Source of the DNA: Gaiellaceae bacterium
GTDB lineage: Bacteria > Actinomycetota > Thermoleophilia > Gaiellales > Gaiellaceae
Reading direction: 5' to 3'
Length of the DNA: 64,000 nucleotides
NCBI GenBank assembly: GCA_035999905.1
Contig: DASYGK010000027.1
Location: 11,709 to 75,708, forward strand
Part shown: piece after piece, positions 1 through 64,000 of the stretch
Layout: each line of letters starts with the position of its first letter
Position numbering within the stretch: the first letter of the stretch is position 1
Made by a program: the position numbers and the translations under genes
The notes under the pieces: model-generated
Seen by the model: the letters and a program-made list of their open reading frames with translations, nothing else
Databases searched by the model: none
What the model was told of the DNA's origin: nothing

Positions 1-50
1 ACGTGGTCGGCGCGAAACGGCGGCGAGGTTCGGCGTGACATGTCAACGCG

Positions 51-1421
51 ATGTATAACGCATCCCCGGTGAGCGATCCGGCAGACCTCGGCGTAGGTGA
101 GGCGGGCGCGTCGCTGCGGCGGCGCGAGCTCTCGTCGCTCGAGCTCGTCGACGCGTGCCTCGCTCGGATCCGCGAGCGCGACGGCGCGCAGAGCCACGAA
201 GGAGACCCGGCGTCGGTCAACGCATGGGTGCGCGTGTACGAGGAGGACGCACGCGCCGCCGCCGTGCTCGCAGACGCGCGGCTCGCCGCCGGCGACGCGT
301 CGCCGCTGTGTGGCATCCCGATCGGGCTGAAGGATCTCTACGCCGTCGCCGGCAAGCCGCTCACCGCGTCGAGCCGCGTGCTCGACGACGTGCCCGAGCG
401 CTCGTGCGATGCGTGGGCGCGGCTCGAAGCCGCCGGGATGGTGCTGCTCGGCCATCTGCACACGCACGAGTTCGCCGCCGGCGGGACGACCGACCAGGTC
501 GGCAACCCGTGGGATCTCTCCTGCTCCGCGGGCGGGTCCAGCGGCGGCTCCGCCGCCGCGCTCGCCGCGCGGATGATGCCGGCGGCGACCGGCACCGACA
601 CGGCGGGGTCGCTGCGCATCCCGTCGGCGATCTGCGGCACGTCGACGCTCAAGCCGACGCGCGGCGCTCTGCCGCTGCGCGGCATCGTCCCGCTCGGCAC
701 GACGTTCGACCACCCCGGGCCGATGACGCGAACGCTCGACGACTGCGAGCCGCTCCTCGCCGCGCTCGCCGGCAGCGAGCCGCCGGCGCAGCGCGCGCCC
801 GTGCGCCGCGTCGTCGTCTCGCCGCGCCTCGGGCTCGTCGACCTCGACCCCGACGTCGCCGACGGCTTCGACGTCGCGCTCGACGCACTCCGCGGCCTGG
901 GCGTCGAGCTCGTCGACGCGCCGCCGCCCGACGTCCCCCTCGACCTGGGGCTCACGCTCCTCGACCTCGTCTGCGCCGAGATGCTCGCGTCGCACCGGCG
1001 CTTCGACGACAGGCGCGCGCTCTACCGCCCGTCGATCCGCGGCTTTCTCGAGTACGCGGAAGAGCGCGCGCTGACGGCGGAGGAGTACGCCGCAGCGCAG
1101 ATCCGGCGCACGGAGGACGCGGCCAGGTGGCTCGACTGGTTCGCCGCGAACCGGATCGACGCGGTGGTCGAGCCGACAGTGCCGATCGTCGCGCACGCGC
1201 GCGGCACGGGCTACGACGCGCCGTTCACCGACGTCGCCGAGATCTCGCTCACGCACTACTGGGACTGGACGGGCTTCCCCGTCGCGGCGCTGCCGTCGGG
1301 TGTCGGGCGCCGCAGCGGCCTCCCGGTGGGCGTGTCGCTCGTCGGCCCGTCCGGCTCCGGCTGGGACATGCTCGCTGCCGGCATCGCGCTGCAGGCCGAA
1401 CTGGATACGGTGACGCTGTGA
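51..1421 (+). CDS. Amidase-signature family amidase (GatA-like)
   Basis: 456-aa ORF from ATG 51. It has the GLKDL lysine block and the Gly/Ser-rich GGSSGGSAAALA amidase signature. Confidence 0.85.
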   Translation: MYNASPVSDPADLGVGEAGASLRRRELSSLELVDACLARIRERDGAQSHEGDPASVNAWVRVYEEDARAAAVLADARLAAGDASPLCGIPIGLKDLYAVAGKPLTASSRVLDDVPERSCDAWARLEAAGMVLLGHLHTHEFAAGGTTDQVGNPWDLSCSAGGSSGGSAAALAARMMPAATGTDTAGSLRIPSAICGTSTLKPTRGALPLRGIVPLGTTFDHPGPMTRTLDDCEPLLAALAGSEPPAQRAPVRRVVVSPRLGLVDLDPDVADGFDVALDALRGLGVELVDAPPPDVPLDLGLTLLDLVCAEMLASHRRFDDRRALYRPSIRGFLEYAEERALTAEEYAAAQIRRTEDAARWLDWFAANRIDAVVEPTVPIVAHARGTGYDAPFTDVAEISLTHYWDWTGFPVAALPSGVGRRSGLPVGVSLVGPSGSGWDMLAAGIALQAELDTVTL

Positions 1422-2284
1422 TCGACGTCGACAAGGTCGAGGCGATCGACGTGCACGTCCACGCCGAGATCGCACGCAGCGGCACGGACGGCATGTCGCC
1501 GGAGTTGCGCGCCGCCGCCGCAGAGTACTTCGGCAGCCACGAGGCGCTGCCCACGGTGGACGACGTCGCGGCGTACTACCGCTCGCGGAACATCGCCGCG
1601 GTCGTGTTCACCGTCGACTGGGAGGCGCGCAGCGGCCGACCGGCGATCCCGAACGAGGAGATCGCGCAGGCGGCGGCCGAGAACCCCGACGTGCTCGTCC
1701 CGTTCGCGAGCATCGACCCCGCGCGCGGCGAGGAAGGCGTGCGGCAGGCACGCCGCCTCGTCGAGGAGCACGGCGTGAAGGGCTTCAAGTTCCATCCGAA
1801 CCTGCAGGCGTTCTTTCCGAACGACCGCAGCGCGTACCCGCTCTACGAGGTGATCGCGGCGGCAGGCGTGCCCGCGCTCTTCCACAGCGGCCACAGCGGC
1901 ATCGGCACCGGCATGCCGGGAGGCGGCGGGCTCCGGCTCAAGTACTCGAACCCGATGTGCCTCGACGACGTCGCGGCCGACTTCCCCGAGCTGAAGATCG
2001 TGATCGCGCACCCGTCCTTCCCGTGGCAGGACGAGGCGATCTCGATCTGCCTGCACAAGGCGAACGTCTGGATCGACCTCTCGGGCTGGTCGCCGAAGTA
2101 CTTCCCGCCGACACTCGTCCAGTATGCGAACTCGCAGCTCCGCACGAAGGTGCTCTTCGGCTCCGACTACCCGCTGATCACGCCCGACCGGTGGCTCGCC
2201 GACTTCGAGCAGCTGCCGCTGAAGGACGAGGTGCGCCCCTTGATCCTCAAGGAGAACGCCGCCGCGCTCCTCGGCCTGCGCTGA
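1418..2284 (+). CDS. Amidohydrolase-2 family metal-dependent hydrolase
   Basis: Only the C-terminal 288 codons of track ORF 155..2284 look like protein (VIDVDKVEAIDVHVHAE... HxH motif, FHSGH, IAHPSFPW, FGSDYP). GTG 1418 overlaps the amidase stop (GTGA). The upstream part of that ORF is Arg-rich out-of-frame amidase sequence. Confidence 0.75.
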   Translation: MIDVDKVEAIDVHVHAEIARSGTDGMSPELRAAAAEYFGSHEALPTVDDVAAYYRSRNIAAVVFTVDWEARSGRPAIPNEEIAQAAAENPDVLVPFASIDPARGEEGVRQARRLVEEHGVKGFKFHPNLQAFFPNDRSAYPLYEVIAAAGVPALFHSGHSGIGTGMPGGGGLRLKYSNPMCLDDVAADFPELKIVIAHPSFPWQDEAISICLHKANVWIDLSGWSPKYFPPTLVQYANSQLRTKVLFGSDYPLITPDRWLADFEQLPLKDEVRPLILKENAAALLGLR

Positions 2285-2315
2285 CTTCCCTTCGGGCGCA
2301 ACCACCAATAGTGTT

Positions 2316-5300
2316 TTGCCGGTGACCTTGCTCGTCCCGGTCCGGTTCGCCCTCCTGCGGCTGCGGGCCCACGCGCAGCGGTCGCTCGTCGTCGCCGCCG
2401 GGATCGCGGTCGCGGCGGCCGCGCTCGCGCTCACCGCGGTCGGCTCGGTCGCCGTCCAGGACCGCGCGGCCCAGCGTGCGCTCGCGCAGCTTCAGCCTTC
2501 CGACCGTGCGGTGCAGGCGGTGTGGAGCGGCGTGCCCGGGCAGTCCGACCTCTCGCTGCCGGCGCTCGACCGGATCGCGCGGCGCGCGCTCCGGCCCGTG
2601 CTGCGGCAGGCGCCGTTCGCGGTGACCGTCTTCCGCCAGGCGACCTGGGGCGGCGTCTTCGTCAACCTCGGCGCCGTCGACGGGCTCGCGCGCTGGCTCG
2701 AGCTGCGCAGCGGGCACCTACCCGCGCCGTGCACCCCGACGCACTGCGAGCTCGTGCAGATCGGCGGTGCACCCGCCGCGCCGCACCTCGCGTTCCTCCA
2801 CGTCGTCGGCCGCGCGACGTTCCGGCCCGGCGCGCCGCTCGCGACGTACTTCGCCGCGACGGGCGAGCACCGGCCGCCGATCCTGCTCGCGAACGGCGTG
2901 ATGGGGTTCGCGCACGTCCCGCTCCCGGACGCGTCGGGCATCGCGCGCACGTACGGCTGGATCGTCCCCGTCGCACCGGGCGCGATCCACTCGTGGGACC
3001 TGCCCGGCTTCGGCGCGCGCATCGATCGCGCGCAGAACCAGCTCGAGCAGTCGACCGATCTCTTCAGCGTCTCCGCACCGACGGACGCGATCGCCGCGAC
3101 CCGCGCGACCGGGCGCGTCGCGGGTGAGCGGCTGCTCGTGCTCGGCGGCGACGCCGCCGTCCTGCTGCTCGGGTTCGCAGTGCTCGCGTCGACACGGCTA
3201 CGCCGCGATCACTTCGCGGTGCGCCGCCGGTTGACGTGGTTCGGCGCGCGCCGCTCGCAGATCTTCGCCGTCGCCGCCACCGAAGTCGCAGTGATGACGC
3301 TCGTCGCGAGTGTCGTCGGCTGGGCGGTCGGCTCGGGCGGAGGAGCATTGCTTGCACGCCACCTCGGCGCACCCGGCGCGCTCGCCGTCGAGCACTCGGT
3401 GCTGACGCTGCGCGCACTCGTCATCGGCATCGCACTCGCACTCGTCACGGCCGTCGTCATGCTCGCCGCGCTGCGGATGCAGACGGTGTCGTTCGGCGGG
3501 CTGACGCTGTCGGTCGCAGACGTCGCGGCGCTCGGCGCGCTCGGAGCCGTGCTGCTCGCGCTTGCGCGCGGGAAAGCGGACGCGACCGCGCTCTCGGGCA
3601 GCGGCACCGGCGTCGTGCTCCTGCTCCTCCCGGGGCTGGTGCTCTTCGTCATCGCCGTCGCGGCCGCGCGCCTGCTCGCGCCGTTCCTCCGCGCGCTCGA
3701 GCTCGTGGGCCGGCGTGCGCCCGCGCCCGTGCGGCTCGCACTGCTCTCGCTCGCCCGGTCGCCGGGACGCGTGCTGCTCTCCGTCGTCTTCTTCGTCCTC
3801 AGCGTCGGCATCGCGCTCTTCGCGATCGCGTACCGCGCGACGCTCGTCCGCGGGGAGCAGGAGCAGGCGCGTTACGCGGTGCCCGCGCCGTTCGTCCTGC
3901 AGGAGAGCCTCGAGCGGCTCGTCACCGTTCAGCAGGCGGCGACGCCCGCGCAGTACGCCGCGCTCGGCCGCGCCACGCCGGTGCTGCGCGACACGGGCTT
4001 CGCGAGCGGAGGCACCGGCCTCGACTTCACGCTCGTTGCGCTGCCCGCCGCCGCGCTCCCCGGGATCGACGGCTGGCGCTCCGACTTCTCTGCGCAATCC
4101 CGGGCCTCGCTCGCACGCCTGCTCACGCCCGCCGCGCGGCCCTCGCTGCGCGGGCCGACGCTGCCTCGCGGCGCGACCCGCGTGACGCTGCCGGCGACCG
4201 TGACCGGCGACTCGCTCGGTCTGACACTCGTCGTCGAGAACACGCGCGGCGACTTCACCTTCATCTCGTTCGGGCAGCTCGGCCACGGACGGCATGCGCC
4301 GTCCGCCGCGGTACCGGACGCCGCGCGCGGCGGCCGCGTCGTCGCGTTGCGGCTGTCGTTCCCCGTGATCGCGGCATTCGTCGCCGGGCACAAGGAGAGC
4401 GGCACCGGTCTCTCGGTCTCCGACGCATCCACCGGCGTGTTGCAGCTCGGCACCTTGCGTGCCGGCGACGCGAGCCTGTCGCTCGCCCGATGGACGGGCC
4501 ACGGCGGCGTGCGGAACGACGCCGGGCGCGTGCACTACCTGCTGAATCGCGCGGCCGACTCGGTTCTCCGGCCGGCGGAGCCGCTCGAAGGCGTCCCCGT
4601 GCCCGTCGTCGCGTCGCCCGCGATCGCGCGCGCGGCCGGTGCCGGCGGGATCCTGCCGCTGCACGTCGGCGACCGCACCGTGGAGGCGCAGGTCGTCGCC
4701 GTCGCGCGCTCGTTCCCGTCCGTCGACGGAGGCCTCGTCGTCGCCGATCTCGACACGTGGCTCACGGCGGCGAACACGGTCGAGCCCGGCACGACGACGT
4801 CGAGCGAGCTCTGGCTCGACGCGCCGCCGTCCGCGGCATCGCGACTCGCACAGAGGCCCTTCTCGCTGCTCGACGTCGCGTCGCAGCACGCAACGGAGGC
4901 GGAGCTCCGCGGCGACCCGCTCGCGCGCGGCGCACTCGCGCTGCTGCTCGTCACGGGGATCGTCGCGCTCGCGCTCGCCGCCGTCGGCGTGCTGCTCACG
5001 GTCGTCGGCGACCTTCGCGACGAGAGCGGGGAGCTCTTCGACCTCGAGGCGCAGGGCGCGACGCCGGGAGACCTGCGCAGGCATCTGCTGCTGCGCGCGG
5101 CGCTCGTCGCGGTGCTCGGGCTCGCGGGCGGCCTTGCCGCCGGCGCGATCGTCAGCGCGCTCGTCGTCGCGGTCGTGACCGTGACGGCAGGAGCGGGCGT
5201 CGCGCTGCCGCCGCTCGAGCTCGTCTACGACCGCCGGCTCGTCGTCCTGGCGCTCGTCGTGCTCGCGGTCGCCTCTGCGCTCGGCGCGCTCGCGGCGACG

Positions 5301-5354
5301 CACCGGGCCTACGAGCGCGTGTCGCGGTGGCGCTTCTCGGAGGGGATCGAGTGA
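2316..5354 (+). CDS. FtsX/MacB-type ABC transporter permease, two fused FtsX units (about 10 TM, two large extracytoplasmic domains)
   Basis: 1012-aa ORF with the pattern TM, ~250-aa soluble domain, 3 TM, then more TMs, ~350-aa soluble domain, 3 TM. The stop overlaps the ATPase start. The start is uncertain (TTG 2316 or GTG 2322). Confidence 0.75.
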   Translation: MPVTLLVPVRFALLRLRAHAQRSLVVAAGIAVAAAALALTAVGSVAVQDRAAQRALAQLQPSDRAVQAVWSGVPGQSDLSLPALDRIARRALRPVLRQAPFAVTVFRQATWGGVFVNLGAVDGLARWLELRSGHLPAPCTPTHCELVQIGGAPAAPHLAFLHVVGRATFRPGAPLATYFAATGEHRPPILLANGVMGFAHVPLPDASGIARTYGWIVPVAPGAIHSWDLPGFGARIDRAQNQLEQSTDLFSVSAPTDAIAATRATGRVAGERLLVLGGDAAVLLLGFAVLASTRLRRDHFAVRRRLTWFGARRSQIFAVAATEVAVMTLVASVVGWAVGSGGGALLARHLGAPGALAVEHSVLTLRALVIGIALALVTAVVMLAALRMQTVSFGGLTLSVADVAALGALGAVLLALARGKADATALSGSGTGVVLLLLPGLVLFVIAVAAARLLAPFLRALELVGRRAPAPVRLALLSLARSPGRVLLSVVFFVLSVGIALFAIAYRATLVRGEQEQARYAVPAPFVLQESLERLVTVQQAATPAQYAALGRATPVLRDTGFASGGTGLDFTLVALPAAALPGIDGWRSDFSAQSRASLARLLTPAARPSLRGPTLPRGATRVTLPATVTGDSLGLTLVVENTRGDFTFISFGQLGHGRHAPSAAVPDAARGGRVVALRLSFPVIAAFVAGHKESGTGLSVSDASTGVLQLGTLRAGDASLSLARWTGHGGVRNDAGRVHYLLNRAADSVLRPAEPLEGVPVPVVASPAIARAAGAGGILPLHVGDRTVEAQVVAVARSFPSVDGGLVVADLDTWLTAANTVEPGTTTSSELWLDAPPSAASRLAQRPFSLLDVASQHATEAELRGDPLARGALALLLVTGIVALALAAVGVLLTVVGDLRDESGELFDLEAQGATPGDLRRHLLLRAALVAVLGLAGGLAAGAIVSALVVAVVTVTAGAGVALPPLELVYDRRLVVLALVVLAVASALGALAATHRAYERVSRWRFSEGIE

Positions 5355-6877
5355 ACGCGGTCGAGGCAGTCGATCTCTTCCGCATCTACGCGACGGCCGA
5401 GGGGACGTCGGTCGCCCTGCAGGGCCTGTCTCTCGACGTCGCGGAAGGAGAGCTCGTCGTCGTGTTCGGGCCGAGCGGCTCCGGCAAGAGCACGCTGCTG
5501 CGGATCCTCGCGGGGCTCGACCGTCCGTCGGCCGGGACGGTGCGCGTGCTCGAGCACGACCTGCGCACGCTCCGCGGACGCGCGCTCGTCGAGTACCGCT
5601 CGCGCACGCTCGGCTACGCGGACCAGCACTACACGCGTGCGCTCGCTCCGGAGCTGACGGCGCGCGAGCTCGTCGGGCTGCGCCTCGGCCTGCTCGGCGA
5701 GCCGGCGCCGGAGCGGGAGCGCGCAGCGGACGCGCTGCTCGAACGCGTCGGTCTGCTCGATCGTCGCGACGCGCATCCGGGTGAGCTCTCCGGCGGGCAG
5801 CAGCAGCGCGTCGCGATCTGCGCTGCGCTCGCGCACCGGCCGAAGCTCTTCATCGCCGACGAGCCGACGGGCGAGCTCGACGCTGCGAACGCGTCGCAGA
5901 TCTACGCGCTCGTGCGCGACCTCTCGCGCGAGGCGGGCGCGACGACGATCGTCGTCAGCCACGATCCGCAGTCGGCCGCGGTCGCGGACCGCGTCGTGCA
6001 GATCCGCGACGGGCGCGTGAGCGGCGAGAGCCGGAGCGGAGGAGCGGTCGAGGCGGTCGTCAACCGCGGCGGCTGGATCCGGCTGCCGGAAGAGCTCGTC
6101 GGCGACGCGGCGCGTGCACGCGTCGAGCCGGCCGAGGGCGGCATCCTCGTACGCGTCGCCGAGCGCGCGGCGGCGCCGCGTCCGGCTGTACAGCCCGCGC
6201 TCGCGACAGGCGCCGTCGTCGCGGAGACACGCCTGCTCGGGAAGGTGCACGGGAGCGGCGCGCACGCAACCGAGGTCTTCCGCGAGCTCAGCATCGGCTT
6301 CGCGGCAGGGCGGCTGTCGGCCGTCACCGGTCCGTCCGGCTCCGGCAAGTCGACGCTCCTGCATCTCCTCGCGGGCCTCGACCTGCCGACGACGGGCGAG
6401 GTGCTCGTCGCCGGCACGGCGATCTCGGCGCTCGACGCGACCGGCCGCGCGCGGCTGCGCCGCTCGCAGATCGGGCTCGTCACGCAGGGAACCGATCTCG
6501 TCCCGTTCCTCGGTGCGCAGGAGAGCATCGAGCTCGCGCTCGCGCTCCGCGGCGTCGCGCGTGCCGACGCGACCGCGCGCGCGGCGAGCGCACTCGCGGA
6601 CGTCGGGCTCGCGGAGCTCGCGGGCCAGCGTGTCGCGCGGCTCTCGATGGGCGAGCGCCAGCGCGTCGCACTCGCGCGCGCGCTCGCTGCTCGGCCCGTG
6701 CTGCTGCTCGCAGACGAGCCGACGGCTCGGCTCGACGAGGCGAACGCGCGCGCCGTCGGCGCACTCTTCGCCGAGCTCGCCTCGCGTACGGAGACGGCGA
6801 TCGTGTGCGCGACGCACGATCCCGCGTTGATCGAGCATGCGGCGAGCGAGGTCGTCCTCGCTACCGTTGCCGCGTGA
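5351..6877 (+). CDS. ABC transporter ATP-binding protein with two fused nucleotide-binding domains
   Basis: Tail of track ORF 3236..6877 from GTG 5351 (GTGA overlap). It has two Walker A motifs (GPSGSGKST twice). Signature 1 is LSGGQQQR and signature 2 is the degenerate LSMGERQR. Walker B motifs are [11 protein letters not shown] and [11 protein letters not shown]. Confidence 0.85.
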
Positions 6878-7293
6878 GCCACCCGAGCGTCGACCTTCTC
6901 CTGCGCGGATATCGCGCGTTCGTCTCGGGCGACCTCGACGCGATCGAGAGCATGCTCGACCCCGAGGTGGAGTGGGTCGGGATCGGAGCGGTCGCGGGCA
7001 CGGCCGACCGCGCGGACGTGCTCGAGATCCTGCGCGACCGCCTCGCAGAGGCGTACTCCGTGACGCTCGACCGCTGCATCGGGATCGGCGACAGGGTCGT
7101 CGTGAGCATGCGCTTCTCGCGTACCGAGCCCGATCCGACCGACGACCGGCCGCTGCAGTCGCGCCGCACGTACCACGTCGGTCGCTACGCCGCGATCGTC
7201 ACGACCCGTGACGGTCATGTCGTGCGGGTCGACGAGCATCCGAGCCTTGCAGCCGCGCTCGAGGCCGCCGGCGTCGACGACGAGGTCGCGTGA
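6874..7293 (+). CDS. SnoaL-like / NTF2-fold small protein
   Basis: GTG 6874 overlaps the ATPase stop (GTGA). The product is ~139 aa, beginning [34 protein letters not shown], which is typical of the SnoaL/NTF2-like family. Function unknown. Confidence 0.55.
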   Translation: MSHPSVDLLLRGYRAFVSGDLDAIESMLDPEVEWVGIGAVAGTADRADVLEILRDRLAEAYSVTLDRCIGIGDRVVVSMRFSRTEPDPTDDRPLQSRRTYHVGRYAAIVTTRDGHVVRVDEHPSLAAALEAAGVDDEVA

Positions 7294-7892
7294 CGCGCGT
7301 TCTCGTCACCGGCTTCGAGCCGTTCGGCGGGAGCGGCGTCAATCCGTCGCAGCGCATCGTCGAGGCGCTCGCCGCTGCGCCGCCGCCGGGCGTCGAGCTC
7401 GCGACGGCCGTGCTTCCCGTCGCCTATGCCCGCACGGCGGACGCGCTCCGCGATGCGGTGCGTTCCGCGGACGCCGGCGTCGTGATCTGCTTCGGCCAGG
7501 CGGACGGGCGCACGGGCATCTCCGTCGAGCGGTTCGCACACAACCTCGACTCCGCCGACCCGGTCGACAACGACGGCGCCGTGTCGGGCGCGGAGATCGA
7601 CCCGGCCGGCCCGGTCGCGTACCGCTCGACCCTGCCGGTGGACGCGATCGTCGCTGCGCTGCGCGCCGAGGGCATTCCCGCCGCGGAGTCGCGGGACGCA
7701 GGCGGATTCCTCTGTAACCACGTCTTCTACGTGCTCATGCGGCTGCTCGTGGAGGAGCGGCCCAGCGCGGCCGGCGGCTTCGTCCACGTGCCGCTCCTGC
7801 CGGAGCAGGCGGTCGAGAAGCCGGCCGCGACGATGCCCCTCGAGCTGCTCGTCCGCGCGGCGCACGTCGTCGTCCGCACCGCGGCTGGTTAG
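7290..7892 (+). CDS. pcp: Pyroglutamyl-peptidase I (pyrrolidone-carboxylate peptidase)
   Basis: 200 aa. The N-terminus VLVTGFEPFGG...NPS and the GGFLCNHVFY cysteine block are characteristic of Pcp. GTG 7290 overlaps the preceding stop. Confidence 0.85.
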   Translation: MTRVLVTGFEPFGGSGVNPSQRIVEALAAAPPPGVELATAVLPVAYARTADALRDAVRSADAGVVICFGQADGRTGISVERFAHNLDSADPVDNDGAVSGAEIDPAGPVAYRSTLPVDAIVAALRAEGIPAAESRDAGGFLCNHVFYVLMRLLVEERPSAAGGFVHVPLLPEQAVEKPAATMPLELLVRAAHVVVRTAAG

Positions 7893-7901
7893 ATTCCCGG
7901 C

Positions 7902-8834
7902 GTGCGTGCTGCGCAGATCGCAGAGCTCGGAGCGGCGCCCGAGCCGGCCGAGCTCCCCGAGCCGGAAGCAGGCGACGGCGAGACGCTCGTGGACGTCGTC
8001 GCGGTCGCGCTCAACCCGCTCGACGTGACGGTCGGCGCCGGGCGCTTCTACGGCGGGCATCCGCCGCTGCCATATGCGCCCGGCTGCGAGGCCGTCGGCC
8101 GCCTCGGGGACGGCGCTCTCGCGTATCTCTTCGGCGACGGCCGCGGCGTCGGCAGGCCGGGATTCCTCGCCGAGCGCGTCGCGGTCCCCGACGACCTGCC
8201 GCTCCGTCTGCCGACAGGCGCCGACCCGGCGCTCGCCGCCGCGGCCGGGATCGCCGGGATCGCAGCCTGGGTCCCGGTCGCCTGGAAGGCCGAGGTCGGC
8301 CCCGGCGACCGCGTGCTCGTGCTCGGCGCGAGCGGCGCGGTCGGGCTCGTGGCGATCCAGGCCGCGAAGCTCCGCGGTGCGGAGCGCGTCGTCGCCGCCG
8401 GCCGCGACGTCGCCCGCCTCGCGCGCGCCGGGGAGCTCGGCGCCGACGAGCTCGTCGAGCTCGGCGACGCGGATGCGCTCGCGGCGGCGTTCGGCGGCGA
8501 CGGCTTCACCGTCTGCATCGACCCGGTCTGGGGCGAGCCGCTCGCACAAGCGCTCGCTGCGGCGGCGCGCCACGCGCGCGTCGTGCACATCGGGCAGTCC
8601 GCGGGCCCGGAGTCGCCGCTCCGCTCCGCCGACGTGCGCGGCAAGGAGCTGCGCATCCTCGGACATTCGAACTTCGCGCTCACGGCGGAGGAGCGCGCAC
8701 GCGCGCACCTCGAGCTGCTCGAGCACGTCGCCGCGGGCCGCATCGTGATCGACCTCGAGCGCTTCCGGCTCGAGCGCGTCGGCGACGCGTGGGCGCACCA
8801 GCGCTCCGGGCGCAAGGCGATCGTCGAGCTCTGA
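7902..8834 (+). CDS. Zinc-type/quinone oxidoreductase (medium-chain dehydrogenase/reductase family)
   Basis: 310 aa. It has an MDR N-terminal GroES-like region (VAVALNPLDV, PYAPGCEAVG) and the Rossmann motif LVLGASGAVG. Confidence 0.8.
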   Translation: MRAAQIAELGAAPEPAELPEPEAGDGETLVDVVAVALNPLDVTVGAGRFYGGHPPLPYAPGCEAVGRLGDGALAYLFGDGRGVGRPGFLAERVAVPDDLPLRLPTGADPALAAAAGIAGIAAWVPVAWKAEVGPGDRVLVLGASGAVGLVAIQAAKLRGAERVVAAGRDVARLARAGELGADELVELGDADALAAAFGGDGFTVCIDPVWGEPLAQALAAAARHARVVHIGQSAGPESPLRSADVRGKELRILGHSNFALTAEERARAHLELLEHVAAGRIVIDLERFRLERVGDAWAHQRSGRKAIVEL

Positions 8835-8840
8835 GACGGT

Positions 8841-8864
8841 GCAGGCCCCGTCGCCGGGGCCCGC
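8841..8864. terminator. Candidate bidirectional hairpin between convergent genes
   Basis: GGCCCCG (8844-8850), loop tcgc, CGGGGCC (8855-8861) form a perfect 7-bp GC stem, extendable by 2 bp. It lies between the stop at 8834 (+) and the stop at 8876 (-). There is no U-tract. Confidence 0.4.
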
Positions 8865-8875
8865 ATCGGCGTGGA

Positions 8876-10258
8876 TCAGATCTTGCCGCGGGCCTGCCAG
8901 CTCGCGTAGATCTGGTTCACCTGCTGAGCCGTCGCCTTCACGGAATCGGCGGCGCTCATCTTCCCCTGCGAGACCTGCGCGAACATCTGCGGGATGAGGT
9001 ACTTCGAGAACACCTCGTCCATCGCGGCGTTCGTCGTGCCCGGATAGCCGATGTTGTGCGTGTACTTTTCGGCGATCGTCGTGAGGATCGTGTACTTCCC
9101 GTGCGGGGGATGGGTGTCCGCGGCGGCAGCCTTGCGGATCTGCTTGAACGGATACGCACCCGGGAAGCTCGGGAAGTTGTAGAGCTGCGAGGCGTTCGTC
9201 GCGTCCTTACCGGCCACGCACAGGTCGACGAGGAACTGCATCGCATTCTCCTGGTTCTGCGCGAACTTCCAGATCGAGTAGCAGCCCATCACGTGCTCGA
9301 GCCCCAGGCGTCCGTGCGGCCCGTTCGGGATCGGCCAGATCCAGAGGTCCTTCGAGAACGGCAGGTTCTGCGCCTCGGGCGTGCGTGTCGCCGAGATCGC
9401 GTTGAGGATCATCGATGCCGTCCCCGAGTAGAGGTAGTTGTTGTTCGACGCCGGGTTCCAGCCGAAGATCGCCGCGTCCTCGCTGCTCGAGTAGAGGTCG
9501 GCCATGAACTTCACGGCCTCGACGGTGGTCTTCGTGTTCAGCGTCGGACGGTTGTGCTCGTTCTGGACGAACGCGCCGAAGCACATCATGAACGCGAGCA
9601 GCGCCATGTTCGAGTCGAGCTCCTGCGACTGCCCGATCCCGATCGGATGGCCGAGCGCCTTCAGCTTCGGTCCCGCCTTGCGCACGTGGTCCCACGTGAA
9701 CGGCGCCTCGCCGATGCCGTTCCAGAGATCGTGACGCCAGATCACCGGGTCGGGCACGTAGTTGTCGGACACCGCGAAGTACTTCTTCGTCTTCGGGTTG
9801 TACGTCGACAGCTTGCCGAGCGCACCGTACGGGCCGACCTTCTTCTGGATCTCCTGGACGATCGGCGCGTGATTGATCACCTGGTCCTCGTACGAGGCCA
9901 TCGGGTGGAGGTTCATGAACAGGTCGTGTCCGCTCTGGGCGGCGACCTCCGCGGCCGCACGCGTGTCGAGCAGCGTGTTGTTGATGTGCTCGACGTTGAC
10001 CTGCACGTCGTTCTTCTCGCCCCACTGCTTCACGAACGTGTTGTCGAACCAGTCGTCGTAGCTCGGGACGAAGTGGACCCACTGGATGATCGAGAGGTTC
10101 CCCTTGAGCCAGCGGCCCTTGTAGCGCATGGGCCCCGCGAACGAGAGCGGCGCCGTCGCCCCGGAAACCCCGAGCGCAGCGGCACCGACGCCCGCTTTCT
10201 TGACGAGGTCACGCCTGGTGAGGCGCTTCCCCTCGATCCTGCCCTTCCCTTCCGGCAT
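8876..10258 (-). CDS. Sugar ABC transporter substrate-binding protein (family 1 extracellular solute-binding protein, Tat-type signal)
   Basis: Last 460 codons of track ORF 8876..11095, starting at ATG 10258. The N-terminus MPEGKGRIEGKRLTRRDLVKKAGVGAAALG looks like a twin-arginine signal. The remainder is typical of solute-binding proteins (rich in W/Y/N/K, lower GC). Confidence 0.85.
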   Translation of the reverse strand: MPEGKGRIEGKRLTRRDLVKKAGVGAAALGVSGATAPLSFAGPMRYKGRWLKGNLSIIQWVHFVPSYDDWFDNTFVKQWGEKNDVQVNVEHINNTLLDTRAAAEVAAQSGHDLFMNLHPMASYEDQVINHAPIVQEIQKKVGPYGALGKLSTYNPKTKKYFAVSDNYVPDPVIWRHDLWNGIGEAPFTWDHVRKAGPKLKALGHPIGIGQSQELDSNMALLAFMMCFGAFVQNEHNRPTLNTKTTVEAVKFMADLYSSSEDAAIFGWNPASNNNYLYSGTASMILNAISATRTPEAQNLPFSKDLWIWPIPNGPHGRLGLEHVMGCYSIWKFAQNQENAMQFLVDLCVAGKDATNASQLYNFPSFPGAYPFKQIRKAAAADTHPPHGKYTILTTIAEKYTHNIGYPGTTNAAMDEVFSKYLIPQMFAQVSQGKMSAADSVKATAQQVNQIYASWQARGKI

Positions 10259-10275
10259 GCATCCTCCCTTCGAGG

Positions 10276-11106
10276 TCAGCGGAATGCTCCGCCCGTGAAC
10301 CCGGCGATGAAACGGTTGAGGAACGCGTTGTAGACGAGCGCAAGCGGAATGCTCGGGATGAGGATCGCGCCCATGATCCCCGGCCAGTTGAAGAGATCGC
10401 CCCGGATCAGATCGGTCGGGACGCCGACGGTGAGCGTGCGGTTCGTCGCGCTCGAGATGAACGTGATCGCGTAGACGAACTCGTTCACGACGAGCGAGAA
10501 CGTGAAGATCACGACGGTCAGGATCCCCGGCACCGAGATCGGGAACACGATGCGCAGCAGCGATCCGAAGCGCGAGCAGCCGTCGATCCGTGCGGCGTCC
10601 TCGAGCTCCTGCGGGATCGTCTTGAAGAAGCCCATCAGCAGCCAGATCGCGAACGGGATCGTGAACGACGGATACACGACGACGAGCGCCCAGAGGCGGT
10701 CGCTGAGATGGAGGTACTGCGCGATCACGCGCGAGAGCGGTAGGAACAGCAGCGTCGGCGGGACGAGGTACGTGAGGAAGATCCCGACCCCCATGCTTCG
10801 CCCGACTCCGCCGGAGAGCCGTGCGAGCGCGTAGCCCGCAGGCATCGAGACGACGAGCGTGATCAGCACGACCATCACGCCGACGAAGCTCGAATTGAGC
10901 AGCCAGCGCACGTAGTCGGTGTGATGGAAGAGGTAGCCGTAGCTCGCGAGCGTGGGGTGGAAGTTCCAGACCTTCTTCGGGTCGTAGACCTGCGCCTCCG
11001 GCTTGAGCGACGTGACGGCCATCCAGACGAACGGGAACGCGAGCACGAACGCGAACGGGATCACGACGCCGTACGAGAACGCCTTGTGCCGCCAACCGCC
11101 CGTCAC
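10276..11106 (-). CDS. Carbohydrate ABC transporter permease (MalG/BPD type)
   Basis: 276 aa, 6 predicted TM segments, EAA-like loop (ELEDAARIDGCSRFGSLLRIVFP). Confidence 0.9.
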   Translation of the reverse strand: MTGGWRHKAFSYGVVIPFAFVLAFPFVWMAVTSLKPEAQVYDPKKVWNFHPTLASYGYLFHHTDYVRWLLNSSFVGVMVVLITLVVSMPAGYALARLSGGVGRSMGVGIFLTYLVPPTLLFLPLSRVIAQYLHLSDRLWALVVVYPSFTIPFAIWLLMGFFKTIPQELEDAARIDGCSRFGSLLRIVFPISVPGILTVVIFTFSLVVNEFVYAITFISSATNRTLTVGVPTDLIRGDLFNWPGIMGAILIPSIPLALVYNAFLNRFIAGFTGGAFR

Positions 11107-11107
11107 G

Positions 11108-12040
11108 TCACGTCACCTCCGCGCGGCGGGCAAAGACGAGCATCCCGATCACGACGACCGCGAGCAGCGGCAGCATGAACAGCGCGATCGCAGCGCCTTC
11201 ACCGATGTTCCCGGCGTTGATGCCCGTCTGGAACGCGTACGTCGTCAGCACCTGCGTCGAGTTGAACGGGCCGCCGTTCGTGAGGATGTACGGAACGATC
11301 ATGTCCGTCGCCGTGAAGATGATCCCGAAGAGGACCGCGACCATTGCGATGGGAAGCTGCAACGGCAGCGAGACGTACCAGAACTTCTTCAAGCCGGTCG
11401 CCGCGTCGATCGCCGCCGCGTCGTCGACCTCCTGCGGGATCGACGAGATGCCGGCGATGAAGATCACGGTCGCGAACGGGATCGTCCGCCACGCCTGCAC
11501 CGTGATGATCGACGACATCGCAGCCTTCGGCGTGCCGAGCCAGTTCGGCAGGTGCTGCGGGTCGACGAGATGCAGCTGGAGGAGGAACCAGTTCCAGATG
11601 CTCGCCTGAGGGTCGTAGAACCAGAGAAAGCCGATCGACGTGAGCGCGATCGGCGCCGCCCACGGCAGCAGGATGAGAAACCGGAGGAACCAGCGGCCGC
11701 GGAACGAGCGCACGAGCGCGTGCGCGAGCAGCCCCGCGCAGACGACCACGACGGCCTGCGAGATCGCGGTGAACGTGAAGGTGTGCCAGAGCGCGCTGCG
11801 GAAGATCGGGTCGTGGATCGCCTGGCGGAAGTTGCGGAGGCCGACCCACTTGCCCGTCAGCGAGCCGGCGGTCGCGTCGGTGAAGCTGAGGTAGATCGCG
11901 AGCACGAGGGGCACCCCGACGAGCGCGCCGATGAAGAGAACGGCAGGGGAGATCAGGAGCGTCGCGAGGAACCCGCGACGTTCCGTGAGGTGCCGGAGCC
12001 GTCCACGACGGCTCCCCCCCGCGGCCGCCACCGCTGCCAT
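11108..12040 (-). CDS. Carbohydrate ABC transporter permease (MalF/BPD type)
   Basis: EAA loop EVDDAAAIDAATGLKKFWYVSLP and multiple TM segments. The track ORF runs to TTG 12079. ATG 12040 (MAAVAAAGG...) is the more plausible start. Confidence 0.88.
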   Translation of the reverse strand: MAAVAAAGGSRRGRLRHLTERRGFLATLLISPAVLFIGALVGVPLVLAIYLSFTDATAGSLTGKWVGLRNFRQAIHDPIFRSALWHTFTFTAISQAVVVVCAGLLAHALVRSFRGRWFLRFLILLPWAAPIALTSIGFLWFYDPQASIWNWFLLQLHLVDPQHLPNWLGTPKAAMSSIITVQAWRTIPFATVIFIAGISSIPQEVDDAAAIDAATGLKKFWYVSLPLQLPIAMVAVLFGIIFTATDMIVPYILTNGGPFNSTQVLTTYAFQTGINAGNIGEGAAIALFMLPLLAVVVIGMLVFARRAEVT

Positions 12041-12073
12041 TCCGAAGGCGACTCTAGAGCCGATCGCAATCCG

Positions 12074-12114
12074 TTGCAAGAAATGCGACCGACCATTTAT
12101 CGTTCGGCCCCGTG
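12074..12114 (+). promoter_or_regulatory. Candidate leaderless promoter of the MsiK-like ATPase gene
   Basis: TTGCAA (12074-12079), 18-nt spacer, TATCGT (12098-12103), 8 nt, then GTG start at 12112. It lies in the only AT-richer stretch of the divergent intergenic region. Confidence 0.4.
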
Positions 12115-13302
12115 GCGGCGATCGAGCTCGACGGGCTGACGAAGGTCTACGGCGACGGGACGCGCGCCGTGCACGAGCTCGACCTCGAGATCGAGGACGG
12201 CGAGTTCGTCGTCTTCGTCGGGCCGTCAGGGTGCGGCAAGACGAGCGCGCTGCGGATGATCGCCGGCCTCGAGGACATCAGCGGCGGCACCGTGAAGGTG
12301 GGGGGCGAGGTCGTCAACGACCTGCCGCCGAAGAACCGCGACATCGCGATGATCTTCCAGAACTACGCGCTGTACCCCCATATGGACGTGTACGACAACA
12401 TGGGGTTCGGGCTGAAGATGCGCGGGATCGATCGCGCCGAGATCCGGCGGCGGGTGGAGGACGCGGCGCGGATCCTCGGGCTCTCCGAGGTGCTGAAGAA
12501 GCGTCCGCGGCACCTTTCCGGCGGCCAGCGTCAGCGCGTCGCGATGGGGCGCGCGATCGTCCGCGAGCCGCAGGCGTTCCTGATGGACGAGCCGCTCTCG
12601 AACCTCGACGCGAAGCTTCGCGTCCACATGCGCGCCGAGATCGCCCGCATCCAGCGCGACCTGAAGGTCACGACGATCTACGTCACGCACGACCAGAGCG
12701 AGGCGATGACCCTCGGCGACCGCGTCTGCGTCATGCGCAACGGGCTGCTGCAGCAGGTCGACCGGCCGCAGGTGCTCTACGACCGGCCGGCGAACCTCTT
12801 CGTCGCGGGCTTCATCGGCTCACCGGCGATGAATCTCGTCGAAGCCGAGCTCGTGGAGCGGGACGGCGGCCTCGCCGCCGTGTTCGGGCCGCACACCCTC
12901 GTCCTGCCGCTGTCCGTGGTCGCTGCGCGCCCCGAGCTGCGCGCGCACGCCGGCCGGAAGATCGCGCTCGGCATCCGGCCCGAGGACATCGAGGATCCGC
13001 TCGGCGCCGGCGCGCCGCCGGACGGGGCGGCTCTCGACGTCACGGTCGACATCAAGGAGGACATGGGCTCGGAGGTGTTCCTCCACTTTGCGGTGCAGGC
13101 GCCGCAGGTGCTCGCGGACGAGTTGCGTGAGATCGTCGGCGACGAGGCGCTCGAGGCGGCCGACGAGCAGACCCACCATGGGAACCCGTTCATCGCCCGT
13201 GTCGGGCGGGGGACGCAGGCGCGGGAGGGGCAGCCGATCCGGCTCGCCGTCGCGACCGGGCGCATGCACTTCTTCGAGCTCGACACCGGCGTCGCGCTCT
13301 AG
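12112..13302 (+). CDS. Sugar ABC transporter ATP-binding protein (MsiK/UgpC/MalK type)
   Basis: 396 aa. Walker A GPSGCGKTS, signature LSGGQRQRVA, Walker B FLMDEPLSNLD, plus a C-terminal MalK-like regulatory domain. Confidence 0.9.
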   Translation: MAAIELDGLTKVYGDGTRAVHELDLEIEDGEFVVFVGPSGCGKTSALRMIAGLEDISGGTVKVGGEVVNDLPPKNRDIAMIFQNYALYPHMDVYDNMGFGLKMRGIDRAEIRRRVEDAARILGLSEVLKKRPRHLSGGQRQRVAMGRAIVREPQAFLMDEPLSNLDAKLRVHMRAEIARIQRDLKVTTIYVTHDQSEAMTLGDRVCVMRNGLLQQVDRPQVLYDRPANLFVAGFIGSPAMNLVEAELVERDGGLAAVFGPHTLVLPLSVVAARPELRAHAGRKIALGIRPEDIEDPLGAGAPPDGAALDVTVDIKEDMGSEVFLHFAVQAPQVLADELREIVGDEALEAADEQTHHGNPFIARVGRGTQAREGQPIRLAVATGRMHFFELDTGVAL

Positions 13303-14138
13303 CGGAACGCAGCCGCGGCGTACTCGAGTGCCGACGGCAGCGTCGCGCGCCAGAAGTGGCCGCGTTCCGCGCGCGGGAGCAGCCAGAGGTCGTGCTGCAG
13401 GCGCAGCGAGCCGAGCTCGCGTGCGAACGAGACCGACCAGCGTCCGAGCACGCCGGCGTGGTTCCCGCCGGCAGAGATGTAGAAGCGGACACCGTCGCGG
13501 TCGAGCGCGCGCGCGTCGCGCCGGACGAGGAGCGCCGGGTCGTGCGCGGCGAGGTACGCGCGCGTGGCGTGCACGAACGGGCCGTCGCGGAACACCGGCG
13601 CGAAGTAGCCCTCCCACGAGCCGAGCGTCCCGAAGATCCCGGGATGCCGGAGGCCGATGTCGACCGCGCCGTAGCCGCCGGCGCAGAGCCCTTCGAGCGC
13701 GCGGCCCGCAGGCGAGGCGACCGTGCGTAGATGCCGGTCGACCCACGGTACGACGTCGCGCACGGTGTAGTCCTCCCAGACGCCCGCCCACTCGCCCGCG
13801 TCCGGGTTCACTCTCGGCCCGGCGACCGGCATCACCGCGATGAACGGCCGGACGCGCCGCGACGCGATCAGCCCGTCCGCGACGCGGGCGAAGTGGAGGC
13901 CGCTCCAGAACGACGCCGGGCTGCCGCGCATCCCGTGCAGGAGGTAGATGGCCGGATACCGGTGCGCCGGGTCGTAGCCGGGCGGCAGGTAGACGGCGCT
14001 CGGCCGCCGGTCGGCGTGCACGAACTGATCCGGGATCCGGCCCTCCCAGACGGCGCCGCCCGCAGGGCCCTTGGCGACGGCGTACCAGCCCGGCGCGGGG
14101 GCGAGGAGCGCGAGTGCGGCGAGCCCGGCGGCGAGCAT
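13299..14138 (-). CDS. Esterase D/Ag85-type alpha/beta hydrolase (putative esterase family), probably secreted
   Basis: YLPPGYDPAHRYPAIYLLHGMRGS block. The nucleophile elbow reads GLCAG (Cys in place of Ser). The track ORF extends to 14210, but ATG 14138 gives a signal-like N-terminus (MLAAGLAALALLAPAPG). Confidence 0.7.
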   Translation of the reverse strand: MLAAGLAALALLAPAPGWYAVAKGPAGGAVWEGRIPDQFVHADRRPSAVYLPPGYDPAHRYPAIYLLHGMRGSPASFWSGLHFARVADGLIASRRVRPFIAVMPVAGPRVNPDAGEWAGVWEDYTVRDVVPWVDRHLRTVASPAGRALEGLCAGGYGAVDIGLRHPGIFGTLGSWEGYFAPVFRDGPFVHATRAYLAAHDPALLVRRDARALDRDGVRFYISAGGNHAGVLGRWSVSFARELGSLRLQHDLWLLPRAERGHFWRATLPSALEYAAAAFR

Positions 14139-14249
14139 CTCCCCCAGTGAAGCGCCGCCCGGGTGAACGCCGTGTGAACCCCGGCGGAGCCTGCCGCCCT
14201 GTCGGTACAATCCGGATACCTAGTACACGGATTGGAGAGTGAACCGATT

Positions 14250-16541
<2,292 letters not shown>

Positions 16542-16543
16542 CG

Positions 16544-16861
16544 ATGCGCTGCCGGCCCTGCCAGCCGCTGCCCGAGGAGGTCGCCCGTGCGGCCGACCTC
16601 CTCGGGCGCCGCTGGGTGCTCGCGATCCTGTGGGCCTCCGCGGAGGCGGGCGCGGTGCGCTTCAACGAGTTCAAGCAGGCGCTCGAGGGAATCCCGCCGC
16701 GGACGCTCGCTGCGCGGCTCGTCGAGCTCGAGGAGGCCGGCGTGCTCGAACGCCGTGTCCTCGACACGCGTCCGCCGCGCGTCGAGTACACGCTGACGCC
16801 GGCGGGCCGCCGCCTCGGTGCGCTCGTCGACGCGATGCGCGCGTACGCGGCACACGCCTAG
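16544..16861 (+). CDS. HxlR-family winged-helix transcriptional regulator
   Basis: 105-aa tail of track ORF 15071..16861, from ATG 16544 (2 nt after the lon stop). LLGRRWVLAILW...RFNEF...GIPPRTLAARLVELEEAGVLERR...PPRVEYTLT is the classic HxlR pattern. Confidence 0.85.
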   Translation: MRCRPCQPLPEEVARAADLLGRRWVLAILWASAEAGAVRFNEFKQALEGIPPRTLAARLVELEEAGVLERRVLDTRPPRVEYTLTPAGRRLGALVDAMRAYAAHA

Positions 16862-16870
16862 ACCGGAAGA

Positions 16871-17938
16871 TCAGGCGGCGGAGCTCAGTGCCGCGATCTC
16901 GCGCTGCTGCGCCAGCCGACCGAGCGCCTGCATCTCGATCTGGCGCACGCGCTCACGCGTGATGCCCATCTCGCGGCCGATGTGCTCGAGCGACATCGGG
17001 TCGCGGTCGGTCTCGAACCCGTAGCGCAGCTTGATCACCATCTTCTCGCGCTCCGGCAGTTGCTCGATCGCGCGGTGGAGCGCATCCTCGCCGAGGCCGA
17101 CGACGACCTCTTCCGCAACATCCGACGACGCCTGCGCGACGAGGTCGCCGTACGACGTGTCGCCGTCGTCTCCGAGCGGCTTGTCGAGGCTCGCGACCGT
17201 GCGCGCCGCATCTCTCGTCTCGCGCACGTGCTTCACCTTCAGCTCCGTCTTCTCCGCGATCTCCTCGTCGGTCGGCGGCCGGTCGAGCTGCGCTGTCAGG
17301 TCGCGCTCGGCGCGCGCGATCTTCTGCTCGCGCTCGGCGATGTGCACGGGGATGCGAATCGTGCGCGCCTTGTTCGCGACGCCGCGCTGCACCGCCTGCC
17401 GGATCCACCACGTCGCATACGTCGAGAACTTGTAGCCGCGGCGCCAGTCGAACTTCTCGACCGCGCGGATGAGCCCGATGATCCCCTCCTGGATGAGGTC
17501 GAGCAGCGAGAGCCCGTGCCCCTGGTAGCGCTTCGCGATCGACACGACGAGGCGGAGGTTCGAGTTGACCATCCGATCCTTCGCCTGCTTGTCGCCGACC
17601 TCGATGAGCTTCGCGAGCTCCACTTCCTCCGCCGCCGTGAGCAGCGGGTAGCGGCCGGCCTCGTTGAGGAAGAGCTGCAGCGAGTCGCTCGTCATCGAGG
17701 CGACCTGCGGATTCGCATACGTCGTCGCCTCGAGATCCGGCAGGCCGCAGTCGTCGGAGATCTCGATGCCGTGCTCGTCGAGGCGCTCGTAGAGCGCGCC
17801 GACCTCCTCGTCGTCCAGCTCCAGCTCCTGCACGAGCGTCGTGAACGCCGTCATGTTGACGCAGCCCACCTCCTCGCCGTGCTCCATCAGTGCGCGCAGT
17901 TGGTCGTGGCTCATGGGTGTCTCATCCCCGCTCGGCAC
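16871..17938 (-). CDS. RNA polymerase sigma-70 factor, RpoD/SigA-like (group 1/2)
   Basis: Regions 1.2-4.2 are recognisable (YLNEAGRYPLLTAAEEVELA, DLIQEGIIGLIRAVEKFD, YKFSTYATWWIRQA, IRIPVH, MSLEHIGREMGITRERVRQIE). The start is either GTG 17938 or ATG 17914. Confidence 0.9.
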   Translation of the reverse strand: MPSGDETPMSHDQLRALMEHGEEVGCVNMTAFTTLVQELELDDEEVGALYERLDEHGIEISDDCGLPDLEATTYANPQVASMTSDSLQLFLNEAGRYPLLTAAEEVELAKLIEVGDKQAKDRMVNSNLRLVVSIAKRYQGHGLSLLDLIQEGIIGLIRAVEKFDWRRGYKFSTYATWWIRQAVQRGVANKARTIRIPVHIAEREQKIARAERDLTAQLDRPPTDEEIAEKTELKVKHVRETRDAARTVASLDKPLGDDGDTSYGDLVAQASSDVAEEVVVGLGEDALHRAIEQLPEREKMVIKLRYGFETDRDPMSLEHIGREMGITRERVRQIEMQALGRLAQQREIAALSSAA

Positions 17939-18011
17939 GCCTCGTAACCGGACCGATGTTCGGAAACCATGAAGTCCAGATCGAGGGTTTCCGGGGCGCT
18001 AGACTCCGGCG

Positions 18012-18293
18012 ATGGCCCGGCACTCGGTCTGGGAGATCGTGTTCCTCATGGTGATCCTCAAGATTCCGATCGTCTATCTCGGCGTGGTCGTCTACCACGC
18101 GGTCAAGGCCGTGCCGCCGCCGGTCGAGGGCGCCGCGGTGACCGCGCGGCTCGGCGGAGACGACGATCCCGGCGCCGGGTGGCGCCGCAACCTTCGCCGG
18201 GGTCGCCCGGGCCCGCACCCGCACGGCGGCCCGACGCGCTCCTATCCACGCGCGCCGCGCATCGCGGCGGCACGCGCACGCGGGAGGAGCTAG
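18012..18293 (+). CDS. Hypothetical small membrane protein (one N-terminal TM, Arg/Pro-rich tail)
   Basis: 93 aa. The hydrophobic segment is WEIVFLMVILKIPIVYLGVVVY. Its 3' end contains GGGAGGAG, and its TAG stop directly abuts the next ATG, which suggests a co-translated pair. Confidence 0.45.
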   Translation: MARHSVWEIVFLMVILKIPIVYLGVVVYHAVKAVPPPVEGAAVTARLGGDDDPGAGWRRNLRRGRPGPHPHGGPTRSYPRAPRIAAARARGRS

Positions 18294-18566
18294 ATGGCGG
18301 AGCTCGACTTCGAGCCGGCCGCCGACGGCTCGCGCCCGTCCGAGACGGTCGCCGGCCTGCTCGCGTCGCTCGCGATCTTCACGAGCGTCATCGCGCTCGC
18401 ATGGCGCCCGCTGCGGCTGCTCCCCGTCGCGATCATCGTCGCCCTCATCGCGGCTGCGATGGGCGGCCGGCACAAGCGCCTCGCGTTCTGGGCCGTGATG
18501 ATCTGCGCCGTCTGCTTCTTCCTCGGCATGACGATCTCCGTCGTGACGAGCAGGCCGCTCTGGTAA
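18294..18566 (+). CDS. Hypothetical membrane protein (3 TM)
   Basis: 90 aa. A strong SD (GGGAGGAG) lies upstream. There are three hydrophobic segments and no recognisable family. Confidence 0.55.
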   Translation: MAELDFEPAADGSRPSETVAGLLASLAIFTSVIALAWRPLRLLPVAIIVALIAAAMGGRHKRLAFWAVMICAVCFFLGMTISVVTSRPLW

Positions 18567-18596
18567 CCGGCGCGCCGCTGCTACAAAGGTTCTCGG

Positions 18597-21422
18597 ATGT
18601 CACGCCCTGACGTCGACGGACTCAATGCGGGCTATGCGGCGCTCGTTCTCGAGCAGTACCTCGACAACCCTGCAGCGGTGCCCGCCGAATGGCGTGCGCT
18701 CTTCGAGAGCGACCCGGAGGCCCTCCTCTCGGTTCAGCCCGGCCTGGCGCGCCTGCTCGATCATTTCCATCCCGCCGAGAACGGGCATGAGCAGGTCTTC
18801 GCCGCTCCGGCGGAGCCGGCGGGGCCCAGCGACGAGCTCGTCGGAGGCGTCGCCGCGGCGATGGCGCTCGTCAAGGCGTTCCGCATGGTCGGCCACCTCG
18901 CGGCGCATCTCGACCCGCTCGGGTCGGAGCCGTCCGGTGACCCGGCACTCGAGCCGGAGCGGCTGATCCCGAAGCTGACCCCCGCGCTGCAGGCGCGCAT
19001 CCCGTCGACCGTCCTCCGGCTCTACGTCGAGGGGAGCACGCTCGCCGAGGCGCTCCCGCATCTGCGGGAGACGTACTGCGGGACGATCGCGTACGAGATC
19101 GAGCACATCTCCGACCACGAGGAGCGCGTCTGGCTCCGCCAGGCGATCGAGTCCGGCCGCTACCGCGACCACCTCTCCGACGACGAGCGTGTCGCGCTGC
19201 TCGAGCGGCTGAGCGAGGTCGAGGGCATGGAGCAGTACCTGCGCAAGGCGTTCCTCGGCCAGAAGCAGTTCTCGATCGAAGGCGTCGACGTGATGGTGCC
19301 GATGCTCGACGAGGCGATCGCGCTCGCCGCCGACGACGGCGCGCACGAGGTCGTGATCGGGATGGCGCACCGCGGCCGCCTCAACGTGCTCGCGCACGTC
19401 GTCGGCCGTCCGTACGACGTCGTGCTGCGCGAGTTCGAGGGCGAGCGCACGATCGACGCCGTGGTGACGAACGACGAGGGCGGCACCGGCGACGTGAAGT
19501 ACCACATCGGCGCCGAAGGAACGCGCGCGACGCTCGCCGGCGACATCACCGTCACGCTCGCGTCGAACCCGAGCCATCTCGAAGCCGTCGACCCCGTCGT
19601 CGAAGGTCGCGCCCGCGCCGAGCAGACGGACCGCTCCACACGCGAGGGCTACCACGACCCGAGCGTCGCGCTGCCGGTGCTCATCCACGGCGACGCGTCG
19701 TTCGCGGGCCAGGGCGAGGTCGCGGAGACGCTGAACCTCCAGAGCCTCGTCGGCTACTCGACCGGCGGCACGCTGCACATCATCGCCAACAACCAGGTCG
19801 GGTTCACGACCGATCCCTCCGACGGGCGCTCGACGCGTTACTCGAGCGACCTCGCGAAGGGCTTCGACATCCCGATCATCCACGTCAACGCCGATGACCC
19901 CGAGGCGGCGATCTCGTCGATCCGCCTCGCGCTCGCGTACCGTCGCCGCTTCGGCAACGACGTCGTCGTGGATCTCGTCGGCTACCGGCGCCACGGGCAC
20001 AACGAGCAGGACGAGGCCGCGTACACGCAGCCGCTGCTCGCCGCGGCGATCGCGTCGCACGCGACCGTCCGCGAGCAGTTCGCGGCACGGCTCGTCGAGG
20101 CGGGCGTCGTCACGCAGGAGCGGGCGGACGCGCTCGTGAAGGACGTCTTCTCGGAGCTGCGCGCTGCACACGAGGCGTTGAAGGAGTCGTTCGGCACCGC
20201 GCCGCAGGTCTCACCGGCCGAGGGACGGATCCCGATGGGCACCGCGGACACCGTCGTCACCGCGGTCGCGGCCGACCGGCTCCGCGGGCTGAACGAGGAG
20301 CTCCTGCGCGTGCCCGAGTGGTTCACGCCGCATCCGAAGCTCTTCAAGCAGCTCGAGCGCCGGCGCGAGACGATCGAGCACGGCGGCATCGACTGGGGCC
20401 AGGCGGAGGCGCTCGCGTTCGCGGCGCTGCTCGTCGACGGGATCCCGATCCGCATCACCGGTCAGGACACCGAGCGCGGAACGTTCTCGCACCGCCACGC
20501 AGTGCTCCACGACGTGAACACGGGAGCGACGTTCACGCCGATGCAGCATCTCGACGAGGCGTCGGCCGCGTTCGAGATCCACAACTCGCCGCTCTCCGAG
20601 TACGCGTGCGTCGGCTTCGAGTACGGGTACTCCGCTGCCGCGCCGGAGGCGCTCGTGCTGTGGGAGGCCCAGTTCGGCGACTTTGTGAACGGCGCGCAGA
20701 TCATCATCGACCAGTTCATCTCCGCCGGCCTCTCCAAGTGGCGCGAGACGTCGCGCCTCACGCTGCTGCTGCCGCACGGCTACGAGGGCAACGGGCCGGA
20801 GCACTCGAGCGCACGGCTCGAGCGGTTCCTCCAGCTCGCCGCACAGGAGAACATCCGCATCGCGAACTGCACGACGTCGGCGCAGTACTTCCACCTGCTG
20901 CGGAGGCAGGCGCTCGACGCGACGGCGCGGCCGCTCGTCGTGATGACGCCGAAGGGCCTGCTGCGGCTGAAGCAGGCGGGCTCGACGCTCGCGGATCTCG
21001 CCGAGGGCGAGTTCATGCCGCTGCTCGACGACGCATCCGCCGATCGCGACCGCGTCACGCGGCTCGTGCTCTGCCAGGGCAAGGTCTACTACGACATCGT
21101 CGGCCACGACGACCACGCGTCGGCATCGCACGTCGCGGTTGCGCGGCTCGAGCAGCTCTACCCGTTCCCGGTCGAGCAGGCGGCGGCGCTCGTGCGCGGC
21201 TACCCGAACCTCCGCGAGGTCGTCTGGGCGCAGGAGGAGCCGCAGAACATGGGCGCGTGGCGTGCGATCCGCCACCGGCTCGAAGAGGCGAAGCCCGACG
21301 GCGTACCGCTCCTCTACGTCGGCCGGCCGTGGCGCGCGAGCCCGAGCGAGGGCTATCCGACCTCGCACCTGCGCGAGCAGGACCGCATCGTCCGCGCGGC
21401 GCTCGCCGAGCCCGCGTCCTAG
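18597..21422 (+). CDS. sucA: 2-oxoglutarate dehydrogenase E1 component
   Basis: 941 aa. N-terminus LNAGYAALVLEQYL, plus blocks GMAHRGRLNVL, HGDASFAGQGEV, QVGFTT, HGHNEQDE and LLPHGYEGNGPEHSSARLERFLQL, all typical of SucA. Confidence 0.92.
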   Translation: MSRPDVDGLNAGYAALVLEQYLDNPAAVPAEWRALFESDPEALLSVQPGLARLLDHFHPAENGHEQVFAAPAEPAGPSDELVGGVAAAMALVKAFRMVGHLAAHLDPLGSEPSGDPALEPERLIPKLTPALQARIPSTVLRLYVEGSTLAEALPHLRETYCGTIAYEIEHISDHEERVWLRQAIESGRYRDHLSDDERVALLERLSEVEGMEQYLRKAFLGQKQFSIEGVDVMVPMLDEAIALAADDGAHEVVIGMAHRGRLNVLAHVVGRPYDVVLREFEGERTIDAVVTNDEGGTGDVKYHIGAEGTRATLAGDITVTLASNPSHLEAVDPVVEGRARAEQTDRSTREGYHDPSVALPVLIHGDASFAGQGEVAETLNLQSLVGYSTGGTLHIIANNQVGFTTDPSDGRSTRYSSDLAKGFDIPIIHVNADDPEAAISSIRLALAYRRRFGNDVVVDLVGYRRHGHNEQDEAAYTQPLLAAAIASHATVREQFAARLVEAGVVTQERADALVKDVFSELRAAHEALKESFGTAPQVSPAEGRIPMGTADTVVTAVAADRLRGLNEELLRVPEWFTPHPKLFKQLERRRETIEHGGIDWGQAEALAFAALLVDGIPIRITGQDTERGTFSHRHAVLHDVNTGATFTPMQHLDEASAAFEIHNSPLSEYACVGFEYGYSAAAPEALVLWEAQFGDFVNGAQIIIDQFISAGLSKWRETSRLTLLLPHGYEGNGPEHSSARLERFLQLAAQENIRIANCTTSAQYFHLLRRQALDATARPLVVMTPKGLLRLKQAGSTLADLAEGEFMPLLDDASADRDRVTRLVLCQGKVYYDIVGHDDHASASHVAVARLEQLYPFPVEQAAALVRGYPNLREVVWAQEEPQNMGAWRAIRHRLEEAKPDGVPLLYVGRPWRASPSEGYPTSHLREQDRIVRAALAEPAS

Positions 21423-21429
21423 CGGCGGG

Positions 21430-21606
21430 CTACTTGCCGCGGATGGTGCGGCGCGCCTGCAGGAGCTTCGACGCGGCCTTCGGGCCGTGCTTGCGGGCGA
21501 GCGTCAGCAGCTGCTTGCGCTGCTTCGGCGGCAGGCGCCGCCAGATGTCGTAGGCCGCGATCGCGAGACCGACGGGGCCGGGGCGGAGCTTGCCGAGGCG
21601 TGCCAC
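21430..21606 (-). CDS. Possible small basic protein (58 aa)
   Basis: Not in the track (below its length cutoff). GTG 21606 lies 9 nt after the stop of the upstream secreted-protein gene and is preceded by AGGA. Translation: VARLGKLRPGPVGLAIAAYDIWRRLPPKQRKQLLTLARKHGPKAASKLLQARRTIRGK. No family recognised. Confidence 0.3.
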   Translation of the reverse strand: MARLGKLRPGPVGLAIAAYDIWRRLPPKQRKQLLTLARKHGPKAASKLLQARRTIRGK

Positions 21607-21615
21607 GGCGCCATC

Positions 21616-22377
21616 CTAGTGGTCGCCGCCGCCTCCCCGCCCGCCGCCGTCGCCGTGGTCGTGCCCGCGGTGGCCGTGGTCGCCGCCGCCGTCCACCTGC
21701 GCGGGGTCGTCGGGCGCCGGAGTGGTGAGCGCCTGCGGCGCGGGCGGTGACCCGTCCGGTGCGGGGGCGGCCGGTTCCGCCGGAGGAGGCACCGAGGCAA
21801 GTACCAGCTGAGCCGGGGCGTTCTCGCCGCCGTTGCCCTGGTCGTGGTGGCGGCCCTCGTCGTGGCCGCGGGAGCGGCCGTGGTCGCCGCCCGTGACCGG
21901 CGCGGTTGCGGTCGTGACGGTCAGTGCGCGCGCGGCGGGGGCCGGCGCGGACAGGACGGGTGCGGGGGCGGGCGCCGCGACCGGGACGACGGCGGGAGCC
22001 GTAGGCGCGGGCGCCGCCGGTGCGGGGGGCGCCGGCTGCGGTGCGGGCGCGGGCGGCGCGATGACCGGCGCGTCCGGGATCGAGCGGGTCCGGCCGACGG
22101 GCGTCCTGAGCGAATGGACGACGCCCGCGACGGCCGCTCTGACCGGCTGCGAGGCCGGGAAGAGCCGGATGGGCCGAAGCGCGGCGCTCGGCAGCGCGAG
22201 CGGCGGCGCGGGCGCGACGACGACCGCGATTGGGGCGGAGAGCCGCGGAGCGGGCATCCCGGCGATGCGGATCGGTGCGGGGGTAGCCTCGGTACCGAGC
22301 TGATGCGCGAATGCGGCAGCGCCCGCCACCGCACCGGCGAGTAGGAGTGTTGCGACGACCCTCCCGATACAACTCAT
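21616..22377 (-). CDS. Secreted Pro/Ala-rich protein with His/Asp/Gly-rich segments
   Basis: Last 253 codons of track ORF 21616..24123, from ATG 22377. It has a signal-like N-terminus (MSCIGRVVATLLLAGAVAGAAAFA), long APAPxP tracts, and GGDHGRSRGHDEGRHHDQ and DGGGDHGHRGHDHGDGGGRGGGGDH segments. Confidence 0.6.
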   Translation of the reverse strand: MSCIGRVVATLLLAGAVAGAAAFAHQLGTEATPAPIRIAGMPAPRLSAPIAVVVAPAPPLALPSAALRPIRLFPASQPVRAAVAGVVHSLRTPVGRTRSIPDAPVIAPPAPAPQPAPPAPAAPAPTAPAVVPVAAPAPAPVLSAPAPAARALTVTTATAPVTGGDHGRSRGHDEGRHHDQGNGGENAPAQLVLASVPPPAEPAAPAPDGSPPAPQALTTPAPDDPAQVDGGGDHGHRGHDHGDGGGRGGGGDH

Positions 22378-22440
22378 GATTTCCCCCCGCGTTGCCGAAA
22401 ACATCACTCGAACGAGGTATCGGCAGGGGAAGCCGGTTCC

Positions 22441-24237
22441 TTGAACGTTCAGGAGGTGTGGGGATTCCAGTTGGGTAGCTTCAAGGTCAAGCTCGTCGTC
22501 TATTTCCTGCTCTTGTCGGTACTGCCGATGGCTGCCGCGTTCTGGGGATTCACGGCAGTTGCGGGACAGTCGGAGACGCGGCACGTCGATGCACGCCTGC
22601 AGGCGGGCCTGCGCGCTGCGCTCGCGGGCTACCAGGAGCAGCTCGACGCCGCGCAGGGCGCCGCTGCAGCGCTCGCGCACAGCCGCCCGTTCCAGCTCGA
22701 GCTCGAGCGCCGCGACCGCCCCGGCCTCACGCGAATGCTCCGCGACGTCCCGAACATCTACGTCGTCGCGGGAAACGGCTTCCACGTCGGTCGCAACCCG
22801 GGCGTCTCCGCACAGCGTCAGGTTGCCGTCGTGACGCAGGCCGGCCTCGTCGGCAGGGTGATCGCGTTCGTCCCCTTCGACTCGACGCTCCTCGACGCGG
22901 TACGCGCCCGCTCGGGCCTCGCGCCTGCCGACGCCCTCGCGCTCGTCCTCGGAAACCGGATCGTGACCGCGACGCCAGACGTCGAGGGAACGCTGGCGCT
23001 GGCGCCCGGGCGCACCGCGACCGTGCGCATCGGCGGTGCGCGGTACCGCGCACTCGCCGCGTCGTCGCTCGGCGACGTACGCGGTGTGCACTTCGCCGCG
23101 CTCAGCCCGCAGTCGCTCATCGACTCCGCGAACTCCGCGTCGCGCAACCGGCTCCTGCTCGGACTGCTCGCGTCGCTTGCCGTCGTCTCCATCGTCGCGT
23201 ATCTCGAAGGCCGCTCGATCGTGCGCAACCTGCGCAACCTCGCGCGCAGCGCGAACGCGATCGCACACGGGCGACTCGGGGAGCGGGTCGAGGTGCGGGG
23301 CCGCGACGAGTTCGCCGAGCTGGGAACGGCGTTCAACGAGATGGCGAGCCAGCTTCAGGCGCGGCTCGACGAGCTCGACTCCGAGCGCGCGCGGCTGCGC
23401 GACGCCATCACCCGCTTCGGCGAGGCGCTTGCGGCGACCCACGACGTCGGCCAGCTCCTGCGCGTGATCGTCGAGGCGGCGGTCGAGGCCACCGGCGCGA
23501 CCGGAGCCCGGCTCACCGCCGACGGAGGCTCGATCGTCGAGAGCGGCGATCCCGACGCCGACGGCCAGAGGCTCGAGCTGCCGATCAGCGCAGGGCAGGA
23601 GACGTTCGGCGCGCTCTCGCTCGTCGGCCCGGCTTTCGACGGGGAGCAGCGAATGACTGCCGCGTCGCTCGCGTCGCACGCCGCGATCGCGCTCGAGAAC
23701 GCGCGGCTCCACCGGATCGTCGAGCGGCAGGCGATGGTCGACGGCCTCACCGGCATCGCCAACCGGCGCGCCTGCGAGGAGGCGCTCGCCTCCGAGATCG
23801 CGCAGGCCGATCGGCTCGGCACGACGCTCACGCTCGTCCTCGCCGACCTCGACGACTTCAAGCGCGTCAACGACGAGCACGGCCACGCCGCCGGCGACGA
23901 CGTCCTGCGGGAGTTCGCCTCGGTGATCCGCGCGACCGTCCGCGACTCCGACGTCGCCGGCCGCTGGGGCGGCGAGGAGTTCCTCCTGCTGCTCCCCGGG
24001 GCCGACGCGGCAGGCGGCGCCCAGCTCGCCGAACGCGTCCGGACGACCCTCGCGGAGCGGTCGTTCCTCGGCGCCCACGGGGCCGTCCTGACGGTCGGCT
24101 GCAGCTTCGGGGTGGCCCAGCACGCCACAGGCGGAGACGCCCGCGACCTCTTCGCGGCCGCCGACCGGGCCCTCTACCGGGCCAAGCGGGCCGGGAAGAA
24201 CCGGGTCGAGACTGACGCACCCGTCCGCAGCTTTTAG
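22441..24237 (+). CDS. Membrane sensor diguanylate cyclase (periplasmic sensor, HAMP, GAF-like, GGDEF)
   Basis: 598 aa with two TM segments flanking a ~200-aa loop and a HAMP-like linker. The GGDEF domain carries an active-site GGEEF and an RxxD I-site (RDSDVAGRWGGEEF). The start may be TTG 22471 behind AGGAGG rather than TTG 22441. Confidence 0.85.
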   Translation: MNVQEVWGFQLGSFKVKLVVYFLLLSVLPMAAAFWGFTAVAGQSETRHVDARLQAGLRAALAGYQEQLDAAQGAAAALAHSRPFQLELERRDRPGLTRMLRDVPNIYVVAGNGFHVGRNPGVSAQRQVAVVTQAGLVGRVIAFVPFDSTLLDAVRARSGLAPADALALVLGNRIVTATPDVEGTLALAPGRTATVRIGGARYRALAASSLGDVRGVHFAALSPQSLIDSANSASRNRLLLGLLASLAVVSIVAYLEGRSIVRNLRNLARSANAIAHGRLGERVEVRGRDEFAELGTAFNEMASQLQARLDELDSERARLRDAITRFGEALAATHDVGQLLRVIVEAAVEATGATGARLTADGGSIVESGDPDADGQRLELPISAGQETFGALSLVGPAFDGEQRMTAASLASHAAIALENARLHRIVERQAMVDGLTGIANRRACEEALASEIAQADRLGTTLTLVLADLDDFKRVNDEHGHAAGDDVLREFASVIRATVRDSDVAGRWGGEEFLLLLPGADAAGGAQLAERVRTTLAERSFLGAHGAVLTVGCSFGVAQHATGGDARDLFAAADRALYRAKRAGKNRVETDAPVRSF

Positions 24238-24271
24238 TAGTCTCGAATCGGAATACGCACGGAAATCGGGC

Positions 24272-24309
24272 TACAATGCCCCCCGAGGAGCACGTCCACG
24301 ATCGGGAGG
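24272..24309 (+). promoter_or_regulatory. Candidate -10 box and Shine-Dalgarno of the small acidic ORF
   Basis: TACAAT at 24272-24277. GGGAGG at 24304-24309, 6 nt before ATG 24316. Confidence 0.4.
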
Positions 24310-24315
24310 AACGAT

Positions 24316-24651
24316 ATGCCGGTAGAGACACCGTCGTTGTTCGCAGAGGTGATCAAGGATCACCTGGCACTGAAGGAGCGGAACCAGACGCTCGACCCCC
24401 AGATGCCGATCGACCGCTACAAGGCGGAGGATCCCTTCCAGAACCACCCGCTGTTCAAGACCGAGGAGCAGGCGCGCCTCGAGGAGACGATGGACGGGGA
24501 GCAGCCGGCCTTCGTCGCTCACAGCGCCGACGTCACGCTCCCCTGGCCGGGCGAGGAGACCGCGGAGAACGCGGCAACGCCCGCGGTGGAGATCGAGGAC
24601 TCAGGCTTCTGGGCCGTCGATCGCGCCCGCGACTTCGACTGGGGCGACTGA
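24316..24651 (+). CDS. Small acidic hypothetical protein (111 aa)
   Basis: A clean monocistronic unit with a strong SD and a terminator hairpin 5 nt after the stop. The protein is Asp/Glu-rich with no TM segment, and I recognise no family. Confidence 0.6.
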   Translation: MPVETPSLFAEVIKDHLALKERNQTLDPQMPIDRYKAEDPFQNHPLFKTEEQARLEETMDGEQPAFVAHSADVTLPWPGEETAENAATPAVEIEDSGFWAVDRARDFDWGD

Positions 24652-24655
24652 GTTT

Positions 24656-24682
24656 CGTGGGGGAACCCAGGGTTCCCCCACG
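24656..24682 (+). terminator. Intrinsic-terminator-like hairpin
   Basis: CGTGGGGGAAC(C) / (G)GTTCCCCCACG forms an 11-12-bp perfect stem with a 3-5-nt loop, followed by a T/C-rich tract (ttccccctccttctt). Confidence 0.6.
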
Positions 24683-25061
24683 TTCCCCCTCCTTCTTCGC
24701 GGTGACTGACGCCGCGCGTGCGTGCGCTGCGGGCAGAGCGTGGTCTGCCCTTCGCGCCGAGGACGGCTCTGCTCAAAGAGCGGTCTTGACGGTGGCGCGG
24801 TGCCGCGCGGCTCGGGGTGGCGGAGCCATCCCGAGCACGCTGGACGCCTCCGTCTAAGCCTGCTGCGCTCGGCTTAGCCGGAGGCCTGGGCCGTAGGAGG
24901 CTCGCCACAGTTACGGATGCTTACGCCTTTGCTGGTGCGGGTCGGTTCCCTCATGTGGGGGAGGTGGGGGCGGCGCCGGGCCGCGATGCTTCTGGAGGTC
25001 TGGCGTTCGACTTCGAGGAGCACGACCTGCGGCACGGGACAATCAACTTGCGGGAGCGCAC

Positions 25062-27728
25062 GTGGTAGTGCGCAACGAAGCTCGGCTTCGGCTCGTCGCC
25101 GAGGACGACGGCGCGCCTGCGGCACCGGCGCTCGTCGAGTCGTACCGCCGGCTCGCCGACGTGTTCCACGAGGTGCTCGCGGAGCAGAGCCTCGACGCGC
25201 TGCTCGTGCGCATCGCGAACACGCTCGCCGAGCTTGTCCCTCACGACACGCTGACGATCTACGAGGCGGACGAGGCGCAGGAAGTGCTCGTGCCGATGCT
25301 CGCCCGTGACCAGTACGCCGACGAGATCCTTCGCACGCGCATCAGCTTCGACGAGGGCATCACCGGCTGGGCGGCACGGCGCCGCGAGCCGGCGCTCTCG
25401 AACGACGCGCACCTCGACCCGCGCGTTCGCTTCGTGCCCGGCACCCCCGTCGACCCCGAGGCGCTCATCTCGATCCCGCTCGTGTCGCGCTCGCACATCA
25501 AGGGCGTGCTCAACATCTACCGCGTCGGCGTGGACGGGAAGTTCAGCGAGGACGAGTTCGAGCTCGCGAAGCGTTTCGGCGACGCGGCCGCGCTCGCGAT
25601 CGACAACGCGCAGATCCGCGCACGGCTCGAGCGCGAGGCGCAGACCGACTCCCTCACCGGCCTCCTCAACCACCGGAGCTTCCACGAGCGGCTCCTGAAC
25701 GCCCTGCAGGAGGCGAGCCGGACGCATCGCCCGGTCGCGGTGCTGATGCTGGACATCGACGACTTCAAGCGCGTCAACGACGTGCACGGCCACGGCGTCG
25801 GCGACGAGCTGATCCGGCTGCTCGCGGACACGCTTCGCTCGTCGGTCCGGCCGCAGGACGTCGTCTGCCGCCTCGGCGGCGAGGAGTTCGCCGTGATCAT
25901 GAGCGCCTGCGACGGCGTCGACGCCTCGCACGTCGCCGAGCGCATCGTCTCGAACATCGGCGAGATCGACCTTCCCGCGGTCGGCGTCGTGACGATCTCC
26001 GTCGGGCTCGCGCGCGGCCCCGAGCACGCGATGAACCCGCGCGAGCTCGCCGCCTGCGCCGAGGCGGCGATGATGACCGCGAAGGCACAAGGGAAGAACC
26101 GGATCGTCCACTACGACGAGGGCGACAACCTGCGGCCCGCCGGGCCGGTCGAAGCGCGCGACGTGCGCTCCCTCGCGCACATGAAGATGCTGCAGAGCCT
26201 CAGCGGCAAGCTCAACCGGCTCAACGACGTGCGCGAGATCGGCGACGAGATCGGCGCCGAGCTCCGCTCACTGATCGATTACCACAACTGCCGCGTGTTC
26301 GTCGTCGACGGCGAGGACCTCGTTCCCGTCGCGTTCCGCGGCGAGTTCACCGCCGAGACGCTCGCACTGCCGCTCGAGATCCTGCGCGGCAAGGTCGGGC
26401 GCGGCATCACCGGCAAGTGCGCCGAGCGCGGCGAGTCGCTGCTCGTCGGCGACGCTGCCAACTGCGAGTTCGGGTATCGCATCCCGGGCACGCCGGTGAT
26501 CGAGGAGTCGCTCCTCGCCGTGCCCCTGCTCTACGGCTCGCGCGTCGTCGGCGTGATCGTCGTGTCGAAGCTCGGGCTCGACCAGTTCGACGAGGACGAC
26601 GTCCGGCTGCTCGAGGTGCTCGCCGGCCATGCGGCGGTCGCCGTCGAGAACGCGCGGCTCTACGAGTCGGCGCGCCGCGAGGCGGACAGCGCGACCGCGC
26701 TTCTCGGCTTCGGCCGCGAGCTCGCTACGGCTCCGAGCCTCGACGAGATCCTCCAGAAGGTCGTCATGCTGACCGCGAGCCTCCTCGGCGCGCCGCGCAC
26801 GTCGGTCTGGCTCGAGGACGAGAGCGGCTGGCTCGTCCCGCGCGCACTCCACGGGCATTCCGACACGGAGCATGAGAACGTCTCCGCGCGGCGCTTCACG
26901 GTCGCCGAGGCGAGGGCCATCGCGAGCGACGCCGAGCCGTTCGTGCTCACGCCCGCCGAGATCCAGCGAACCTTCGACGACCCCCTCGATCCGGAGGCGT
27001 CGTACGCGATCGCGCCGCTCGTCGTCGGGGGCCGGCTCGGCTGCATCGTCGCGTCGCTCCCGGAGGGCGACTTCGGCGAGCGCGAGCTGCGCATGCTCGG
27101 CGGCCTCGCGCACCAGGCCAAGCTCGCGATCGCGAACGCAAGCAGCTTCGAAGGGCTCGAGCGCTCGTTCGTGTCCACCGTCGAAGCCCTCGCCAACGCG
27201 CTCGAGGCGAACGACGAGTACACGTCGACGCACGCGCGCTGGATCACCGACCTCTCGCTTCGCGTCGGCCGCGAGCTCGGCCTCGAGGACGGCGCGCTGA
27301 AGCGCCTCGAGCTCGGCGCCCTCCTGCACGACATCGGGAAGATCGGCATCCCGAGCGGCATCCTCTCGAAGCCGGGCCGTCTCAGCGCCGAGGAGCGGCG
27401 CGTGATCGAGTCGCATCCGTCGCTCGGCGAGGGCATCATCGCGCCGATCGACCGGCTGCAGGAGGTGCGGCCGATCGTGCGGCACTGCCACGAGCGCTGG
27501 GACGGCCGCGGCTACCCCGACGGTCTTGCCGGCGAGGCGATCCCGCTCGAGTCGCGGATCATCTTCGTCTGCGACGCGTATCACGCGATGACGACCGACC
27601 GGCCGTACCGAAAGCGCCTGAGCCATCCCGAGGCGGTACGCCGGCTCCGCGAAGGGGCCGGGTCGCAGTTCGACCCTCTCGTCGTCGAGACGTGCGTGCA
27701 CGTGCTCGAGGACGCGCGCGCCCGCTAA
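25062..27728 (+). CDS. Multi-domain c-di-GMP enzyme: GAF, GGDEF, GAF, GAF, HD-GYP
   Basis: 888 aa. GGGAG lies 5 nt before GTG 25062. The GGDEF domain has GGEEF and an RxxD I-site (RPQDVVCRLGGEEF). The C-terminal HD-GYP domain has HDIGKIGIP and HERWDGRGYPDGL. Confidence 0.85.
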   Translation: MVVRNEARLRLVAEDDGAPAAPALVESYRRLADVFHEVLAEQSLDALLVRIANTLAELVPHDTLTIYEADEAQEVLVPMLARDQYADEILRTRISFDEGITGWAARRREPALSNDAHLDPRVRFVPGTPVDPEALISIPLVSRSHIKGVLNIYRVGVDGKFSEDEFELAKRFGDAAALAIDNAQIRARLEREAQTDSLTGLLNHRSFHERLLNALQEASRTHRPVAVLMLDIDDFKRVNDVHGHGVGDELIRLLADTLRSSVRPQDVVCRLGGEEFAVIMSACDGVDASHVAERIVSNIGEIDLPAVGVVTISVGLARGPEHAMNPRELAACAEAAMMTAKAQGKNRIVHYDEGDNLRPAGPVEARDVRSLAHMKMLQSLSGKLNRLNDVREIGDEIGAELRSLIDYHNCRVFVVDGEDLVPVAFRGEFTAETLALPLEILRGKVGRGITGKCAERGESLLVGDAANCEFGYRIPGTPVIEESLLAVPLLYGSRVVGVIVVSKLGLDQFDEDDVRLLEVLAGHAAVAVENARLYESARREADSATALLGFGRELATAPSLDEILQKVVMLTASLLGAPRTSVWLEDESGWLVPRALHGHSDTEHENVSARRFTVAEARAIASDAEPFVLTPAEIQRTFDDPLDPEASYAIAPLVVGGRLGCIVASLPEGDFGERELRMLGGLAHQAKLAIANASSFEGLERSFVSTVEALANALEANDEYTSTHARWITDLSLRVGRELGLEDGALKRLELGALLHDIGKIGIPSGILSKPGRLSAEERRVIESHPSLGEGIIAPIDRLQEVRPIVRHCHERWDGRGYPDGLAGEAIPLESRIIFVCDAYHAMTTDRPYRKRLSHPEAVRRLREGAGSQFDPLVVETCVHVLEDARAR

Positions 27729-29458
27729 CCCGCCGCGCTGCGAATCGCCGCGTCTCCGGTGAGGTCGTGCGCGAGCCGGCGGAACGGGCCGTCCTGCGCG
27801 AGCAGCACGCGCTCGGTGCCGCGCTGCACGATGCGGCCGTGCTCGATCACGACGATCTCGTCCGCGCGGCGGACGGTGGAGAGACGGTGCGCGATGATGA
27901 TCGACGTGCGCCCGCTCAGGAGGCGATCGAGCGCGCGCTCGATCAAGACTTCGGTCGGGCGGTCGATGTTCGACGTCGCCTCGTCGAGGATGAGGATGCG
28001 CGGATCGGCGAGCAATGCCCGGGCGATCGAGATCAGCTGGCGTTCGCCGGCGGACAGGCCCGACCCGCCTTCGCGCACGGCGTGGTCGAGCCCGCCGCTC
28101 AGCCGGGCCGCGACGCGGTCGACGCCGACCGCGTGCGCCGCGGCCGCGACCTCTTCGTCGGTGGCGTCCGGCTTCGCGAAGCGGATGTTCGACGCGATCG
28201 TGCCGCTGAACAGGAACGGGTCCTGGAGCACGACGCCGAGCTGCCGGCGATACGACCGCAGAGCGACGCCGCGCAGGTCGGCTCCGTCGACGCGCACCAT
28301 GCCGGCGTCCGGGTCGTAGAACCGGCCGACGAGCCGTGCGAGCGTCGACTTTCCGCCGCCCGACTCCCCGACGAGCGCGAGGCAGCCGCCCGCAGGCACG
28401 TGGATCTTCACGCCGTGGAGGACGGGCTCGGCGCCGTACGCGAACACGACCTCGTCGATCTCGAGGTCGCCATCGATGCGCGGCAGCTCGCGGGCGTTCT
28501 TCACATCCTGGATCTCGGGCTCCTCGTCGAGGATCGCCGCGATCTTCACCATCGCCGCCGCGCCGGACTGCAGCTGCCCGTACACGTCTGAGAGCTCCTG
28601 CAGCGGCTGGAACACGAGCTGCAGCAGGTAGAGCGCGGTGATGAGCGTCCCGATCGTCAGCGTGTGGTGCGCGAGCAGCTTCTCGCCGACGTAGATCACC
28701 GCGACGGTCGAGACCGCGCCGAGGAACTCGATCGACGGGAAGAAGACCGAGAAGATCTTCTGCACGTAGGTCGCCTGCTCGCGGTTCGCATCGTTCAGCT
28801 CGTCGAACTGCGCCTGGAAGCGCCGCTCACGGTTGAACGCCTGCACGATCGCCATGCCGGACACCGATTCGGCGATCTGCGCGGTGACCGCGCCGATGCG
28901 GTTGCGGTTCTCGACGAGCGCGACGTGCGAGGTGCGCTGGAACCAGCGGGTGAGCGCGAACGCGGGCGGGAGGACGCACATCACGACGAGCCCGAGCCGC
29001 CAGTCGGCGATCAGCAGCGCCGCGATCGCTGCCGGCAGCAGCACGACGTTCGAGACGAGCGTCGGCATCCCCTGCGAGAGGACGTCGCTGACCGCATCGA
29101 CGTCGCTCGTGAGGCGCGCGATGATCCAGCCCGCCTTCTGCTGCGAGAAATAGCGGAGCGAGAGGCCGGTGAGATGGTCGAACAGGCTTCGGCGCAGCCC
29201 GATCACCATCCGCTGGCCGACACCCGCGAGCCCGCGGATCAGGATCGCCTGCAGCACCCAGCCCGCCGCGGCGACGCCGAGGTAGATCAGGACGATGACC
29301 TCGAGGTGGTGCTCGTTGTTCGCGCGGATGCCCTTGTCGATCGCGTTCCGGACGAGCAGCCAGCCGCCGGTCTGCGCGGCGGCGTTGCCGGTCGCGACGA
29401 GGAGGAGCACGCCCGTCCAGAGCTTCTGGCCCTCGAGGTACTGCCAGAGCCGCCTCAC
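27725..29458 (-). CDS. ABC exporter, fused TMD-NBD half transporter (MdlB/type I exporter), subunit 2
   Basis: Last 577 codons of track ORF 27725..31135, from GTG 29458 (4-nt overlap with the upstream partner). It has 6 TM segments, Walker A GESGGGKST, signature LSAGERQL and Walker B LILDEATS. Confidence 0.9.
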   Translation of the reverse strand: MRRLWQYLEGQKLWTGVLLLVATGNAAAQTGGWLLVRNAIDKGIRANNEHHLEVIVLIYLGVAAAGWVLQAILIRGLAGVGQRMVIGLRRSLFDHLTGLSLRYFSQQKAGWIIARLTSDVDAVSDVLSQGMPTLVSNVVLLPAAIAALLIADWRLGLVVMCVLPPAFALTRWFQRTSHVALVENRNRIGAVTAQIAESVSGMAIVQAFNRERRFQAQFDELNDANREQATYVQKIFSVFFPSIEFLGAVSTVAVIYVGEKLLAHHTLTIGTLITALYLLQLVFQPLQELSDVYGQLQSGAAAMVKIAAILDEEPEIQDVKNARELPRIDGDLEIDEVVFAYGAEPVLHGVKIHVPAGGCLALVGESGGGKSTLARLVGRFYDPDAGMVRVDGADLRGVALRSYRRQLGVVLQDPFLFSGTIASNIRFAKPDATDEEVAAAAHAVGVDRVAARLSGGLDHAVREGGSGLSAGERQLISIARALLADPRILILDEATSNIDRPTEVLIERALDRLLSGRTSIIIAHRLSTVRRADEIVVIEHGRIVQRGTERVLLAQDGPFRRLAHDLTGDAAIRSAAG

Positions 29459-31221
29459 GCCGCCACCACCTCGTCGCCGAAGAGCTCGGCGAAGATCCCG
29501 TTCGCGCGCAGCAGCTCGCGCGGCGTGCCGGACTCGACGATCTTCCCCTCGTGGAGGACGACCGCGCGGTCGGCGAGCTCGACCGTCGAGAGCCGCTGCG
29601 TCGCGACGAGCACCGTCTTCCCGGCGAGCGCGGGCCGCAGGCGCTTGACGAGCCGCCGCTCGGTCAGCGTGTCGACGGCCGAGAGCGGGTCGTCGAGCAC
29701 CATCACGCGCGCACCGGTCACGAGCGCGCGTGCGAGCGCGACCCGCTGGCGCTGGCCGCCCGAGAGGTTGACGCCGCGCTCGCCGATCAGCGTGTCGTAG
29801 CCGTCCGGAAGCTCGTCCACGAACGCGTCGACCCCGGCTGCGGTGCATGCTGCGAGCACGTCGTCCCAGCTCGCGTCCTCGCGCCCGGCGGTGAGATTCT
29901 CCCGGAGCAGAACCGAGAAGAGCACGGGGCGCTGCGTCCCGACGGCGACGTCCGAACGCAGCCTCGCGATCGGGATGTCGCGCGTATCGACGCCGCCGAC
30001 GAGCACGCGCCCGCCGGTCGGGTCGTAGAAGCGCGGCAGGAGGCTGAGCAGCGACGTCTTGCCCGTGCCGGTCGCACCGCAGACGGCGACGATCTCGCCG
30101 GGCGCGAGCTCGAGGTCGAGCCCTGCGAGCACGTCCTCCTCGCCGCCGTAGGCGAACCGCACCGCTTCGAACCGGACGCCCAGCGGCCCGGGTGGCAGCG
30201 GCTTCGGCGCCGCCGGCTCCGGCAGCGGCGCGATCCCCTCGAGCCAGGCGAAGCTGCGGCCGGCCGACGCGAGTGCGCGCTGCGCGAGGTTCGTGATCCA
30301 GCCGAGCGCCTCGAGCGGCCAGACGAGCTGGAGGAGCAGCGTCTCGAAGAGCACGAACTGCCCGATCGAGAGATGGCCGGCGATCACCTGGCGACCGCCG
30401 AAGAAGACGACCGCGGCGATCGAGAGCGACGGGAGGTAGTAGAGCCCCGGGAGATGACGCGCCTCGACGCCCGCCTGGCGAAGCACCGTCGAGCGCACGG
30501 CCTCCGCGCGGTCGCCGAAGCGGCCGCGCACGTCCTCCTCGCGCCCGAACGCCTGCACCATCTCGATGCCGACGACCGCCTCGTCCGCGGCCTCCGTCAC
30601 GTCGCCCTTGCGTTCCTGCACCTGTCGCGACAGCGGCGACACGCGTCGCGCGAAGCGCAGCGCGAGCACCGTGATCGGCGGCATCGCGACCGCGGTGTAG
30701 AGGGCGAGCCGCGGATTGACGATCACGAGCACGATCCCGGCGGCGACGATCATCAGCATGCTCTGGATCCCCTGGATCAGCCCCCAGCCGATGAAGTAGC
30801 GGATGGGGTAGAGGTCGTTCGTCGCGCGCGAGAGCACCTGCCCGGTCGCGTGACGGTCGTAGAACGCGCGCGGATAGCGCAGGTACGCCTGATACAGGAG
30901 CTCGCGCATGCGCGCCTCGATGCGGATGCCGATGCGCGCGGTCGCGTAGCGTCGCGAGAAGTTGATCGCGAAACGCAGCGAGGCGAGTGCGAGGATCGCG
31001 GCGAGATACGGCCACAACGGCTTCGAGTGGCGGACGACGGCATGGTCGATCGCCTGCTGCGTCAGCAGCGGGATCGCGATCGAGATCAGCGTGTAACAGA
31101 ACGCGAACGCGATGCCGAGCGCGCCCAGCCGCCACTCCCTCCGCCAGAGGCGGAGCAGCCTGCGGAACGTCGGCAGCAGGCCGAGGTCGGGCGGATCGAC
31201 GGGGTTCGCGTATTCGGGCAT
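29455..31221 (-). CDS. ABC exporter, fused TMD-NBD half transporter, subunit 1
   Basis: Walker A GATGTGKTS, signature LSGGQRQRVA, Walker B MVLDDPLS. The ORF extends to 31299. ATG 31221 (MPEYANPVD...) is an equally plausible start. Confidence 0.9.
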   Translation of the reverse strand: MPEYANPVDPPDLGLLPTFRRLLRLWRREWRLGALGIAFAFCYTLISIAIPLLTQQAIDHAVVRHSKPLWPYLAAILALASLRFAINFSRRYATARIGIRIEARMRELLYQAYLRYPRAFYDRHATGQVLSRATNDLYPIRYFIGWGLIQGIQSMLMIVAAGIVLVIVNPRLALYTAVAMPPITVLALRFARRVSPLSRQVQERKGDVTEAADEAVVGIEMVQAFGREEDVRGRFGDRAEAVRSTVLRQAGVEARHLPGLYYLPSLSIAAVVFFGGRQVIAGHLSIGQFVLFETLLLQLVWPLEALGWITNLAQRALASAGRSFAWLEGIAPLPEPAAPKPLPPGPLGVRFEAVRFAYGGEEDVLAGLDLELAPGEIVAVCGATGTGKTSLLSLLPRFYDPTGGRVLVGGVDTRDIPIARLRSDVAVGTQRPVLFSVLLRENLTAGREDASWDDVLAACTAAGVDAFVDELPDGYDTLIGERGVNLSGGQRQRVALARALVTGARVMVLDDPLSAVDTLTERRLVKRLRPALAGKTVLVATQRLSTVELADRAVVLHEGKIVESGTPRELLRANGIFAELFGDEVVAA

Positions 31222-31320
31222 GACAAGGCGGGCCGCCCGGCAGACGCCTTCTCCCGTCGCGGGCAGCCGTTCGACCTTAGCAAGCGCCCTACGCTTCAAA
31301 GAGCGCAGCGCGGACGCGCG

Positions 31321-32265
31321 TCAGCGGCGGGTGCGTGCGCGCGCGAGGGCGGCGAGGCCGTCGCTGAAGCTCGGTGGAGCAAGCGGAGGCGCGAGCGACT
31401 CGCGCACGTCCGCGACTTCGCGGCGGCGCAGCGCACGCTCGCGCTCGAGCAGCGCGTTCCGGTCGGCGTCGATTCCCTGCCGCACGATCGCGAGCTCTCG
31501 CTCCCGCGCGTCGAGCCTGGCCTCGAGCTGCTCGAGCTCGCTCTCGCGCTCCGGAGCCGGCGTCTCCTGCGGCGCCTCCGGTGCGGCGACGTGCGCGGCG
31601 CGCGCATCGAGCTCCCGCGCGCGGGCGTCGAGCCGTTTGCGCTCGCGCTCGAGCTCGATGCGCGCCGCCGCGAGCTGCTTCTCGACCTCGTGGACGGCCA
31701 GGTCGCGCTCCTCGAGCCGCTCGCGTTCCGCGGCTGCGAGCTCGCGCTCGGAGTCCGTCTCGCCGAGCCGCGCCTCCGCGTCGGCGAGTGCGTCGAGCAG
31801 CTCGCGTTCCCGCGCAGCGAGACGCGCCTTCTCCGCCTCGAGCTCGGCGGCATGCTCGCGCGCTGCCCGTTCGCGCTCGTCGAGCGACCGCGCGCGCTCG
31901 AGCGCAGCACGCTCCCGCGCCGAGATCACTCCTTCGTCGACGGGCTCGGCACGCTTCGGCCGCAGGTCGCCGATGCGCGCGCGAAGCGCCGGACGCGGGC
32001 GCTCGACCTCGCGCTCCCGGCGGTCGAGCTCGCGCTCGCGCGCCGCGACCGCTTCCGCCCGCTCACGGAGCGACCGCTTCAGCTGCTCGAGCTCCTCGTG
32101 TGCCGCCGTCTGCTCCGCTTCCCGCCGGGAGGCGAGGTCGCGGGCCAGCCGGAGGAGTTCCGCCCGGTCGAGGTCGGTGTCCGTCTCGTCCGCGCCGGCC
32201 GGGGCCGGAGGTGTCCAGGTGTCGAAGCTCTCTTCCCAGCTGTCCATCGGGTGCACAGTCTGCAT
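31321..32265 (-). CDS. Glu/Arg/Ala-rich coiled-coil protein (hypothetical)
   Basis: 314 aa. There is a short acidic N-terminus, then about 250 aa of heptad-like ERxxLxxRE repeats. It is co-directional with, and immediately upstream of, the ABC exporter pair. Confidence 0.6.
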   Translation of the reverse strand: MQTVHPMDSWEESFDTWTPPAPAGADETDTDLDRAELLRLARDLASRREAEQTAAHEELEQLKRSLRERAEAVAARERELDRREREVERPRPALRARIGDLRPKRAEPVDEGVISARERAALERARSLDERERAAREHAAELEAEKARLAARERELLDALADAEARLGETDSERELAAAERERLEERDLAVHEVEKQLAAARIELERERKRLDARARELDARAAHVAAPEAPQETPAPERESELEQLEARLDARERELAIVRQGIDADRNALLERERALRRREVADVRESLAPPLAPPSFSDGLAALARARTRR

Positions 32266-32315
32266 GACCCGGGCGGGGGATGGAGCGGGCCGGCGGCCGA
32301 CCCGATCCTCAGGAC

Positions 32316-32483
32316 ATGGACCGCAAGATCTTGTGGATCTGCATGCTCGTGGGCTCGACGATCGGCGGCTACCTGCCGACGCTTGCCGGCTACAGCTCGT
32401 TCGGCGCCGTCTCGCTGATCGGCTCCGGCATCGGCGGCGTCGCCGGCGTGTTCGCCGCGGCCCGCATCGACGCCGCGCTCTGA
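32316..32483 (+). CDS. Small Gly-rich membrane protein (55 aa)
   Basis: MDRKILWICMLVGSTIGGYLPTLAGYSSFGAVSLIGSGIGGVAGVFAAARI gives two hydrophobic Gly-zipper-like helices. The track ORF starts at 32280. Confidence 0.45.
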   Translation: MDRKILWICMLVGSTIGGYLPTLAGYSSFGAVSLIGSGIGGVAGVFAAARIDAAL

Positions 32484-32498
32484 CCAGCTCTCGCCGCG

Positions 32499-34241
32499 CT
32501 ACAAGCTCGTCGGCAGTACGAGCTCGAAGCGTGCGCCGTGCGGCTCGGCGTCCCGATAGAAGAGATCGCCGCCGTGTGCACGCGCGTACGAGCGCGCGAT
32601 CGCCAGGCCGAGCCCGGTGCCGGTTGCGTTCCGGCGCGCGTCGTCGCTCCGTGCGAAGCGCTCGAACAGGTCCGGAACGAACTCGGGCGCCACGCCGCGG
32701 CCCTCGTCCTCCACCGTGAGGCGGAAGTGGCGGTCGCTCTGCGCCGCGCGCACCGTGATCGGCGTCTGCCCGTAACGGAACGCGTTCGTGACGAGATTCG
32801 AGAGGATCCGGTCGAGGGCGTTCCTGTCGATGATCGTGACCGCGTCGTCGGCGACGTCGATCACGACCGATCCCGGGTCGGACGCAGACGCGGCGACGAT
32901 CGATTCGACCTGCGTGCGCACGTGCAGCGGCTCGGGCATGATCTCGATCGCGTCGGCGTCGAGGCGCGAGAGATCGAGCAGCTGCTCGACGAGATTCGCC
33001 ATTCGCTGCGTCTGCTGGAGGAGCGCTACACGCACCTCCTCCTTCTTCTGCTCGTCGAGGCGGTCGGAGAGGTGGTGGAGCGTCGTCACGAACCCGTGGA
33101 TCGTCGTCATCGGCGTCCGCAGCTCATGCGCGGCGAGCGCGACGAAGTTCGACTTCACCTCGTTCGCACGCTCGAGGGCGACCCTGGACTCGTGCTCCGC
33201 CTGGAAGAGACGGACGCGGTCGAGTGCGAGGCCCGTGAGCGCGCCGAGCGTGCGCAGCGCCGCGAGCTCCTCTTCGCCGAAGAACGGCGCGTACGGAGAC
33301 GTCCAGACGACGAGGCTCCCACCGGGCACCTCGAGGTCGACGATCTCCGCGTCGTCCCAGAGCTGCGGCGGCTCCTCGCCGTCGGCGAGGCCGCGCCAGG
33401 AGCTGTCCGGCACGTTCCACGCCGCGACGACCCTGCCCTCGGCGTTGCGGATCGCGATCGCGCGCGCGCCGACGATCGCTGCGGCGGGCTCGAGCACGCG
33501 CGCAGCGACCTCCTCCTGTGAGGCCGCGAAGCTCAGCAGGCTCGCGATCGCCTGCTGCGTTCGCGCCTGCTCCGGCGCACGCCACGACATGCGGATCATC
33601 GCCGGCGGCGCGAAGCCGAGGAGGAACGCAGCGGCGCTCAGCAGGCCGAGGATGCCCGTGCCGAGCGCGAGTGCGGAGTACTGGTTCGTGTTGAAGACGG
33701 CGAGCAGAAGCGCGAGCACGAGGCCGCCCGATGCGATCGCGAGAAGCTGCATGCGCCGCCGTGCCACCGTCGGCTGTGCGCTGCCCGCCCGCCAGAGCCG
33801 GACCGCGGACACCGTCGAGAGCACCGCCCAGTGCACCATGAAGACGGCGATGTAGGCGAAGAGCCACCACGGCCGCTTCTCGCCCGGCTGCGGAAGGCTC
33901 GGAAGCGCGAAGGTCCAGACGACGAGCACGACGGTGAGGGAGACGAGCAGGTCGGCGAGCCTGCGCCCGGGCCGCCGGAAGGCGCCGGTGAAGCGGAAGA
34001 GGAGGTAGGGGAAGAGGACGAGGAGCGCGATGTCCACGCGCCCAACCGCGCGTTCGGGGAGGTTCCCCGGATGATTCGGGACCAGGCTGAGGAGCTCGAG
34101 GAGGCCGAGCGAGCCGAACGTCGCGGCGGCCCACATCGACGCCCGGTCCCGGCGACGGCGCCACGACATGAGCCCGACGACGCCGAGCGCGGTGTAGCCG
34201 ACGAGATTGACGTACCGAACGGCAAGGACTGCCGCATGCAT
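32499..34241 (-). CDS. Sensor histidine kinase (multi-TM N-terminal domain, GAF-like, HisKA, HATPase_c)
   Basis: 580 aa with about 7 N-terminal TM segments, H-box AAHELRTPMTTIHGF, N-box LSNLVTNAFRYG and G-boxes EDEGRGV / GTGLGLAIA. No response regulator gene is adjacent. Confidence 0.85.
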   Translation of the reverse strand: MHAAVLAVRYVNLVGYTALGVVGLMSWRRRRDRASMWAAATFGSLGLLELLSLVPNHPGNLPERAVGRVDIALLVLFPYLLFRFTGAFRRPGRRLADLLVSLTVVLVVWTFALPSLPQPGEKRPWWLFAYIAVFMVHWAVLSTVSAVRLWRAGSAQPTVARRRMQLLAIASGGLVLALLLAVFNTNQYSALALGTGILGLLSAAAFLLGFAPPAMIRMSWRAPEQARTQQAIASLLSFAASQEEVAARVLEPAAAIVGARAIAIRNAEGRVVAAWNVPDSSWRGLADGEEPPQLWDDAEIVDLEVPGGSLVVWTSPYAPFFGEEELAALRTLGALTGLALDRVRLFQAEHESRVALERANEVKSNFVALAAHELRTPMTTIHGFVTTLHHLSDRLDEQKKEEVRVALLQQTQRMANLVEQLLDLSRLDADAIEIMPEPLHVRTQVESIVAASASDPGSVVIDVADDAVTIIDRNALDRILSNLVTNAFRYGQTPITVRAAQSDRHFRLTVEDEGRGVAPEFVPDLFERFARSDDARRNATGTGLGLAIARSYARAHGGDLFYRDAEPHGARFELVLPTSL

Positions 34242-34324
34242 GCCGCTTCCCCCGAGACGAAGGCGTCGAACTCTACGTGGACAACGTACGAGGCCGCGGC
34301 CCGATTACCTGCGCCTGCCTCCGG

Positions 34325-35503
34325 TCAAACGTGCTCGAGACCGACGTAGTTCTCCGCGAGGCTCGTCGCGGCGGCGGTCGAGGTGGTGACGTACCGGAGC
34401 TGTGCGAGCTGGAGCTTCAGGTCGAACGCGTCGGCGTCCGGTGCGTTGTGGAGCATCGTCGTCATCCAGAAGGAGAAATGCTCGGCACGCCACACGCGGC
34501 GCAGACACGCCGCCGAATAGCCGTCGAGCCCGGCGGTGCTGCCGCGGTCGTACCACTCGATCAGCGCGTCGGCGAGCACACGGACGTCGTGCTCGGCGAG
34601 GTTCAGGCCCTTCGCACCGGTCGGAGGGACGATGTGCGCGGCGTCGCCTGCGAGGTAGAGGCGCCCGTGCTGCATCGGCTCGGCGACGAAGCTGCGCATG
34701 CCGGTGACGCTCTTCTCGAGCACGGGCCCTTCCGCGAGCGTCCAGCCGTCGAGGGCCGTGCGCGCCTGCAGCTCCTCCCAGATGCGGTCGTCAGGCCACT
34801 CATCGAGGTCCTCGTCGGGGCGGCACTGGATGTACAGGCGGCTGCGGGTCGGCGAGCGGAGGCTGAGCAGCGCGAATCCGCGCGGGTGGTGCGTGTATAC
34901 GAGCTCGTCGGAGGAGGGCGGGACGTCGGCGAGGATCCCGAGCCAGCCGAACGGGTACTCGCGCTCGAACGTGCGCAGCACCGCTTCGATCGCGGGGCGG
35001 CACACGCCGTGGAAGCCGTCGCAGCCGGCGATCACGTCGCAGTCGATGCGGTGCTCTTCGCCCTCGTGCTCGTAGGTCACGTGCGGGGCCTCGCTCTCGA
35101 GGTCGTGAACCTCGACGTGCGACGTCTCGAAATGCAGCGGCAGCCCGGCGGCGAGACGTGCGGCGATCAGATCCTTGACGACCTCCGTCTGCCCGTAGAC
35201 CACGATCGTCCGCCCGCCGGTGAGCTCGCTCATCGGGATGTAGTGCCGCTCCGAGTCGAACTGAAGATGGATGCCGTGATGGACGATCCCCTCGCGCTGC
35301 AGCCGGTCGGCGACTCCCGCGCGCTCGAGCAGGTCGACCGTGCCCTGTTCGAGCACGCCCGCGCGGACGCGCGCCTCGACGTAGTCCCGGCTGCGATCCT
35401 CGAGCACGACGGCCTCGATGCCGGCGACGTGCAACAGTTGCGCGAGCGTCAGGCCCGCAGGACCGGCGCCGACGATCGCGACCTGCGTCCGGGTTCGGCT
35501 CAC
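34325..35503 (-). CDS. pobA: 4-hydroxybenzoate 3-monooxygenase
   Basis: 392-aa tail of track ORF 34325..35740, from GTG 35503. It has the FAD fingerprint VAIVGAGPAGL, plus GCDGFHG and LAGDAAHIVPPTGAKGLN blocks typical of PobA. The start overlaps the pcaC stop by 4 nt. Confidence 0.9.
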   Translation of the reverse strand: MSRTRTQVAIVGAGPAGLTLAQLLHVAGIEAVVLEDRSRDYVEARVRAGVLEQGTVDLLERAGVADRLQREGIVHHGIHLQFDSERHYIPMSELTGGRTIVVYGQTEVVKDLIAARLAAGLPLHFETSHVEVHDLESEAPHVTYEHEGEEHRIDCDVIAGCDGFHGVCRPAIEAVLRTFEREYPFGWLGILADVPPSSDELVYTHHPRGFALLSLRSPTRSRLYIQCRPDEDLDEWPDDRIWEELQARTALDGWTLAEGPVLEKSVTGMRSFVAEPMQHGRLYLAGDAAHIVPPTGAKGLNLAEHDVRVLADALIEWYDRGSTAGLDGYSAACLRRVWRAEHFSFWMTTMLHNAPDADAFDLKLQLAQLRYVTTSTAAATSLAENYVGLEHV

Positions 35504-35862
35504 GACTCGGCGAGAACCTGCTGCGCGATCGCGAACGCGCGATTGGCGGCCGGCACGCCGCAGTAGATCGCCGCGTGCAGCAGGACCTCTTTGATCTCGT
35601 CCGGGGTCAGTCCGTTTCGGAGCGCTGCGCGCACGTGCATCGCGAGCTCTTCGTGATGGTTGAGTGCGACGAGCGCCGTGAGCGTGACCGCGCTGCGCGT
35701 CTTGCGGTCGAGGCCGGGCCGCGACCAGATCTCGCCCCACGCGTACCGGGTGATCAGATCCTGAAAGTCGGCGGTGAACTCGGTCGTGCCCGCGACGGCG
35801 CGGTCGACGTGCTCGTCGCCGAGCACCTCGCGGCGTACTTGCATTCCCTCGTCGTGGCTCAC
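35500..35862 (-). CDS. pcaC: 4-carboxymuconolactone decarboxylase
   Basis: 120-aa tail of track ORF 35500..37131. It shows the CMD-family pattern (ITRYAWGEIWSRPGLD.KTRS..TL..L......EL..H...AL.NG.T..EI.E.LLH.A.YCG.PAA). Confidence 0.88.
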   Translation of the reverse strand: MSHDEGMQVRREVLGDEHVDRAVAGTTEFTADFQDLITRYAWGEIWSRPGLDRKTRSAVTLTALVALNHHEELAMHVRAALRNGLTPDEIKEVLLHAAIYCGVPAANRAFAIAQQVLAES

Positions 35863-36545
35863 AGATGCTCCTTCAGGAGTTGGTTGAAGGCGTCGGGACG
35901 CTCGACGTTGGCGAGATGTGCAGCGACGTCGATCACCTCGTGCCGTGCGCCGGGGATGCGCGACGCGATCGCGGCGCCCGTGGCGGGCGGCGTCGTGGGG
36001 TCCTCGGCACCCGAGATCACGAGGGTCGGCACGGAGATCGCGGCGAGCTTCGCCTCGACGTCGAAGCGCGCGAGCAGCTCGCAGCAGCGTGCGTACCCCT
36101 CGGGGTCGATCGACAGCATCATCGCGCGGTAGCGCTCGACGTCGTCGAACGCGGGAGTGAACCAGCGCGGCAGGACCAGGTCGGCGACCGGCGCGAGGCC
36201 GCGGGCTCGTACCGTCGCTGCGCGCTCTTCCCAGCCCGCGGGCTCGCCGAAGCGCGGCGCGGTGCATGCGAGCACGAGCCTGTCGATCCGCTCGGGCGCG
36301 TCGAGCGCGAGCCGCATGCCGACGGCGCCGCCGAGCGACAGGCCGACGAAGGAGAACGTGTCGGCGTCGACCGTCTCGAGGACGTGTGCGGCGAGGTCGT
36401 CGACCGACTGCGCGTCCGACACGGGTGCGCCGCCGTGTCCGGGATGCTCGACGGCGATCACCTCGTGCTCCCGGAGTGCCGGAAGCTGCGGGTCCCACAT
36501 CGCCGCGGTCGAGCCGAGCGAGCCGCTGAGGACGACGGTGCTCAC
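35859..36545 (-). CDS. pcaD: 3-oxoadipate enol-lactonase (alpha/beta hydrolase)
   Basis: 228-aa tail of track ORF 35859..36815, from GTG 36545. It has the nucleophile elbow GLSLGG, and its position between pcaB and pcaC fits the call. Confidence 0.85.
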   Translation of the reverse strand: MSTVVLSGSLGSTAAMWDPQLPALREHEVIAVEHPGHGGAPVSDAQSVDDLAAHVLETVDADTFSFVGLSLGGAVGMRLALDAPERIDRLVLACTAPRFGEPAGWEERAATVRARGLAPVADLVLPRWFTPAFDDVERYRAMMLSIDPEGYARCCELLARFDVEAKLAAISVPTLVISGAEDPTTPPATGAAIASRIPGARHEVIDVAAHLANVERPDAFNQLLKEHL

Positions 36546-37702
36546 CCGCGGTAGAGCGCGAGCGCGCGGTCGACGAAGATGCCTGTTGCGCCGAGATAGT
36601 CGTCCGGCCCGGCGACCTCGACGCCGAGTCGGCGTGCCTCCGACAGCGTCTCGTCGGAGACGTTCGTGCGCATGCGGCCGGCATCGACCTGGAGCCCGTC
36701 GAGCGAGCGGCGGATCGCGGCCGCGGCCCCGCCTGCCGCCGCGAGCGCCGTCGAGAGCGCATGCCACTCGGCATGCCACGCGCCGGCCGCGCGCTCGTGC
36801 TCCTGCACGGCGCACTCATAGAGCAGCGCCGCGTTCGCTCGGGCGTGCCGCGCGCAGGCGTCCGCGAGGATCGCGTTCGTCGGGTTGCGCTTGTGCGGCA
36901 TCGTCGACGACGCGCCGCCGGCGGCTTCCCGCACCTCGCCGATCTCCGTCTGCGCGAGCAGGACGATGTCGCGGCCGATCTTCGCGGCCGCGCCGGCGGC
37001 GGCGGCGAGCGCGCCCGCGAGATCGGTGAGAGGCGTGCGGCGCGTGTGCCACGGCAGCGCCGGCTCCTGCAGGCCGAGTGCCTCTGCGTAGAGGCGGAGC
37101 ACCTCGGGGCCGTCGGCGCCGAGCGCCGCAAGCGTCCCGGCCGCGCCGCCGAGCTGCGCCGGAAGCACGACCGCGCGGAGCCGCGTGCGCGCGTCGAGCA
37201 CGCCGACGAGCCAGCCTGCCGCCTTGTACCCGAACGTCGTCGGCACCGCCTGCTGCAGGAGCGTGCGCGCCGCCATCACCGTTCCGCGATGGGCGTCCGC
37301 GAGGCCCGCGCACGCGGCGGCCGCGCCGTCGAGCTCCGCGTCGATCAGCACCAGCGCGCGCTTCGCCACGAGCATCGCCGCCGAGTCGAGGATGTCCTGG
37401 CTCGTCGCACCGTGATGGATGCAGCCGGCGTGCTCCTCGCTCACACCCGCGCGGAGGGCGCGCACGAGCGGCTCGACCGGATTGCCGGCGGAGCGGCCGT
37501 CGCGCGCGAGCTCCCCGGCGTCGTAGCCGCCGGCGTCGAGCGCGGCTGCGACGGCGGCCGCGGCGCCGGCGGGGAGGATCCCCGCGCGCTCCTCGGCGTC
37601 GACGAGCGCGCGCTCCGCGTCGAGCAGCGCTTCGAGCCACGCCCGGTCGGAGAGCGCGGCCGCGAGCTCGTCGGGGACGAAGATCGCCGTGAACGGGCTC
37701 AC
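36542..37702 (-). CDS. pcaB: 3-carboxy-cis,cis-muconate cycloisomerase
   Basis: 386 aa. It carries the fumarate-lyase superfamily signature SSTMPHKRNP and sits in pca operon context. Confidence 0.88.
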   Translation of the reverse strand: MSPFTAIFVPDELAAALSDRAWLEALLDAERALVDAEERAGILPAGAAAAVAAALDAGGYDAGELARDGRSAGNPVEPLVRALRAGVSEEHAGCIHHGATSQDILDSAAMLVAKRALVLIDAELDGAAAACAGLADAHRGTVMAARTLLQQAVPTTFGYKAAGWLVGVLDARTRLRAVVLPAQLGGAAGTLAALGADGPEVLRLYAEALGLQEPALPWHTRRTPLTDLAGALAAAAGAAAKIGRDIVLLAQTEIGEVREAAGGASSTMPHKRNPTNAILADACARHARANAALLYECAVQEHERAAGAWHAEWHALSTALAAAGGAAAAIRRSLDGLQVDAGRMRTNVSDETLSEARRLGVEVAGPDDYLGATGIFVDRALALYRG

Positions 37703-38178
37703 GTGGAGAAGAAGACCGTCTCGTGCAGGCCCTGCATGTGGATGTCGAAGCGCAAGGCCCCATCATCACGCTCCGCGACGAGCAGCGCACGATCTGCCTC
37801 GTCGAGCCCCGCGAGCACGGGGTCGGCCGCGTTCGCGTCCGCCTCGTCGGGGAAGTAGACGCGCGTGCGCTGGTGCTTCAGGAGGCCGCGCGCGAAGACG
37901 TAGACGTCGAGATGCGGCGCCTCGCCGGCCGGCGCCGCCGGCTTGGAGACGACGAACGTGAACTCCCCCGCCGGGTGCGTGCCGCAGCGTCCCCAGAGGC
38001 GCTCGACCGGCTGCCAGACCTCGATCATCCCGTCGACGATCGGCGCGCCGTCGCCGTCGAAGAGCGTGCCGCGCAGGACGATCGCCGCAGGGTCGCCCGC
38101 GGGGACGAGCTCGTTCTCGCTTCTGCGCGTGAGGCCGATCGAGTAGAAGGGGCCGACGGTCTGCGACGGCGTCTTCAC
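37699..38178 (-). CDS. pcaG: Protocatechuate 3,4-dioxygenase alpha subunit
   Basis: 159-aa tail of track ORF 37699..39147, from GTG 38178. TPSQTVGPFY N-terminus and intradiol dioxygenase fold blocks. Confidence 0.9.
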   Translation of the reverse strand: MKTPSQTVGPFYSIGLTRRSENELVPAGDPAAIVLRGTLFDGDGAPIVDGMIEVWQPVERLWGRCGTHPAGEFTFVVSKPAAPAGEAPHLDVYVFARGLLKHQRTRVYFPDEADANAADPVLAGLDEADRALLVAERDDGALRFDIHMQGLHETVFFST

Positions 38179-38894
38179 GACGACGGCTCCTCGACCGGTG
38201 TCGTGCCGCTGCCGCCGCGTCCGAGCACGATGTCCCAGCGATACGCGAGCGCCCACTCCGGCGTCGTCGTCGCGAGGTCGAACTGCGAGACGAGCAGCGC
38301 CCGCGCCTTCGGGTCGCGCACCGAATGGAAGATCGGATCGAACTCGAACAGCGGGTCGCCCGGGAAGTACATCTGCGTGACGACACGCTGCGTGAACGCG
38401 CGGCCGAAGACGGAGAAGTGGATGTGCGCGGGACGCCACGCGTTCTCGTGGTTGCCCCACGGATACGAGCCGGGCTTGATCGTGACGAAGCGGTAGCGGC
38501 CCTCCGCATCCGTGAGCACGCGGCCCGCGCCGGAGAAGTTGGGGTCGAGCGGCGCGGGGTGCTGGTCGACCTCGTGCCGGTAGCGGCCGCCGGCGTTCGC
38601 CTGCCACACCTCGACGAGCGTGCCGGGGATCGGCCGGCCGTCCTCGTCGACGACGCGGCCGCTGACGACGATCCGCTCGCCGAGCGGCTCGCCGTCGTGC
38701 TGCGCGGTGAGGTCGCCGTCGTGCTCCTCGAGCGCGTCCTCGCCGAAGACCGGGCCGTCGGGGGAGTGGAGCTCCTCGGGCAGCGTGACGAGCGGCCGCT
38801 TCGGCGCGCGCAGCCGCGTCGAGCGGTACCCCGGGTAGTCGACCTGGACCTCCGGGCCGAACGAGGGGTCGTCCGGCAGGACGATGTCGCTCAC
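38175..38894 (-). CDS. pcaH: Protocatechuate 3,4-dioxygenase beta subunit
   Basis: 239-aa tail of track ORF 38175..39698, from GTG 38894. Blocks include VEVWQANAGGRYRH, YRF.TIKPG.YPW and WRPAHIHFS (iron ligands). Confidence 0.9.
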   Translation of the reverse strand: MSDIVLPDDPSFGPEVQVDYPGYRSTRLRAPKRPLVTLPEELHSPDGPVFGEDALEEHDGDLTAQHDGEPLGERIVVSGRVVDEDGRPIPGTLVEVWQANAGGRYRHEVDQHPAPLDPNFSGAGRVLTDAEGRYRFVTIKPGSYPWGNHENAWRPAHIHFSVFGRAFTQRVVTQMYFPGDPLFEFDPIFHSVRDPKARALLVSQFDLATTTPEWALAYRWDIVLGRGGSGTTPVEEPSS

Positions 38895-39616
38895 TCGCGC
38901 CCCTTCGACTCGAGCGCGCGCAGCGTCTCGAGCTCGAAGTCGGTCGGCGGAGCCGTGACGCCGACGTCGTCTGCGACAGCCAGCTCCCAGCCGGTCGCGG
39001 CTCGAACGTCGTCGATCTCGACGCCGGGATGCACGCGCACGAGCGTAAGCTCGCCGTCGCGCGGCTCGAGCGTGCCCAGATCGGTGACGACGACGCGGAC
39101 GCGGTCGCCGAGGCTCGTCTTGAAGTCGAGCTCCTCGACGAACGCACGCGGCGTCTGCCGCAGCATCACGAACACGTCGGCGACCGATGTCGCGATCTCC
39201 GGTGCGCCGCCGCCGCCGGGAAGCCGCACGCTCGGACTGTCGTAGTCGCCGATCACGGTGCTGTTGAGATTGCCATGACGGTCGATCTGCGCGGCGCCGA
39301 GGAAGCCGACGTCGATCCGGCCCGCCTGGAGCCAGTACGCGAACATCTCCGGGACGGAGACGACGGCGTCCGCGGTCTCGGCAAGCTCGCCGTCGCCGAT
39401 CGAGAGCGGAAGCTTGGTCGGCTTCGCGCCGATCGTGCCGCTCTCGTACACGAGCACGCAGTTCGGCGCGTGCGTGCGGCGCGCGAGATTCGCCGCGACG
39501 CTCGGCAGGCCGATCCCGACGAAGCAGACGTCGCCGTTCGCGAGGCGCCGCGCCGCCTCGACGGCCATCATCTCGTCGGATGTGAACGTCAGCGGCTGCT
39601 CGGAGGTCGCGGTCAT
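38891..39616 (-). CDS. pcaJ: 3-oxoadipate:succinyl-CoA transferase subunit B
   Basis: 241-aa tail of track ORF 38891..40003, from ATG 39616. It is a CoA-transferase family I beta subunit (VYESG active-site Glu region, GAAQID.HGN.N). Confidence 0.85.
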   Translation of the reverse strand: MTATSEQPLTFTSDEMMAVEAARRLANGDVCFVGIGLPSVAANLARRTHAPNCVLVYESGTIGAKPTKLPLSIGDGELAETADAVVSVPEMFAYWLQAGRIDVGFLGAAQIDRHGNLNSTVIGDYDSPSVRLPGGGGAPEIATSVADVFVMLRQTPRAFVEELDFKTSLGDRVRVVVTDLGTLEPRDGELTLVRVHPGVEIDDVRAATGWELAVADDVGVTAPPTDFELETLRALESKGRE

Positions 39617-40425
39617 GCAGCGACGGCCCCGAGCACGTGCTCCTGCATCCACGCCGTGAATGTCGCACGGTCGCGGCTGATCCCGTCCCACGCCGCATAG
39701 AACTCGTTGTCGCGGTCGTAGTACCCGTGCGCGTACGACGGCCGCGCGCCGCCCGGTGCCTCGGCGACCACGTCGATCACCCACGTCGGCAGCACGACCG
39801 CGCCGGGACGCGGCTCGAGCTCGTCGACGACCTCTTCGACCGTGACTATCGACCGCGCGGACGCGAGCACTGTCTCCTTCTGCACGCCGGTGATTCCCCA
39901 CAGCTGCACGTTCCCCCGACGGTCTGCCTGCTGCGCGTGGATGATGCCGACGTCCGGCCGCAGCGCCGGGACGGCCGAGAGCTCCTCGCCGGTGAACGGG
40001 CACGTGACCGTGGCGACGCGCGTGCGCGCAACGAGATCGGTGCCTGCGTAACCGCGCAGGACGCCGAACGGCAGCGCGGCCGCTCCGGCCGCGTACGCCG
40101 CCGCCATGCCGGCATGCGAGTGCTCCTCGAGCTCGAGAGGGGCGGGCCAGCCGTGCTCGACCGCGTCTCGCAGGCGGTGCAGCGAGCCGACGCCCGGGTT
40201 GCCGCCCCAGCTGAAGACGAGCTTCCGCGCCACGCCCATGCCGATCATCTGGTCGTAGACGAGGTCGGGCGTCATGCGGACGAGCGTCAGCTCGCGCAGG
40301 CGCTGCCGGATCAGCTCGTGACCGGCGGCGTTCGGGATCAGGTGCGTGAAGCCCTCGAGCGCGACGGTGTCCCCGTCGTGCACGAGCTCGCGTACGGCCT
40401 CCGAGAGAGTGACGATCTCCGCCAT
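39613..40425 (-). CDS. pcaI: 3-oxoadipate:succinyl-CoA transferase subunit A
   Basis: 270 aa. CoA-transferase alpha-subunit pattern. It is the first gene of the overlap-coupled pca operon. Confidence 0.85.
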   Translation of the reverse strand: MAEIVTLSEAVRELVHDGDTVALEGFTHLIPNAAGHELIRQRLRELTLVRMTPDLVYDQMIGMGVARKLVFSWGGNPGVGSLHRLRDAVEHGWPAPLELEEHSHAGMAAAYAAGAAALPFGVLRGYAGTDLVARTRVATVTCPFTGEELSAVPALRPDVGIIHAQQADRRGNVQLWGITGVQKETVLASARSIVTVEEVVDELEPRPGAVVLPTWVIDVVAEAPGGARPSYAHGYYDRDNEFYAAWDGISRDRATFTAWMQEHVLGAVAA

Positions 40426-40580
40426 CGGCTCAGAACGGGTGAGGGTGACCCACCCTGGACCGCTTGGCCGCGCGTACCTCAGACCTGACGCTCGTCACGT
40501 CGTCTCCTCTCCCGTGGCGGATCGGCAGCAAGCGTGGCGGGTGGGCTGCCGCCCTGTCAAGGCAGCGTACGAGCAGGCCT

Positions 40581-40596
40581 TCCCGTTCGTCAAGAC
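40581..40596. promoter_or_regulatory. Box A: TCCCGTTCGTCAAGAC (shared 16-nt box; minus-strand TTGACG -35 of a candidate pca promoter)
   Basis: 15/16 identical to Box C at 54799-54814. On the minus strand, TTGACG (40588-40593), an 18-nt spacer and TACGCT (40564-40569) point toward pcaI. Confidence 0.5.
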
Positions 40597-40636
40597 ACCG
40601 TTCTGTTTAGTCGAACAACTTTTTACGTCAGGACTG

Positions 40637-40652
40637 TTCCATTCGTCAAGAC
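40637..40652. promoter_or_regulatory. Box B: TTCCATTCGTCAAGAC (second copy of the shared box)
   Basis: 14/16 identical to Box A, 56 nt away, in the same orientation. On the minus strand, TTGACG, an 18-nt spacer and TAAAAA form a second leftward promoter candidate. Confidence 0.45.
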
Positions 40653-40675
40653 AGTGATCTAGTATCCGGGACGTG
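40637..40675 (+). promoter_or_regulatory. Candidate rightward promoter in the pca / liv-type divergent region
   Basis: TTCCAT (40637-40642), 17-nt spacer, TAGTAT (40660-40665), 7 nt, then GTG 40673. This is the same architecture as the iclR promoter candidate at 54819-54856. Confidence 0.4.
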
Positions 40676-40969
40676 ACAGCGGCGACGGAGACGTTGGGCG
40701 GGACGCTGGACCCATCCGGCCCGCCGCGGGTGAGGGCGTGGGACCGGGCCGGCCCGGCGGGTGCGAGCCCGCCGTGCCTTGACTCTTCGCCGGAGGCCGA
40801 TTTACGGTCGCCGGGCACCAGCGTACGACGCGAGTCCCTCCGCATGGCCTCGACGCGAGGAGGACGCACTTGACGAGATCGTGATCGGAGGGGCGCGGCG
40901 GCTCTCGCGTCGCGCCGACCGCCTCGTGGCTCAAGTCAAAGGAAGCGACAGATCCAGAGGAGAGACCTG

Positions 40970-42277
40970 ATGAGATCGACGAAGATCAAAATCGGTGTTG
41001 CGTTCGCCGCCAGCGGGCTTCTCGCGCTGATGCTGACGGCGGCCGCCATCGGTGCGGGAAGCGCGGCACGCGTCGGCTCCGGAACGGCGTCCGCGACGAA
41101 GTCCGTGTGCGGGCTGGGGACCGGGAAGAAGGCAACCGGAACGCCGATCAAGCTCGGCGGCATCGACATGCTCATCCCCGGCGTGGACTTCACCACGATC
41201 GGCAAGGTCGCGCAGGCGTACTTCAACTGCGTCAACGACAACGGCGGCATTCACGGTCGCCCGATCAAGTACATCCTCTACAACGAGCAGCTCAACCCGG
41301 CGCAGGAAGCGTCGCTCGCCAGGAAGCTGATCCAGAGCGACAAGGTCGTCGGGATCGTCGGGAACACGAGCTTCGCCGAGTGCGGGACGAACGCCAAGTA
41401 CTACGCGAGCAAGGGCTTCGTCGTGATCGGCGCGGGCGTCCAGGCGGAGTGCTACAGCACGCCGGCGTTCGCCGAGGTGAACAACGGGCCGCGGTACAGC
41501 AACGTCGGTGCGGCGCAGGCACTCATCAAGGCCGGCGTGAAGAAGCTCGCGATTGCATCGCCGGACACGATCTCCGCGTACGCGGACGGCGGGCCGGCTC
41601 TCGTCGCGCAGAAGGCGGGTATCCCGGTCAAGATCTTCCCGACCCACCTGCCGGTCACCGACGCCACCTCGCAGCTGCTGCAGATGTACCAGTTCGCCGG
41701 TGAAGGCGGAGGCATCCTGCTCGACTTCACCCCCGATACCGCTCCGGCGTTCATGAAGGCCGCCGAGGCGCAGAACATCGTCGACAAGGTGAAGTGGGGC
41801 TCGTCCACCCCGATCGCGAACACGTTCATGGCCGGGCAGTTCTCGCCCGCGTTCGACGGTCATCTGTGGATCGACAACGAGTTCAGCAACGTCGACCCGA
41901 CCGTCGGACCCGACTCGGCGCTGATGTTCCAGGTGCTCAAGAAGTACGCGCCGACGATCGCTCCGCAGGCGTTCGGGCAGATGGGCTTCCTCGACGGGAA
42001 GTTCGCCGTCAACGCGCTGATGAGCGTCAAGGGCGCGATCACCGCGAAGTCGTACAACGCGGCGGTCAGGGCGCTCAAGAACCAGAAGAGCGACATGTTG
42101 TGCGCCCCCTTCTACGTGGGGAACCTCGCGTACCACATCCCGAACAACTCGGACATCATCGTCGACTACAAGAACGGCGCCGTCGTCGTCAAGCAGACGT
42201 GCTTCCGGATTGAGGCGGTCGACAAGGCGATCAGCCAGACGCGGGTCTGGGAGAAGAAGTTCCACCTGCAAGGCTGA
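40970..42277 (+). CDS. ABC transporter substrate-binding protein, LivJ/Leu-Ile-Val-binding (type I PBP) family
   Basis: 435 aa. GAGGAGAG lies before ATG 40970. It has a signal peptide with a hydrophobic core (GVAFAASGLLALMLTAAAIGAGSA) and LivJ-like blocks (IKLGGI, GG..GR.I, VVGIVG). Confidence 0.85.
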   Translation: MRSTKIKIGVAFAASGLLALMLTAAAIGAGSAARVGSGTASATKSVCGLGTGKKATGTPIKLGGIDMLIPGVDFTTIGKVAQAYFNCVNDNGGIHGRPIKYILYNEQLNPAQEASLARKLIQSDKVVGIVGNTSFAECGTNAKYYASKGFVVIGAGVQAECYSTPAFAEVNNGPRYSNVGAAQALIKAGVKKLAIASPDTISAYADGGPALVAQKAGIPVKIFPTHLPVTDATSQLLQMYQFAGEGGGILLDFTPDTAPAFMKAAEAQNIVDKVKWGSSTPIANTFMAGQFSPAFDGHLWIDNEFSNVDPTVGPDSALMFQVLKKYAPTIAPQAFGQMGFLDGKFAVNALMSVKGAITAKSYNAAVRALKNQKSDMLCAPFYVGNLAYHIPNNSDIIVDYKNGAVVVKQTCFRIEAVDKAISQTRVWEKKFHLQG

Positions 42278-42313
42278 TCGCGGAGTGACGATCAGGGTGT
42301 CCGGAGGTGTCGA

Positions 42314-43243
42314 TTGAGCTACGTGCTCGGCTTCAGCGTGTTCGGCGTCGACTGGCAGTTCGTCAAGCCGTTCATCGTCATCGGTCTCGCGTTCGGCGGC
42401 GTGTACGCGCTGTCCGGCGTCGGGCTGGTCGTGCTGTACCGGGCAACGGGTGTGCTCAACGTCGCGTTCGGAGCCATCGGCGCCGCCGGCGCCCTGATCG
42501 CCTATTACCTGCTGAACCACACGAGCTGCCCCGACTGGCTTGCGTTCTCGATCTGCGTCGCCTTCGGCGGGGTCGTCAATCTCGCCTACGGCATGATCTT
42601 CGGCCCCGCCTTCGCGCGACGCGATCCGCTCGTGAAGATGATGGGCACGCTCGGGCTCGCACTCATCCTCCTCGGGCTGATGGCGTGGCGGGCGCCGGCC
42701 GGCGGTGCGTTCGCGCGCTTCCTGCCGCTGCCGAGCTCCTCGCACCACTTCACCATCCTGAAGACCACCGTGAGCCTCACGCAGGTGATCGCGATCGGGC
42801 TCGCGCTCGCGATCACCACAGCAGTCAGCGTCTTCCTCCGCGTGACGAAGCTCGGCACGGCGATGCGGGCGCTCGCGAACGACCGTGACGTGACGGCCAC
42901 GCTCGGCGTGCCCGTCCGGAGGGTCGAGGCCGCCGCCTGGTTCGGCTCCGGCCTCGCCTGCGGAGCTGCCGGCCTGCTGCTGCCCGATCTCCTCACGTCG
43001 CTCGACTACTCGGCGCTCACGTTTCTCGTCATCTCCTCGCTCGCCGCCGCGCTGATCGGGCGGCTGCGCTCCCTCTGGGTCACGATGTTCGGCGGGCTCG
43101 CCGTCGGCGTCGCGCAGTCGGTGCTCAGCCCGTACGGGAACGTCTCCGCGTACCGCTCGGCGGCGCCGTTCGTGCTGGCGATCGTCGCGCTCCTCTACCT
43201 CTCGCGCAGGCGCGTCGTCACGATCTCGCGGGCCACGGGGTGA
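42314..43243 (+). CDS. Branched-chain-type ABC permease (LivH family)
   Basis: 309 aa with about 8 TM segments. The LivH pattern is present (GLAFGGVYALSGVGLVVLY, NVAFGA, TKLGTAMRALANDRD). Confidence 0.88.
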   Translation: MSYVLGFSVFGVDWQFVKPFIVIGLAFGGVYALSGVGLVVLYRATGVLNVAFGAIGAAGALIAYYLLNHTSCPDWLAFSICVAFGGVVNLAYGMIFGPAFARRDPLVKMMGTLGLALILLGLMAWRAPAGGAFARFLPLPSSSHHFTILKTTVSLTQVIAIGLALAITTAVSVFLRVTKLGTAMRALANDRDVTATLGVPVRRVEAAAWFGSGLACGAAGLLLPDLLTSLDYSALTFLVISSLAAALIGRLRSLWVTMFGGLAVGVAQSVLSPYGNVSAYRSAAPFVLAIVALLYLSRRRVVTISRATG

Positions 43244-44331
43244 GGGCTGCAGGCGCGTCCACCGGCCGCGCCGACCGGGCGCGCGCCGTGCAGAGCATCG
43301 GTAGGGCGAACGTCATCCGTGGCGTCGTCGCCGTCGCGCTGCTTGCGATCGCGATCTTCGCGCTGCCGCACCTCGCGGGCGCCGACTGGGTGACGACGTT
43401 CACGAGCGTCGCGATCTATTCCGTCGTCGCGCTCGGGTTCGGGATCCTCTACGGCAGGGTCGGCCTCATCTCGCTCGGCCAGGTCGCGCTGCTCACGATC
43501 GGCTGCTGGGTGGGTGCGCGGATCGCGTATGCGACCTCGCTGCCGTTCCCGCTGCTTCTGCTGGCGACCGGTGGCATCACCTGCGCGATCGGCGTGCTCG
43601 TCGGCCTCCCGGCGTTGCGCCTCTCCGGCCTCTATCTCGCGCTCGTCACGCTCATGTTCGCCGGTGCGACGACCGTCGTCCTTTCGGTCACCGACTTCCC
43701 GAACGGCGCCGGCGGCTTCACGGGCCGCTCCGCCACCGGTGCGTTGACCACCAGCACGCCGCCGGTGCGGAGGCCGTCGTGGGCGGTCGGGGATGTCGCG
43801 TACTACCGCTACACCGTGATCGTCGCAGCGCTGCTCTTCCTGCTCGCGCTCCTCCACGTCTCGGGCAAGCCGGGCCGCGCGTGGGCGTCGATCCGGGAGA
43901 GCGAGCCGGCGGCGCTCGCCGCGGGCGTCAACATCACGCTCTACAAGCTCTGGGCCTTCGCGCTCGCGTCCTTCGTTACCGGCGTCGCGGGCTGCCTGCT
44001 CGCGGCCCAGGTCGGCGTGCCGCGGGCGATCACGTTCCAGACGCAGGACTCGCTCACGCTCGCCGCAACCGCGCTGATCGGGGGCATCTTCAGCATCTGG
44101 GGTGCGGTCGTCGCAGGCGTCTTCAACCAGCTCCTGCCCTTTCTGTTTCAGGCCGTCTGGGGCCTCAATCCGAACTTCCTGCTGATCCTCTTCGGCGCCG
44201 GACTGCTGCAGGTGCTGCTGACCGCGCCGGGCGGCCTCGTCGAGCAGTTCCCGAAGGACATGGCGAACCTCGGCCGCCTGCTGTACCAGAGCGCGCGCCG
44301 CCTCGTGGGCGGGACGAAGAAGGCGTCGTGA
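43240..44331 (+). CDS. Branched-chain-type ABC permease (LivM family)
   Basis: 363 aa. GTGA overlap with the upstream gene. LivM blocks are present (YGRVGLISLGQVA, LPALRLSGLYLALVTLMFA, GRAWASIRESE.AA...G). Confidence 0.88.
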   Translation: MRAAGASTGRADRARAVQSIGRANVIRGVVAVALLAIAIFALPHLAGADWVTTFTSVAIYSVVALGFGILYGRVGLISLGQVALLTIGCWVGARIAYATSLPFPLLLLATGGITCAIGVLVGLPALRLSGLYLALVTLMFAGATTVVLSVTDFPNGAGGFTGRSATGALTTSTPPVRRPSWAVGDVAYYRYTVIVAALLFLLALLHVSGKPGRAWASIRESEPAALAAGVNITLYKLWAFALASFVTGVAGCLLAAQVGVPRAITFQTQDSLTLAATALIGGIFSIWGAVVAGVFNQLLPFLFQAVWGLNPNFLLILFGAGLLQVLLTAPGGLVEQFPKDMANLGRLLYQSARRLVGGTKKAS

Positions 44332-45044
44332 TCGAGGTCGCCGGTCTCACCGTCCGCTTCGCGGGCGTCACGCCGATCGACGACATGAGCGTGACGTTCC
44401 CCGGCGGCACGTGCGGCCTCATCGGCCCGAACGGCGCCGGCAAGACGACCTTCTTCAACGTGCTCAGCGGGTTCGTCAAGCCCGCAGCGGGCACGGTCAG
44501 CGCATTCGGAGAGAACGTGCTCGCGATGGCCGACTTCAGGCGCGCGCGCTGGGGACTGCGCCGGACGTTCCAGACCGAGATGGCGATCGAGAAGCTTTCC
44601 GTCTACGACAACGTTGCGATGATCCACGAGCACTCGGGTGCGAAGCGCGCGTCGCGCCGGCCCGACGTGCTGAGCGCGATCGAGTTCGTCGGTCTCGACG
44701 CGTCGCCGAAGGCCAAGGTCGGGACGCTCGGTGCGCGCGAACGGCGGCTCGTCGAGGTGGCGCGCGCCGTGGTGGGAAGCCCCCGCGTCGTCCTCCTGGA
44801 CGAGCCGGCGGCCGGCCTGCCGGACGAGGAGACGGAACAGCTCGGCGCGGTGATCAAGCGTATCCCGGAGCAGTTCGGCGCGCTCGTGATCCTCGTCGAC
44901 CACGACATGAGCCTCGTCTCGGGCTGCTGCGAGACGACGGCGGTGCTCGACTTCGGCAAGCTGATCGCCTCGGGACCGACGGCGCACGTGCTGCGCGACG
45001 AGCACGTGATGCGCGCGTACCTCGGTACGGCGGAGGAGCTGTGA
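44328..45044 (+). CDS. ABC ATP-binding protein (LivG family)
   Basis: 238-aa tail of track ORF 43779..45044, from GTG 44328 (GTGA overlap). Walker A GPNGAGKTT, Walker B VLLDEPAAGL. Confidence 0.9.
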   Translation: MIEVAGLTVRFAGVTPIDDMSVTFPGGTCGLIGPNGAGKTTFFNVLSGFVKPAAGTVSAFGENVLAMADFRRARWGLRRTFQTEMAIEKLSVYDNVAMIHEHSGAKRASRRPDVLSAIEFVGLDASPKAKVGTLGARERRLVEVARAVVGSPRVVLLDEPAAGLPDEETEQLGAVIKRIPEQFGALVILVDHDMSLVSGCCETTAVLDFGKLIASGPTAHVLRDEHVMRAYLGTAEEL

Positions 45045-45808
45045 CGGACGCCGGCCCGACGCTGCGCCTCGACGGTCTCACGGTCGCGCGGGGAGGGCGG
45101 CCGGTCGTGCGCGACGTCTCGCTCGAGATCCCGCCGGCGCAGGTGACGACGCTGCTCGGCGCGAACGGCGCCGGCAAGTCGACGCTCGTCCTGTCGGTCG
45201 CGGGCCTGCTGCGGCCGAGCGCGGGGCGCGTGCTGCTGGGCGACCGCGACCTCACGCGCCTGCGGCCCGAGCAGGTGCGCACGGCGGGTGTCGCGGTCGT
45301 GCCGGAGGGGCGCCGCCTGCTGCCGGAGCTCACCGTGGAGGACAACCTCCGTGTCGCGACGTACGCGCTGTCGAGCGCGCACGCGAAGGAAGGCATCGCG
45401 TACGCACTCGAGCTCTTCCCCGAGCTCGAGAAGCGCTGGACAGCGCCGGCGCGGCTGCTCTCCGGCGGCGAGCAGCAGATGGTCGTGCTCGCGCAGGCGC
45501 TCGCCGCCCGGCCGAAGATCCTGCTCGTCGACGAGCTCTCGCTCGGTCTAGCGCCGGTCGTCGTCAAGCGTCTCGTCCCGACGCTCCAGACGGTGGCTGC
45601 GGAGGGTGTCGGCGTCCTGCTGATCGAGCAATTCGCACACGTCGCCCTGGCGCTCGCGGAGACGGCGTACGTCATCGAGGGAGGCCGCATCCGCTACAGC
45701 GGCACCTCGCAGAAGCTGAGGGACGAGCCCGAGCTCCTGCGTTCGGCCTACCTGCTCCGCGACATGGAGGCCAAGGCGACGCCCGGCCTCGACGTCGACC
45801 TGATCTAG
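45041..45808 (+). CDS. ABC ATP-binding protein (LivF family)
   Basis: 255-aa tail of track ORF 44411..45808, from GTG 45041 (GTGA overlap). Walker A GANGAGKST, signature LSGGEQQM, Walker B LLVDELSLGL. Confidence 0.9.
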   Translation: MTDAGPTLRLDGLTVARGGRPVVRDVSLEIPPAQVTTLLGANGAGKSTLVLSVAGLLRPSAGRVLLGDRDLTRLRPEQVRTAGVAVVPEGRRLLPELTVEDNLRVATYALSSAHAKEGIAYALELFPELEKRWTAPARLLSGGEQQMVVLAQALAARPKILLVDELSLGLAPVVVKRLVPTLQTVAAEGVGVLLIEQFAHVALALAETAYVIEGGRIRYSGTSQKLRDEPELLRSAYLLRDMEAKATPGLDVDLI

Positions 45809-46815
45809 GGCACGAGCACGGCGCGGCCGGTGACCTCGCCGTCGCGGAGCTTCGCGAGCACGTCGTTCACGTCGGCGAGCGGATGGGTCTCGGTCTTCAG
45901 GACGACCTTCCCTGCGGCATGGAGCTGCAGGAGCTCCCAGAGATCGACCCACGTGCCGACGAGGTTGCCGACCACCGCGTGCTCGTTGACGACGAGCGCG
46001 CCCGACGGGATCGAGATCGTTCCGCCGTAGCCGATCACCGAATACGTCCCGCCGCGCGCGAGGATCGCCGCCGAGTCCGCGTGCGTCTGGTCCGTGCCGA
46101 CGAAGTCGAACACGATGTCCGCTCCTCGTCCGCCGGTCGCGTCGCGCACCGCGTCCGCGCTCGGGACGACCTCGTCCGCGCCGAGCTCCGCGGCGAGGCG
46201 GCGCCTGCGCTCGTCCGTGTCCACCGCGATCACCGTGCTCGATCCGAGCGTGCGCACGAGTTGCAGCGCGATGTGCCCGACGCCGCCAACGCCGATCACG
46301 GCCGCCGTCGTCCCCGGGGTCGCGAGATGTGCGAGCTTTCGCACCGCGTGGTACGCGGTGAGCCCCGCGTCGGCGTGCGGTGCGACCGCTGCCGGCTCGA
46401 CACCGGCGGGTAGCCGGACGAGCGAGCGCTCCGACACGAGCACGTAGTCGGCGAACCCGCCGTCGACGGAGAGCCCCGTGAACTGATGACGGTCGCAGTG
46501 CATGTCGTTGCCGCGGCGGCACGCGACGCAGAGGCCGCAGCTGTACGGCGGATAGACGAGCACGGCGTCGCCCGGTGCGACCGTCGTCACCCCGTCACCC
46601 GTCTCCTCGACCCAGCCCGCGTTCTCGTGGCCGAGCACGCGCGGCAGCGTCACGCCGGCGGGCTCCATCAGGCCCTCCATCGCGTGCAGGTCGGTGGCGC
46701 AGACGCCGGCGCCGCCGATCCGCACGAGCACGTCGTTCGGGCGCGCGACCTCGGGCACGGGACGCTCGACGAGCTCGAGCGGCCGATGGTACTCGCGCAT
46801 GAGTGCGGCTCTCAT
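45805..46815 (-). CDS. Zinc-dependent alcohol dehydrogenase (MDR family)
   Basis: 336-aa tail of track ORF 45805..47736, from ATG 46815. Catalytic zinc block GVCATDLH...GHENAGWV, structural zinc Cys cluster CGLCVACRRGNDMHC, Rossmann motif VIGVGGVGH. Confidence 0.88.
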   Translation of the reverse strand: MRAALMREYHRPLELVERPVPEVARPNDVLVRIGGAGVCATDLHAMEGLMEPAGVTLPRVLGHENAGWVEETGDGVTTVAPGDAVLVYPPYSCGLCVACRRGNDMHCDRHQFTGLSVDGGFADYVLVSERSLVRLPAGVEPAAVAPHADAGLTAYHAVRKLAHLATPGTTAAVIGVGGVGHIALQLVRTLGSSTVIAVDTDERRRRLAAELGADEVVPSADAVRDATGGRGADIVFDFVGTDQTHADSAAILARGGTYSVIGYGGTISIPSGALVVNEHAVVGNLVGTWVDLWELLQLHAAGKVVLKTETHPLADVNDVLAKLRDGEVTGRAVLVP

Positions 46816-48419
46816 GCCCTGAACTCCGCGTCCTGCGCAACGGTGACCTCGAGCACGAGCGGCTCCTTTCGCGTAGGCAGGCTCGGGACGATCTCGTCGA
46901 GCGCCGCGTGCAGCTCGTCGAGCGTCTCGATCTCGCGCGCCGCGCAGCCGAAGCTGCGCGCGAGCCCGGAGATGTCGACGTTCACTGCGGGCCACGGCCC
47001 CGAGCCGCCGTGGATCTCGGCGAGGCGGTCCATGATCGCGTAGCCGCCGTTCGAGAGGACGACGAAGAGCGCGCCCGCGTCGTACTGGGCGGCGCTCCAG
47101 AGCGCTTGGATCGAGTAGAGCGACGATCCGTCGCCGACGATCGCGACGACCGGGCGCGCCGGGAGCGCCATCCGCAGGCCGGCGGCCGCGGGCATCGCGA
47201 AGCCGAGGCCGCCCATCGCGGGGCTGAGCGACGCGAGCGGGACGCGCGCGGGGATGCGCGCGAGCAGCTCGGCGCGGCTCGACGGCGACTCCTCGATCAC
47301 GATCGCGTCGCGCGGCAGCCGTTCCGCGAGCGCGTGCAGGACGTGTGCGACGCGCATGGGCTCTCCGGCGGCGGGCGGAGGCGGCGGCGCGGACGGCGCG
47401 AACGGCTCTCCGGGCGGTGCGGTGCGCGCCGGCACGAGCTTCGCGAGCTCGGCGCACACGGCGGCGGGGTGCGCGATCACCGCGAGATCGGCTGCGCTGC
47501 GGTGCACCTCCGCCGCGTCGCGGCTGACGACGGCGACGCGCGTGCCGGCCTCGACGAACGGCCCCGGCGCGAACGGGTACTGGCGAAAGGCGGGGCCGCC
47601 GACGACGAGCAGCACGTCGTATGGTGCGAGCACGTCGCGAAGGCGTCTGCGGTCGGCGGGGAGGTGGCCCGCGAAGAGGGGATGGTCCTGGGGGAAGCCG
47701 GCACTGCCGCCGAACGGCTCCTGCCAGACGGGGCACGCGAGCCGCTCGGCCAGTGCGAGCAGCGCGTCCCAGCTCTCCGGCTCGTCGGCGAACGAGCCTG
47801 CGACGAGCGCGGGGCGCTCCGAGCCGGCGAGGAATGCGGTGAGCGCGCCCATCGTCGCCGGGTCGACTCCGGCGGCGTGGAGCACGCGCCGCGGTGCGAG
47901 CCGCTCCGCGGGGTCACCGGCTTCGGCCATCCAATCGTCCATCGGCACGATCACGACCGCCGGGCCGCGGCCGGCGACGGACTCGTGGTACGCGCGTGCG
48001 ACAGCGGCAGGCACGTCCTGCGCGCGCACGGGCTCGTCGACCCACACGGGATACTCGCCCGCCAGGCCGCGCAGCTTGCCCGCGAGGAACGGCTGCGCCG
48101 CGAGGTGGCGGCGGTCCTGCTGGCCCACGATCACGACGAGCGGCGCGCGGTTCACGCGCGCGGTGGCGAGGGCCGAGATGCCGTTCGCGTAACCGGCCGT
48201 CGTGTGCAGGATCGCGAGCGCCGGCCGGCCGCGGCCGAGCGCATAGCCGATCGCCATTCCGACGACCGAGCTCTCGTGCAGGCCGAGCACGAAATGCAAA
48301 TCGTCCGGCAGGTCCGCGAGGAGCATGATCTCGGTCGAGCCCGGGTTCGCAAAGAGCGTCGTGAGCTCGTATTCGCGCAGGACGTCGAACGTCGCGTCGC
48401 GGACCGTCCTGACCGTCAT
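46812..48419 (-). CDS. Thiamine-diphosphate enzyme, benzoylformate decarboxylase-like
   Basis: 535 aa. The N-terminal block (LFANPGSTEI..L.......FVLGLHE..VVGMA.GYA) resembles benzoylformate decarboxylase (MdlC) as I remember it. TPP-binding motif IVGDGSSLYS...SNGGY. Confidence 0.8.
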   Translation of the reverse strand: MTVRTVRDATFDVLREYELTTLFANPGSTEIMLLADLPDDLHFVLGLHESSVVGMAIGYALGRGRPALAILHTTAGYANGISALATARVNRAPLVVIVGQQDRRHLAAQPFLAGKLRGLAGEYPVWVDEPVRAQDVPAAVARAYHESVAGRGPAVVIVPMDDWMAEAGDPAERLAPRRVLHAAGVDPATMGALTAFLAGSERPALVAGSFADEPESWDALLALAERLACPVWQEPFGGSAGFPQDHPLFAGHLPADRRRLRDVLAPYDVLLVVGGPAFRQYPFAPGPFVEAGTRVAVVSRDAAEVHRSAADLAVIAHPAAVCAELAKLVPARTAPPGEPFAPSAPPPPPAAGEPMRVAHVLHALAERLPRDAIVIEESPSSRAELLARIPARVPLASLSPAMGGLGFAMPAAAGLRMALPARPVVAIVGDGSSLYSIQALWSAAQYDAGALFVVLSNGGYAIMDRLAEIHGGSGPWPAVNVDISGLARSFGCAAREIETLDELHAALDEIVPSLPTRKEPLVLEVTVAQDAEFRA

Positions 48420-49406
48420 CTACCGGGCCTCCCTTCGTGTGAGCCTCCGTACTGCGGCGACGATGTCGTCTGCGCCTGGAACATACGCGTCCTCGAGGGG
48501 AGCGCTGAACGGAATGGGGGCGAAGGGAGCACCCACGCGCACGACGGGGGCGTCGAGGTAGTCGAATGCCGCGGCCTGCACCTGCGCTGCGATCTCGGCG
48601 CCGAAGCCGCCGTGCGTGACGGCTTCGTGCGCGACGACGATCCGCCCCGTGCGCTCGACGGACTCGACGATCGCCGCGAGGTCGAGCGGTACGAGCGTGC
48701 GCAGGTCGATCACTTCGGCCCCGACCCCGTCCTCGGCGGCGAGCCGCTCGGCCGCCGCGAGAGCCGCGTCGACGAGGGCGGAGAATGCGACGATCGTGAC
48801 GTCGCCGCCGCTCCGGAGCGTCGCGGCCTTGCCGATCGGCACCGCGGGCACGGGATCGGGAACCTCGCCCTTGCGGAAGTAGAGCGTCTTGTTCTCGATG
48901 AAGACGACGGGATTCGGATCGGCGATCGCGCTCGCGAGCAGCCCGGCGGCGTCGGCCGGCCCGCTCGGCATCACCACCTTGAGCCCCGGAACGTGCGTGA
49001 GCCAGCTTTCGAGGCTCTGCGAGTGCTGCGCGGCGCCGCGGTGGCCGGCTCCGCCCTGCGTGCGCAGCACCATCGGCACGGTGAGCTGGCCGCCGGACAT
49101 GAAGTGCGCCTTTGCCGCGGCGTTCACGAGCTGGTCGAGCGCGAGCGTGATGAAGTCGATGAACATGATCTCGAGCACCGGGCGCATGCCGGACTGCGCC
49201 GCGCCGATCGCGACGCCGGTGATCGCCGCTTCGGAGATCGGCGTGTTGATCACGCGCGCGGTGCCGAACTCCTCGGCGAGGCCCGCGGTCGCGGTGTAGG
49301 GGCCGCCTTCGGCGACGTCCTCGCCGAGCACGAACACGCGCGGGTCTGCGCGCATCGCGGCGGCGAGCGCGCCGGTGATCGCCTTGATCGTCGTCGTCTC
49401 AGGCAT
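48420..49406 (-). CDS. 2-oxoacid/acetoin dehydrogenase E1 component beta subunit (pair 1)
   Basis: 328 aa. Transketolase-like pyrimidine-binding and C-terminal domains (VINTPISEAAITGVAIGAA, VPGLKVVMPS). Its stop abuts the downstream start with no gap. Confidence 0.88.
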   Translation of the reverse strand: MPETTTIKAITGALAAAMRADPRVFVLGEDVAEGGPYTATAGLAEEFGTARVINTPISEAAITGVAIGAAQSGMRPVLEIMFIDFITLALDQLVNAAAKAHFMSGGQLTVPMVLRTQGGAGHRGAAQHSQSLESWLTHVPGLKVVMPSGPADAAGLLASAIADPNPVVFIENKTLYFRKGEVPDPVPAVPIGKAATLRSGGDVTIVAFSALVDAALAAAERLAAEDGVGAEVIDLRTLVPLDLAAIVESVERTGRIVVAHEAVTHGGFGAEIAAQVQAAAFDYLDAPVVRVGAPFAPIPFSAPLEDAYVPGADDIVAAVRRLTRREAR

Positions 49407-50373
49407 GCGCGTAGACCATCTCGCCGGTCAGGCCGTCGGGCGGGAACGGGCTCGCGCGCGCGTATGCGGTCGCCTGCTCGACCGCGGCGGCGGCTTCGGC
49501 TTCGAGCTTCGCGGGCACGTCGTCGCCGAACCAGCCCGCCGCGATCCCGTGGCGCTGCAGCCGGAGGATCGGATCCTTCTGCTGCCAGTCGTCGGCGGCG
49601 AGCGCCTCGCGATACCTGCCGGGGTCACCCTCGTAGTGGCCGCGCAGCCGGTGCGTGAGGCACTCGAGCAGGAACGGGCCCTCGCCCGTGCGCGCTGCGG
49701 CGAGGAAGCGGCCGAACGCGTCCCACACTGCGAGCACGTCGTTGCCGTCGACGGTCTCGCGCTCGACGTCGTACGGCGCGACGACGTCGCTGACGCGCTC
49801 GACGTTCGTGTGCGCGGAGCGCGGCGTGAACTCCGCGAAGCCGTTGTTCTCGCAGACGAGGATGAGCGGCAGGCCCCACAGCGTGGCGAGGTTCACCGTC
49901 TCGTTGAAGTGGCCGGCCTGTACCGCGCCGTCGCCGAAGAACACGACGGCGACCGCGTCGTCGCCGCGCAGCCGGGCAGCGAGTGCGCTGCCGAGCGCGA
50001 TCGGGATCGTGCCGCCGACAACGCCCGTCGCGCCCATGAACCCGTGCGCGGCGTCGACGACGTGCATCGAGCCTCCGAGCCCGCGGCACAGGCCGCCGTC
50101 GCGCCCCATCAGCTCCGCGAGCAGGCGGTCGAGCGGCGCCCCCTTGGCGATCGCGTGGCCGTGCGCACGGTGGCCGGAGTACACCGCGTCGTCGTCGCGG
50201 AGCTGCGTGCACACCGCGGCGGCGACGCCTTCCTGGCCGGTGCTGAGATGCACGAGCCCGTGCAGCTCGTTCGCGCGCGCGAGCGCGCCGACCTGCTCCT
50301 CGAAGAGGCGGATGCGCCACATCGTCGCGAGCAGGCGCTGGGCCTGCTCGCGATCGAGTGACGATGCTGCCAC
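49399..50373 (-). CDS. 2-oxoacid/acetoin dehydrogenase E1 component alpha subunit (pair 1)
   Basis: 324-aa tail of track ORF 49399..50781, from GTG 50373. TPP motif FFGDGAVQAGHFNETVNLATLWGLPLILVCENNGFA. Confidence 0.88.
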   Translation of the reverse strand: MAASSLDREQAQRLLATMWRIRLFEEQVGALARANELHGLVHLSTGQEGVAAAVCTQLRDDDAVYSGHRAHGHAIAKGAPLDRLLAELMGRDGGLCRGLGGSMHVVDAAHGFMGATGVVGGTIPIALGSALAARLRGDDAVAVVFFGDGAVQAGHFNETVNLATLWGLPLILVCENNGFAEFTPRSAHTNVERVSDVVAPYDVERETVDGNDVLAVWDAFGRFLAAARTGEGPFLLECLTHRLRGHYEGDPGRYREALAADDWQQKDPILRLQRHGIAAGWFGDDVPAKLEAEAAAAVEQATAYARASPFPPDGLTGEMVYAHA

Positions 50374-51353
50374 TACGCCGTGACGGGTGCCGACCCGACG
50401 ACCTGCTGCACGGCGGAGACGATCTTGTCCTCGTTCGGCATGATCCACGCCTCGAGCGGCTCGCTGTACGGGACGGTCGCGTCGAGCGCCGTGACCTGCA
50501 CGATCGGCGCCTTCAACGACGAGAACCCGTGCTCGGCGACCTCGCCGGCGATCACCGTCGAGGCCGACGCGTGCCGCGTCGCCTGGTCGACGAGGACGAG
50601 CCGCCCGGTCTTGTCGACCGATTCGAGGATGGTCTGCGTGTCGAGCGGCGCGAGCGTACGCGGGTCGATCACCTCGGCCTGGATGCCCTGCGCAGCGAGC
50701 TGCTCCGCGGCGCCGAGCGCACGGTCGACCGTCCAGCCGGTGGCGACGATCGTCACGTCGCTGCCCTCGCGCCGGATGCACGCCTCGCCGAACGGCACGA
50801 GATACTCGCCGTCGGGCACTTCGCCGTGCTCGAGCGTGAGGAGGTAGTGGTGGAGGTAGACGACCGGGTTGTCGTCGCGGATCGCCGTCGCCATCAATCC
50901 CTTCGCGTCGGCCGCCGTCGACGGCATCACGACCTTCAGGCCGGGCACGCCCATGAAGAGCGCGCCGATCGTGCCCGTGTGCTGGCCGGCCCAGCCCGCG
51001 GTGAAGCCGAACCCGGCCTTCAGCACGAGCGGCACCTTGACCTGGCCGCCGCTCATCGCGCGGAAGCGCGGCGCCTCGTTGATCACCTGGTCCATGGCGA
51101 CGAGCATGAACTCGGCCATGTAGAGCTCGACCACCGGCCGGTAGCCGGCGACCGCAGCGCCGATCGCCATGCCGATCTCGGCCGTCTCGGAGATCGGCGT
51201 GACGCGCACGCGGTCGGAGCCGAACGCGTCGACGTACGGCTCGTTCTCCGTCGTCGCCATGTTCTGCCCGAAGTAGAGAACGGTGTCGTCGCGCTCCATC
51301 TCGAGCCGGATCGCCTCGTCGATGGCGGCGATGAAAGGCAGTTCGTGTGCCAT
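50373..51353 (-). CDS. 2-oxoacid/acetoin dehydrogenase E1 component beta subunit (pair 2)
   Basis: 326-aa tail of track ORF 50373..52004, from ATG 51353. It shares the fold blocks of pair 1 (TPISETAEIGMAIGAA, VPGLKVVMPS) but is clearly divergent in sequence. Confidence 0.88.
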   Translation of the reverse strand: MAHELPFIAAIDEAIRLEMERDDTVLYFGQNMATTENEPYVDAFGSDRVRVTPISETAEIGMAIGAAVAGYRPVVELYMAEFMLVAMDQVINEAPRFRAMSGGQVKVPLVLKAGFGFTAGWAGQHTGTIGALFMGVPGLKVVMPSTAADAKGLMATAIRDDNPVVYLHHYLLTLEHGEVPDGEYLVPFGEACIRREGSDVTIVATGWTVDRALGAAEQLAAQGIQAEVIDPRTLAPLDTQTILESVDKTGRLVLVDQATRHASASTVIAGEVAEHGFSSLKAPIVQVTALDATVPYSEPLEAWIMPNEDKIVSAVQQVVGSAPVTA

Positions 51354-51370
51354 GGTCTCGATCGCCTCCT

Positions 51371-52411
51371 TTAGGCGTAGACGTACTCGAGGGACGACTC
51401 GACGTCGGGGAACGGGCTGTCGAGCCCGAAGCTCACCGCGCCCTGCATCTCGTCGCGCACGCGCGCGGCGATCGCTTCCGCCTCGTCGGCGGTGAGCGTG
51501 CCGTCGCCGACGAGCCGGCCGCGGAACGCCGGCACCGGGTCGCCGGCGAGTGCGGCTTCGTACTCCTCCGGTGCGCCGAACTTCTCGATCGCCTCGTGCT
51601 CGGGGAAGTGGAGCGGCACGCCGGGCGGCGCGATGATGTTGCCGTGCGCCGAGAGGCGGTACATCTGCGACTCGACGAGCGTCGGGCCGTCTCCGGCACG
51701 CGCACGTGTCACCGCAGCGCCGACCGTCTCGTACACCTCGACCGGGTCGCGCCCGTCGATCGTCACGCCGGGCATGCTGAATGCCTTCGCCTTGACGGAG
51801 AGGTCTTCGCCGTTGGCGCGGTTCGCGTCCTCCTGCTCGGTGCGCGTGTGGACGTTGTAGCCGTTGTTCTCCATCACGAACACGATGGGGAGCTTCCAGA
51901 GCGACGCGATGTTGAGTGATTCGGAGAACGCGCCCTGCTTCGATGCGCCGTCGCCGAAGAAGCAGAGGACGACCTGCCTCTGCTTGCGGATCTGCGCGGC
52001 CCATGCGGCGCCGGTCGCGTGGGGGATGCCCGCCGCGACGATGCCCGACGTGCCCATGAAGCCGTTCGAGACGTCGGTGAGGTGCATCGAGCCGCCGATG
52101 CCCTTGCAGAGCCCGTCCTTGCGCCCGTAGATCTCCGCCATCATCTTCTTCGGGTCGGTGCCGCGCGCGAGCGGGTAGCCGTGGCAGCGGTACGTCGCGA
52201 AGAACTGGTCGTCGGGCTCGAGCGTCGCGATCGAGCCGACGATCGACGCCTCGGCGCCGTCGGCGAGATGCGTGTGGCCGCGGATGACGCCGGGATGCTC
52301 GACGAACGTCCGCTTGACGCGCTCCTCGAACTCGCGGATCCGCAGCATCTGCTCGTACATCCAGACGAGGCGGTCGCGGTCGAGCTCCTTCACTCCCTTC
52401 GGTGCGCTCAC
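51371..52411 (-). CDS. 2-oxoacid/acetoin dehydrogenase E1 component alpha subunit (pair 2)
   Basis: 346-aa tail of the 1543-aa track ORF 51371..56002, from GTG 52411 (4-nt overlap with the upstream gene). TPP motif FFGDGASKQGAFSESLNIASLWKLPIVFVMENNGYN. Confidence 0.88.
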   Translation of the reverse strand: MSAPKGVKELDRDRLVWMYEQMLRIREFEERVKRTFVEHPGVIRGHTHLADGAEASIVGSIATLEPDDQFFATYRCHGYPLARGTDPKKMMAEIYGRKDGLCKGIGGSMHLTDVSNGFMGTSGIVAAGIPHATGAAWAAQIRKQRQVVLCFFGDGASKQGAFSESLNIASLWKLPIVFVMENNGYNVHTRTEQEDANRANGEDLSVKAKAFSMPGVTIDGRDPVEVYETVGAAVTRARAGDGPTLVESQMYRLSAHGNIIAPPGVPLHFPEHEAIEKFGAPEEYEAALAGDPVPAFRGRLVGDGTLTADEAEAIAARVRDEMQGAVSFGLDSPFPDVESSLEYVYA

Positions 52412-53286
52412 GTGGAGCTCCTCTCGTGTCCGAATTGGGCGGCGGTCGTCTCGTATGCCCGCCGGAAGATGACGTCGATCGGATTGTTGCGCAAGTCGTC
52501 CGAGAGCACCTCGACGCCCCACGGCCCGCTGTAGCCGTGGTCGACGCACGTGTCGACGTAGCCGCCGAGGTCGAACTCGCCCTCGCCGGGCAGCGCGCGG
52601 TGGTTGACGGTCTCGTCGACGAGGTCGTCCATGCTCTCGAGCCGTCCGTCGCTCAGCTCGATCCAGGAGAGATACTCGAGCGGGACGCGGCGGAGGTCCT
52701 CCGGCGGGATGCCGAGCTTCGTCATGTGCCACGTGTCGATCGCGAGGCCGCCGTTCGGCGCGGCTGCGCCCTCGACGATCGTGAGTGCGGCGTCGAGCGT
52801 CTTGACGTTCTCGTCGAACGGCATGAACTCGTACACGACCTTCGCATCGGTGTGCTGCGCGGCGTCCTCGCAGAGCTCGCCGAAGCGCTCGGTGAGCTGC
52901 GCGAGCCCGCACGGCGCGCCCGGGATGTTCCCGACCTTGATGTGATGCGCTCCGAGCACGGCGGACGCGTCGAAGAGCAGCCGCCGGATCGTGTCGGACG
53001 CGCGGCGGCGGTCGTCGTCCTCGTCGAGGAACCAGTCCATCAGGAACTCGAGCTCGAGGTGCCGGAGCCCGTTGTCGTCGAACGTGGACTTCAGGTCCTG
53101 CAGGCTCTGCGTCTCGAGCGAGTGCTGCAGGTCTGCGTGCCAGATGCCGAGCCCCGCGAAGCCGACCTTGCGAGCCTCGGTGCAGCGGTCGGCCCAGCTG
53201 AAGAGGCTCCACTCCCGCCCGACGTGCACCTCGACCGGCCCGGAGACCGTCCAGTAGAGGCCGAGCAGCTCGACGTCGTCGCTCAC
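52408..53286 (-). CDS. Xylose-isomerase-like TIM-barrel protein (sugar-phosphate isomerase/epimerase family; dehydratase-type function possible)
   Basis: 292 aa. The pattern of acidic/His metal-ligand blocks (HIKVGN, YEFMPF, IDTWH, WIELSD) is typical of the AP-endonuclease-2/xylose-isomerase TIM fold. The specific activity is not deducible. Confidence 0.7.
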   Translation of the reverse strand: MSDDVELLGLYWTVSGPVEVHVGREWSLFSWADRCTEARKVGFAGLGIWHADLQHSLETQSLQDLKSTFDDNGLRHLELEFLMDWFLDEDDDRRRASDTIRRLLFDASAVLGAHHIKVGNIPGAPCGLAQLTERFGELCEDAAQHTDAKVVYEFMPFDENVKTLDAALTIVEGAAAPNGGLAIDTWHMTKLGIPPEDLRRVPLEYLSWIELSDGRLESMDDLVDETVNHRALPGEGEFDLGGYVDTCVDHGYSGPWGVEVLSDDLRNNPIDVIFRRAYETTAAQFGHERSST

Positions 53287-53295
53287 TCCGCCCGC

Positions 53296-54663
53296 CTAGT
53301 GCGGCCGGTACGAGGCGCGGACGACCTCGGCGTAGGGGACCGGCGACACGATCGCGCGGATCTCGGTCTGCACGTGACGCTCGACGACCGGCTTGTCGGA
53401 GCCGCCGTTCTCCTCGCCCCAGATGAGCGTGACCTCGGTGCCCGGCTCTGCCTGCTCGACGTTCACGATCGCGAGCGACAGCATCGAGCTCTCGTTCGAG
53501 CTGTAGCCGGAGAACGTCGACACGCCGACCATCTTCCCGTCCTTGAGGATCTTGTCGTTCGGCCAGGTCGAGTAGTTCGAGAGCGGCAGGTCGATGTACT
53601 TCGCGCGGTTCTCCTTCTGGAACATCGTCCCCATCGCGCGGGCGACGTCCTCGCCGTTCCAGGCGAGCGTGACCTTCTTCCGCTTCGGCTCGCCCATCTT
53701 CTCGAGCGCCTCGCGCCCGGTGAAGTCGTGGTCGTAGCGCACGAACGACCCGTAGCCGAGGTCCCACGGCGTGAGGTAGTAGTCGCGGATGTCGTTCGAG
53801 TAGAAGCTGCCGCCGAGCGAGCCCGTGCCCTCGTAGCCCTGCGCGGGCAGCCATTCGCGGTACGACTTCAGGTCGTCGCCCGTGAACACCGCCGGCAGCG
53901 GGCATGGGATCCAGCCGGACTCGAGCGTGTTCGTCGCGTAGACGCGCGAGCCGACCTGCGCGAGCCCGAACTCCTTGCCCGCCTCGACGATCGCAGCGCG
54001 AACGTCGTCGCCCTCCGCCCACGGCCCGAAGAGCTCGAGGCCGGGAACGCCCGACATGCCGTGATGCAGCGCGCGCACCTTGTGGCCGCCGATCGTGAGC
54101 TCGCCCATGTTGAAGAACTTGATCTCGGGGAGCGCGCCGCCGTTGACCTTCTTCAGGACCTCGTTCGCGGTCGGGCCCTGCACCTGGAAGCGGTAGAGCC
54201 GGCGGCCGGTCGGGTTGACGGCGGAGCGCTCGTCGCGCTCGAACGTCACGTCGTAGTCGCCCGTCTCGCCGTGGAACTGCACCCAGTTGTGCGCCGACGG
54301 CCGGCCGACGAGGCTGAGCGTGTTCTCGTCGAGGAAGAAGAGGATGGCGTCGCCGATCACGTAGCCGTCGTAGTTGACGGCGACGAACTGCTTCGCCTTG
54401 TCGACGGCGAACGTCGCGAAGCTGTTGACGCCGGTGGCCTCGAGCAGCTTCAGCGCGTCGGGGCCCTTGATCGTGAGGTCGGTCATGTGGTGCGACTGGT
54501 CGAAGAGACAGCAGGTCTCCCGCCAGGCGTGCTGCTCGTCGCGCCAGTTCGTGAACTCGCCCGGGACCTTGGGGTAGACGTACGGGCCGATCTGCGAGTT
54601 CCGGACGAGCTCGACCGGATTCCCTACGGCGTCCAGCAGGTCTTGCAGGCTCTGAGAACTCAT
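53296..54663 (-). CDS. GcvT/aminomethyltransferase-family, tetrahydrofolate-dependent aryl O-demethylase (LigM/DesA-like)
   Basis: 455 aa. Blocks match my recollection of Sphingobium LigM/DesA: LVRNSQIGPYVYP, NWRDEQHAWRE, LFDQSHHM, KFFNM, LHHGMSGVPGLELFGP, EAGKEFGL.QVGSR.Y..NTLESGWIP.PLPA, YREWLPA, KKVTLAWNGEDV, LIWGEENGG and VSPVPY. Confidence 0.82.
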   Translation of the reverse strand: MSSQSLQDLLDAVGNPVELVRNSQIGPYVYPKVPGEFTNWRDEQHAWRETCCLFDQSHHMTDLTIKGPDALKLLEATGVNSFATFAVDKAKQFVAVNYDGYVIGDAILFFLDENTLSLVGRPSAHNWVQFHGETGDYDVTFERDERSAVNPTGRRLYRFQVQGPTANEVLKKVNGGALPEIKFFNMGELTIGGHKVRALHHGMSGVPGLELFGPWAEGDDVRAAIVEAGKEFGLAQVGSRVYATNTLESGWIPCPLPAVFTGDDLKSYREWLPAQGYEGTGSLGGSFYSNDIRDYYLTPWDLGYGSFVRYDHDFTGREALEKMGEPKRKKVTLAWNGEDVARAMGTMFQKENRAKYIDLPLSNYSTWPNDKILKDGKMVGVSTFSGYSSNESSMLSLAIVNVEQAEPGTEVTLIWGEENGGSDKPVVERHVQTEIRAIVSPVPYAEVVRASYRPH

Positions 54664-54798
54664 GGCTGCGAACGACTCCTTGTCTCGGCCGATTCCTCGG
54701 GTTGGTGGAGCTCCCGGACGTCCCAGCTGTCAGGATTCCGGTCGTGCAGGTGTCGGCCCGCCGTCCGGGCACACCGAGCCGGACACTCTCAAGGCACC

Positions 54799-54814
54799 TC
54801 CCGTTTGTCAAGAC
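54799..54814. promoter_or_regulatory. Box C: TCCCGTTTGTCAAGAC (third copy of the shared 16-nt box)
   Basis: It lies in the divergent region between the demethylase operon and iclR, 5 nt upstream of the iclR -35 candidate. The minus strand reads GTCTTGACAAACGGGA, with a perfect TTGACA facing the demethylase gene. The octamer TCAAGGCA (54789-54796) also recurs at 40557-40564. Confidence 0.5.
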
Positions 54815-54818
54815 GGTG

Positions 54819-54856
54819 TTCCAATTGATGGAACGCTGCGCTAGGATGCGCGCGTG
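54819..54856 (+). promoter_or_regulatory. Candidate leaderless promoter of the iclR gene, with a GTTCCA/TGGAAC palindrome
   Basis: TTCCAA (54819-54824), 17-nt spacer, TAGGAT (54842-54847), 6 nt, then GTG 54854. The inverted repeat GTTCCAattgaTGGAAC (54818-54834) overlaps the -35 and the spacer. Confidence 0.4.
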
Positions 54857-55663
54857 GAGAGCCGAGGCTCTGACGGGGGCACGGGGACGTCGCAGTCCTT
54901 GGAACGCGGCCTCGCGATCCTCTCCTCGTTCCATTCCGACCGGCCGCTGATCGGTGTCAGCGAGCTCTCGCGCGACCTCGAGCTGAGCCGGAGCACCGCG
55001 CACCGCTACGTCGCGACGCTCGCGAAGCTCGGCTATCTCCAGCAGGACGCCGAGTCGAAGCGCTACCGGCTCGGCCCGAAGGTGCTCGACCTCGGCTTCT
55101 CGGCGCTCAACTCGATGGAGCTCGTCGAGATCTCGGCGCCGCACCTCCGGCGGCTGAGCGACGAGACCGGCCGCACCGTCAACCTCGCGATCCTCGACGG
55201 CATCGACGTCGTCTACATCGAGCGCTACCGGACGGCGCAGCAGGGCCAGCGCGAGATCGACCTCAACCTCCACGTCGGCGCGCGGCTCCCGGCGTACTGC
55301 ACGGCGATGGGGAAGGCGATCCTCGCGTTCGTCCCCGAGGAGCAGCTTGCCGGCGTCCTTCCTCAGATCGACTTCGTGCCGCGCGGGCCGAACACGCTCA
55401 CGAGCCCCAGTGCGTTCCGCGCCGAGCTCGCGAAGATCCGCAGCGCGGGGCTCGCCGTGAACGACGAGGAGCTCGCATACGGGCTGCGCTCGATCGCGGC
55501 GCCGATCTACTCGCACTCGGGCGAGGTGATCGCGGCGCTCAACCTCGCGGTGCACCGCACCATGGCGTCGATGGACGAGATGGTCGCGCGCTTCGGCCCT
55601 GCGGTGATCAAGTCGGCGCAGGAGATCTCGCAGAGCATGGGGCACAGGCCCGCCACCGTCTGA
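54854..55663 (+). CDS. IclR-family transcriptional regulator (PcaR/PobR-like)
   Basis: 269 aa. N-terminal wHTH (SLERGLAILSSF....LIGVSELSRDLELSRSTAHRYVATLAKLGYL) and a C-terminal IclR effector domain (GLAVNDEELAYGLRSIAAPI). Confidence 0.88.
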   Translation: MESRGSDGGTGTSQSLERGLAILSSFHSDRPLIGVSELSRDLELSRSTAHRYVATLAKLGYLQQDAESKRYRLGPKVLDLGFSALNSMELVEISAPHLRRLSDETGRTVNLAILDGIDVVYIERYRTAQQGQREIDLNLHVGARLPAYCTAMGKAILAFVPEEQLAGVLPQIDFVPRGPNTLTSPSAFRAELAKIRSAGLAVNDEELAYGLRSIAAPIYSHSGEVIAALNLAVHRTMASMDEMVARFGPAVIKSAQEISQSMGHRPATV

Positions 55664-57639
55664 TGCCCGCGCCGCAGCGTGACGACCCGGGCGTCCTGTG
55701 GACGCCGCCGCCCGACGTCCGCGACACGACCGAGATCGGGCGGTATCTCGCGTGGCTCGAGCGCGAGCGCGGGCTCGCGTTCGCCGGCTACGACGAGCTG
55801 CAACGCTGGTCGGTCGACGATCTCGAAGGCTTCTGGTCGTCGATCTGGGAGTTCTTCGAGGTGAAGGCGCACGCGCCGTATGACGCGGTGCTCGCGTCGG
55901 ACGCGATGCCGGGCGCCGTGTGGTTCCCCGGGGCGCGGCTGAACCTCGCGGAGCACCTGCTCGGCGCGGACGAGGACACGGACGCGGTCGCGGTGATCGC
56001 ACGCGGTCAGACGCGCGACCCGATCGAGCTGACGTTCGGCGAGCTCCGCGAGCAGGTCGCGCGGGCGCGCGCCGGGCTGCTGCGTCTCGGCGTCCAGCCG
56101 GGCGACCGGGTCGTCGCGTTCATGCCGAACATCCCCGAGACGCTCGTCGCGTTCGCCGCGACGGCGAGCATCGGCGCCGTGTGGGCGAGCTGCGCGCCGG
56201 AGCTCGGGCCGCGCAGCGTCATCGACCGGCTCGTGCAGCTCGAGCCGACGGTGCTCCTCACGGTCGCCGGCTACGGCTTCCGCGACCGCTCCGTCGATCG
56301 CCGCGACGAGGTGGCGACGATCCGTGCGGCGCTGCCCACGCTCCGTCACGTCGTGCACGTGCCGTACGGCGAGCACGTCATCGCCGACGCGCTGCCGTGG
56401 AGCGAGCTCCTTGCGGAGAGCGGTCCGCTCGAGTTCGCGGGCGTCCCGTTCGACCATCCGCTGTTCGTGCTCTTCTCGTCGGGCACGACTGGACGCCCGA
56501 AGGCGATCGTGCACGGGCACGGCGGCATCCTGCTCGAGTACCTCAAGGCGCACTCGTTCAGCTGGGATCTGAAGCCGGGCGGCCGGCTGCTGTGGTTCTC
56601 GACGACGTCGTGGATGATGTGGAACGCGCTCGTTCACGCGCTGCTCGTGCGCTCGTCGATCGTGATGCTCGACGGCGACCCCGCGTGGCCCGACTACGAC
56701 TGGCAGTGGCAGGTCGCCGAGGAGACGCGTCCGACGTTCATGGGCGTCGCGCCGGTGTTCCTGATGGCGTGCCGCAAGGCGGGGCTCCATCCCGGCCGCG
56801 ATCACGACCTCTCGTCGATCCGCGTCTTCGGCGCGGCCGGCTCGCCGCTCCCGCTCGAGGGCTACCGCTACGTCTACGAGGAGCTCGGGCCCGACGTGAT
56901 GCTGCTCAACGGCAGCGGCGGCACCGATGTCTGCAGCGGGATCGTCGGCGGCTCGCCGATGCTGCCGGTCTACGAGGGCGAGATCTCGGGGCGCCTGCTC
57001 GGCTGTGCGGCCGACGCGGTCGACGCGGACATGAGGCCGGTCGTGGGCGAGCTCGGCGAGCTCGTGATCACGAAGCCGATGCCGTCGATGCCCGTCGCGC
57101 TCTGGGGCGACGCGGACGGGTCGCTCTACCGGAGCTCGTACTTCGAGATGTTCCCCGGCGTGTGGCGGCAGGGCGACTGGATCATCTTCGCGGAGCGCGG
57201 CTCGTGCCGCGTGACGGGGCGCTCCGACGCGACGCTCAACCGCGGCGGCGTGCGCCTCGGCACGAGCGAGTTCTACGGCGTCGTCGAGGAGCTCCCGGAG
57301 ATCGTCGACAGCCTCGTCGTCCATCTCGAGGACGCGGAAGGCGGCGCGGGCGAGCTCGTGCTGTTCGTCGTGCTCGCCGACGGGGTCTCACTCGACGACG
57401 ACCTGCGCGGGCGGATCGGCAGGGCGCTGCGCGCGGAGCTCTCGCCGCGGCACGTCCCCGACACGATCCGTGCGGTGCCCGCGGTGCCGCGCACGCTCAC
57501 GGGCAAGAAGCTCGAGGCGCCCGTGAAGCGCCTGCTCCGCGGCGATCCGATCGAGGCCGTCGCAAGCCGCGACTCGCTGCTCGACCCGACGGCGCTCGAC
57601 CTGTTCGCCTCGATCGCGCTCGACCGGCCGGCGACCTAG
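55663..57639 (+). CDS. Acetoacetyl-CoA synthetase-like acyl-CoA ligase (AMP-forming, beta-keto-acid type)
   Basis: 658 aa. The AACS-type N-terminus is present (LWTPP......T.IGRYLAWLE.ERGL.F..Y.EL.RWSV.DLE.FW.S.W.FF), with AMP-binding motif FSSGTTGRPK and a C-terminal TLTGKKLE. Its ATG overlaps the iclR stop (TGATG). Confidence 0.85.
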   Translation: MPAPQRDDPGVLWTPPPDVRDTTEIGRYLAWLERERGLAFAGYDELQRWSVDDLEGFWSSIWEFFEVKAHAPYDAVLASDAMPGAVWFPGARLNLAEHLLGADEDTDAVAVIARGQTRDPIELTFGELREQVARARAGLLRLGVQPGDRVVAFMPNIPETLVAFAATASIGAVWASCAPELGPRSVIDRLVQLEPTVLLTVAGYGFRDRSVDRRDEVATIRAALPTLRHVVHVPYGEHVIADALPWSELLAESGPLEFAGVPFDHPLFVLFSSGTTGRPKAIVHGHGGILLEYLKAHSFSWDLKPGGRLLWFSTTSWMMWNALVHALLVRSSIVMLDGDPAWPDYDWQWQVAEETRPTFMGVAPVFLMACRKAGLHPGRDHDLSSIRVFGAAGSPLPLEGYRYVYEELGPDVMLLNGSGGTDVCSGIVGGSPMLPVYEGEISGRLLGCAADAVDADMRPVVGELGELVITKPMPSMPVALWGDADGSLYRSSYFEMFPGVWRQGDWIIFAERGSCRVTGRSDATLNRGGVRLGTSEFYGVVEELPEIVDSLVVHLEDAEGGAGELVLFVVLADGVSLDDDLRGRIGRALRAELSPRHVPDTIRAVPAVPRTLTGKKLEAPVKRLLRGDPIEAVASRDSLLDPTALDLFASIALDRPAT

Positions 57640-58358
57640 AGCTGCTCGAGCCACGCCGCCGCGGCCGACGCGATGCGCGGCTCGACGCCGAGCTCTTCGA
57701 GGTACGCGGCCGCCGCCTGCATCTCGTCGACGCGCCGGGCCGCATGCGCGTGGCTGCCCGACACGAGCCGCTCGAGCAGCGGCTCCCCGAGCACCGCGGC
57801 GATCTCGTCGCGGATGCGGTCCTCGGCGCCCGCCGCGCGCGCCGCCTCGAGGCTCTCGATCGCGGCGGCCGCCATCCCCTTCATGAAGACGCTCCGCAGC
57901 AGCTTCAGGCCCGCCGCGTCGCCGGGCTCCGGCCCGACGACCTCGACCGGCATCCCGAGCGGGACGAGGAGCTCGGCGAAGCGCGCCGCTCCCGCGCCCG
58001 ACGCGAGCGCCGGCGTCGCGAGCCCCGTGCTCGGGACGATGCCGAGCAGCGCGACGTCGGCGAACGGCACCGGCAGCGCCGCCGCGAGCTCGCGCTTGAG
58101 CGCCGGTGCGCTCGTGTTGAGATCGGCGTACACCGCGCCCGCGTCGAGCGCGCCCCCGACCTCGCGTGCGACGTCGGCCGCGACCGCCGCGGCGTTCACG
58201 CTCAGCACGGCCTCGGCGCCCGCGACCGCGTCCGCCGCGCTCTCGACTCCCTCGACCCGGTGTGCGGGATCCCAGCCGCGCACGACGCAGCCTGCCGCGG
58301 CGAGGTCGGCGGCGAGTCGTCCGCCCGCCTCCCCGAGCCCGAGGACGGCGACCCGCAT
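57636..58358 (-). CDS. NAD(P)-binding oxidoreductase (6-phosphogluconate-dehydrogenase-like N-domain plus DUF1932-like C-domain)
   Basis: 240-aa tail of track ORF 57636..59345, from ATG 58358. Rossmann N-terminus MRVAVLGLGEAGGRLA, then LKLLRSVFMKGM in the helical C-domain. Confidence 0.6.
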   Translation of the reverse strand: MRVAVLGLGEAGGRLAADLAAAGCVVRGWDPAHRVEGVESAADAVAGAEAVLSVNAAAVAADVAREVGGALDAGAVYADLNTSAPALKRELAAALPVPFADVALLGIVPSTGLATPALASGAGAARFAELLVPLGMPVEVVGPEPGDAAGLKLLRSVFMKGMAAAAIESLEAARAAGAEDRIRDEIAAVLGEPLLERLVSGSHAHAARRVDEMQAAAAYLEELGVEPRIASAAAAWLEQL

Positions 58359-58975
58359 CAGCCCTCGAAGAGCTCGCGCAGCCCGTTCACGTCGTACGAC
58401 AGCTCGCCCGCCGCGTAGCGCTCGCGCAGCGCACGCTCGCGCTCCGCACGCTCGCGCGCGAGCGGCAGCACCTCGTCGATCCGCTCGGCCGGCAGCGCCA
58501 TCGCGCCGTCGCAGTCGAGCACGACGAGGTCGCCCGGCTTGATCTCCGCGCCGCCGACGACGACCGGCACGTCGAGCTCGCCCTGCTCGCCCTTCGTCGC
58601 ACCCGACGCGCGCACGAAGCGCGCCCAGATCGGCAGGCCGATCGCGGCGAGCTCGTCCAGGTCGCGCACCGCGCCGTCGACGAGGATCCCCGCGACGCCG
58701 CGCACCTGCGCCTGCGTCGCCAGGAGCTCCCCGACGAGCGCAACGGCGACGGGCTCGAAGCTCGTGAGCACGAGCACGTCGCCCGGCTCCGCGTGCGCGA
58801 TCGCCGCGTGCACCATCGAGTTGTCGCCGGAGGCGTTGAGAGCGATCCGCGCGGGCCCTGCGACGCGCGAGCCGGGCACGACCTGCTTCAGCGGGAGGTC
58901 GACGACGCCGATCCGGCCGGCCGCCTCGTGCACGGTCGCAACGCCGAGCTCGGCCAGCTCCGCGTAGTCGGTCAC
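58358..58975 (-). CDS. RraA-family class II aldolase (4-carboxy-4-hydroxy-2-oxoadipate / HMG aldolase, oxaloacetate decarboxylase type; LigK/GalC-like)
   Basis: 205 aa. RraA fold blocks are present (GDNSMVH.AI....GDVLV, GELLAT.A...GVAGILVDGAVRD, P.WAR). Confidence 0.78.
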   Translation of the reverse strand: MTDYAELAELGVATVHEAAGRIGVVDLPLKQVVPGSRVAGPARIALNASGDNSMVHAAIAHAEPGDVLVLTSFEPVAVALVGELLATQAQVRGVAGILVDGAVRDLDELAAIGLPIWARFVRASGATKGEQGELDVPVVVGGAEIKPGDLVVLDCDGAMALPAERIDEVLPLARERAERERALRERYAAGELSYDVNGLRELFEG

Positions 58976-59685
58976 AGCGCGTCGACGACGACGGGGATCT
59001 CGCGCTCGAACGCCTCCGCGTACGCGACGTCCTTACGTCCGGAGATGCGCCGCGCGTGGTTCGCGCGATGCTCGCCGCGCTCGGAGTAGTACTGCTTGAG
59101 GTAGTTCTGCGCGCCCATCGCGTCCATCGCCGCCACCTTCTTCTTCCACACCGGCGTGACGTCGACGAACGTCGTCGGCACGAAGCCGCAGAGCTCTGGC
59201 TGGTGCGGCTCGAAGAGCAGCAGCTCCGGCGGCGCGACCGTCTTGAACGCGCTCGCGACGCCGGCGCCGCTCGCGAGCTGCCGCGCCTGCACCGTCGCGT
59301 CGTGAGCGACGCCGTGATCGGGATTGAATGGGTCGCGCGCCGCATGCGTGAGCATCACGTTCGGGGCGAGCTCGCAGATGAGGTCGCGCAGCCGGTCGAC
59401 CGCCGCCGCGTCGAGCACGAGCGGATAGTCCCCGAGATCGAAGCTGCTGAACGTCGCTCCGAGCGCGGCCGCCGCCGTCGTCGCCTCGCCGCGGCGGATC
59501 TCCTTCACGCGCTCCTCGGTCTGGCCAGGCTCCTTCCAGAGCTCGCCCGACTCGCCGCGCTCGCCGTAGGACAGCGCGACGACGTGCGCGGTCCCGCCGT
59601 CCTCGACGAAGCGCGCGATCGCGCCGCCCGCCCGCCAGACGAAGTCGGCGGCGTGCGCGCTCACCACGAGCATCGACCTAGGCAC
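58972..59685 (-). CDS. PIG-L/LmbE-family zinc hydrolase-fold protein (GalB-type 4-oxalomesaconate hydratase candidate)
   Basis: 237 aa. PIG-L motifs are present (LVVSAHAADF..RAGG, NPDHGVAH). It overlaps the aldolase gene by 4 nt. Confidence 0.75.
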   Translation of the reverse strand: MPRSMLVVSAHAADFVWRAGGAIARFVEDGGTAHVVALSYGERGESGELWKEPGQTEERVKEIRRGEATTAAAALGATFSSFDLGDYPLVLDAAAVDRLRDLICELAPNVMLTHAARDPFNPDHGVAHDATVQARQLASGAGVASAFKTVAPPELLLFEPHQPELCGFVPTTFVDVTPVWKKKVAAMDAMGAQNYLKQYYSERGEHRANHARRISGRKDVAYAEAFEREIPVVVDAL

Positions 59686-60568
59686 CGGCGAGCAGCCTCG
59701 TGTTCGTCACGGCCATCACCCGCACATCATCCTCGCTGAAGCCCGCCTCGAGCAGCCGATCCGCCATCAGCGCGAGCCCGTCCTCGACCGGCGGATTCTG
59801 CACCTGGCCGAGATCGGTCGAGAGGACGTTACGCTCCGGGCCGGTCGCGCGGATCGACTCGAACGTCTGCTCCCACGAGACCTTCCCGCTGTGGATCGGC
59901 GCGAAGCAGCGCTCGAGCAGCGCGCCCTTCTCCGCGAGCGCGCGCTGCTCGTCGACCGGAACGCCCTGGGTCGGATAGTCCGGATGCGTGACGACGACGT
60001 GCCGCACGCCCGCCGCGAGCGCACCGTCGACGACGTCGTGGATCTCCGCCCGGCCGAGGTGCCCGGTCGCGAGCACGAGCTCGTGCTGGGCCACGACGGC
60101 GTACACCCGCGCGAGCGCGCCGTCCTCGAGGGCGACCGGCGGCATGCCGACCCCCGCCTCCGCGAGCGAGTCCTGCACCTTCCGCCACGCCGGCGGCTTC
60201 GCGGGCTTCGGTCCGTCCTCGCTCGCCTCGTTCTCGGAGTCGACGGTGGGCAGCCAGACGATCCGGCCGCCTTCGCGCGCCAGGATCTCGACCGCCTGCG
60301 CGTTCAGGCCGCCGACGCCGTTGTTGAGCGTGATCGCGCCGAGGGCGTCGACGCCCGGGACCGCGCCGCGGACGACCGCCGCGCGCTCCGCCGTCGGGAC
60401 GTAGTGCGACTTGAGCACGAAGCCCGCGAGCCCGACCGCCTCGAACCGGCGTGCGAGCCCGAGGTCGTCGATCCGGCGCTTCGCGAGATCGGGCTCGACG
60501 TGCACGTGCAGGTCGTACCCGCCGCGGACGAGCTCGCGTGCGCGCGACGAGCACTCAGTGTCCGGCAA
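59678..60568 (-). CDS. Metal-dependent hydrolase-like TIM-barrel protein (amidohydrolase/PHP-like, uncharacterised family)
   Basis: 296 aa. It has an N-terminal DLHVHVEPD motif and later ATGHL and VVTHPDYP His blocks. The only in-frame start is TTG 60568, which overlaps the dioxygenase 3' end by 14 nt. Confidence 0.55.
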   Translation of the reverse strand: MPDTECSSRARELVRGGYDLHVHVEPDLAKRRIDDLGLARRFEAVGLAGFVLKSHYVPTAERAAVVRGAVPGVDALGAITLNNGVGGLNAQAVEILAREGGRIVWLPTVDSENEASEDGPKPAKPPAWRKVQDSLAEAGVGMPPVALEDGALARVYAVVAQHELVLATGHLGRAEIHDVVDGALAAGVRHVVVTHPDYPTQGVPVDEQRALAEKGALLERCFAPIHSGKVSWEQTFESIRATGPERNVLSTDLGQVQNPPVEDGLALMADRLLEAGFSEDDVRVMAVTNTRLLAGA

Positions 60569-61529
60569 GAAGCTCCTCTTCCTGCGCGACGGGCGGCGAG
60601 CCCTTGATGTGGAACGACGCGACCGTCTGCATGCCCCACGCCTGGCCCTTCGCGCGCTCGGCCTGCGACCAGACGACCGGCTCGTGCGCGGGGTCGAAGA
60701 TGAGATAGCCGCCGGCGCACACCTCGATGCGGTTGCCGCCCGGCTCCCACGTGTAGAGGAAGAATGTCTGTTGGATCGCGTGCTTGTGCGGGCCCGACTC
60801 CATCACGATCCCGTGCTCGAGGAAGATGTCCGCCCCGCGCAGCACGTCCTCACGCTGGTCGACGAAGAACGCGATGTGGTGCAGCCGGCCGCGCGTCCCC
60901 GTCATGTCGCGCGTGTACGTCACGTCGTACGACTTCTGGTTCGACGCGAGCCACACGCCCGCCTCGCGGCCGTCGTCGAGCACGATCTGCTCCGTGAGGC
61001 GCAGTCCGAGGTTCGCCTCGAGGAACGCGCGGTTCTCACCGGGGTCGACGGCGAGGAAGTTGATGTGGTCGAGATGGCGCACCCCGACGCCGCGGCCGGG
61101 ATACCGCTGCGGCTGGTTCTTGAGCGACGGCTTCAGCTCCGGTGGCGCGACATAGCGCTCCGACTCGTAGAAGAGCTCGAAGCGGTGGCCGTCGGGGTCG
61201 AGGAAGCTGTAGGCGCGCCCGTGCCCGAGGTCGCCGTCGTGCCACTCGCCGCCCGCTCCGTTCGCCTCGAGCGCGGCGACGCGGCGGTCGAGCGCCTCGG
61301 GGCTGTGCGTGCGATACGCGAGGTGGCCGACGCCCGACGAGGGCGCGTGCGTGAGCTTCAGCGACGCGCGCTCGTAGTCGCCGAAGCAGCGGAGGTACAC
61401 CGAGTCGCCGCGCTCGGCCTCGACCTCCATGCCGAGGATCCCGCGGAAGTAGTGGAGGCTCTCGTCCGGCTTCGGCGTCAGCAGCTCGACGTGCGACAGG
61501 TGCGCGAGGTCGCGAACGGTCTCGGTCAT
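60555..61529 (-). CDS. Type I (vicinal oxygen chelate) extradiol ring-cleavage dioxygenase, catechol 2,3-dioxygenase family
   Basis: 324-aa tail of track ORF 60555..61829, from ATG 61529. It is a two-domain VOC protein with metal ligands in HLDHINF, RLHHIAFFV and YTWEPGGNRIE. Confidence 0.88.
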   Translation of the reverse strand: MTETVRDLAHLSHVELLTPKPDESLHYFRGILGMEVEAERGDSVYLRCFGDYERASLKLTHAPSSGVGHLAYRTHSPEALDRRVAALEANGAGGEWHDGDLGHGRAYSFLDPDGHRFELFYESERYVAPPELKPSLKNQPQRYPGRGVGVRHLDHINFLAVDPGENRAFLEANLGLRLTEQIVLDDGREAGVWLASNQKSYDVTYTRDMTGTRGRLHHIAFFVDQREDVLRGADIFLEHGIVMESGPHKHAIQQTFFLYTWEPGGNRIEVCAGGYLIFDPAHEPVVWSQAERAKGQAWGMQTVASFHIKGSPPVAQEEELLAGH

Positions 61530-62971
61530 GCGAGGTAGCCGTGCGGATCGGCATGCAGGTGGTCGGCGAGCCGGCTCGCGAGCGCCATGATCGTCAGCGA
61601 CGGGTTGACCGAGAGCGTCCGCGGGACGACCGAGCCGTCGCCGACGTAGAGCCGTTTCACGTCCCACGACTGCGCGTCCGCGTCGACGACCGAGCGCTCG
61701 GGGTCGCTGCCCATCCGGCAGGTCCCCTGGATGTGCGTCGTGATCAGCCCGGTCCAGAGCACTTCCGTCGCGCCGGCGGCGCGCAGCGCGTCGCGGCTGA
61801 AGTCGAGGGCGCCGTCGATCCGCTTCCACTCTCGGTCGTTGAACGCCGCCTCGAACGACTCGGCGCCGCTCTCGTCGACGTGGACGCTGCCGTTGTTCTC
61901 GTCGTTGACCATCGCGAGCACGCCGACCCAGCGCCGGAAGCCGCGCGCGGCCTCGACGAGCTTCGGCCCCCAGAGCGGGCCGTTCTCGTCCTCGAGCGTC
62001 GTCGCGAAGCCGATCGGATCCTGGATCGTCGCCGCCTCGACGACGAAGCCGCCGTCCTCGTCGTGCTGGTGGTCCATCGCGTGCGTCGTGATCGGGTAGA
62101 CCATGTGCGTGTCCTGCGGCTCGTCGAAGAGCCCATAGACGAGGCGCGCAGGGTGGAAGCCGAGGTTGCGGCCGACGAGCCGGCTCGACGGGCTGTCGGG
62201 CAGCCCGGAGCGCATCAGGAGCTGCGGCGTGTTGAGCGTGCCGGCAGCGACGACGACCGCGCCCGCGTCGACACGGCGCAGCGCGCCGTCTGGCCCGACG
62301 TACTCGACTCCCGTGGCCTCACCGTTCTCGACCACGACGCGTTCGACGCGGCAGTCGGCGCGCAGCTCGAGGCCGCCGGTGACCCAGGCGTCCTGGATGT
62401 AGGTGTTCTGCGTCGACTTGCCGGAGTTCGTCGGGCAGCCCTGGAGGCACGAGCCGCAACTCATGCACGTCGTGTCGGTGTACGAGCGGACGGACTCGAG
62501 CGTGGAGCCGAGCGCCCGGAATCCCGGTTCGACGGTGCGCACGCTCTTCGGCCAGTCGTTGCGCTCGCGCACCCCGAGCCGCTGCTCGACGCGGTCGTAG
62601 TGCGGCGCGAGGTCGCTCTCGCCGAACGGCGAACCGCCGGTGGTAGCCAGCCCGCTCGCCGCGTGCCATTTCTCGAAGTCCTTCGCGTGCGCGCGCAGAG
62701 CGACCTTCGTGTTGATCGTCGTCGAGCCGCCGACGCAGCGGCCGGCGACGAGCCCGACGGCGCCGCGCGCGCCGCCGTCGATCAGCGCGAAGCGGATCGG
62801 CCACCAGAGATCGTGCGCCGCCTTCGCCTCCCAGCGCGTGAAGTCGGCGGCTGTCTTGTGCGGGCCGACCTCGAGGAGCAGGACCTTCCGGCCGCGCTCC
62901 GCGAGCTCGCCGGCGACGACGCCGCCGCCCGCGCCCGATCCGACCACGACGACGTCGAAGCGCTCGCTCAT
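61526..62971 (-). CDS. GMC-family FAD oxidoreductase
   Basis: 481-aa tail of track ORF 61526..63889, from ATG 62971. FAD fingerprint DVVVVGSGAGGGVVAGELA, GGSTTIN, and a C-terminal GTCRMG...VVD....W.V..LYV.DGSV.P block. Confidence 0.85.
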   Translation of the reverse strand: MSERFDVVVVGSGAGGGVVAGELAERGRKVLLLEVGPHKTAADFTRWEAKAAHDLWWPIRFALIDGGARGAVGLVAGRCVGGSTTINTKVALRAHAKDFEKWHAASGLATTGGSPFGESDLAPHYDRVEQRLGVRERNDWPKSVRTVEPGFRALGSTLESVRSYTDTTCMSCGSCLQGCPTNSGKSTQNTYIQDAWVTGGLELRADCRVERVVVENGEATGVEYVGPDGALRRVDAGAVVVAAGTLNTPQLLMRSGLPDSPSSRLVGRNLGFHPARLVYGLFDEPQDTHMVYPITTHAMDHQHDEDGGFVVEAATIQDPIGFATTLEDENGPLWGPKLVEAARGFRRWVGVLAMVNDENNGSVHVDESGAESFEAAFNDREWKRIDGALDFSRDALRAAGATEVLWTGLITTHIQGTCRMGSDPERSVVDADAQSWDVKRLYVGDGSVVPRTLSVNPSLTIMALASRLADHLHADPHGYLA

Positions 62972-63330
62972 GCGATGCCGAGGTACGACCAGTCCTTCGC
63001 GAGCCGCGTCGCGAGGGGCGTGTTGAAGTCGATCTCGGCCCAGGCGCCCTCGACGTCGACTCCGGGTGCGACGAAATCGCTGTAGAACGCCTCGATCGCG
63101 AGCGCGCGGACGTAGAGGAAGTCCGGTGTCCCGACGTGGTCTCCGACGTCGCCGGAGGCGACCGTCGCGAAGGCGGCGAGCGTGCCTGCGCGCATGCCGT
63201 CGTCCATCCGCGCGAGCAGCGCGTCGAGGTACACCGCGGGCCTGACGCGGGCCGACCCCGGGACGATCGCGTCGCAGACGCGCTCGACCGATTCCGCCGT
63301 CGCCGCGTCCAGCACCTTGAGGTCGACCAT
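62968..63330 (-). CDS. Small subunit partner of the GMC oxidoreductase (gluconate 2-dehydrogenase subunit-3-like)
   Basis: 120-aa tail of track ORF 62968..63699, from ATG 63330. It overlaps the GMC gene by 4 nt. No twin-arginine signal is visible. The family assignment is tentative and rests on size, context and the A.E.FYSD block. Confidence 0.5.
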   Translation of the reverse strand: MVDLKVLDAATAESVERVCDAIVPGSARVRPAVYLDALLARMDDGMRAGTLAAFATVASGDVGDHVGTPDFLYVRALAIEAFYSDFVAPGVDVEGAWAEIDFNTPLATRLAKDWSYLGIA

Positions 63331-63370
63331 CGCCCGATGATAAATCAGGCAGACTGATATCGGAAATGCG

Positions 63371-64000
63371 ATGCAGCCCATGACCCCGTTCCGCGAACAG
63401 CTCACGCGCCCCGGCGCGTTCGTGGTCGCGGCCGAGGTCGTCACGAGCCGCGGGCTGATCACGGCCGACAGCAGCCGCCGCGTGCTGGAGATCGCGCGGG
63501 AGCTCGCGGCCGACGAGCGCATCGACGTGCTCTCGATCACCGACAACCCCGGCGGCCACGCGATGCTCGCGCCCGACACGCTCGGAACCGACCTCGTCTC
63601 GCGCGGGCAGGAAGTCGTGATCCACCTCTCGTGCAAGGACTGGAACCGCAACGCGCTCGAGAGCCGCGGCTGGAAGCTCGGGTCGGAGGGCTTCGACAAC
63701 GTGCTCGCGCTGTCGGGCGACTACCCGGTCACGGGGCACAAGGGGCTCGCGGCGCCCGTGTTCGACATCGACTCCGTCGGGCTGCTCAGCCTCTTCTCGG
63801 AGATGAACGACGGTTTGCGCGACACGCGCAAACCGGGCACGCGCCTCGACAGGACGAATTTCTTCCTCGGCGGCGTCGTCACGAACCACAAGCGGCGCGA
63901 GCGCGAGGTGATGCCGCAGTACTTCAAGCTGAAGAAGAAGGTCGAGGCCGGCGCGCGGTTCGTGATCAACCAGATCGGCTGGGACGTGCGCAAGGACGAC
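63371..64000 (+). CDS. metF: Methylenetetrahydrofolate reductase (MetF family), 3'-truncated by the window edge
   Basis: Open frame from ATG 63371 (or ATG 63380) to the window end. It is absent from the track because no stop is reached. Blocks FVVAAEVVTSRG, DVLSITDNPGG, VIHLSCKDWNRN, NVLALSGDYP and FFLGGVV are MTHFR-like. Confidence 0.78.
   Translation, partial: MQPMTPFREQLTRPGAFVVAAEVVTSRGLITADSSRRVLEIARELAADERIDVLSITDNPGGHAMLAPDTLGTDLVSRGQEVVIHLSCKDWNRNALESRGWKLGSEGFDNVLALSGDYPVTGHKGLAAPVFDIDSVGLLSLFSEMNDGLRDTRKPGTRLDRTNFFLGGVVTNHKRREREVMPQYFKLKKKVEAGARFVINQIGWDVRKDD

Follow-up and report, generated by a model that had tools for sequence, protein, structure and literature searches.

The question raised by this locus is whether a single block of DNA that encodes two ring-fission systems for lignin-derived aromatics acts as one unit, and how its substrates are divided between the two. 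The block lies in a 64,000-nt stretch (the window) of a metagenome-assembled genome, a bin of 150 contigs that is 88% complete, from a soil actinobacterium of the order Gaiellales. Our reading, to which we assign a probability of roughly 0.65, is that of a mosaic island that would import lignin-derived aromatic acids and channel them into central metabolism under at least two regulators, with a gallate-type meta route beside the intradiol one. The enzyme functions given here are predictions from homology and genomic context.

Within 34325-64000, 31 genes were called from codon bias. Most adjacent genes overlap by 1-14 nt and none has a clearly unrelated function, in agreement with the earlier note, which had described the region as free of unrelated insertions. 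The left edge is sharp, with a histidine kinase, ABC exporters and GGDEF proteins upstream. The right edge lies 2.2 kb beyond the window end, at about 66200, so that the island spans about 32 kb; this outer part (L017:1939-3218) holds a p-hydroxycinnamoyl-CoA hydratase/lyase gene (458 bits, cut-off 276) and a MarR gene. When bit scores were judged against family-model cut-offs, each item of the gene list drawn up previously agreed with the models (Table 1), and some became more specific. The "demethylase operon" does contain a LigM-type gene, together with a xylose-isomerase-like TIM-barrel protein, two E1 alpha/beta pairs, a benzoylformate-decarboxylase homologue and a Zn-dependent alcohol dehydrogenase. 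Likewise, the "metF" product has the MTHFR domain as part of a longer MTHFR+DUF5981 protein. The IclR gene and its neighboring ligase gene are both present, but an aromatic CoA ligase was rejected for the latter, which passes acetoacetate-CoA ligase models.

Table 1. Predicted features of the island in window coordinates; bit scores are followed by the model cut-off where one was applied
Feature	Position	Strand	Evidence or remark
pobA, 4-hydroxybenzoate 3-monooxygenase	34325-35503	-	TIGR02360, 560 bits (> 539)
pcaC, 4-carboxymuconolactone decarboxylase	35500-35862	-	TIGR02425, 185 bits (> 156)
pcaD, 3-oxoadipate enol-lactonase	35859-36545	-	TIGR02427, 245 bits (just < 256)
pcaB, 3-carboxy-cis,cis-muconate cycloisomerase	36542-37702	-	TIGR02426, 351 bits (just < 356)
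pcaG, protocatechuate 3,4-dioxygenase alpha subunit	37699-38178	-	TIGR02423, 153 bits (> 126)
pcaH, protocatechuate 3,4-dioxygenase beta subunit	38175-38894	-	TIGR02422, 346 bits (> 296)
Two CoA-transferase subunits (B 38891-39616, A 39613-40425)	38891-40425	-	pcaIJ position; Pfam CoA_trans, 130 and 71 bits
16-nt box, two copies (40581-40596, 40637-40652)	40581-40652	+	Between pca operon and importer genes
Liv-type ABC importer, 5 genes	40970-45808	+	Family models
Peripla_BP_6 binding protein	40970-42277	+	
LivH-like	42314-43243	+	
LivM-like	43288-44331	+	
LivG-like	44328-45044	+	
LivF-like	45041-45808	+	
Zn-dependent alcohol dehydrogenase	45805-46815	-	AdhP-like, 179 bits
Benzoylformate-decarboxylase homologue (ThDP enzyme)	46812-48419	-	NF005485, 460 bits (< 493)
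Two E1 alpha/beta pairs, 2-oxoacid/acetoin dehydrogenase type	48420-52411	-	Family models
Xylose-isomerase-like TIM-barrel protein	52408-53286	-	PF01261, 80 bits; travels with demethylase
THF-dependent aryl O-demethylase, LigM type	53296-54663	-	LigM model, 639 bits (> 580)
16-nt box, third copy	54799-54814	+	Followed by inverted repeat GTTCCA-N5-TGGAAC
IclR-family regulator	54899-55663	+	Closest to PcaR/PcaU/PobR group; TIGR02431, 237 bits (< 285)
Acetoacetyl-CoA-synthetase-family ligase	55663-57639	+	NF002937, 850 bits (> 639); TIGR01217, 756 (> 521)
DUF1932 protein, putative dehydrogenase of meta module	57636-58358	-	Pfam domains NAD_binding_2, DUF1932
RraA-type CHA aldolase	58358-58975	-	NF006731, 185 bits (> 179); PDB 3noj, E 4e-43
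GalB-type (PIG-L fold) 4-oxalomesaconate hydratase	58972-59673	-	PDB 5cgz, E 8.5e-61
DUF6282 protein, amidohydrolase-superfamily TIM barrel, putative lactone/ester hydrolase	59678-60568	-	PF19799, 191 bits
Two-domain type I (VOC) extradiol dioxygenase, AphC clade	60555-61529	-	TIGR03211, 316 bits (< 320)
GMC-family flavin oxidoreductase	61526-62971	-	GMC_oxred_N and GMC_oxred_C domains
120-aa protein	62968-63330	-	Precedes and is coupled to GMC gene
Palindrome ATCAG-N5-CTGAT	63344-63358	+	40-nt gap, meta operon to MTHFR gene
MTHFR+DUF5981 protein, 514 aa	63371-64000	+	Family models; cut by window end

With respect to the intradiol system, it is reasonably well supported that PobA would hydroxylate 4-hydroxybenzoate and that PcaHG would open protocatechuate, followed by PcaB, PcaC, PcaD and the CoA-transferase of the beta-ketoadipate route. 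The TIGR02427 match of PcaD starts at model position 15, and its true start probably lies several codons further upstream. Two observations count against this assignment being complete, namely the weak matches of the CoA-transferase subunits to PcaIJ subfamily models and the absence of a pcaF thiolase gene within the island. The gene order CoA-transferase A, CoA-transferase B, pcaH recurs in two relatives (G097 and G055), and the presence of pcaHG, B, D and C with a CoA-transferase and an IclR gene resembles the clusters of Rhodococcus jostii RHA1 and Streptomyces, although pcaD and pcaC are separate here rather than fused as pcaL. In RHA1, ortho- and meta-cleavage operate in parallel on lignin-derived compounds (PMC9062432).

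The LigM-type THF-dependent enzyme, which also matches PDB LigM (5x1i, E 7e-162) and stays below the cut-off of the DesA model (700 bits, cut-off 800), would demethylate methoxylated acids, with methyl-THF recycled by the MTHFR-type enzyme; orthologues of the MTHFR gene lie beside the module in four genomes (G042, G059, G079 and G091). The hydratase/lyase would cleave hydroxycinnamoyl-CoA side chains, and all of these roles are reasonably well supported by homology. Contig C15 carries a second demethylase; it scores 836 bits against the syringate O-demethylase (DesA) model (cut-off 800) and has a 64% identical paralogue of the TIM-barrel protein nearby. The ThDP enzyme matches PDB benzoylformate decarboxylases (E 2e-92), and no E2 or E3 gene adjoins the two E1 pairs, whose order E1a2-E1b2-E1a1-E1b1 is conserved at 78-93% identity in four related genomes (G008, G013, G023 and G091). 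In the same four, the acetoacetyl-CoA-synthetase-type ligase gene also adjoins the demethylase gene. Together with the alcohol dehydrogenase, the GMC oxidoreductase and its small subunit, these enzymes may form an upper pathway for aryl C2/C3 side chains. Clusters with 4-hydroxybenzoylformate decarboxylase for aryl-C2 lignin fragments occur in R. jostii RHA1 and Pseudomonas fluorescens, and the island shares with them a benzoylformate-decarboxylase homologue and dehydrogenases beside pobA/pca genes, but adds the THF demethylase, the TIM-barrel protein and the two E2-less E1 pairs. Our literature search found no published precedent for an operon combining these added genes with a benzoylformate-decarboxylase homologue. 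Importer orthologues adjoin the cluster in G008, G055 and G091; for the binding protein, no PDB relative was found at E 1e-5.

The second ring-fission system is a seven-gene operon encoding a small subunit, the GMC oxidoreductase, the VOC dioxygenase, the DUF6282 protein, the GalB-type hydratase, the RraA-type aldolase and the DUF1932 protein. The small subunit has no Pfam match and belongs to no known family, but is kept at the same position in G008, G013, G023 and G091 (71-79% identity). A funnel with two ring-fission systems had been proposed previously, and the predicted content conforms to it: intradiol PcaHG on the one hand, and on the other a type I extradiol enzyme with downstream enzymes of the GalB and RraA types, which, with reasonable support, would convert 4-oxalomesaconate and then CHA to pyruvate and oxaloacetate. 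The VOC dioxygenase itself may open gallate and/or 3-O-methylgallate, substrates that PcaHG presumably cannot use and that could arise from syringate through the DesA-type demethylase and the island LigM-type enzyme.

In terms of dioxygenase specificity, PDB matches are 9wgj (407 bits) and AphC (7q2a, 265 bits). The latter, the closest characterized VOC relative (40% identity, fold TM 0.85), is a 4-alkylcatechol dioxygenase (PMC9062432), which counts against a gallate-type substrate, as does the failure of a literature search to find any type I enzyme that has gallate or protocatechuate as substrate. The operon might instead act on another catechol, for instance an alkyl- or side-chain-bearing one, with the GalB- and RraA-type enzymes serving a different hydroxy-oxo-acid. 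The near-threshold score to the "catechol 2,3-dioxygenase" model TIGR03211 and the GMC oxidoreductase with its small subunit, suggestive of side-chain oxidation, are in line with this. However, at two positions a hydrophobic residue in the AphC alkyl pocket is replaced by a polar one in the island enzyme (Met205 to Thr, Leu296 to Gln), and the operon lacks hydrolase, hydratase and aldolase genes of the kinds found in alkylcatechol meta pathways. Moreover, the alignment of the GalB-type protein with 5cgz, a characterized 4-oxalomesaconate hydratase, is full-length (residues 2-231 of 233), and the aldolase scores above the cut-off for CHA aldolases, so we regard this alternative as improbable. 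The PDB entry 5cgz is presumably the Pseudomonas putida KT2440 enzyme. The island dioxygenase further differs from AphC in carrying Tyr in place of the usual second-sphere catalytic His200, and in having GalB- and RraA-type neighbors rather than an alkylcatechol lower pathway.

The DUF6282 and DUF1932 proteins, a possible lactone/ester hydrolase and a possible dehydrogenase, raise a more serious alternative. A gallate route needs neither activity, which counts against the gallate-type reading, as does the failure to find a PrpF-type isomerase (GalD/LigU) in the 88% complete genome. The operon could instead encode a complete, non-orthologous protocatechuate 4,5-cleavage route, with the VOC enzyme standing in for LigAB, DUF1932 for LigC, DUF6282 for LigI, the GalB-type protein for LigJ and the RraA-type protein for LigK; in that case, protocatechuate would be degraded along two routes in parallel, leaving gallate-type compounds as side substrates at most. 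We consider this a minority possibility, of perhaps one chance in four. Almost every version of the module has these five genes, each corresponding to one of the five chemical steps; with such a correspondence the two routes would duplicate rather than complement each other, again counting against our reading. DUF6282 has conserved H-x-H, H, H and D residues in a metal-ligand pattern, and its AlphaFold2 model (pLDDT 96.9) finds its best folds among amidohydrolases, including the solved PDC hydrolases (TM 0.55-0.63). A paralogue on contig C107 adjoins LigAB and an HpcH aldolase, and a fusion to an HpcH/HpaI aldolase exists elsewhere; with the metal-ligand pattern, these fit the hydrolase role that DUF6282 has in our reading. 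The DUF1932 protein has an NAD-binding domain and uncharacterized PDB relatives, and its gene lies beside the module in six of the seven relatives with flanks examined (the exception being G067). A preprint also describes a single lower pathway for vanillate and syringate in Sphingobium SYK-6 (bioRxiv 10.1101/2020.07.27.224295), which favors this alternative. By analogy with AphC, however, a 4-substituent pocket would direct proximal 2,3-cleavage, and protocatechuate would yield the 5-carboxy rather than the 4-carboxy product.

Distribution across 101 genomes of the order also bears on this choice. The GalB-type, DUF6282 and LigM-type genes share the same genomes, all of which carry pcaH, and about 16 other genomes have pcaH without them. 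The module tracks the THF demethylases and not pcaH, and since pcaH is present in every module-bearing genome, a protocatechuate 4,5-route would be redundant everywhere. The split anticipated in the earlier note, in which pcaHG would receive protocatechuate and the extradiol operon gallate or methylgallate, is a prediction that fits three results: the co-occurrence of GalB-type and LigM-type genes, the pattern of pcaH with and without them, and the second, DesA-passing demethylase.

Known systems were also compared, including the SYK-6 set LigM, DesA and MetF/LigH; LigAB, DesB and DesZ; and LigC, LigI, LigU, LigJ and LigK. Shared with SYK-6 are LigM- and DesA-type demethylases, a nearby MTHFR gene, hydroxycinnamate side-chain cleavage and a meta-type lower pathway ending in a CHA aldolase that yields pyruvate and oxaloacetate. 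In contrast, the island ring-opener is type I VOC rather than LigB-type, its hydratase is of the PIG-L (GalB) type rather than LigJ, DUF6282 and DUF1932 stand in place of LigI and LigC, and LigU was not found in the genome. SYK-6 is not known to have a PcaHG route beside its vanillate/syringate pathway. The KT2440 gal cluster (GalA, GalD, GalB, GalC) shares the GalB-type hydratase and RraA-type aldolase, and KT2440 likewise combines an ortho route for protocatechuate with a meta route for gallate. There, however, GalA is LigB-type, the two routes occupy separate loci without a demethylase, DUF6282 or DUF1932, and the pathway includes the GalD (PrpF) isomerase that the island genome appears to lack.

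The block had been called apparently co-regulated, a description that does not hold in that form. A 16-nt box (TCCCGTTCGTCAAGAC) has three copies in the window at up to 2 mismatches, and six sites at up to 3 mismatches compared with 0.88 expected; exact sites of its 14-nt core are restricted to the island in a genome-wide search. Only two control regions share the box, pca/importer and demethylase/iclR, and it is conserved at the place of the third copy in G008, G013 and G023. It is absent from the meta operon control region, which has a different palindrome, ATCAG-N5-CTGAT, found at a single site in the whole genome, at the orthologous place in G008, G013, G023 and G091, and in company with a conserved MarR gene. 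The block is therefore not one regulon but carries at least two separate control signals, as judged from these motifs; the box would be the IclR operator for the pca, importer and demethylase units, and the palindrome a MarR-type operator for the meta and MTHFR units.

These differing operators, together with differing phylogenetic histories of the modules and the 150-contig bin, could indicate independent operons that are side by side incidentally, possibly through mis-assembly, and functionally unlinked. We think this very unlikely: seven independent assemblies (G008, G033, G038, G043, G055, G079 and G091) have these modules grouped in one place, though not always in the same order, GC content and codon bias are uniform over the island joints, and the pca/importer and demethylase regions share a box with exact sites nowhere else in the genome. 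Consistent with a mosaic origin, PcaH of the island genome groups with G055, G091 and G097 of its own family (support 98), whereas in the meta-module tree the island genome and G091 group with five genomes of family f3 (SH-aLRT 100). The same-genus G097 has the pca operon, with an adjoining IclR gene whose product is 66% identical to that of the island, and lacks the demethylase and meta genes. On this sequence evidence, the pca operon is common to the closest relatives and the demethylase/meta part is of a type common to another family. In the synteny comparison proposed previously, the block recurs in related genomes (module synteny is conserved in G008, G013, G023, G055, G079 and G091), with variable module order and distinct histories. 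Its supposed rarity applies across the phylum, where both genes lie within 50 kb in 2 of 13 genomes, but not within the order (9 of 17). In G055, the GMC gene accompanies the pca and importer genes instead.

The aromatic-catabolism island combines two ring-fission routes with functions for uptake, for THF-dependent demethylation and for the cleavage of side chains, which suggests use of lignin-derived monomers. The diet suggested by this content would include syringyl units, which lie beyond the reach of the beta-ketoadipate route. Raw ORF lists of the window were swamped by spurious frames because of its 71% G+C, and genes were called through codon bias, with the long ORFs of highest third-position GC as training set. 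These calls place 31 genes in window 34325-64000, most of them overlapping their neighbours by 1-14 nt, in six transcription units (table below). Gene identities were taken from NCBIfam and Pfam scans and from searches against solved structures, which bear out the gene list of the earlier note; the content is coherent.

Transcription units of the island and other features discussed (L017, contig sequence at and after the window end; L018 and L019, loci on other contigs of the same genome)
Feature	Coordinates	Strand	Content
Unit A	40425 to 34325	minus	CoA-transferase A and B, pcaH, G, B, D, C, pobA
Gap between units A and B	40426-40969		544 nt, pca operon to importer genes
Unit B	40970-45808	plus	binding protein and LivHMGF-like importer
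Unit C	54663 to 45805	minus	demethylase, TIM protein, E1a, E1b, E1a, E1b, benzoylformate-decarboxylase homologue, ADH
E1 pairs (unit C)	48420-52411		two alpha/beta pairs in tandem
Unit D	54899-57639	plus	IclR and ligase
Unit E	63330 to 57636	minus	small protein, GMC, VOC, DUF6282, PIG-L, RraA, DUF1932
VOC protein (unit E)	60555-61529		extradiol dioxygenase
Unit F	from 63371	plus	MTHFR-like gene, interrupted by window end
MTHFR-like gene, both parts	63371-64000 and L017:371-1915		methylene-THF reductase fused to DUF5981
Hydratase/lyase	L017:1939-2787		p-hydroxycinnamoyl-CoA hydratase/lyase
Truncated pcaH of genome G013	G013:C5:351232-351588		two in-frame TGA codons
C15 locus	L019 3591-13417		second demethylase
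C107 locus	L018 3846-11480	minus	third ring-cleavage locus

With the remainder of the contig beyond the window included (the window is C68:11709-75708 in an assembly of 2.66 Mb, 150 contigs and 88% completeness), the gene listed as metF encodes a 514-aa fusion of methylene-THF reductase with a DUF5981 ('MTHFR C-terminal') domain. Its score against the Pfam MTHFR model is low, at 38 bits, which makes it an atypical MetF. Directly behind it, past the window end, lies a gene for a p-hydroxycinnamoyl-CoA hydratase/lyase (NF006588, 458 bits against a cut-off of 276), together with a MarR regulator gene. These are followed by genes with no obvious link to the island (a Macro domain protein, a PTE-family protein, AdhP, L-2-hydroxyglutarate oxidase and an AidB-like protein), and to the left of pobA stand a histidine kinase, ABC exporters and c-di-GMP enzymes. 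The content of these flanks sets the island at window 34325 to ~66200; the upstream 34 kb, which carry signalling and exporter genes, were rejected as part of it.

With respect to the ortho route, PcaH (TIGR02422, 346 bits against 296) and PcaG (TIGR02423, 153 against 126) are clearly assigned, and PobA and PcaC likewise exceed their equivalog cut-offs. PcaB (351 against 356) and PcaD (245 against 256) fall slightly below, the top match of each being its own model, and the start of PcaD as called is probably too short. The two CoA_trans subunits at the head of the pca operon match the PcaJ and PcaI subfamily models weakly (61 and 34 bits), and the top thiolase of the genome in the search for PcaF, at 543 bits against a cut-off of 597, is encoded on a different contig. 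For the binding protein of the importer, no PDB relative was found at E 1e-5.

In terms of side-chain metabolism, the protein listed in the earlier note as a CoA ligase is clearly a member of the acetoacetyl-CoA synthetase (AACS) family and, by model, no aromatic CoA ligase (NF002937, 850 bits against 639; TIGR01217, 756 against 521). By analogy, such a ligase could plausibly serve as activator of a beta-keto acid like vanilloyl acetic acid, which in SYK-6 is reportedly formed from beta-hydroxypropiovanillone in a conversion that begins with the GMC oxidoreductase HpvZ. Unit C also encodes three thiamine-diphosphate systems in addition to the demethylase. The benzoylformate-decarboxylase homologue among its products resembles the 4-hydroxybenzoylformate decarboxylases of aryl-C2 catabolism. 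In G055, a genome of the window's family, the GMC, small-protein, ADH, AACS-type ligase, benzoylformate-decarboxylase homologue and importer genes adjoin pcaHG and the CoA-transferase, and we therefore read them as upper-pathway steps and not as steps of the meta route. The two E1 alpha/beta pairs are diverged from one another, and E2 and E3 are absent nearby; the order of the pairs is conserved in four other genomes, always downstream of the demethylase and the TIM protein.

The control regions do not bear out the earlier description of a single, apparently co-regulated block. A 16-nt box, TCCCGTTCGTCAAGAC, occurs in two copies between units A and B and in one between units C and D; these three sites carry 0-2 mismatches, where 0.88 would be expected at ≤3 mismatches, and exact matches to the 14-nt core occur genome-wide only inside the island. 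In G008, G013 and G023, all from another family, the box is conserved ahead of the demethylase gene and is followed by an inverted repeat, GTTCC-N7-GGAAC, and a related site precedes the binding-protein gene in G091, a further genome of the window's family. It is absent from unit E. There, the 40-nt divergent gap towards the MTHFR gene contains the palindrome ATCAG-N5-CTGAT, the sole such site of the genome. One palindrome match in the window is not significant by itself, and its weight comes from conservation: the palindrome stands at the orthologous place in G091, G008, G023 and G013 despite differing flanks, with the MarR gene conserved beside it. The confinement of the box to units A/B and C/D, together with the separate palindrome on unit E, indicates at least two regulons. 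A role for the box as general pca operator of the family was ruled out, as no copy precedes the pca operons of G097, a genome of the window's genus, and G055. The gap between the pca operon and the importer genes, which is long for this genome, holds both box copies as well as an octamer, TCAAGGCA, that also precedes the box on the demethylase side.

Both demethylases of the genome are well matched by established models. The island enzyme exceeds the LigM cut-off (639 bits against 580) and aligns over its full length with solved LigM (PDB 5x1i, E 7e-162), and the second, on contig C15, exceeds that for syringate O-demethylase (DesA; 836 bits against 800).

Ring cleavage in the meta operon would fall to the VOC protein, a type I extradiol enzyme with two domains. 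Among characterised proteins it is closest to AphC of Rhodococcus jostii RHA1 (265 bits, 40% identity, TM 0.85), a 4-alkylcatechol dioxygenase (PMC9062432). The active site of type I extradiol enzymes comprises a 2-His-1-carboxylate metal site and the catalytic residues His200, His249 and Tyr258 in AphC numbering (PMC9062432). Alignment of the VOC protein with AphC recovers the metal ligands His155, His218 and Glu269 and the equivalents of His249 and Tyr258. At the position of the catalytic second-sphere His200 (AphC/HPCD numbering), residue 201 of the VOC protein is Tyr. Every genome that carries the module in the window's version has this Tyr, as does G055, and the other version has His. Moreover, two residues of the hydrophobic alkyl pocket of AphC are polar in the VOC protein (Met205 to Thr and Leu296 to Gln). 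The closest solved relative, PDB 9wgj (407 bits), shares the Tyr and is labelled 'catechol 1,2-dioxygenase'; a literature search found no relevant paper naming this structure. A C23O from Bacillus ligniniphilus (PMC8671467) was dropped as a comparator, being a CatE-like enzyme of a different clade.

The end of the meta route is set by two enzymes. The GalB-type PIG-L protein aligns nearly end to end with solved 4-oxalomesaconate hydratase (PDB 5cgz, E 8.5e-61), and the RraA-type protein exceeds the CHA aldolase model (NF006731, 185 bits against 179) and matches PDB 3noj at E 4e-43. The pair would thus be predicted to convert 4-oxalomesaconate to 4-carboxy-4-hydroxy-2-oxoadipate and then to pyruvate and oxaloacetate. 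The DUF1932 protein has an NAD-binding domain, and the first gene of unit E encodes a conserved 120-aa protein of no known family.

The DUF6282 protein is an amidohydrolase-superfamily barrel with an H-x-H, H, H, D pattern across 68 diverse homologues. No sequence relative was found in the PDB, and its AlphaFold2 model (pLDDT 96.9) has as top folds PTE-homology proteins, dipeptidases, dihydroorotase and pyrone-dicarboxylate hydrolases (TM 0.55-0.65); with LigI it has the superfamily fold alone in common (TM 0.55 to 4d8l). Since these matches are superfamily-level only (TM ~0.6), a lactonase and other hydrolases are indistinguishable by fold search. A link of the family with ring cleavage is also seen outside the island, where a 35% paralogue of this genome immediately follows LigAB in an operon that also encodes an HpcH-type aldolase. 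Close homologues with names come from Gaiellaceae or Gaiellales metagenome bins, which places this genome in the Gaiellales, and thousands of close homologues come from soil-type metagenomes. One 616-aa homologue, P0124, has an HpcH/HpaI aldolase domain fused to DUF6282, and GntR/FCD domains are present in other long forms, perhaps through gene-call read-through.

A protocatechuate 4,5-type route has five steps, to which the five core meta genes would correspond. By analogy, these genes would fit equally well the syringate branches of SYK-6, in which the cleavage products of 3-O-methylgallate pass via a pyrone to 4-oxalomesaconate. The meta operon, whose dioxygenase is the VOC protein, contains no LigB-type gallate dioxygenase (GalA/DesB), and none of the LigAB, LigC (Gfo/Idh/MocA), LigI or LigJ (Amidohydro_2) families; the only LigAB pair of the genome is on contig C107. 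A PrpF-type OMA isomerase (GalD/LigU, PF04303) was not found in the genome as assembled (88% complete). We favour the syringyl reading over the protocatechuate 4,5-type one because the meta module tracks THF demethylases, because pcaHG is always there for protocatechuate, and because the second demethylase exceeds the syringate O-demethylase cut-off. The substrate split proposed earlier, protocatechuate to the ortho route and gallate-type compounds to the meta operon, may plausibly hold, and homology gives a good foundation for reading the island as a lignin-monomer funnel with two ring-fission systems. Literature searches on VOC-type (type I) gallate dioxygenases, on PIG-L proteins with extradiol enzymes and on protocatechuate in Gaiellales returned nothing pertinent.

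With respect to distribution, four proteins were used as queries against 101 genomes of the order; the tallies include one unpublished genome, G060, which was left out of subsequent counts. Genomes with the GalB-type hydratase (18) are also those with the DUF6282 orthologue and with the LigM-type demethylase (17), apart from mismatches in three bins, each 55-66% complete. Every one of these genomes also has pcaH, which occurs alone in ~16 further genomes, among them G097 and, for one genus of another family, 10 of its 12 genomes. In nine of 17 genomes of the order (the window's own, G008, G013, G033, G038, G043, G076, G079 and G091; G060 left out), pcaH lies ≤50 kb from the GalB-type gene, and in the others the two are mostly on separate contigs. 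The pcaH beside the meta module of G013, a 72% complete bin, is truncated, and from its sequence the ortho route looks degenerate there.

Across a phylum sample of 401 genomes, the GalB-type gene was found in 15 and pcaH in 71 (a tally that includes two unpublished genomes, G366 and G489, with no further role). Outside the order, 13 of the 14 genomes with the GalB-type gene have pcaH, and only two have both ≤50 kb apart. Taken together, these counts make both routes per genome the rule wherever the module occurs, and side-by-side placement is a habit of this order. The earlier judgement that such an arrangement is uncommon thus stands across the phylum sample (side by side in two of 13) but not within the order (nine of 17). 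The supercluster is an organisational feature recurring in the order, not a new mechanism.

Window proteins were compared by tblastn with the flanks of related genomes. A conserved string (small protein, GMC, VOC, DUF6282, GalB-type, RraA-type, DUF1932 / AACS-type ligase / demethylase, TIM, E1a2, E1b2, E1a1, E1b1) recurs at 70-93% identity in G008, G013 and G023 of another family and in G091 of the same family, and the hydratase/lyase and MarR genes adjoin it in the first three. A second module version, at 53-69% identity, is present in seven genomes of the window's family; it consists of DUF6282, GalB-type, RraA-type and VOC genes, mostly with DUF1932, and lacks the GMC and small-protein genes. 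As to whether the block is conserved or patchy among relatives, a question raised in the earlier note, the modules are conserved and recurring, but their arrangement varies, and the meta module and demethylase are absent from both same-genus genomes (92% and 95% complete).

In a maximum-likelihood tree of concatenated VOC, DUF6282, GalB-type and RraA-type proteins from 14 genomes, the window's genome and G091 group with five other-family genomes (SH-aLRT 100), and the seven remaining genomes of the window's family form a separate clade across a long branch. In a PcaH tree of 21 genomes, the window's genome groups with G097, G055 and G091 of its own family (98). Of the island, G097 shares the CoA-transferase-pcaHGBDC-pobA operon, with an IclR gene, and no other part, and G055 and G091, of one genus, carry different module versions. 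The simplest reading of these trees would be an inherited pca operon joined by a demethylase/meta block exchanged between families. Old paralogy with differential loss is conceivable as a source of the two module versions instead of exchange. Under the simpler reading, exchange, the direction of transfer is not readable from the module tree, as it is unrooted, has no outgroup and places the window's genome and G091 outside the clade of the other family (f3).

Four points are new here: this mosaic history, the pair of operator motifs, the reach of the island as far as the hydratase/lyase and MarR genes, and the finding that the meta module is strictly coupled to THF demethylases. Gaiellales are abundant in soils and almost uncultured. 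We give a probability of roughly 0.3 to a joint reading in which soil Gaiellales would possess a self-contained route from lignin phenylpropanoid fragments to the TCA cycle by way of undescribed activities. These would be a VOC gallate/3-O-methylgallate (or protocatechuate) dioxygenase without the canonical His200, a new amidohydrolase family, DUF6282, that hydrolyses a pyrone or an ester, a dehydrogenase of the DUF1932 type, and E1 thiamine enzymes without an E2 that, with the AACS-type ligase, shorten aryl keto side chains, the demethylase/meta part moving between families as a unit. The main interest lies in the meta module and the unexplained thiamine enzymes. The families of the module carry database labels such as 'catechol 2,3-dioxygenase', 'DUF6282' and 'PIG-L deacetylase', and pathway predictions from metagenomes therefore miss it. 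If the substrates are confirmed, the module would contribute a new set of enzymes that cleave gallate or protocatechuate, as well as parts of use in lignin valorisation.

Two further loci of the genome touch on this metabolism. On contig C15, the DesA-type demethylase has a separate set of ABC importer genes beside it, along with a GMC oxidoreductase similar to choline dehydrogenase and a paralogue (64%) of the island TIM-barrel protein, so that a TIM-barrel protein stands beside both demethylases. The C107 locus, the third for ring cleavage in this genome, encodes an HpcH/HpaI-type aldolase, a DHO_dh-like protein, a cytochrome P450, LigA, LigB and the DUF6282 paralogue, along with a histidine phosphatase and PPDK_N and PEP-utiliser domain proteins. 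This kinase-plus-phosphatase pair presumably resembles the acetovanillone systems (Acv/Apk).

Follow-up and report, generated by a model that had tools for sequence, protein, structure and literature searches.

Results

The pca and demethylase loci and their surviving regulator

The window analyzed here, the whole 64,000-nucleotide stretch of DNA from a Gaiellaceae bacterium, contains a beta-ketoadipate (pca) operon, an ABC transporter of the liv type, a LigM/DesA-like demethylase operon and a gene for an IclR-family regulator, which we call IclR1 (Table 1). These gene assignments uphold those of the original prediction. Besides the demethylase, whose gene heads the operon, the demethylase operon encodes a TIM barrel protein, two sets of E1 alpha/beta subunits, a benzoylformate-decarboxylase-like protein and an ADH. 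IclR1 gave 241.8 bits against TIGR02431, the model of the PcaR/PcaU/PobR subfamily, below the curated cut-off of 284.75 although this was its best-scoring model, and we therefore term it PcaR-like rather than filing it as a TIGR02431 member. Its homologues are mostly 267 aa long and carry the JGI label "pca regulon regulatory protein". The iclR1 gene lies 14 kb from the pca operon, and no linked regulator gene other than IclR was found in the window; a tblastn search of the window for IclR genes likewise returned only this one.

Table 1. Features of the pca/transporter and ligM/iclR regions, in window coordinates; promoter and operator roles are predicted.
Feature	Coordinates	Strand	Remarks
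pcaI-pcaJ-pcaH-pcaG-pcaB-pcaD-pcaC-pobA operon	34325-40425	-	predicted target of the box A module
pcaI promoter (inferred)	40564-40593	-	-35 TTGACG (40593-40588), 18-nt spacer, -10 TACGCT (40569-40564)
Box A, 17-mer	40580-40596		TTCCCGTTCGTCAAGAC; putative site 1 of pca-side composite operator; predicted originally as 40581-40596
Palindrome A	40600-40616		GTTCTGTTTAGTCGAAC; GTT-11-AAC IclR-type site, putative site 2, 3 nt past box A
Box B, 17-mer	40636-40652		GTTCCATTCGTCAAGAC; complete GTT-11-(G)AC IclR-type site; predicted originally as 40637-40652
Tandem partner of box B	40656-40672		GATCTAGTATCCGGGAC; 3 nt downstream of box B; spans iclR2 promoter -10 TAGTAT (40660-40665)
iclR2 relic	40673-40711	+	GTG start and about 13 codons; remainder (about 780-840 bp in L077) missing
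Likely own promoter of SBP-livHMGF operon	40779-40808	+	TTGACT-18-TACGGT, conserved in the same form in L077
Leader element	40857-40884	+	GAGGAGG and TTG-ACG-AGA-TCG-TGA (4-codon mini-ORF); contains CTTGACGA
SBP-livH-livM-livG-livF type ABC transporter	40970-45808	+	
LigM/DesA-like demethylase operon	45805-54663	-	predicted target of the box C module
LigM/DesA-like demethylase gene	53296-54663	-	heads the operon
ligM-operon promoter (inferred)	54783-54811	-	-35 TTGACA (54811-54806), 17-nt spacer, extended -10 TG-n-GAGTGT (54791-54783)
Box C, 17-mer	54798-54814		CTCCCGTTTGTCAAGAC; putative site 1 of ligM/iclR composite operator; predicted originally as 54799-54814
Palindrome C	54818-54834		GTTCCAATTGATGGAAC; GTT-11-AAC IclR site, putative site 2; left arm at iclR promoter -35 position
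iclR promoter -10 and start	54842-54856	+	TAGGAT (54842-54847), GTG start (54854); looks leaderless
IclR-family regulator IclR1	54854-55663	+	Pfam HTH_IclR and IclR_C; closest to PcaR/PcaU/PobR subfamily

The box is confined to iclR control regions

Two copies of a 16-nt box (A and B) had been predicted in the pca/transporter control region and a third (C) in the control region between ligM and iclR1. Their coordinates, sequences and shared orientation were all verified, as were the identities of 15/16 between boxes A and C and 14/16 between A and B. At up to two mismatches the window contains exactly these three matches, where 0.06 are expected, and none of 100 shuffles gave three; the shorter string GTCAAGAC occurs five times (1.4 expected). 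To place the box in a wider context, we scanned 1.41 Mb of DNA around iclR homologues from 79 Gaiellaceae loci with its 14-mer core, again allowing two mismatches, and found 54 matches, compared with a mean of 2.7 for permuted 14-mers and two for the reversed motif. Nearly all of the copies in relatives are intergenic, lie directly 5' of an iclR gene and share a single orientation. Across 1.7 Mb of related DNA, almost every copy of the box has an iclR gene, the relic of one or an IclR-type palindrome beside it, and the position of the box is kept across about 45 Gaiellaceae species. The scans of the window and the related loci thus support the original view of the boxes as promoter or operator elements restricted to aromatic-catabolic control regions. 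A riboswitch or leader RNA reading was rejected, since a scan of both control regions against Rfam matched no RNA family. A literature search on the motif string and on aromatic regulation in Gaiella found no earlier description.

Box and palindrome form a 37-bp module

The 16-mer proved to be an incomplete site. At both A and C, a canonical IclR palindrome that had been overlooked lies 3 nt to the right of the box, giving a module of 37 bp (17-mer box, 3 nt, 17-bp palindrome) in which the gap is always 3 nt and the two centres are 20 bp apart. The palindromes are of the GTT-11-AAC class described as the IclR group-1 operator motif (Suvorova & Gelfand 2021, PMC8222616); their arms fit the 17-bp pattern GTTYC-N7-GRAAC, and their centres depart from the RY-W3-RY consensus. 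Palindromes A and C are the only two occurrences of GTTC-N9-GAAC in the window. The two palindromes differ at the fifth arm position, the pca-side copy reading GTTCT.../...CGAAC and the ligM-side copy GTTCC.../...GGAAC, so IclR1 may bind the pca-side palindrome poorly.

The arrangement around box C is strictly kept in relatives. An equivalent of palindrome C is present at offset +20 in all 44 distinct orthologous regions, each with the order box, 3 nt, GTTCC-N7-G(G/A)(A/G)AC, TA(G/C)GAT and start codon, and the core TGCCCGTTTGTCAAGAC of box C is the most invariant block across 48 distinct orthologous regions. The box, which is not itself a good palindrome, is the better conserved of the two, an unusual trait in an auxiliary site. 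In three loci whose upstream gene is co-directional, leaving no divergent promoter, the box is missing while the palindrome and TAGGAT are kept. On the pca side, palindrome A is conserved in three relatives (L077, L046 and L076), and L077 has an A-like box at the equivalent place. A metagenome scan with PcaI covered 80 loci and yielded only three further modules; the pcaI promoter lies further upstream in most relatives because an aldehyde dehydrogenase gene precedes pcaI. A tblastn search upstream of pcaI in the window for a larger remnant of that gene gave nothing past about 7 codons. We also considered the box as a direct repeat of a half-site (GTTYG 15 bp before GTTCC) and dropped this in favor of the 17+3+17 arrangement, which agrees with how far conservation extends and with box B.

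As a test of the sites, a position weight matrix (PWM) was built from the orthologue palindromes only and scored over the 63,984 17-mers of the window. Palindrome C ranked first, palindrome A second and box B third, and the tandem partner of box B ranked seventh; box C (10th) and box A (12th) scored solely in the exact 20-bp register. In orthologues the boxes resemble the palindrome matrix weakly, with at least 5 bits in just 4 of 44 regions and a score of 0.26 bits (top 0.06%) for the box consensus, and we therefore draw the reading of the box as a second IclR site from its geometry and co-occurrence with the palindrome. Two further matches, at 54720-54736 in the ligM leader and at 54889-54905 within iclR, where the sequence encodes SQSLER, are not conserved as sites and were set aside as chance or coding constraint.

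The boxes overlap predicted promoters

A strict sigma-70 scan (E. coli type, at least 4/6 per hexamer) and a terminator scan called nothing in either control region, and our promoter calls consequently rest on the looser actinobacterial TAnnnT rule together with conservation. The original prediction had noted TTGACR on the minus strand of the boxes and offered three possibilities: -35 regions, IclR operators or both. At A and C the TTGACR lies 17-18 nt from TAnnnT-like -10 hexamers facing pcaI and ligM, as expected of -35 elements, and the choice appears to resolve to both, with an IclR-type regulator as the best candidate binder. The pcaI promoter has counterparts in L077 (TTGACA-18-TACGTT) and in the pcaI-divergent group-4 loci (TTGACA-18-TAGCGT). 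For ligM, a CTCTCA(A/G) block that comprises the -10 region is conserved at the same spacing in orthologues, and on the regulator side TA(G/C)GAT is followed 6-8 nt on by ATG or GTG.

Two companion motifs had also been proposed. The octamer TCAAGGCA does occur at the three predicted positions (0.3 copies expected in the window), but it is not conserved as a unit in orthologues, where CTCTCA(A/G) alone is kept, and its three copies fall in different features; the inverted one is the -35 of the likely separate transporter promoter. We therefore rejected it as a companion of the box. The string CTTGACGA, thought to be a partial inverted copy of the octamer, is present at 40869-40876 but belongs instead to a conserved Shine-Dalgarno sequence and mini-ORF in the transporter leader. 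The start, length and stop of this mini-ORF are all retained in an alignment of the window with L077, L055, L057, L058 and L059.

Box B lies in the promoter of a lost iclR paralogue

Box B had been grouped with A and C. It stands apart from them as a 17-bp site of its own, located in the promoter of a second paralogue, iclR2, whose coding body has been deleted. In the iclR2 promoter its GTTCCA takes the -35 position, and its geometry matches the GTTCC-N7-GAGAC of the iclR2 orthologues in L055 and L057-60 and many iclR1 palindromes. Just downstream, GTCTAGTATCCGGGAC is conserved in every iclR2-type locus. On the minus strand box B has no conserved -10 partner, and L077 reads ACGGTG there.

The relatives L077, L055 and L057-60 carry an intact iclR2 in the pca/transporter region, in one transcription unit with the downstream transporter and adjoining the pca genes. 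The window sequence 40628-40711 is 86% identical to L077 9908-9990, and homology picks up again in the spacer between iclR2 and the SBP gene. The 544-bp intergenic region with this deletion scar is identical across four independent assemblies. L034 has a similar orphan B-type promoter and also a full module without an adjacent iclR. Outside the window, the genome could still carry a copy of iclR2.

The loss of iclR2 bears on the proposal that one IclR protein controls both loci. In favor of it, the recognition helix LSRSTAHRYVATL is common to the IclR1 and IclR2 groups, the boxes are nearly identical, and in L050 an IclR1-type regulator with a C-type module is directly divergent from a canonical pcaIJHGBDC-pobA operon. 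Against it, the pca/transporter region of relatives has its own iclR2, and in relatives with both paralogues (L019/L077) each locus has its own regulator. From these sequences, a single regulator IclR1 for the pca and demethylase loci is plausible.

Discussion

We propose that boxes A and C each form the promoter-proximal half of a bipartite IclR operator that overlaps promoters and that box B is the auto-operator of iclR2, a reading to which we assign a probability of about two in three. A PcaR-like IclR regulator would bind sites 1 and 2 as a dimer of dimers, and the 20-bp spacing of the centres, about two helical turns, is as expected for such binding. Site 1 would double as the -35 of the leftward catabolic promoter, and this double duty as operator and -35 would account for the box varying less than the palindrome. 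Site 2 would lie where the rightward regulator promoter has its -35 and could mediate autoregulation. At the pca locus, box B and its tandem partner over the TAGTAT -10 would have served iclR2 in the same way, and with the iclR2 coding body lost, the operators would remain there as orphans.

Who reads these orphans? [quoted passage not shown] A fuller version of this idea, that iclR2 was deleted precisely and recurrently (in this population and in L034) with its operators kept and that IclR1 then took over, fusing two ancestral regulons, is doubtful. The competing view is that A and B are unread, leaving the pca and transporter genes constitutive, or are read by an iclR2 located elsewhere, while the control exerted by IclR1 stops at the demethylase operon and its own gene. 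Catabolic genes often become constitutive through loss of a repressor, and both the separate regulators in relatives with two paralogues and the deviating fifth arm position of the pca-side palindrome fit this view. On the other hand, IclR1 and IclR2 have identical recognition helices, boxes A and C agree at 15 of 16 positions, an IclR1-type regulator sits on the pca operon in L050, and the A and B sites are intact with high PWM scores. We regard unread or otherwise read orphans as a serious, though minority, possibility.

As to the sign of regulation, we lean toward repression. The bound tetramer would block both divergent promoters until released by an aromatic effector, for example vanillate, protocatechuate or a pathway intermediate, and an argument for this mode is that the -35 hexamers are at or near consensus (TTGACA for ligM, TTGACG for pcaI). 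Activation by the same composite site, as with PcaU, PobR and VanR1, seems unlikely. Here the palindrome (about -41 to -57) and the box would recruit RNA polymerase in the presence of effector while the regulator's own gene is repressed. The subfamily nearest to IclR1 is indeed PcaR/PcaU/PobR, and its members in Proteobacteria are activators; the IclR-type vanillate regulator VanR1 of R. opacus activates as well, and the usual place of IclR activator sites is directly upstream of the -35. However, the strict conservation of a -35 at or near consensus is typical of unaided, repressed promoters, site 1 covers the -35 itself, and both the actinobacterial PcaR proteins and DesX repress. Moreover, if an activator were needed, the pca and transporter genes should have fallen silent once iclR2 was lost, but their reading frames still appear intact.

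It is improbable that the boxes are strong -35 elements with their promoter context and nothing more, the regulator binding the adjacent palindrome alone. Such a role would account for the TTGACR placed 17-18 nt from conserved -10-like hexamers, for the disappearance of the box where the divergent gene is absent and for the weak resemblance of the orthologue box consensus to the IclR PWM. It does not fit an invariance that extends over 17 nt, including the 8 nt AACGGGCA in a spacer without base-specific sigma-70 contact, nor the fixed 3-nt gap to the palindrome and the register-specific PWM match; box B, too, is 14/16 identical to box A and yet lacks a conserved minus-strand -10 partner. Very improbable is a site for another, unlinked protein, for instance a global regulator of aromatic catabolism or an alternative sigma factor; this would suit a box that outdoes the palindrome in conservation and is itself a poor palindrome, but not its nearly exclusive placement beside an iclR gene, relic or palindrome in 1.7 Mb of related DNA or the lack of any other linked regulator gene in the window.

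The bipartite IclR operator that we favor is most likely an ordinary type of control, a composite operator like those of PcaR, PcaU and TtgV, in a new lineage. Specialists would find it unsurprising, since there are clear precedents for an IclR tetramer on a composite operator over divergent promoters. Three-box sites are documented for PcaU and PobR of Acinetobacter baylyi and for HmgR. These systems share with the arrangement proposed here a related regulator subfamily, a regulator gene divergent from a beta-ketoadipate operon, autoregulation, and a palindrome that has a further element outside it, at a constant distance toward the catabolic promoter. They differ in that their palindrome is GTTCGAT-W-ATCGAAC (15 bp), whereas ours is GTT-11-AAC (17 bp), and that their extra element is a clear 10-bp half-site repeat, whereas ours is a 17-mer containing a consensus -35; they are also proteobacterial activators, while the operator proposed here would more probably serve repression. 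Pseudomonas putida PcaR binds as a dimer of dimers across the -35 and -10 of pcaIJ, and this operator and that of the TtgV tetramer resemble the one predicted here in having two adjacent dimer sites that overlap a core promoter and are autoregulated. The sites in our window cover the -35s of two divergent promoters instead of the -35 and -10 of one, and the sequences are unrelated.

Within the same phylum, PcaR (GTTCGC-N3-GCGAAC in C. glutamicum; also R. opacus), GenR (ATTCC-N7(5)-GGAAT) and CatR control pca or other aromatic operons through half-sites of the TTCC/GGAA or GTTCG type, as found here, and actinobacterial PcaR and CatR act as repressors. Our system is set apart from these by its lineage (Thermoleophilia/Gaiellaceae), by a THF-dependent LigM-type demethylase operon among the targets and by the -35 embedded in a bipartite site. 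DesX of Sphingobium sp. SYK-6 is an IclR-type protein that represses a THF-dependent demethylase operon, with vanillate and syringate as effectors. The shared features are a THF-dependent aromatic O-demethylase operon and an inverted repeat overlapping the core promoter. In contrast, the DesX repeat (18 bp, of other sequence) lies over the -10, its gene is downstream of its target and is not autoregulated, and no link to pca genes is reported for it. The sole mildly unusual aspect of the system described here is that one paralogue has been lost recurrently while its operators were kept.

The target genes serve the breakdown of aromatic compounds derived from lignin. Their host, a soil actinobacterium not yet in culture, is represented by metagenome assemblies only. 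Actinobacteria of the family Gaiellaceae abound in soil, scarcely any have been cultivated, and we know of no work on their gene regulation. The regulator and its operator are candidate parts for vanillate or protocatechuate biosensors, and the 37-bp box-plus-palindrome model with its weight matrix is usable to predict aromatic-catabolic regulons in Gaiellaceae MAGs. If the take-over by IclR1 is true, vanillate/syringate demethylation would merge with the beta-ketoadipate pathway and uptake, a case of regulon merging by loss of a paralogue.

Boxes and palindromes 5' of iclR genes

Direct sequence checking placed boxes A, B and C, in one orientation, exactly where the original prediction had put them, and at up to two mismatches they are the only copies in the 64-kb window (0.06 expected from shuffles, with 0 of 100 shuffles reaching three). 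Boxes A and C differ by one base; GTCAAGAC and TCAAGGCA occur five and three times in the window, against 1.4 and 0.3 expected. Since the window is about 71% G+C, genes were called by third-position GC content and annotated with Pfam and NCBIfam, which upheld the predicted setting of the boxes in a pca/transporter and a demethylase/iclR control region. The demethylase scored 639 bits against the LigM equivalog (cut-off 580), while the best model for the regulator IclR1 is the PcaR/PcaU/PobR subfamily, yet below its cut-off (241.8 versus 284.75).

Coordinates of boxes, palindromes, leader element and genes, with weight matrix (PWM) ranks
Feature	Position	Strand	Sequence	PWM rank (bits)	Remark
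Box A	40581-40596		TCCCGTTCGTCAAGAC
17-mer ending with box A	40580-40596			12 (5.5)
Palindrome A	40600-40616		GTTCTGTTTAGTCGAAC	2 (17.2)	after box A
Box B	40637-40652		TTCCATTCGTCAAGAC
Box B plus one base	40636-40652		GTTCCATTCGTCAAGAC	3 (16.2)
17-mer 3 nt after box B	40656-40672			7 (9.0)
Box C	54799-54814		TCCCGTTTGTCAAGAC
17-mer ending with box C	54798-54814			10 (7.2)
Palindrome C	54818-54834		GTTCCAATTGATGGAAC	1 (27.5)	after box C
GAGGAGG + TTG-ACG-AGA-TCG-TGA	40857-40884				SBP gene leader; start, length and stop kept in L077, L055, L057, L058, L059
pcaI-J-H-G-B-D-C-pobA	34325-40425	-			Pfam/NCBIfam
liv-type ABC transporter	40970-45808	+			divergent from pca operon; Pfam/NCBIfam
Long operon headed by LigM/DesA-like THF-dependent O-demethylase	45805-54663	-			Pfam/NCBIfam
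IclR gene	54854-55663				divergent from demethylase operon; then acetoacetate-CoA-ligase-like gene

Homologues of IclR1 were found in Gaiellaceae/Thermoleophilia metagenome-assembled genomes, and 79 loci around them (L-numbers) were taken from species-representative genomes for comparison. About 45 orthologues carry the box at the equivalent place 5' of the regulator, in a shared layout of TGCCCGTTTGTCAAGAC, 3 nt, GTTCC-N7-G(G/A)(A/G)AC, about 7 nt, TA(G/C)GAT, 6-8 nt and ATG/GTG, and among 48 distinct orthologous sequences the 17-nt core of the box varies least of all blocks. The 14-mer core matched 54 times at up to two mismatches in 1.41 Mb of related DNA, against a mean of 2.7 for permuted controls and 2 for the reversed motif. 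Because nearly all of these copies lie directly 5' of an iclR gene, in a single orientation and divergent from an operon headed by ligM (the demethylase gene) or a TIM-barrel gene, the motif is not equally frequent everywhere in this DNA, coding regions included. In the database model of IclR1 (P0001, 254 aa) the start codon is TTG 54899; the 267-aa orthologues and the TAGGAT-6 nt-GTG arrangement point to a leaderless GTG at 54854 as the true start.

In the 64 kb, GTTC-N9-GAAC occurs only at palindromes A and C, which fit the "GTT-11-AAC" class (GTTYCRYW3RYGRAAC) of IclR palindromes classified by Suvorova and Gelfand, over-represented in Actinobacteria (PMC8222616). When all 63,984 window positions were ranked with a PWM trained on orthologue palindromes alone, the 17-mers ending with boxes A and C scored well only in the one register that sets their centres exactly 20 bp from the palindrome centre. 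Most simply, the module is read as a pair of neighbouring 17-bp dimer sites (17+3+17 = 37 bp) that would bind a dimer of dimers, an arrangement known from P. putida PcaR and TtgV. Orthologue boxes resemble the palindrome PWM weakly (5 bits are reached in just 4 of 44; their consensus, at 0.26 bits, is still in the top 0.06%), so it is geometry and co-occurrence that suggest the box itself to be an IclR site. Three-box IclR sites are known for PcaU, PobR and HmgR, and PcaU requires the extra box for binding (PMC8222616). Loci L019 and L007 (9900-10000 in both) carry a box and then two palindromes in succession (such as ATTCCAATGATCGGAAC and GTTCCAATTGATGGGAC), apparently a three-site operator variant.

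The box as a -35 region and the sign of regulation

Read on the minus strand, every box contains GTCTTGAC(A/G)A. The putative pcaI promoter is TTGACG, 18 nt, TACGCT, with counterparts TTGACA-18-TACGTT in L077 and TTGACA-18-TAGCGT in the pcaI-divergent group-4 loci; the putative ligM promoter is TTGACA, 17 nt, GAGTGT with TG before, and CTCTCA(A/G), conserved in orthologues, would be its -10 region. Where the gene 5' of iclR is co-directional (L016, L029, L032), the box is missing while the palindrome and TAGGAT are kept, which supports the tie of the box to the divergent promoter. A strict E. coli-type promoter scan of both control regions called none of these promoters; as the looser actinobacterial TAnnnT rule is the only one that the candidates fit, they are treated here as putative. 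The box would thus play both of the proposed roles, -35 hexamer and regulator contact, and this double constraint would explain why it is more invariant than the palindrome.

Relative to the inferred catabolic promoters, the palindrome covers about -41 to -57 and the box about -22 to -38; in the putative promoter of the regulator gene itself, the -35 position falls within the palindrome. Repression seems somewhat the likelier mode, since the -35 is strictly conserved at or near consensus (TTGACA at ligM, TTGACG at pcaI) with the site on top of it, and since actinobacterial PcaR proteins (PMC9582017) and DesX, the IclR-type regulator of a THF-dependent demethylase operon, are repressors. Activation is possible by analogy: the regulators PcaU, PobR and R. 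opacus VanR1 all activate, as does P. putida PcaR despite its binding over -35/-10.

Box B and the lost iclR2

Box B had been taken as an equivalent of A and C, but in relatives (L077, L055, L057-60) the same block, GTTCCATTC....(G/A)AGAC-agt-(A/G)GTCTAGTATCCGGGAC-GTG, appears to be the leaderless promoter of a second regulator gene, iclR2, whose product is 64-73% identical to IclR1 and which has the SBP-livHMGF transporter 3' of it. L077 and L019 are on one contig, 17 kb apart; that genome thus has the window's layout with both regulators. Window positions 40628-40711 are 86% identical to the L077 promoter and first ~13 iclR2 codons, and homology returns in the spacer between iclR2 and SBP; some 780-840 bp of coding body are absent, and tblastn of the window found no IclR gene besides IclR1. 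The gap is not an assembly artefact, because the 544-bp intergenic region is identical across four independent assemblies (11 contigs). In another genome (L034:5040-5480), an orphan B-type box and TAGTAT promoter are joined to a start like that of iclR2 (ATGAATTCGGGG...) with no IclR gene behind, which suggests recurrent loss of iclR2. A leftover 66-codon frame at the relic (40673-40873) is not IclR-like.

Two further motifs were rejected as box copies. The inverted TCAAGGCA (40775-40782) overlaps a TTGACT-18-TACGGT pair (40779-40808), kept in L077, that is probably the transporter's own promoter. The supposed partial inverted copy, CTTGACGA (40869-40876), sits instead within an element conserved in every transporter leader, GAGGAGG + TTG-ACG-AGR-TCG-TGA, which may be a mini-ORF of four codons and may exert translational control. 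Neither control region matched an Rfam family.

Neighbouring genes

Window pcaI and pcaJ (38891-40425) encode atypical CoA-transferase subunits (TIGR02429, 34 bits, cut-off 128.5; TIGR02428, 61, cut-off 243.6); L050 and L077 have canonical scoA/scoB-type pcaIJ at the equivalent operon position. The pcaI leader (40433-40450, minus strand) ends ...GHPHPF-stop, and an aldehyde dehydrogenase ending ...GHPFPF-stop is encoded directly before pcaI in most relatives; the leader end may, tentatively, be a ~7-codon relic of that gene, beyond which tblastn found no further remnant by pcaI.

The demethylase operon holds an unusual enzyme set, widely conserved in Gaiellaceae beside an IclR1-type regulator. 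Besides the demethylase, it encodes a xylose-isomerase-like TIM barrel with weak similarity to QuiC, two E1 alpha/beta pairs with neither E2 nor E3, a TPP enzyme resembling benzoylformate decarboxylase, and a zinc ADH. Another aromatic-looking minus-strand operon (57636-64000) encodes a DUF1932/NAD-binding protein, RraA-like aldolase, PIG-L, DUF6282, VOC-type dioxygenase and GMC oxidoreductase; the product of an MTHFR-like gene beginning at 63371 could recycle methyl-THF from the demethylase. On the 5' side of the catabolic island (16871-17938, 22441-24237, 25062-27728) lie a sigma-70 family gene of full length (regions 1.2-4) and genes for two signalling proteins with GGDEF domains, one of which also has GAF and HD domains; these are unrelated to the boxes.

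One regulon or two

Whether IclR1 governs both the pca/transporter and demethylase loci, as predicted, stands at roughly even odds. The loci could instead be controlled apart: the pca-side palindrome arms are GTTCT/CGAAC, not GTTCC/GGAAC, where a genome has both paralogues each locus retains a regulator of its own, and an iclR2 copy could be present outside the window. Against this, the IclR1 and IclR2 groups share the recognition helix LSRSTAHRYVATL, boxes A and C are nearly identical, and in L050 a canonical pcaIJ-HG-B-D-C-pobA operon diverges directly from an IclR1-type regulator with a C-type module. A full module that lacks a neighbouring regulator gene in L034 implies that remote targets exist; this candidate remote regulon site (L034:13740-13800, minus strand, CGATTTGTCAAGAC-agc-GTTCGATTATGTGGAAC) is 3.7 kb from iclR1.

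A search of a literature library found no mention of the box motif or of aromatic gene regulation in Gaiella. The element looks like a PcaR-like IclR composite operator over divergent promoters, of a well-known kind and mechanistically unsurprising; its only unusual feature would be the retention of operators after paralogue deletion. Box plus palindrome is a useful regulon predictor for this uncultured lineage.

Follow-up and report, generated by a model that had tools for sequence, protein, structure and literature searches.

A conserved TIM-barrel and tandem E1 core within a mosaic aromatic-catabolic operon of a Gaiellaceae bacterium

The locus raises the question of whether eight closely packed genes, in which a LigM-like O-demethylase is accompanied by three thiamine-diphosphate (ThDP) enzyme systems, serve one pathway or have been joined from several. 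The host is an uncultured soil actinobacterium of the Gaiellaceae, and the stretch of DNA analysed, referred to here as the window, is 64,000 nucleotides long. GC3 frame analysis with Pfam and NCBIfam scans placed the eight genes co-directionally on the minus strand, spanning 45805–54663. From the first gene (g1) to the last (g8) the intergenic distances are 9, −4, 17, −1, −8, 0 and −4 nt; the short gaps and overlaps of the original prediction were thus borne out (range −8 to +17 nt), as were all eight of its family assignments. Inside the operon a terminator scan found 1 terminator-like site, where chance alone would give 1.7. The genes make up a single transcription unit within an aromatic-catabolic island of this Gaiellaceae bacterium. 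A further minus-strand ORF at 44854–45690, along with many overlapping ORFs, was rejected as a frame artefact of this 71% GC DNA (GC3 frame analysis, family scans).

The gene order was compared among Thermoleophilia genomes, with gene presence counted in 63 full-length loci and E2 or lipoyl genes searched for in 80 loci. It had been proposed that all eight genes form one dedicated pathway, which was not borne out, the comparison showing a mosaic. The gene for a TIM-barrel protein (TIM) and those for the E1 pair a2b2 were found in 59 of the 63 loci and a1 and b1 in 53 and 52, respectively, with the order TIM-a2-b2-a1-b1 contiguous in 41. The remaining genes are accessory: LigM was present in 28/63 loci, the alcohol dehydrogenase (ADH, 65–91% identical to g8) in 22/63 and the benzoylformate-decarboxylase-like enzyme (BFD) in only 8/63. 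Together the TIM and both E1 pairs constitute a core that is widely conserved and uncharacterised, and the eight-gene operon is a lineage-specific join of modules. The two closest relatives (L014 and L016) have the same order with a GMC oxidoreductase gene between b1 and BFD. Elsewhere LigM, BFD and ADH are absent, or a GMC oxidoreductase, an opposite-strand Ldh-like gene and a GntR regulator lie between them and the core; in some relatives BFD and ADH have their own GntR regulator and opposite-strand Ldh. One Gaiellales clade (clade B) has the arrangement TIM-a2-b2-a1-b1-DUF1932-DUF6282-PIGL-RraA-XDO with gaps of a few nt; there the core shares its operon with the extradiol/aldolase genes, directly after b1, and with LigM. 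In relatives the core is also adjoined by ALDH, GMC and polyol-type Zn-ADH genes and by a VAO/PCMH-like flavoprotein, the last assigned by eye from its sequence, with only weak, GlcD-type NCBIfam matches. A literature search found no published description of the eight-gene combination, in agreement with the earlier statement that it was not recognised as a described pathway.

The first gene, g1 (53296–54663, minus strand, 455 aa), encodes a THF-dependent aryl O-demethylase of the LigM/DesA family (Pfam GCV_T, 141 bits). As it scores between the NCBIfam models for LigM (639 bits, above the cutoff of 580) and DesA (700 bits, below the cutoff of 800), its substrate range is left as vanillate, syringate or 3-O-methylgallate. 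The protein matched the LigM structures of Sphingobium sp. SYK-6 (5x1i/5tl4) over its full length with 542 bits, and alignment to this enzyme showed that the equivalents of the catalytic Tyr247 and of the binding-site residues Tyr29, Tyr31 and Arg122 are kept. This homology upholds the prediction that g1 carries out vanillate-type demethylation and so supplies the pca genes next to it. As in SYK-6, MTHFR and protocatechuate cleavage genes are located nearby; the 5′ part of an MTHFR-like gene (63371–64000, plus strand; NF006396, 85.6 bits), which runs off the window, is 79% identical to the MTHFR/DUF5981 gene beside LigM in relatives, and its product likely recycles the methyl-THF from LigM. 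Unlike its SYK-6 counterparts, g1 is actinobacterial and heads an operon with ThDP enzymes, which is the case in only a subset of relatives.

The aromatic (lignin-type) context that had been suggested was confirmed by the neighbouring gene content, which comprises pobA-pcaHGBDC, a PcaR-type IclR regulator, an HpeE-like beta-ketoacid-CoA ligase, an extradiol/aldolase cluster, MTHFR and a Liv-type transporter. The genes pobA, pcaC, pcaD, pcaB, pcaG and pcaH were found to be real genes at 34325–38894 (PobA 560 bits, cutoff 538.7; PcaH 346, cutoff 296; PcaG 152, cutoff 126; PcaC 185, cutoff 156) and with a CoA-transferase pair they form a beta-ketoadipate funnel (34325–40425, minus strand). The transporter (41030–45808, plus strand) consists of a Peripla_BP_6 binding protein, two permeases and two ATPases and is convergent with the operon, the stop codon of its LivF gene overlapping that of g8; in Solirubrobacterales loci such a transporter directly follows the E1 core. 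The cluster upstream of the operon (57636–63699, minus strand), conserved beside the core in 26–35 of the 63 loci, encodes a 243-aa uncharacterised protein, a GMC oxidoreductase, a type I extradiol dioxygenase, DUF6282 and PIG-L proteins, an RraA-type CHA aldolase and a NAD-binding/DUF1932 protein.

An acetoacetate-CoA-ligase-family enzyme (55663–57639, plus strand; NF002937, 850 bits) is proposed from its sequence to be an HpeE-like aroylacetate (hydroxyphenyl-beta-ketopropionate) CoA ligase; among characterised proteins, HpeE of the acetovanillone pathway is most closely related to the acetoacetyl-CoA synthetase of S. meliloti (PMC9618137). In relatives an Amidohydro_2 gene comes after the ligase gene, on the pattern of HpeF/CouO, and in Solirubrobacterales a full hpeHI-CBA-D-like gene set (acetovanillone/4-hydroxyacetophenone) lies divergent from, and back to back with, the TIM-E1 core. 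However, the window differs from the Hpe/Acv pathway of R. rhodochrous GD02 and SYK-6 in having no kinase, carboxylase or phosphatase genes, and that pathway in turn has no ThDP enzyme or TIM barrel, so that the functional link is one of neighbourhood only.

At the other end of the operon, g7 (46812–48419, minus strand, 535 aa) encodes a ThDP enzyme of the benzoylformate decarboxylase family with three ThDP domains. Its best PDB matches were all BFDs, with which it aligns end to end (MdlC, 1bfd; 6qsi; about 300–314 bits), and it keeps the equivalents of Ser26, Glu28, Glu47 and His70. The BFD of relatives comes with an Ldh-like 2-hydroxyacid dehydrogenase and a GntR regulator, which resembles a mandelate-type module. 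From MdlC, the benzoylformate/4-hydroxybenzoylformate decarboxylase of mandelate and aryl-C2 pathways, g7 differs in a Tyr replacing His281, in a score of 459.6 bits that is below the NCBIfam equivalog cutoff of 493, in being joined into an operon with E1 enzymes and in having neither a mandelate racemase nor MdlB with it. It is a probable aroylformate (aryl-glyoxylate) decarboxylase; in vivo, enzymes of the BFD type turn vanillyl glyoxylate into vanillin (bioRxiv 10.64898/2026.08.18.745639). The last gene, g8 (45805–46815, minus strand, 336 aa), encodes a Zn-dependent medium-chain alcohol dehydrogenase (ADH_N and ADH_zinc_N), which reached no NCBIfam equivalog cutoff.

The core contains two E1 pairs, all on the minus strand. 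The alpha2 subunit (g3, 51371–52411, 346 aa; E1_dh, 218 bits) is a divergent ThDP E1 alpha, 84–94% identical in Gaiellales loci and 72–78% in those of Solirubrobacterales, and beta2 (g4, 50373–51353, 326 aa; Transket_pyr 85 bits, Transketolase_C 125 bits) has the Glu of 'TPISE'; in loci L001 and L021 beta2 is fused to alpha2. The alpha1 subunit (g5, 49399–50373, 324 aa; E1_dh, 225 bits) is a canonical AcoA/PdhA-like E1 alpha, 36–38% identical to alpha2, and is followed by beta1 (g6, 48420–49406, 328 aa; Transket_pyr 160 bits, Transketolase_C 128 bits). The ThDP motif is kept in both alpha subunits, being intact in alpha2 as GDG...ENNGY. The loop of alpha1 is canonical ('HRLRGHYEGDPGRYR'), whereas alpha2 has a clade-specific insertion after the conserved His, with 'SAHGNIIAPPGVPLHFPEHE' in place of 'GH(Y/F)xGDPxxYR'.

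In none of the 80 loci was an E2, lipoyl or E3 gene found within 10 kb, nor was one found in the window; the absence of E2 thus held, and the E1s are either lyases, which is unusual in the family, or reliant on an unlinked E2. By sequence the core is related to the E1 systems of acetoin/2-oxoacid dehydrogenases but has no E2. With the acetoin dehydrogenase system (AcoA/AcoB E1, AcoC E2, AcoL E3) it shares heterotetramer-type alpha/beta subunits with intact cofactor motifs, and the flanking secondary-alcohol dehydrogenases parallel butanediol dehydrogenase. It differs in having neither AcoC, AcoL nor a lipoyl protein, in its tandem non-identical E1 pairs (36–46% identical to each other), its obligatory TIM-barrel partner, its remodelled alpha2 active-site loop and its aromatic rather than butanediol/acetoin context. 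Beta1 shares 50% identity with the E1 beta encoded in an AcoABC-type operon (locus L092); as a1b1 is equally similar to Aco-type E1 and to archaeal E1 with a conventional E2, its sequence fits acyloin and 2-oxoacid specificity alike.

The TIM barrel itself, g2 (52408–53286, minus strand, 292 aa; Pfam AP_endonuc_2), is a metal-dependent xylose-isomerase-like protein. Its start has no overlap upstream, while its stop overlaps the start of g3 by 4 nt. The original prediction gave it no role; it is the gene coupled most tightly to a2b2. Across Thermoleophilia it is 65–83% identical, with E153, D184, H187, E210, D213 and E259 as invariant acidic/His columns. A profile search of the PDB returned Lmo2234, the dehydroshikimate dehydratase QuiC1 and the inosose isomerase IolI, in that order. 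From these members of the same Pfam family, with conserved acidic metal-site columns, and from AsbF, g2 differs in its distance (68 bits to the QuiC model, cutoff 1200), in an invariant Glu as the third-metal-ligand equivalent (a spacing estimate) and in its tight translational coupling to a ThDP E1. It is proposed to be a ketol isomerase/epimerase, or a dehydratase. The coupling to E1a2 persists in a 51%-identical homologue that has neighbours with 73% and 81% identity to a2 and b2, and a 47%-identical homologue is embedded in a genuine acetoin-dehydrogenase-type operon, TIM-SDR-E1a-E1b-AcoC(lipoyl + alpha/beta hydrolase)-SDR (L092). The latter lends support to the earlier aco-type (alpha-hydroxyketone) reading of the E1s.

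From the gene order, family membership, conservation pattern and context we infer, tentatively, a modular funnel in which the TIM and the two E1s would cleave alpha-ketol, diketone or 2-oxo side chains. The core probably removes oxygenated side chains from aromatics of plant or lignin origin; for the Hibbert ketones and diols derived from lignin, the literature states outright that the enzyme of side-chain cleavage is not known (PMC8612281). The TIM would interconvert ketol isomers or epimers through an enediolate, like its relative IolI and the ketose 3-epimerases. The two E1 heterotetramers, differing in regio- or stereo-specificity, would act on oxygenated aryl C2/C3 side chains, cleaving the C–C bond beside the carbonyl to give an aromatic aldehyde or acyl unit and a C1/C2 fragment; aryl alpha-hydroxyketones, 1,2-diketones or 2-oxoacids are candidate substrates. 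The alcohol, GMC and aldehyde dehydrogenases encoded nearby would make the ketol and oxidise the aldehyde. A second module, BFD and ADH, would act like a mandelate-type branch and form aryl aldehydes by decarboxylating aroylformates, and a third, LigM, would convert the resulting vanillate-type acid with THF to protocatechuate. This product may be passed on to the pcaHG beta-ketoadipate genes next to the operon or to the extradiol/aldolase cluster, with methyl-THF recycled by MTHFR. Aroylacetates would be handled by the HpeE-like ligase. Against this funnel stand the carbocyclic keto-polyol substrates of the nearest characterised TIM relatives, the 37–41% identical homologues in inositol/hydroxyquinol-type rather than aryl-ketol clusters, the missing E2/lipoyl/E3 genes, the equal closeness of a1b1 to Aco-type and archaeal E1s, and the Tyr and sub-cutoff score of g7.

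Alternatively, the E1 pairs may be ordinary oxidative E1s docking to E2/E3 encoded elsewhere, converting aromatic 2-oxoacids (aroylformate, arylpyruvate, aroylpyruvate) to acyl-CoAs with the TIM as an auxiliary tautomerase/isomerase, which is considered unlikely. PDH/BCKDH E1 subunits are the best family and PDB matches, the 'GH' loop His is kept in both alphas, and in Halobaculum a 41%-identical TIM homologue adjoins E1a-E1b-lipoyl protein-E2 catalytic subunit genes; the sharing of E2 between complexes is also known in Actinomycetota. However, 0/80 loci had an E2 or lipoyl gene although all other pathway genes are clustered, some loci already have BFD as a dedicated non-oxidative aroylformate decarboxylase, the alpha2 loop is remodelled exactly where E1 alpha meets the lipoyl arm, and one TIM-linked relative has AcoC, the E2 of the acyloin system.

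Action of the core on a non-aromatic cyclic or aliphatic ketol is quite doubtful. Here the substrate would be a hydroaromatic or cyclitol acid (quinate/shikimate- or inosose-like) or acetoin, the TIM a dehydratase generating the aromatic ring or enol, and the E1s would open or trim the ketol before the aromatic genes take the product. QuiC1 and IolI act on such carbocyclic keto-polyols (dehydroshikimate, inosose), the 37–41% homologues adjoin inositol dehydrogenases, sugar transporters, hydroxyquinol dioxygenase and maleylacetate reductase, the 5.8-kb contig of the L092 relative carries two SDR genes and none of aromatic type, and the polyol-type Zn-ADH and FAD-GDH-like GMC enzyme resemble polyol dehydrogenases. 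The Thermoleophilia loci, however, are without IolG/Gfo-type dehydrogenases, sugar-type transporters, dehydroquinase or hydroxyquinol genes and instead carry Hpe-like, VAO-like, LigM, ALDH and Liv-type (carboxylate/aromatic-type) transporter genes, and the low QuiC score of g2 also argues against this reading.

A role for the core downstream of ring cleavage, with aliphatic dicarbonyl or 2-oxoacid fragments from extradiol/aldolase enzymes as its substrates, is very improbable. The compact clade B operon favours this, but Solirubrobacterales have the core with no ring-cleavage genes nearby, RraA-type CHA/HMG aldolases yield pyruvate with oxaloacetate or pyruvate, which need no special E1, and upper-then-lower pathway order within one operon is common. 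Equally improbable, and largely refuted by synteny, is a linear pathway of all eight co-evolved genes with the three ThDP systems in series before O-demethylation: the tight spacing in the window and the shared order in L014 and L016 (plus GMC) favour it, but the accessory gene counts against the 59/63 of the core, the separately regulated BFD and ADH, and the Solirubrobacterales core alone with a transporter do not.

Divergent from the operon lies an IclR-family regulator gene of the PcaR/PcaU/PobR type (54854–55663, plus strand; HTH_IclR and IclR_C; TIGR02431, 241.8 bits, cutoff 284.75), which probably controls it. The intergenic region between this gene and g1 contains the palindrome GTTCCAATTGATGGAAC (54818–54834), a candidate IclR operator with one exact match in the window. 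A site of the GTTCCA-N5-TGGAAC type adjoins the IclR gene in 7 of the 22 IclR-bearing loci, usually as the sole match in 20 kb, and is kept whether LigM or TIM is the next gene.

The eight minus-strand genes predicted to fill positions 45805-54663 exactly were upheld by third-position GC analysis together with inspection of start codons, and searches against Pfam and NCBIfam confirmed every family that had been named. In gene order they encode a GcvT-fold LigM/DesA-like protein, a xylose-isomerase-like TIM barrel, two E1 alpha/beta pairs (E1a2/E1b2 followed by E1a1/E1b1), a benzoylformate-decarboxylase (BFD)-family enzyme and a Zn-ADH, with successive intergenic distances of 9, -4, 17, -1, -8, 0 and -4 nt. 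The G+C content of the window is approximately 71%, because of which the raw ORF lists are full of frame artefacts, and a minus-strand ORF past the ADH gene (44854-45690) was rejected as spurious, since it overlaps the plus-strand LivF gene and belongs to no family. The ADH and LivF genes are convergent, with their stop codons overlapping at 45805-45808. One terminator-like site was found within the operon, which is at chance level, and a scan for sigma-70 promoters across the operon region (45300-55200) returned no site. An exact-sequence look-up of the LigM-like gene retrieved no matching record.

The opening 34 kb of the window is occupied by housekeeping genes (Lon, a sigma factor, SucA, GGDEF proteins and transporters) and the final 30 kb is an aromatic-catabolic island. 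The genes pobA, pcaC, pcaD, pcaB, pcaG and pcaH and a CoA-transferase pair lie at 34.3-40.4 kb, followed by a Liv-type ABC transporter (41.0-45.8 kb) converging on the ADH gene; a PDB search with the binding protein of this transporter gave no match. Divergent from the operon at 54.85-57.6 kb are a PcaR-type IclR regulator and an acetoacetate-CoA-ligase-family gene, which are probably co-transcribed as the stop of the first and the start of the second overlap by one base (55663). A minus-strand cluster at 57636-63699, conserved in 26-35 of 63 related loci, encodes an unknown 243-aa protein, a GMC oxidoreductase, a type I extradiol dioxygenase (XDO; 316 bits against the catechol 2,3-dioxygenase model, cutoff 320), a DUF6282 protein, a PIG-L/LmbE-like protein, an RraA-type CHA aldolase scoring above its model cutoff and a DUF1932 NAD-binding protein. 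The cluster resembles a non-canonical meta pathway of the protocatechuate-4,5/gallate type, with families of unknown function taking over three of its steps. Rfam and tRNA scans of the whole window returned nothing.

Metagenomes hold thousands of relatives of the TIM-barrel protein; the best 120 are 76-100% identical and the named ones among these are Gaiellaceae/Gaiellales MAGs (class Thermoleophilia). A scan of one genome per species was done with a narrower TIM alignment (A2), the broad alignment (A1) being too diverse, and yielded 553 TIM-family relatives. The best 80 of these 553 loci (65-82% identical) come almost entirely from Gaiellales, Solirubrobacterales and other Thermoleophilia/Actinomycetota MAGs, with a lone exception labelled Streptosporangiaceae. 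These 80 loci were analyzed by tblastn with the window proteins and by label-free clustering of all genes, with counts resting on the 63 loci that have full 10-kb flanks. The TIM gene was found in 63/63 of these, E1a2 and E1b2 in 59/63, and E1a1 and E1b1 in 53 and 52, respectively. The conserved unit is thus TIM-E1a2-E1b2-E1a1-E1b1 (hereafter the core), contiguous in this order in 41/63 loci, with TIM and E1a2-E1b2 alone in five. LigM was present in 28 loci (directly upstream of TIM in 21), ADH in 22 and BFD in only 8 of the 63. This mosaic distribution contradicts the original prediction in so far as it had proposed one linear eight-gene pathway.

Gene order varies by clade. The closest two relatives (loci L014 and L016) have the order LigM-TIM-a2-b2-a1-b1-GMC-BFD-ADH, and the window operon is therefore this arrangement without the GMC gene. 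Other Gaiellaceae carry a GMC gene and an opposite-strand Ldh-like gene between the core and BFD, and a GntR regulator between BFD and ADH. A second Gaiellales clade has a single operon of TIM-a2-b2-a1-b1-DUF1932-DUF6282-PIGL-RraA-XDO, with LigM downstream and divergent GMC and ALDH genes upstream. Solirubrobacterales have an alpha/beta hydrolase gene ahead of the core and a Liv-type transporter after it.

With regard to the E1 pairs, the Pfam domains E1_dh, Transket_pyr and Transketolase_C each occur twice in the four genes, the GDG...NN ThDP motif is intact in both alpha subunits and the cofactor-activating Glu of the 'PISE' motif is present in both betas. This ThDP motif and the E1 alpha/beta composition are shared with the acetoin dehydrogenase system (AcoABCL), but AcoC (lipoyl domain plus alpha/beta hydrolase) and AcoL (E3) of that system are not in the window cluster. 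Neither an AcoC-like nor any lipoyl-domain protein was detected in the window or the 80 loci, by tblastn with AcoC and lipoyl queries or by motif scan, and the same regions contain no ORF bearing the DHRxxDG motif of the E2 core. The E2 (lipoyl domain and DHRxxDG core) and E3 of PDH and BCKDH complexes were likewise not found in the window or loci; apart from the two pairs, the window encodes a single E1, SucA (18597-21422). In Thermoleophilia, the E1 pairs thus have no linked E2 in the window or in any of the 80 loci.

The two alpha subunits differ in their active-site loop. E1a1 has the canonical form (GHYEGDPxxYR), while E1a2 (51371-52411) belongs to a distinct clade with insertions of 4 and approximately 14 residues, the longer lying directly after the conserved His; here, at residues ~252-280, AHGNIIAPPGVPLHFPEHEAIEKFG stands in place of the canonical GH(Y/F)xGDPxxYR. 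Members of this clade also have a 'QEDAN' insertion after the ENNGY motif, and both changes are kept in a 73%-identical orthologue on L090, a more distant TIM-homologue locus. Within the Gaiellales loci the strongest conservation falls on the E1a2-E1b2 pair, at 84-96% identity, against 71-81% in Solirubrobacterales. E1b1 is 50% identical to an Aco-type beta and 48% to an archaeal beta with a conventional E2, identities so nearly equal that sequence cannot tell acyloin-cleaving from 2-oxoacid-decarboxylating E1s here. Searching plasmids with the E1 alphas (tblastn) gave only generic E1s of at most 47% identity, and a Novosphingobium plasmid locus has E1a/b and no TIM. It was also observed that some loci carry apparent alpha-beta fusions, with E1a2-E1b2 as one ORF of ~676-689 aa or E1a1-E1b1 as one of ~691 aa (L001/L021, 10862-12892; L040, 10815-12884; L017, 12906-14912; L048, 12960-15035), some of which may be assembly errors as the linkers partly look frameshifted.

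The LigM-like protein scored 141 bits against GCV_T (Pfam), 639 bits against the LigM model NF047885 (cutoff 580) and 700 bits against the DesA model NF047633, below its cutoff of 800, and aligned end to end with LigM of SYK-6 (542 bits). Alignment to 5tl4 and 5x1i showed that the equivalents of the catalytic Tyr247 and of the substrate-site residues Tyr29, Tyr31 and Arg122 are all kept ('IGPYVYP', 'VGRPSA', 'SRVYATN'). It is very likely a vanillate/3-O-methylgallate/syringate-type demethylase. The pca genes and an MTHFR-like gene whose 5' start lies at the window edge (63371-64000) are consistent with THF-dependent methyl transfer by this enzyme. The BFD-like protein has the three ThDP-enzyme domains, yet reached only 459.6 bits with NF005485, below the equivalog cutoff of 493; its strong PDB matches are all BFD structures, including that of P. 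fluorescens (6qsi). It keeps Ser26, Glu28, Glu47 and His70, with Tyr in place of His281, a residue that saturation mutagenesis reportedly found not to be strictly essential. In six Solirubrobacterales loci, a DpgC-like protein lies near the core (e.g., L043, 692-2083, and L047, 2915-4255), which belongs to the (3,5-dihydroxyphenyl)acetyl-CoA 1,2-dioxygenase family with 393 bits against a cutoff of 530; DpgC-type enzymes make aryl-glyoxylates, the substrate class of BFD. [quoted passage not shown]

In Solirubrobacterales the core is arranged back to back with a gene set that encodes two PEP-utilising kinase subunits, a HAD phosphatase and a three-part biotin carboxylase (BCCP, biotin carboxylase and carboxyltransferase). 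These gene types correspond to hpeHI-CBA-D, the kinase, carboxylase and phosphatase genes of the acetovanillone/4-hydroxyacetophenone pathway, in which the aroylacetate-CoA ligase HpeE is an acetoacetyl-CoA-synthetase homologue and HpeF a CouO-type hydrolase (PMC9618137). A complete set of this kind, divergent from the TIM-E1 operon and ~0-8 kb upstream of TIM, was seen in L039, L043, L048 and other Solirubrobacterales; there is no hpeE or hpeF near the core in loci of this type, and the TIM-E1 genes occupy their expected place. The HpeE and HpeF types are matched by the ligase beside the window operon and by an Amidohydro_2 gene trailing that ligase in relatives. From this pathway, the window itself contains no HpeHI-, CBA- or D-like genes, just the HpeE-like ligase and an Amidohydro_2 gene far away from it. 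This Amidohydro_2 gene (1418-2284, plus strand) lies beside an amidase gene 53 kb from the CoA ligase and is 64% identical to the HpeF/CouO-like gene that trails the ligase in relatives. Further recurrent neighbours of the core encode an aldehyde dehydrogenase, a polyol-type Zn-ADH, a Mo-dependent aldehyde oxidoreductase, the DpgC-like arylacetyl-CoA dioxygenase and a VAO/PCMH-like flavoprotein, the last assigned by eye as its NCBIfam matches were weak and of GlcD type only. Together, the recurrent neighbours speak for aromatic compounds whose side chains are oxygenated.

In the scheme favoured here, an aryl C2/C3 side chain would be turned into a ketol or diketone by alcohol, GMC or polyol dehydrogenases, and the metal-dependent TIM enzyme would interconvert ketol positional isomers or epimers through an enediolate, the chemistry of IolI and the ketose 3-epimerases of the same Pfam family. 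Cleavage of the bond adjoining the carbonyl would then fall to the two E1 heterotetramers, working as lyases or together with an unlinked E2, and would give an aryl aldehyde or acyl unit and a small fragment. Vanillate or 4-hydroxybenzoate would be the meeting point of ALDH/ADH, a BFD branch handling aroylformates and a branch through the HpeE-like ligase handling aroylacetates; LigM and PobA would convert these acids to protocatechuate for PcaHG or the extradiol/aldolase cluster. This model fits a gap stated in the literature, where side-chain cleavage of the reduced G-diketone (Hibbert ketones) lacks an identified enzyme and the two ketol isomers interconvert (PMC8612281). In its fullest form, the TIM enzyme and tandem E2-less E1s would be the missing C-alpha/C-beta cleavage system for lignin aryl ketols and diketones (Hibbert-ketone-type C6-C3, C6-C2), a new ThDP lyase system made from dehydrogenase E1 subunits in which a ketol isomerase/epimerase feeds two regio-/stereo-specific E1s, and occurring in hundreds of uncultured Thermoleophilia species from soil; this is put forward only tentatively, as a rather unlikely reading.

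It is also possible that the core acts on a hydroaromatic or cyclitol substrate, since the characterised relatives of the TIM protein act on carbocyclic ketols. Of PDB entries, the family profile matches Lmo2234, a protein of unknown function, most closely, with the dehydroshikimate dehydratase QuiC1 second and the inosose isomerase IolI third. TIM homologues 37-41% identical on plasmids of Rhodococcus opacus (L084), Rhizobium leguminosarum (pRLN2, L085) and Azospirillum oryzae (L089) adjoin an inositol 2-dehydrogenase or SDR, sugar ABC transporters, an intradiol (hydroxyquinol-type) dioxygenase and a maleylacetate reductase, which suggests that this branch aromatises an inosose-type compound to hydroxyquinol. 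However, the dehydrogenases and transporters expected for such a substrate are absent from the Thermoleophilia loci, where no dehydroquinase or shikimate dehydrogenase was recognised; the TIM protein itself gave 67.7 bits with the QuiC model NF042435 against a cutoff of 1200, and AsbF was matched by the family profile at only 32.6 bits. A role after ring cleavage, for which the co-operonic ring-cleavage genes of the second Gaiellales clade speak, has a low probability. E1 cleavage of diacetyl-type fragments after acyl-catechol ring fission was rated low because RraA-type aldolases require a 4-carboxylate and no ring-cleavage genes adjoin the core in Solirubrobacterales. A reading of TIM plus GMC as a C-glycoside deglycosidase or 3-keto-sugar eliminase was set aside, as the family profile did not retrieve such structures and there is no sugar transporter.

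Other distant homologues pair the TIM enzyme with E1 systems. In L092 (47% identical) the order is TIM-SDR-E1a-E1b-AcoC-SDR. Its AcoC combines a lipoyl domain and an alpha/beta hydrolase in one protein, the E2 that typifies acetoin dehydrogenase systems; AcoC was seen only in this distant relative. In L090 (51% identical) the TIM gene overlaps the E1a2 orthologue, followed by an E1b2 orthologue (81%). An archaeal homologue on a Halobaculum magnesiiphilum plasmid (L086, 4399-9074; 41% identical), annotated as 403 aa and so carrying an extension, is divergent from E1a-E1b-lipoyl protein-E2 catalytic subunit, a set that belongs with the 'orphan' haloarchaeal operons resembling those of 2-oxoacid dehydrogenases. 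Further homologues of 40-46% identity adjoin SDRs, a PQQ alcohol dehydrogenase, ALDH or aromatic hydroxylases. The TIM family is therefore repeatedly tied to secondary-alcohol dehydrogenases and ThDP E1 systems, including one of acyloin type.

Every component of the operon is of a known family, and the combination, which had not been recognised as a described pathway, was not found in the literature either, by searches on LigM with acetoin dehydrogenase/thiamine, Gaiellales O-demethylase, diketone/thiamine/lignin and acyloin/lignin/ThDP. What is new is the E2-less tandem E1 pairs, their obligatory coupling to a TIM barrel and their occurrence within aromatic-catabolic islands in a soil class that is abundant and uncultured. 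The carbon sources of Thermoleophilia (Gaiellales, Solirubrobacterales), which are abundant in soil and have hardly any cultured members, are poorly known. The island in the window suggests that these bacteria use protocatechuate as the collecting point for methoxylated and p-hydroxyphenyl compounds bearing oxygenated side chains. Many species-level genomes carry the core, an uncharacterised enzyme system that is, with its substrate assigned by inference, a concrete candidate for an open step of lignin-monomer catabolism. If the core does cleave the side chains of aryl ketols or diketones, it would close the gap in lignin catabolism (PMC8612281) and would offer biocatalysis a new class of ThDP lyase/carboligase for aromatic acyloins. 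Whatever the substrate, E1s with no linked E2 and with an obligatory TIM partner represent a mechanistic variant.

A protein of no recognised family precedes the GMC oxidoreductase both in the window (62968-63699 and 61526-62971) and in L004 (27-1711). PDB matches to the GMC oxidoreductase are uninformative on its substrate, being weak and only to catalytic subunits of FAD-glucose/fructose dehydrogenases, which are multi-subunit enzymes; it may form a two-subunit flavoprotein dehydrogenase with the small preceding protein.

Beside the start of the IclR gene, a perfect palindrome, GTTCCA-N5-TGGAAC, was detected at 54818-54834. It is conserved in 7 of the 22 IclR-bearing loci (also L014, L015, L020, L023, L025 and L028), usually as the sole such site in 20 kb, and is a candidate operator of the PcaR-type regulator. 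The palindrome is kept whether the next gene is LigM or TIM, which suggests a single regulator for the unit.
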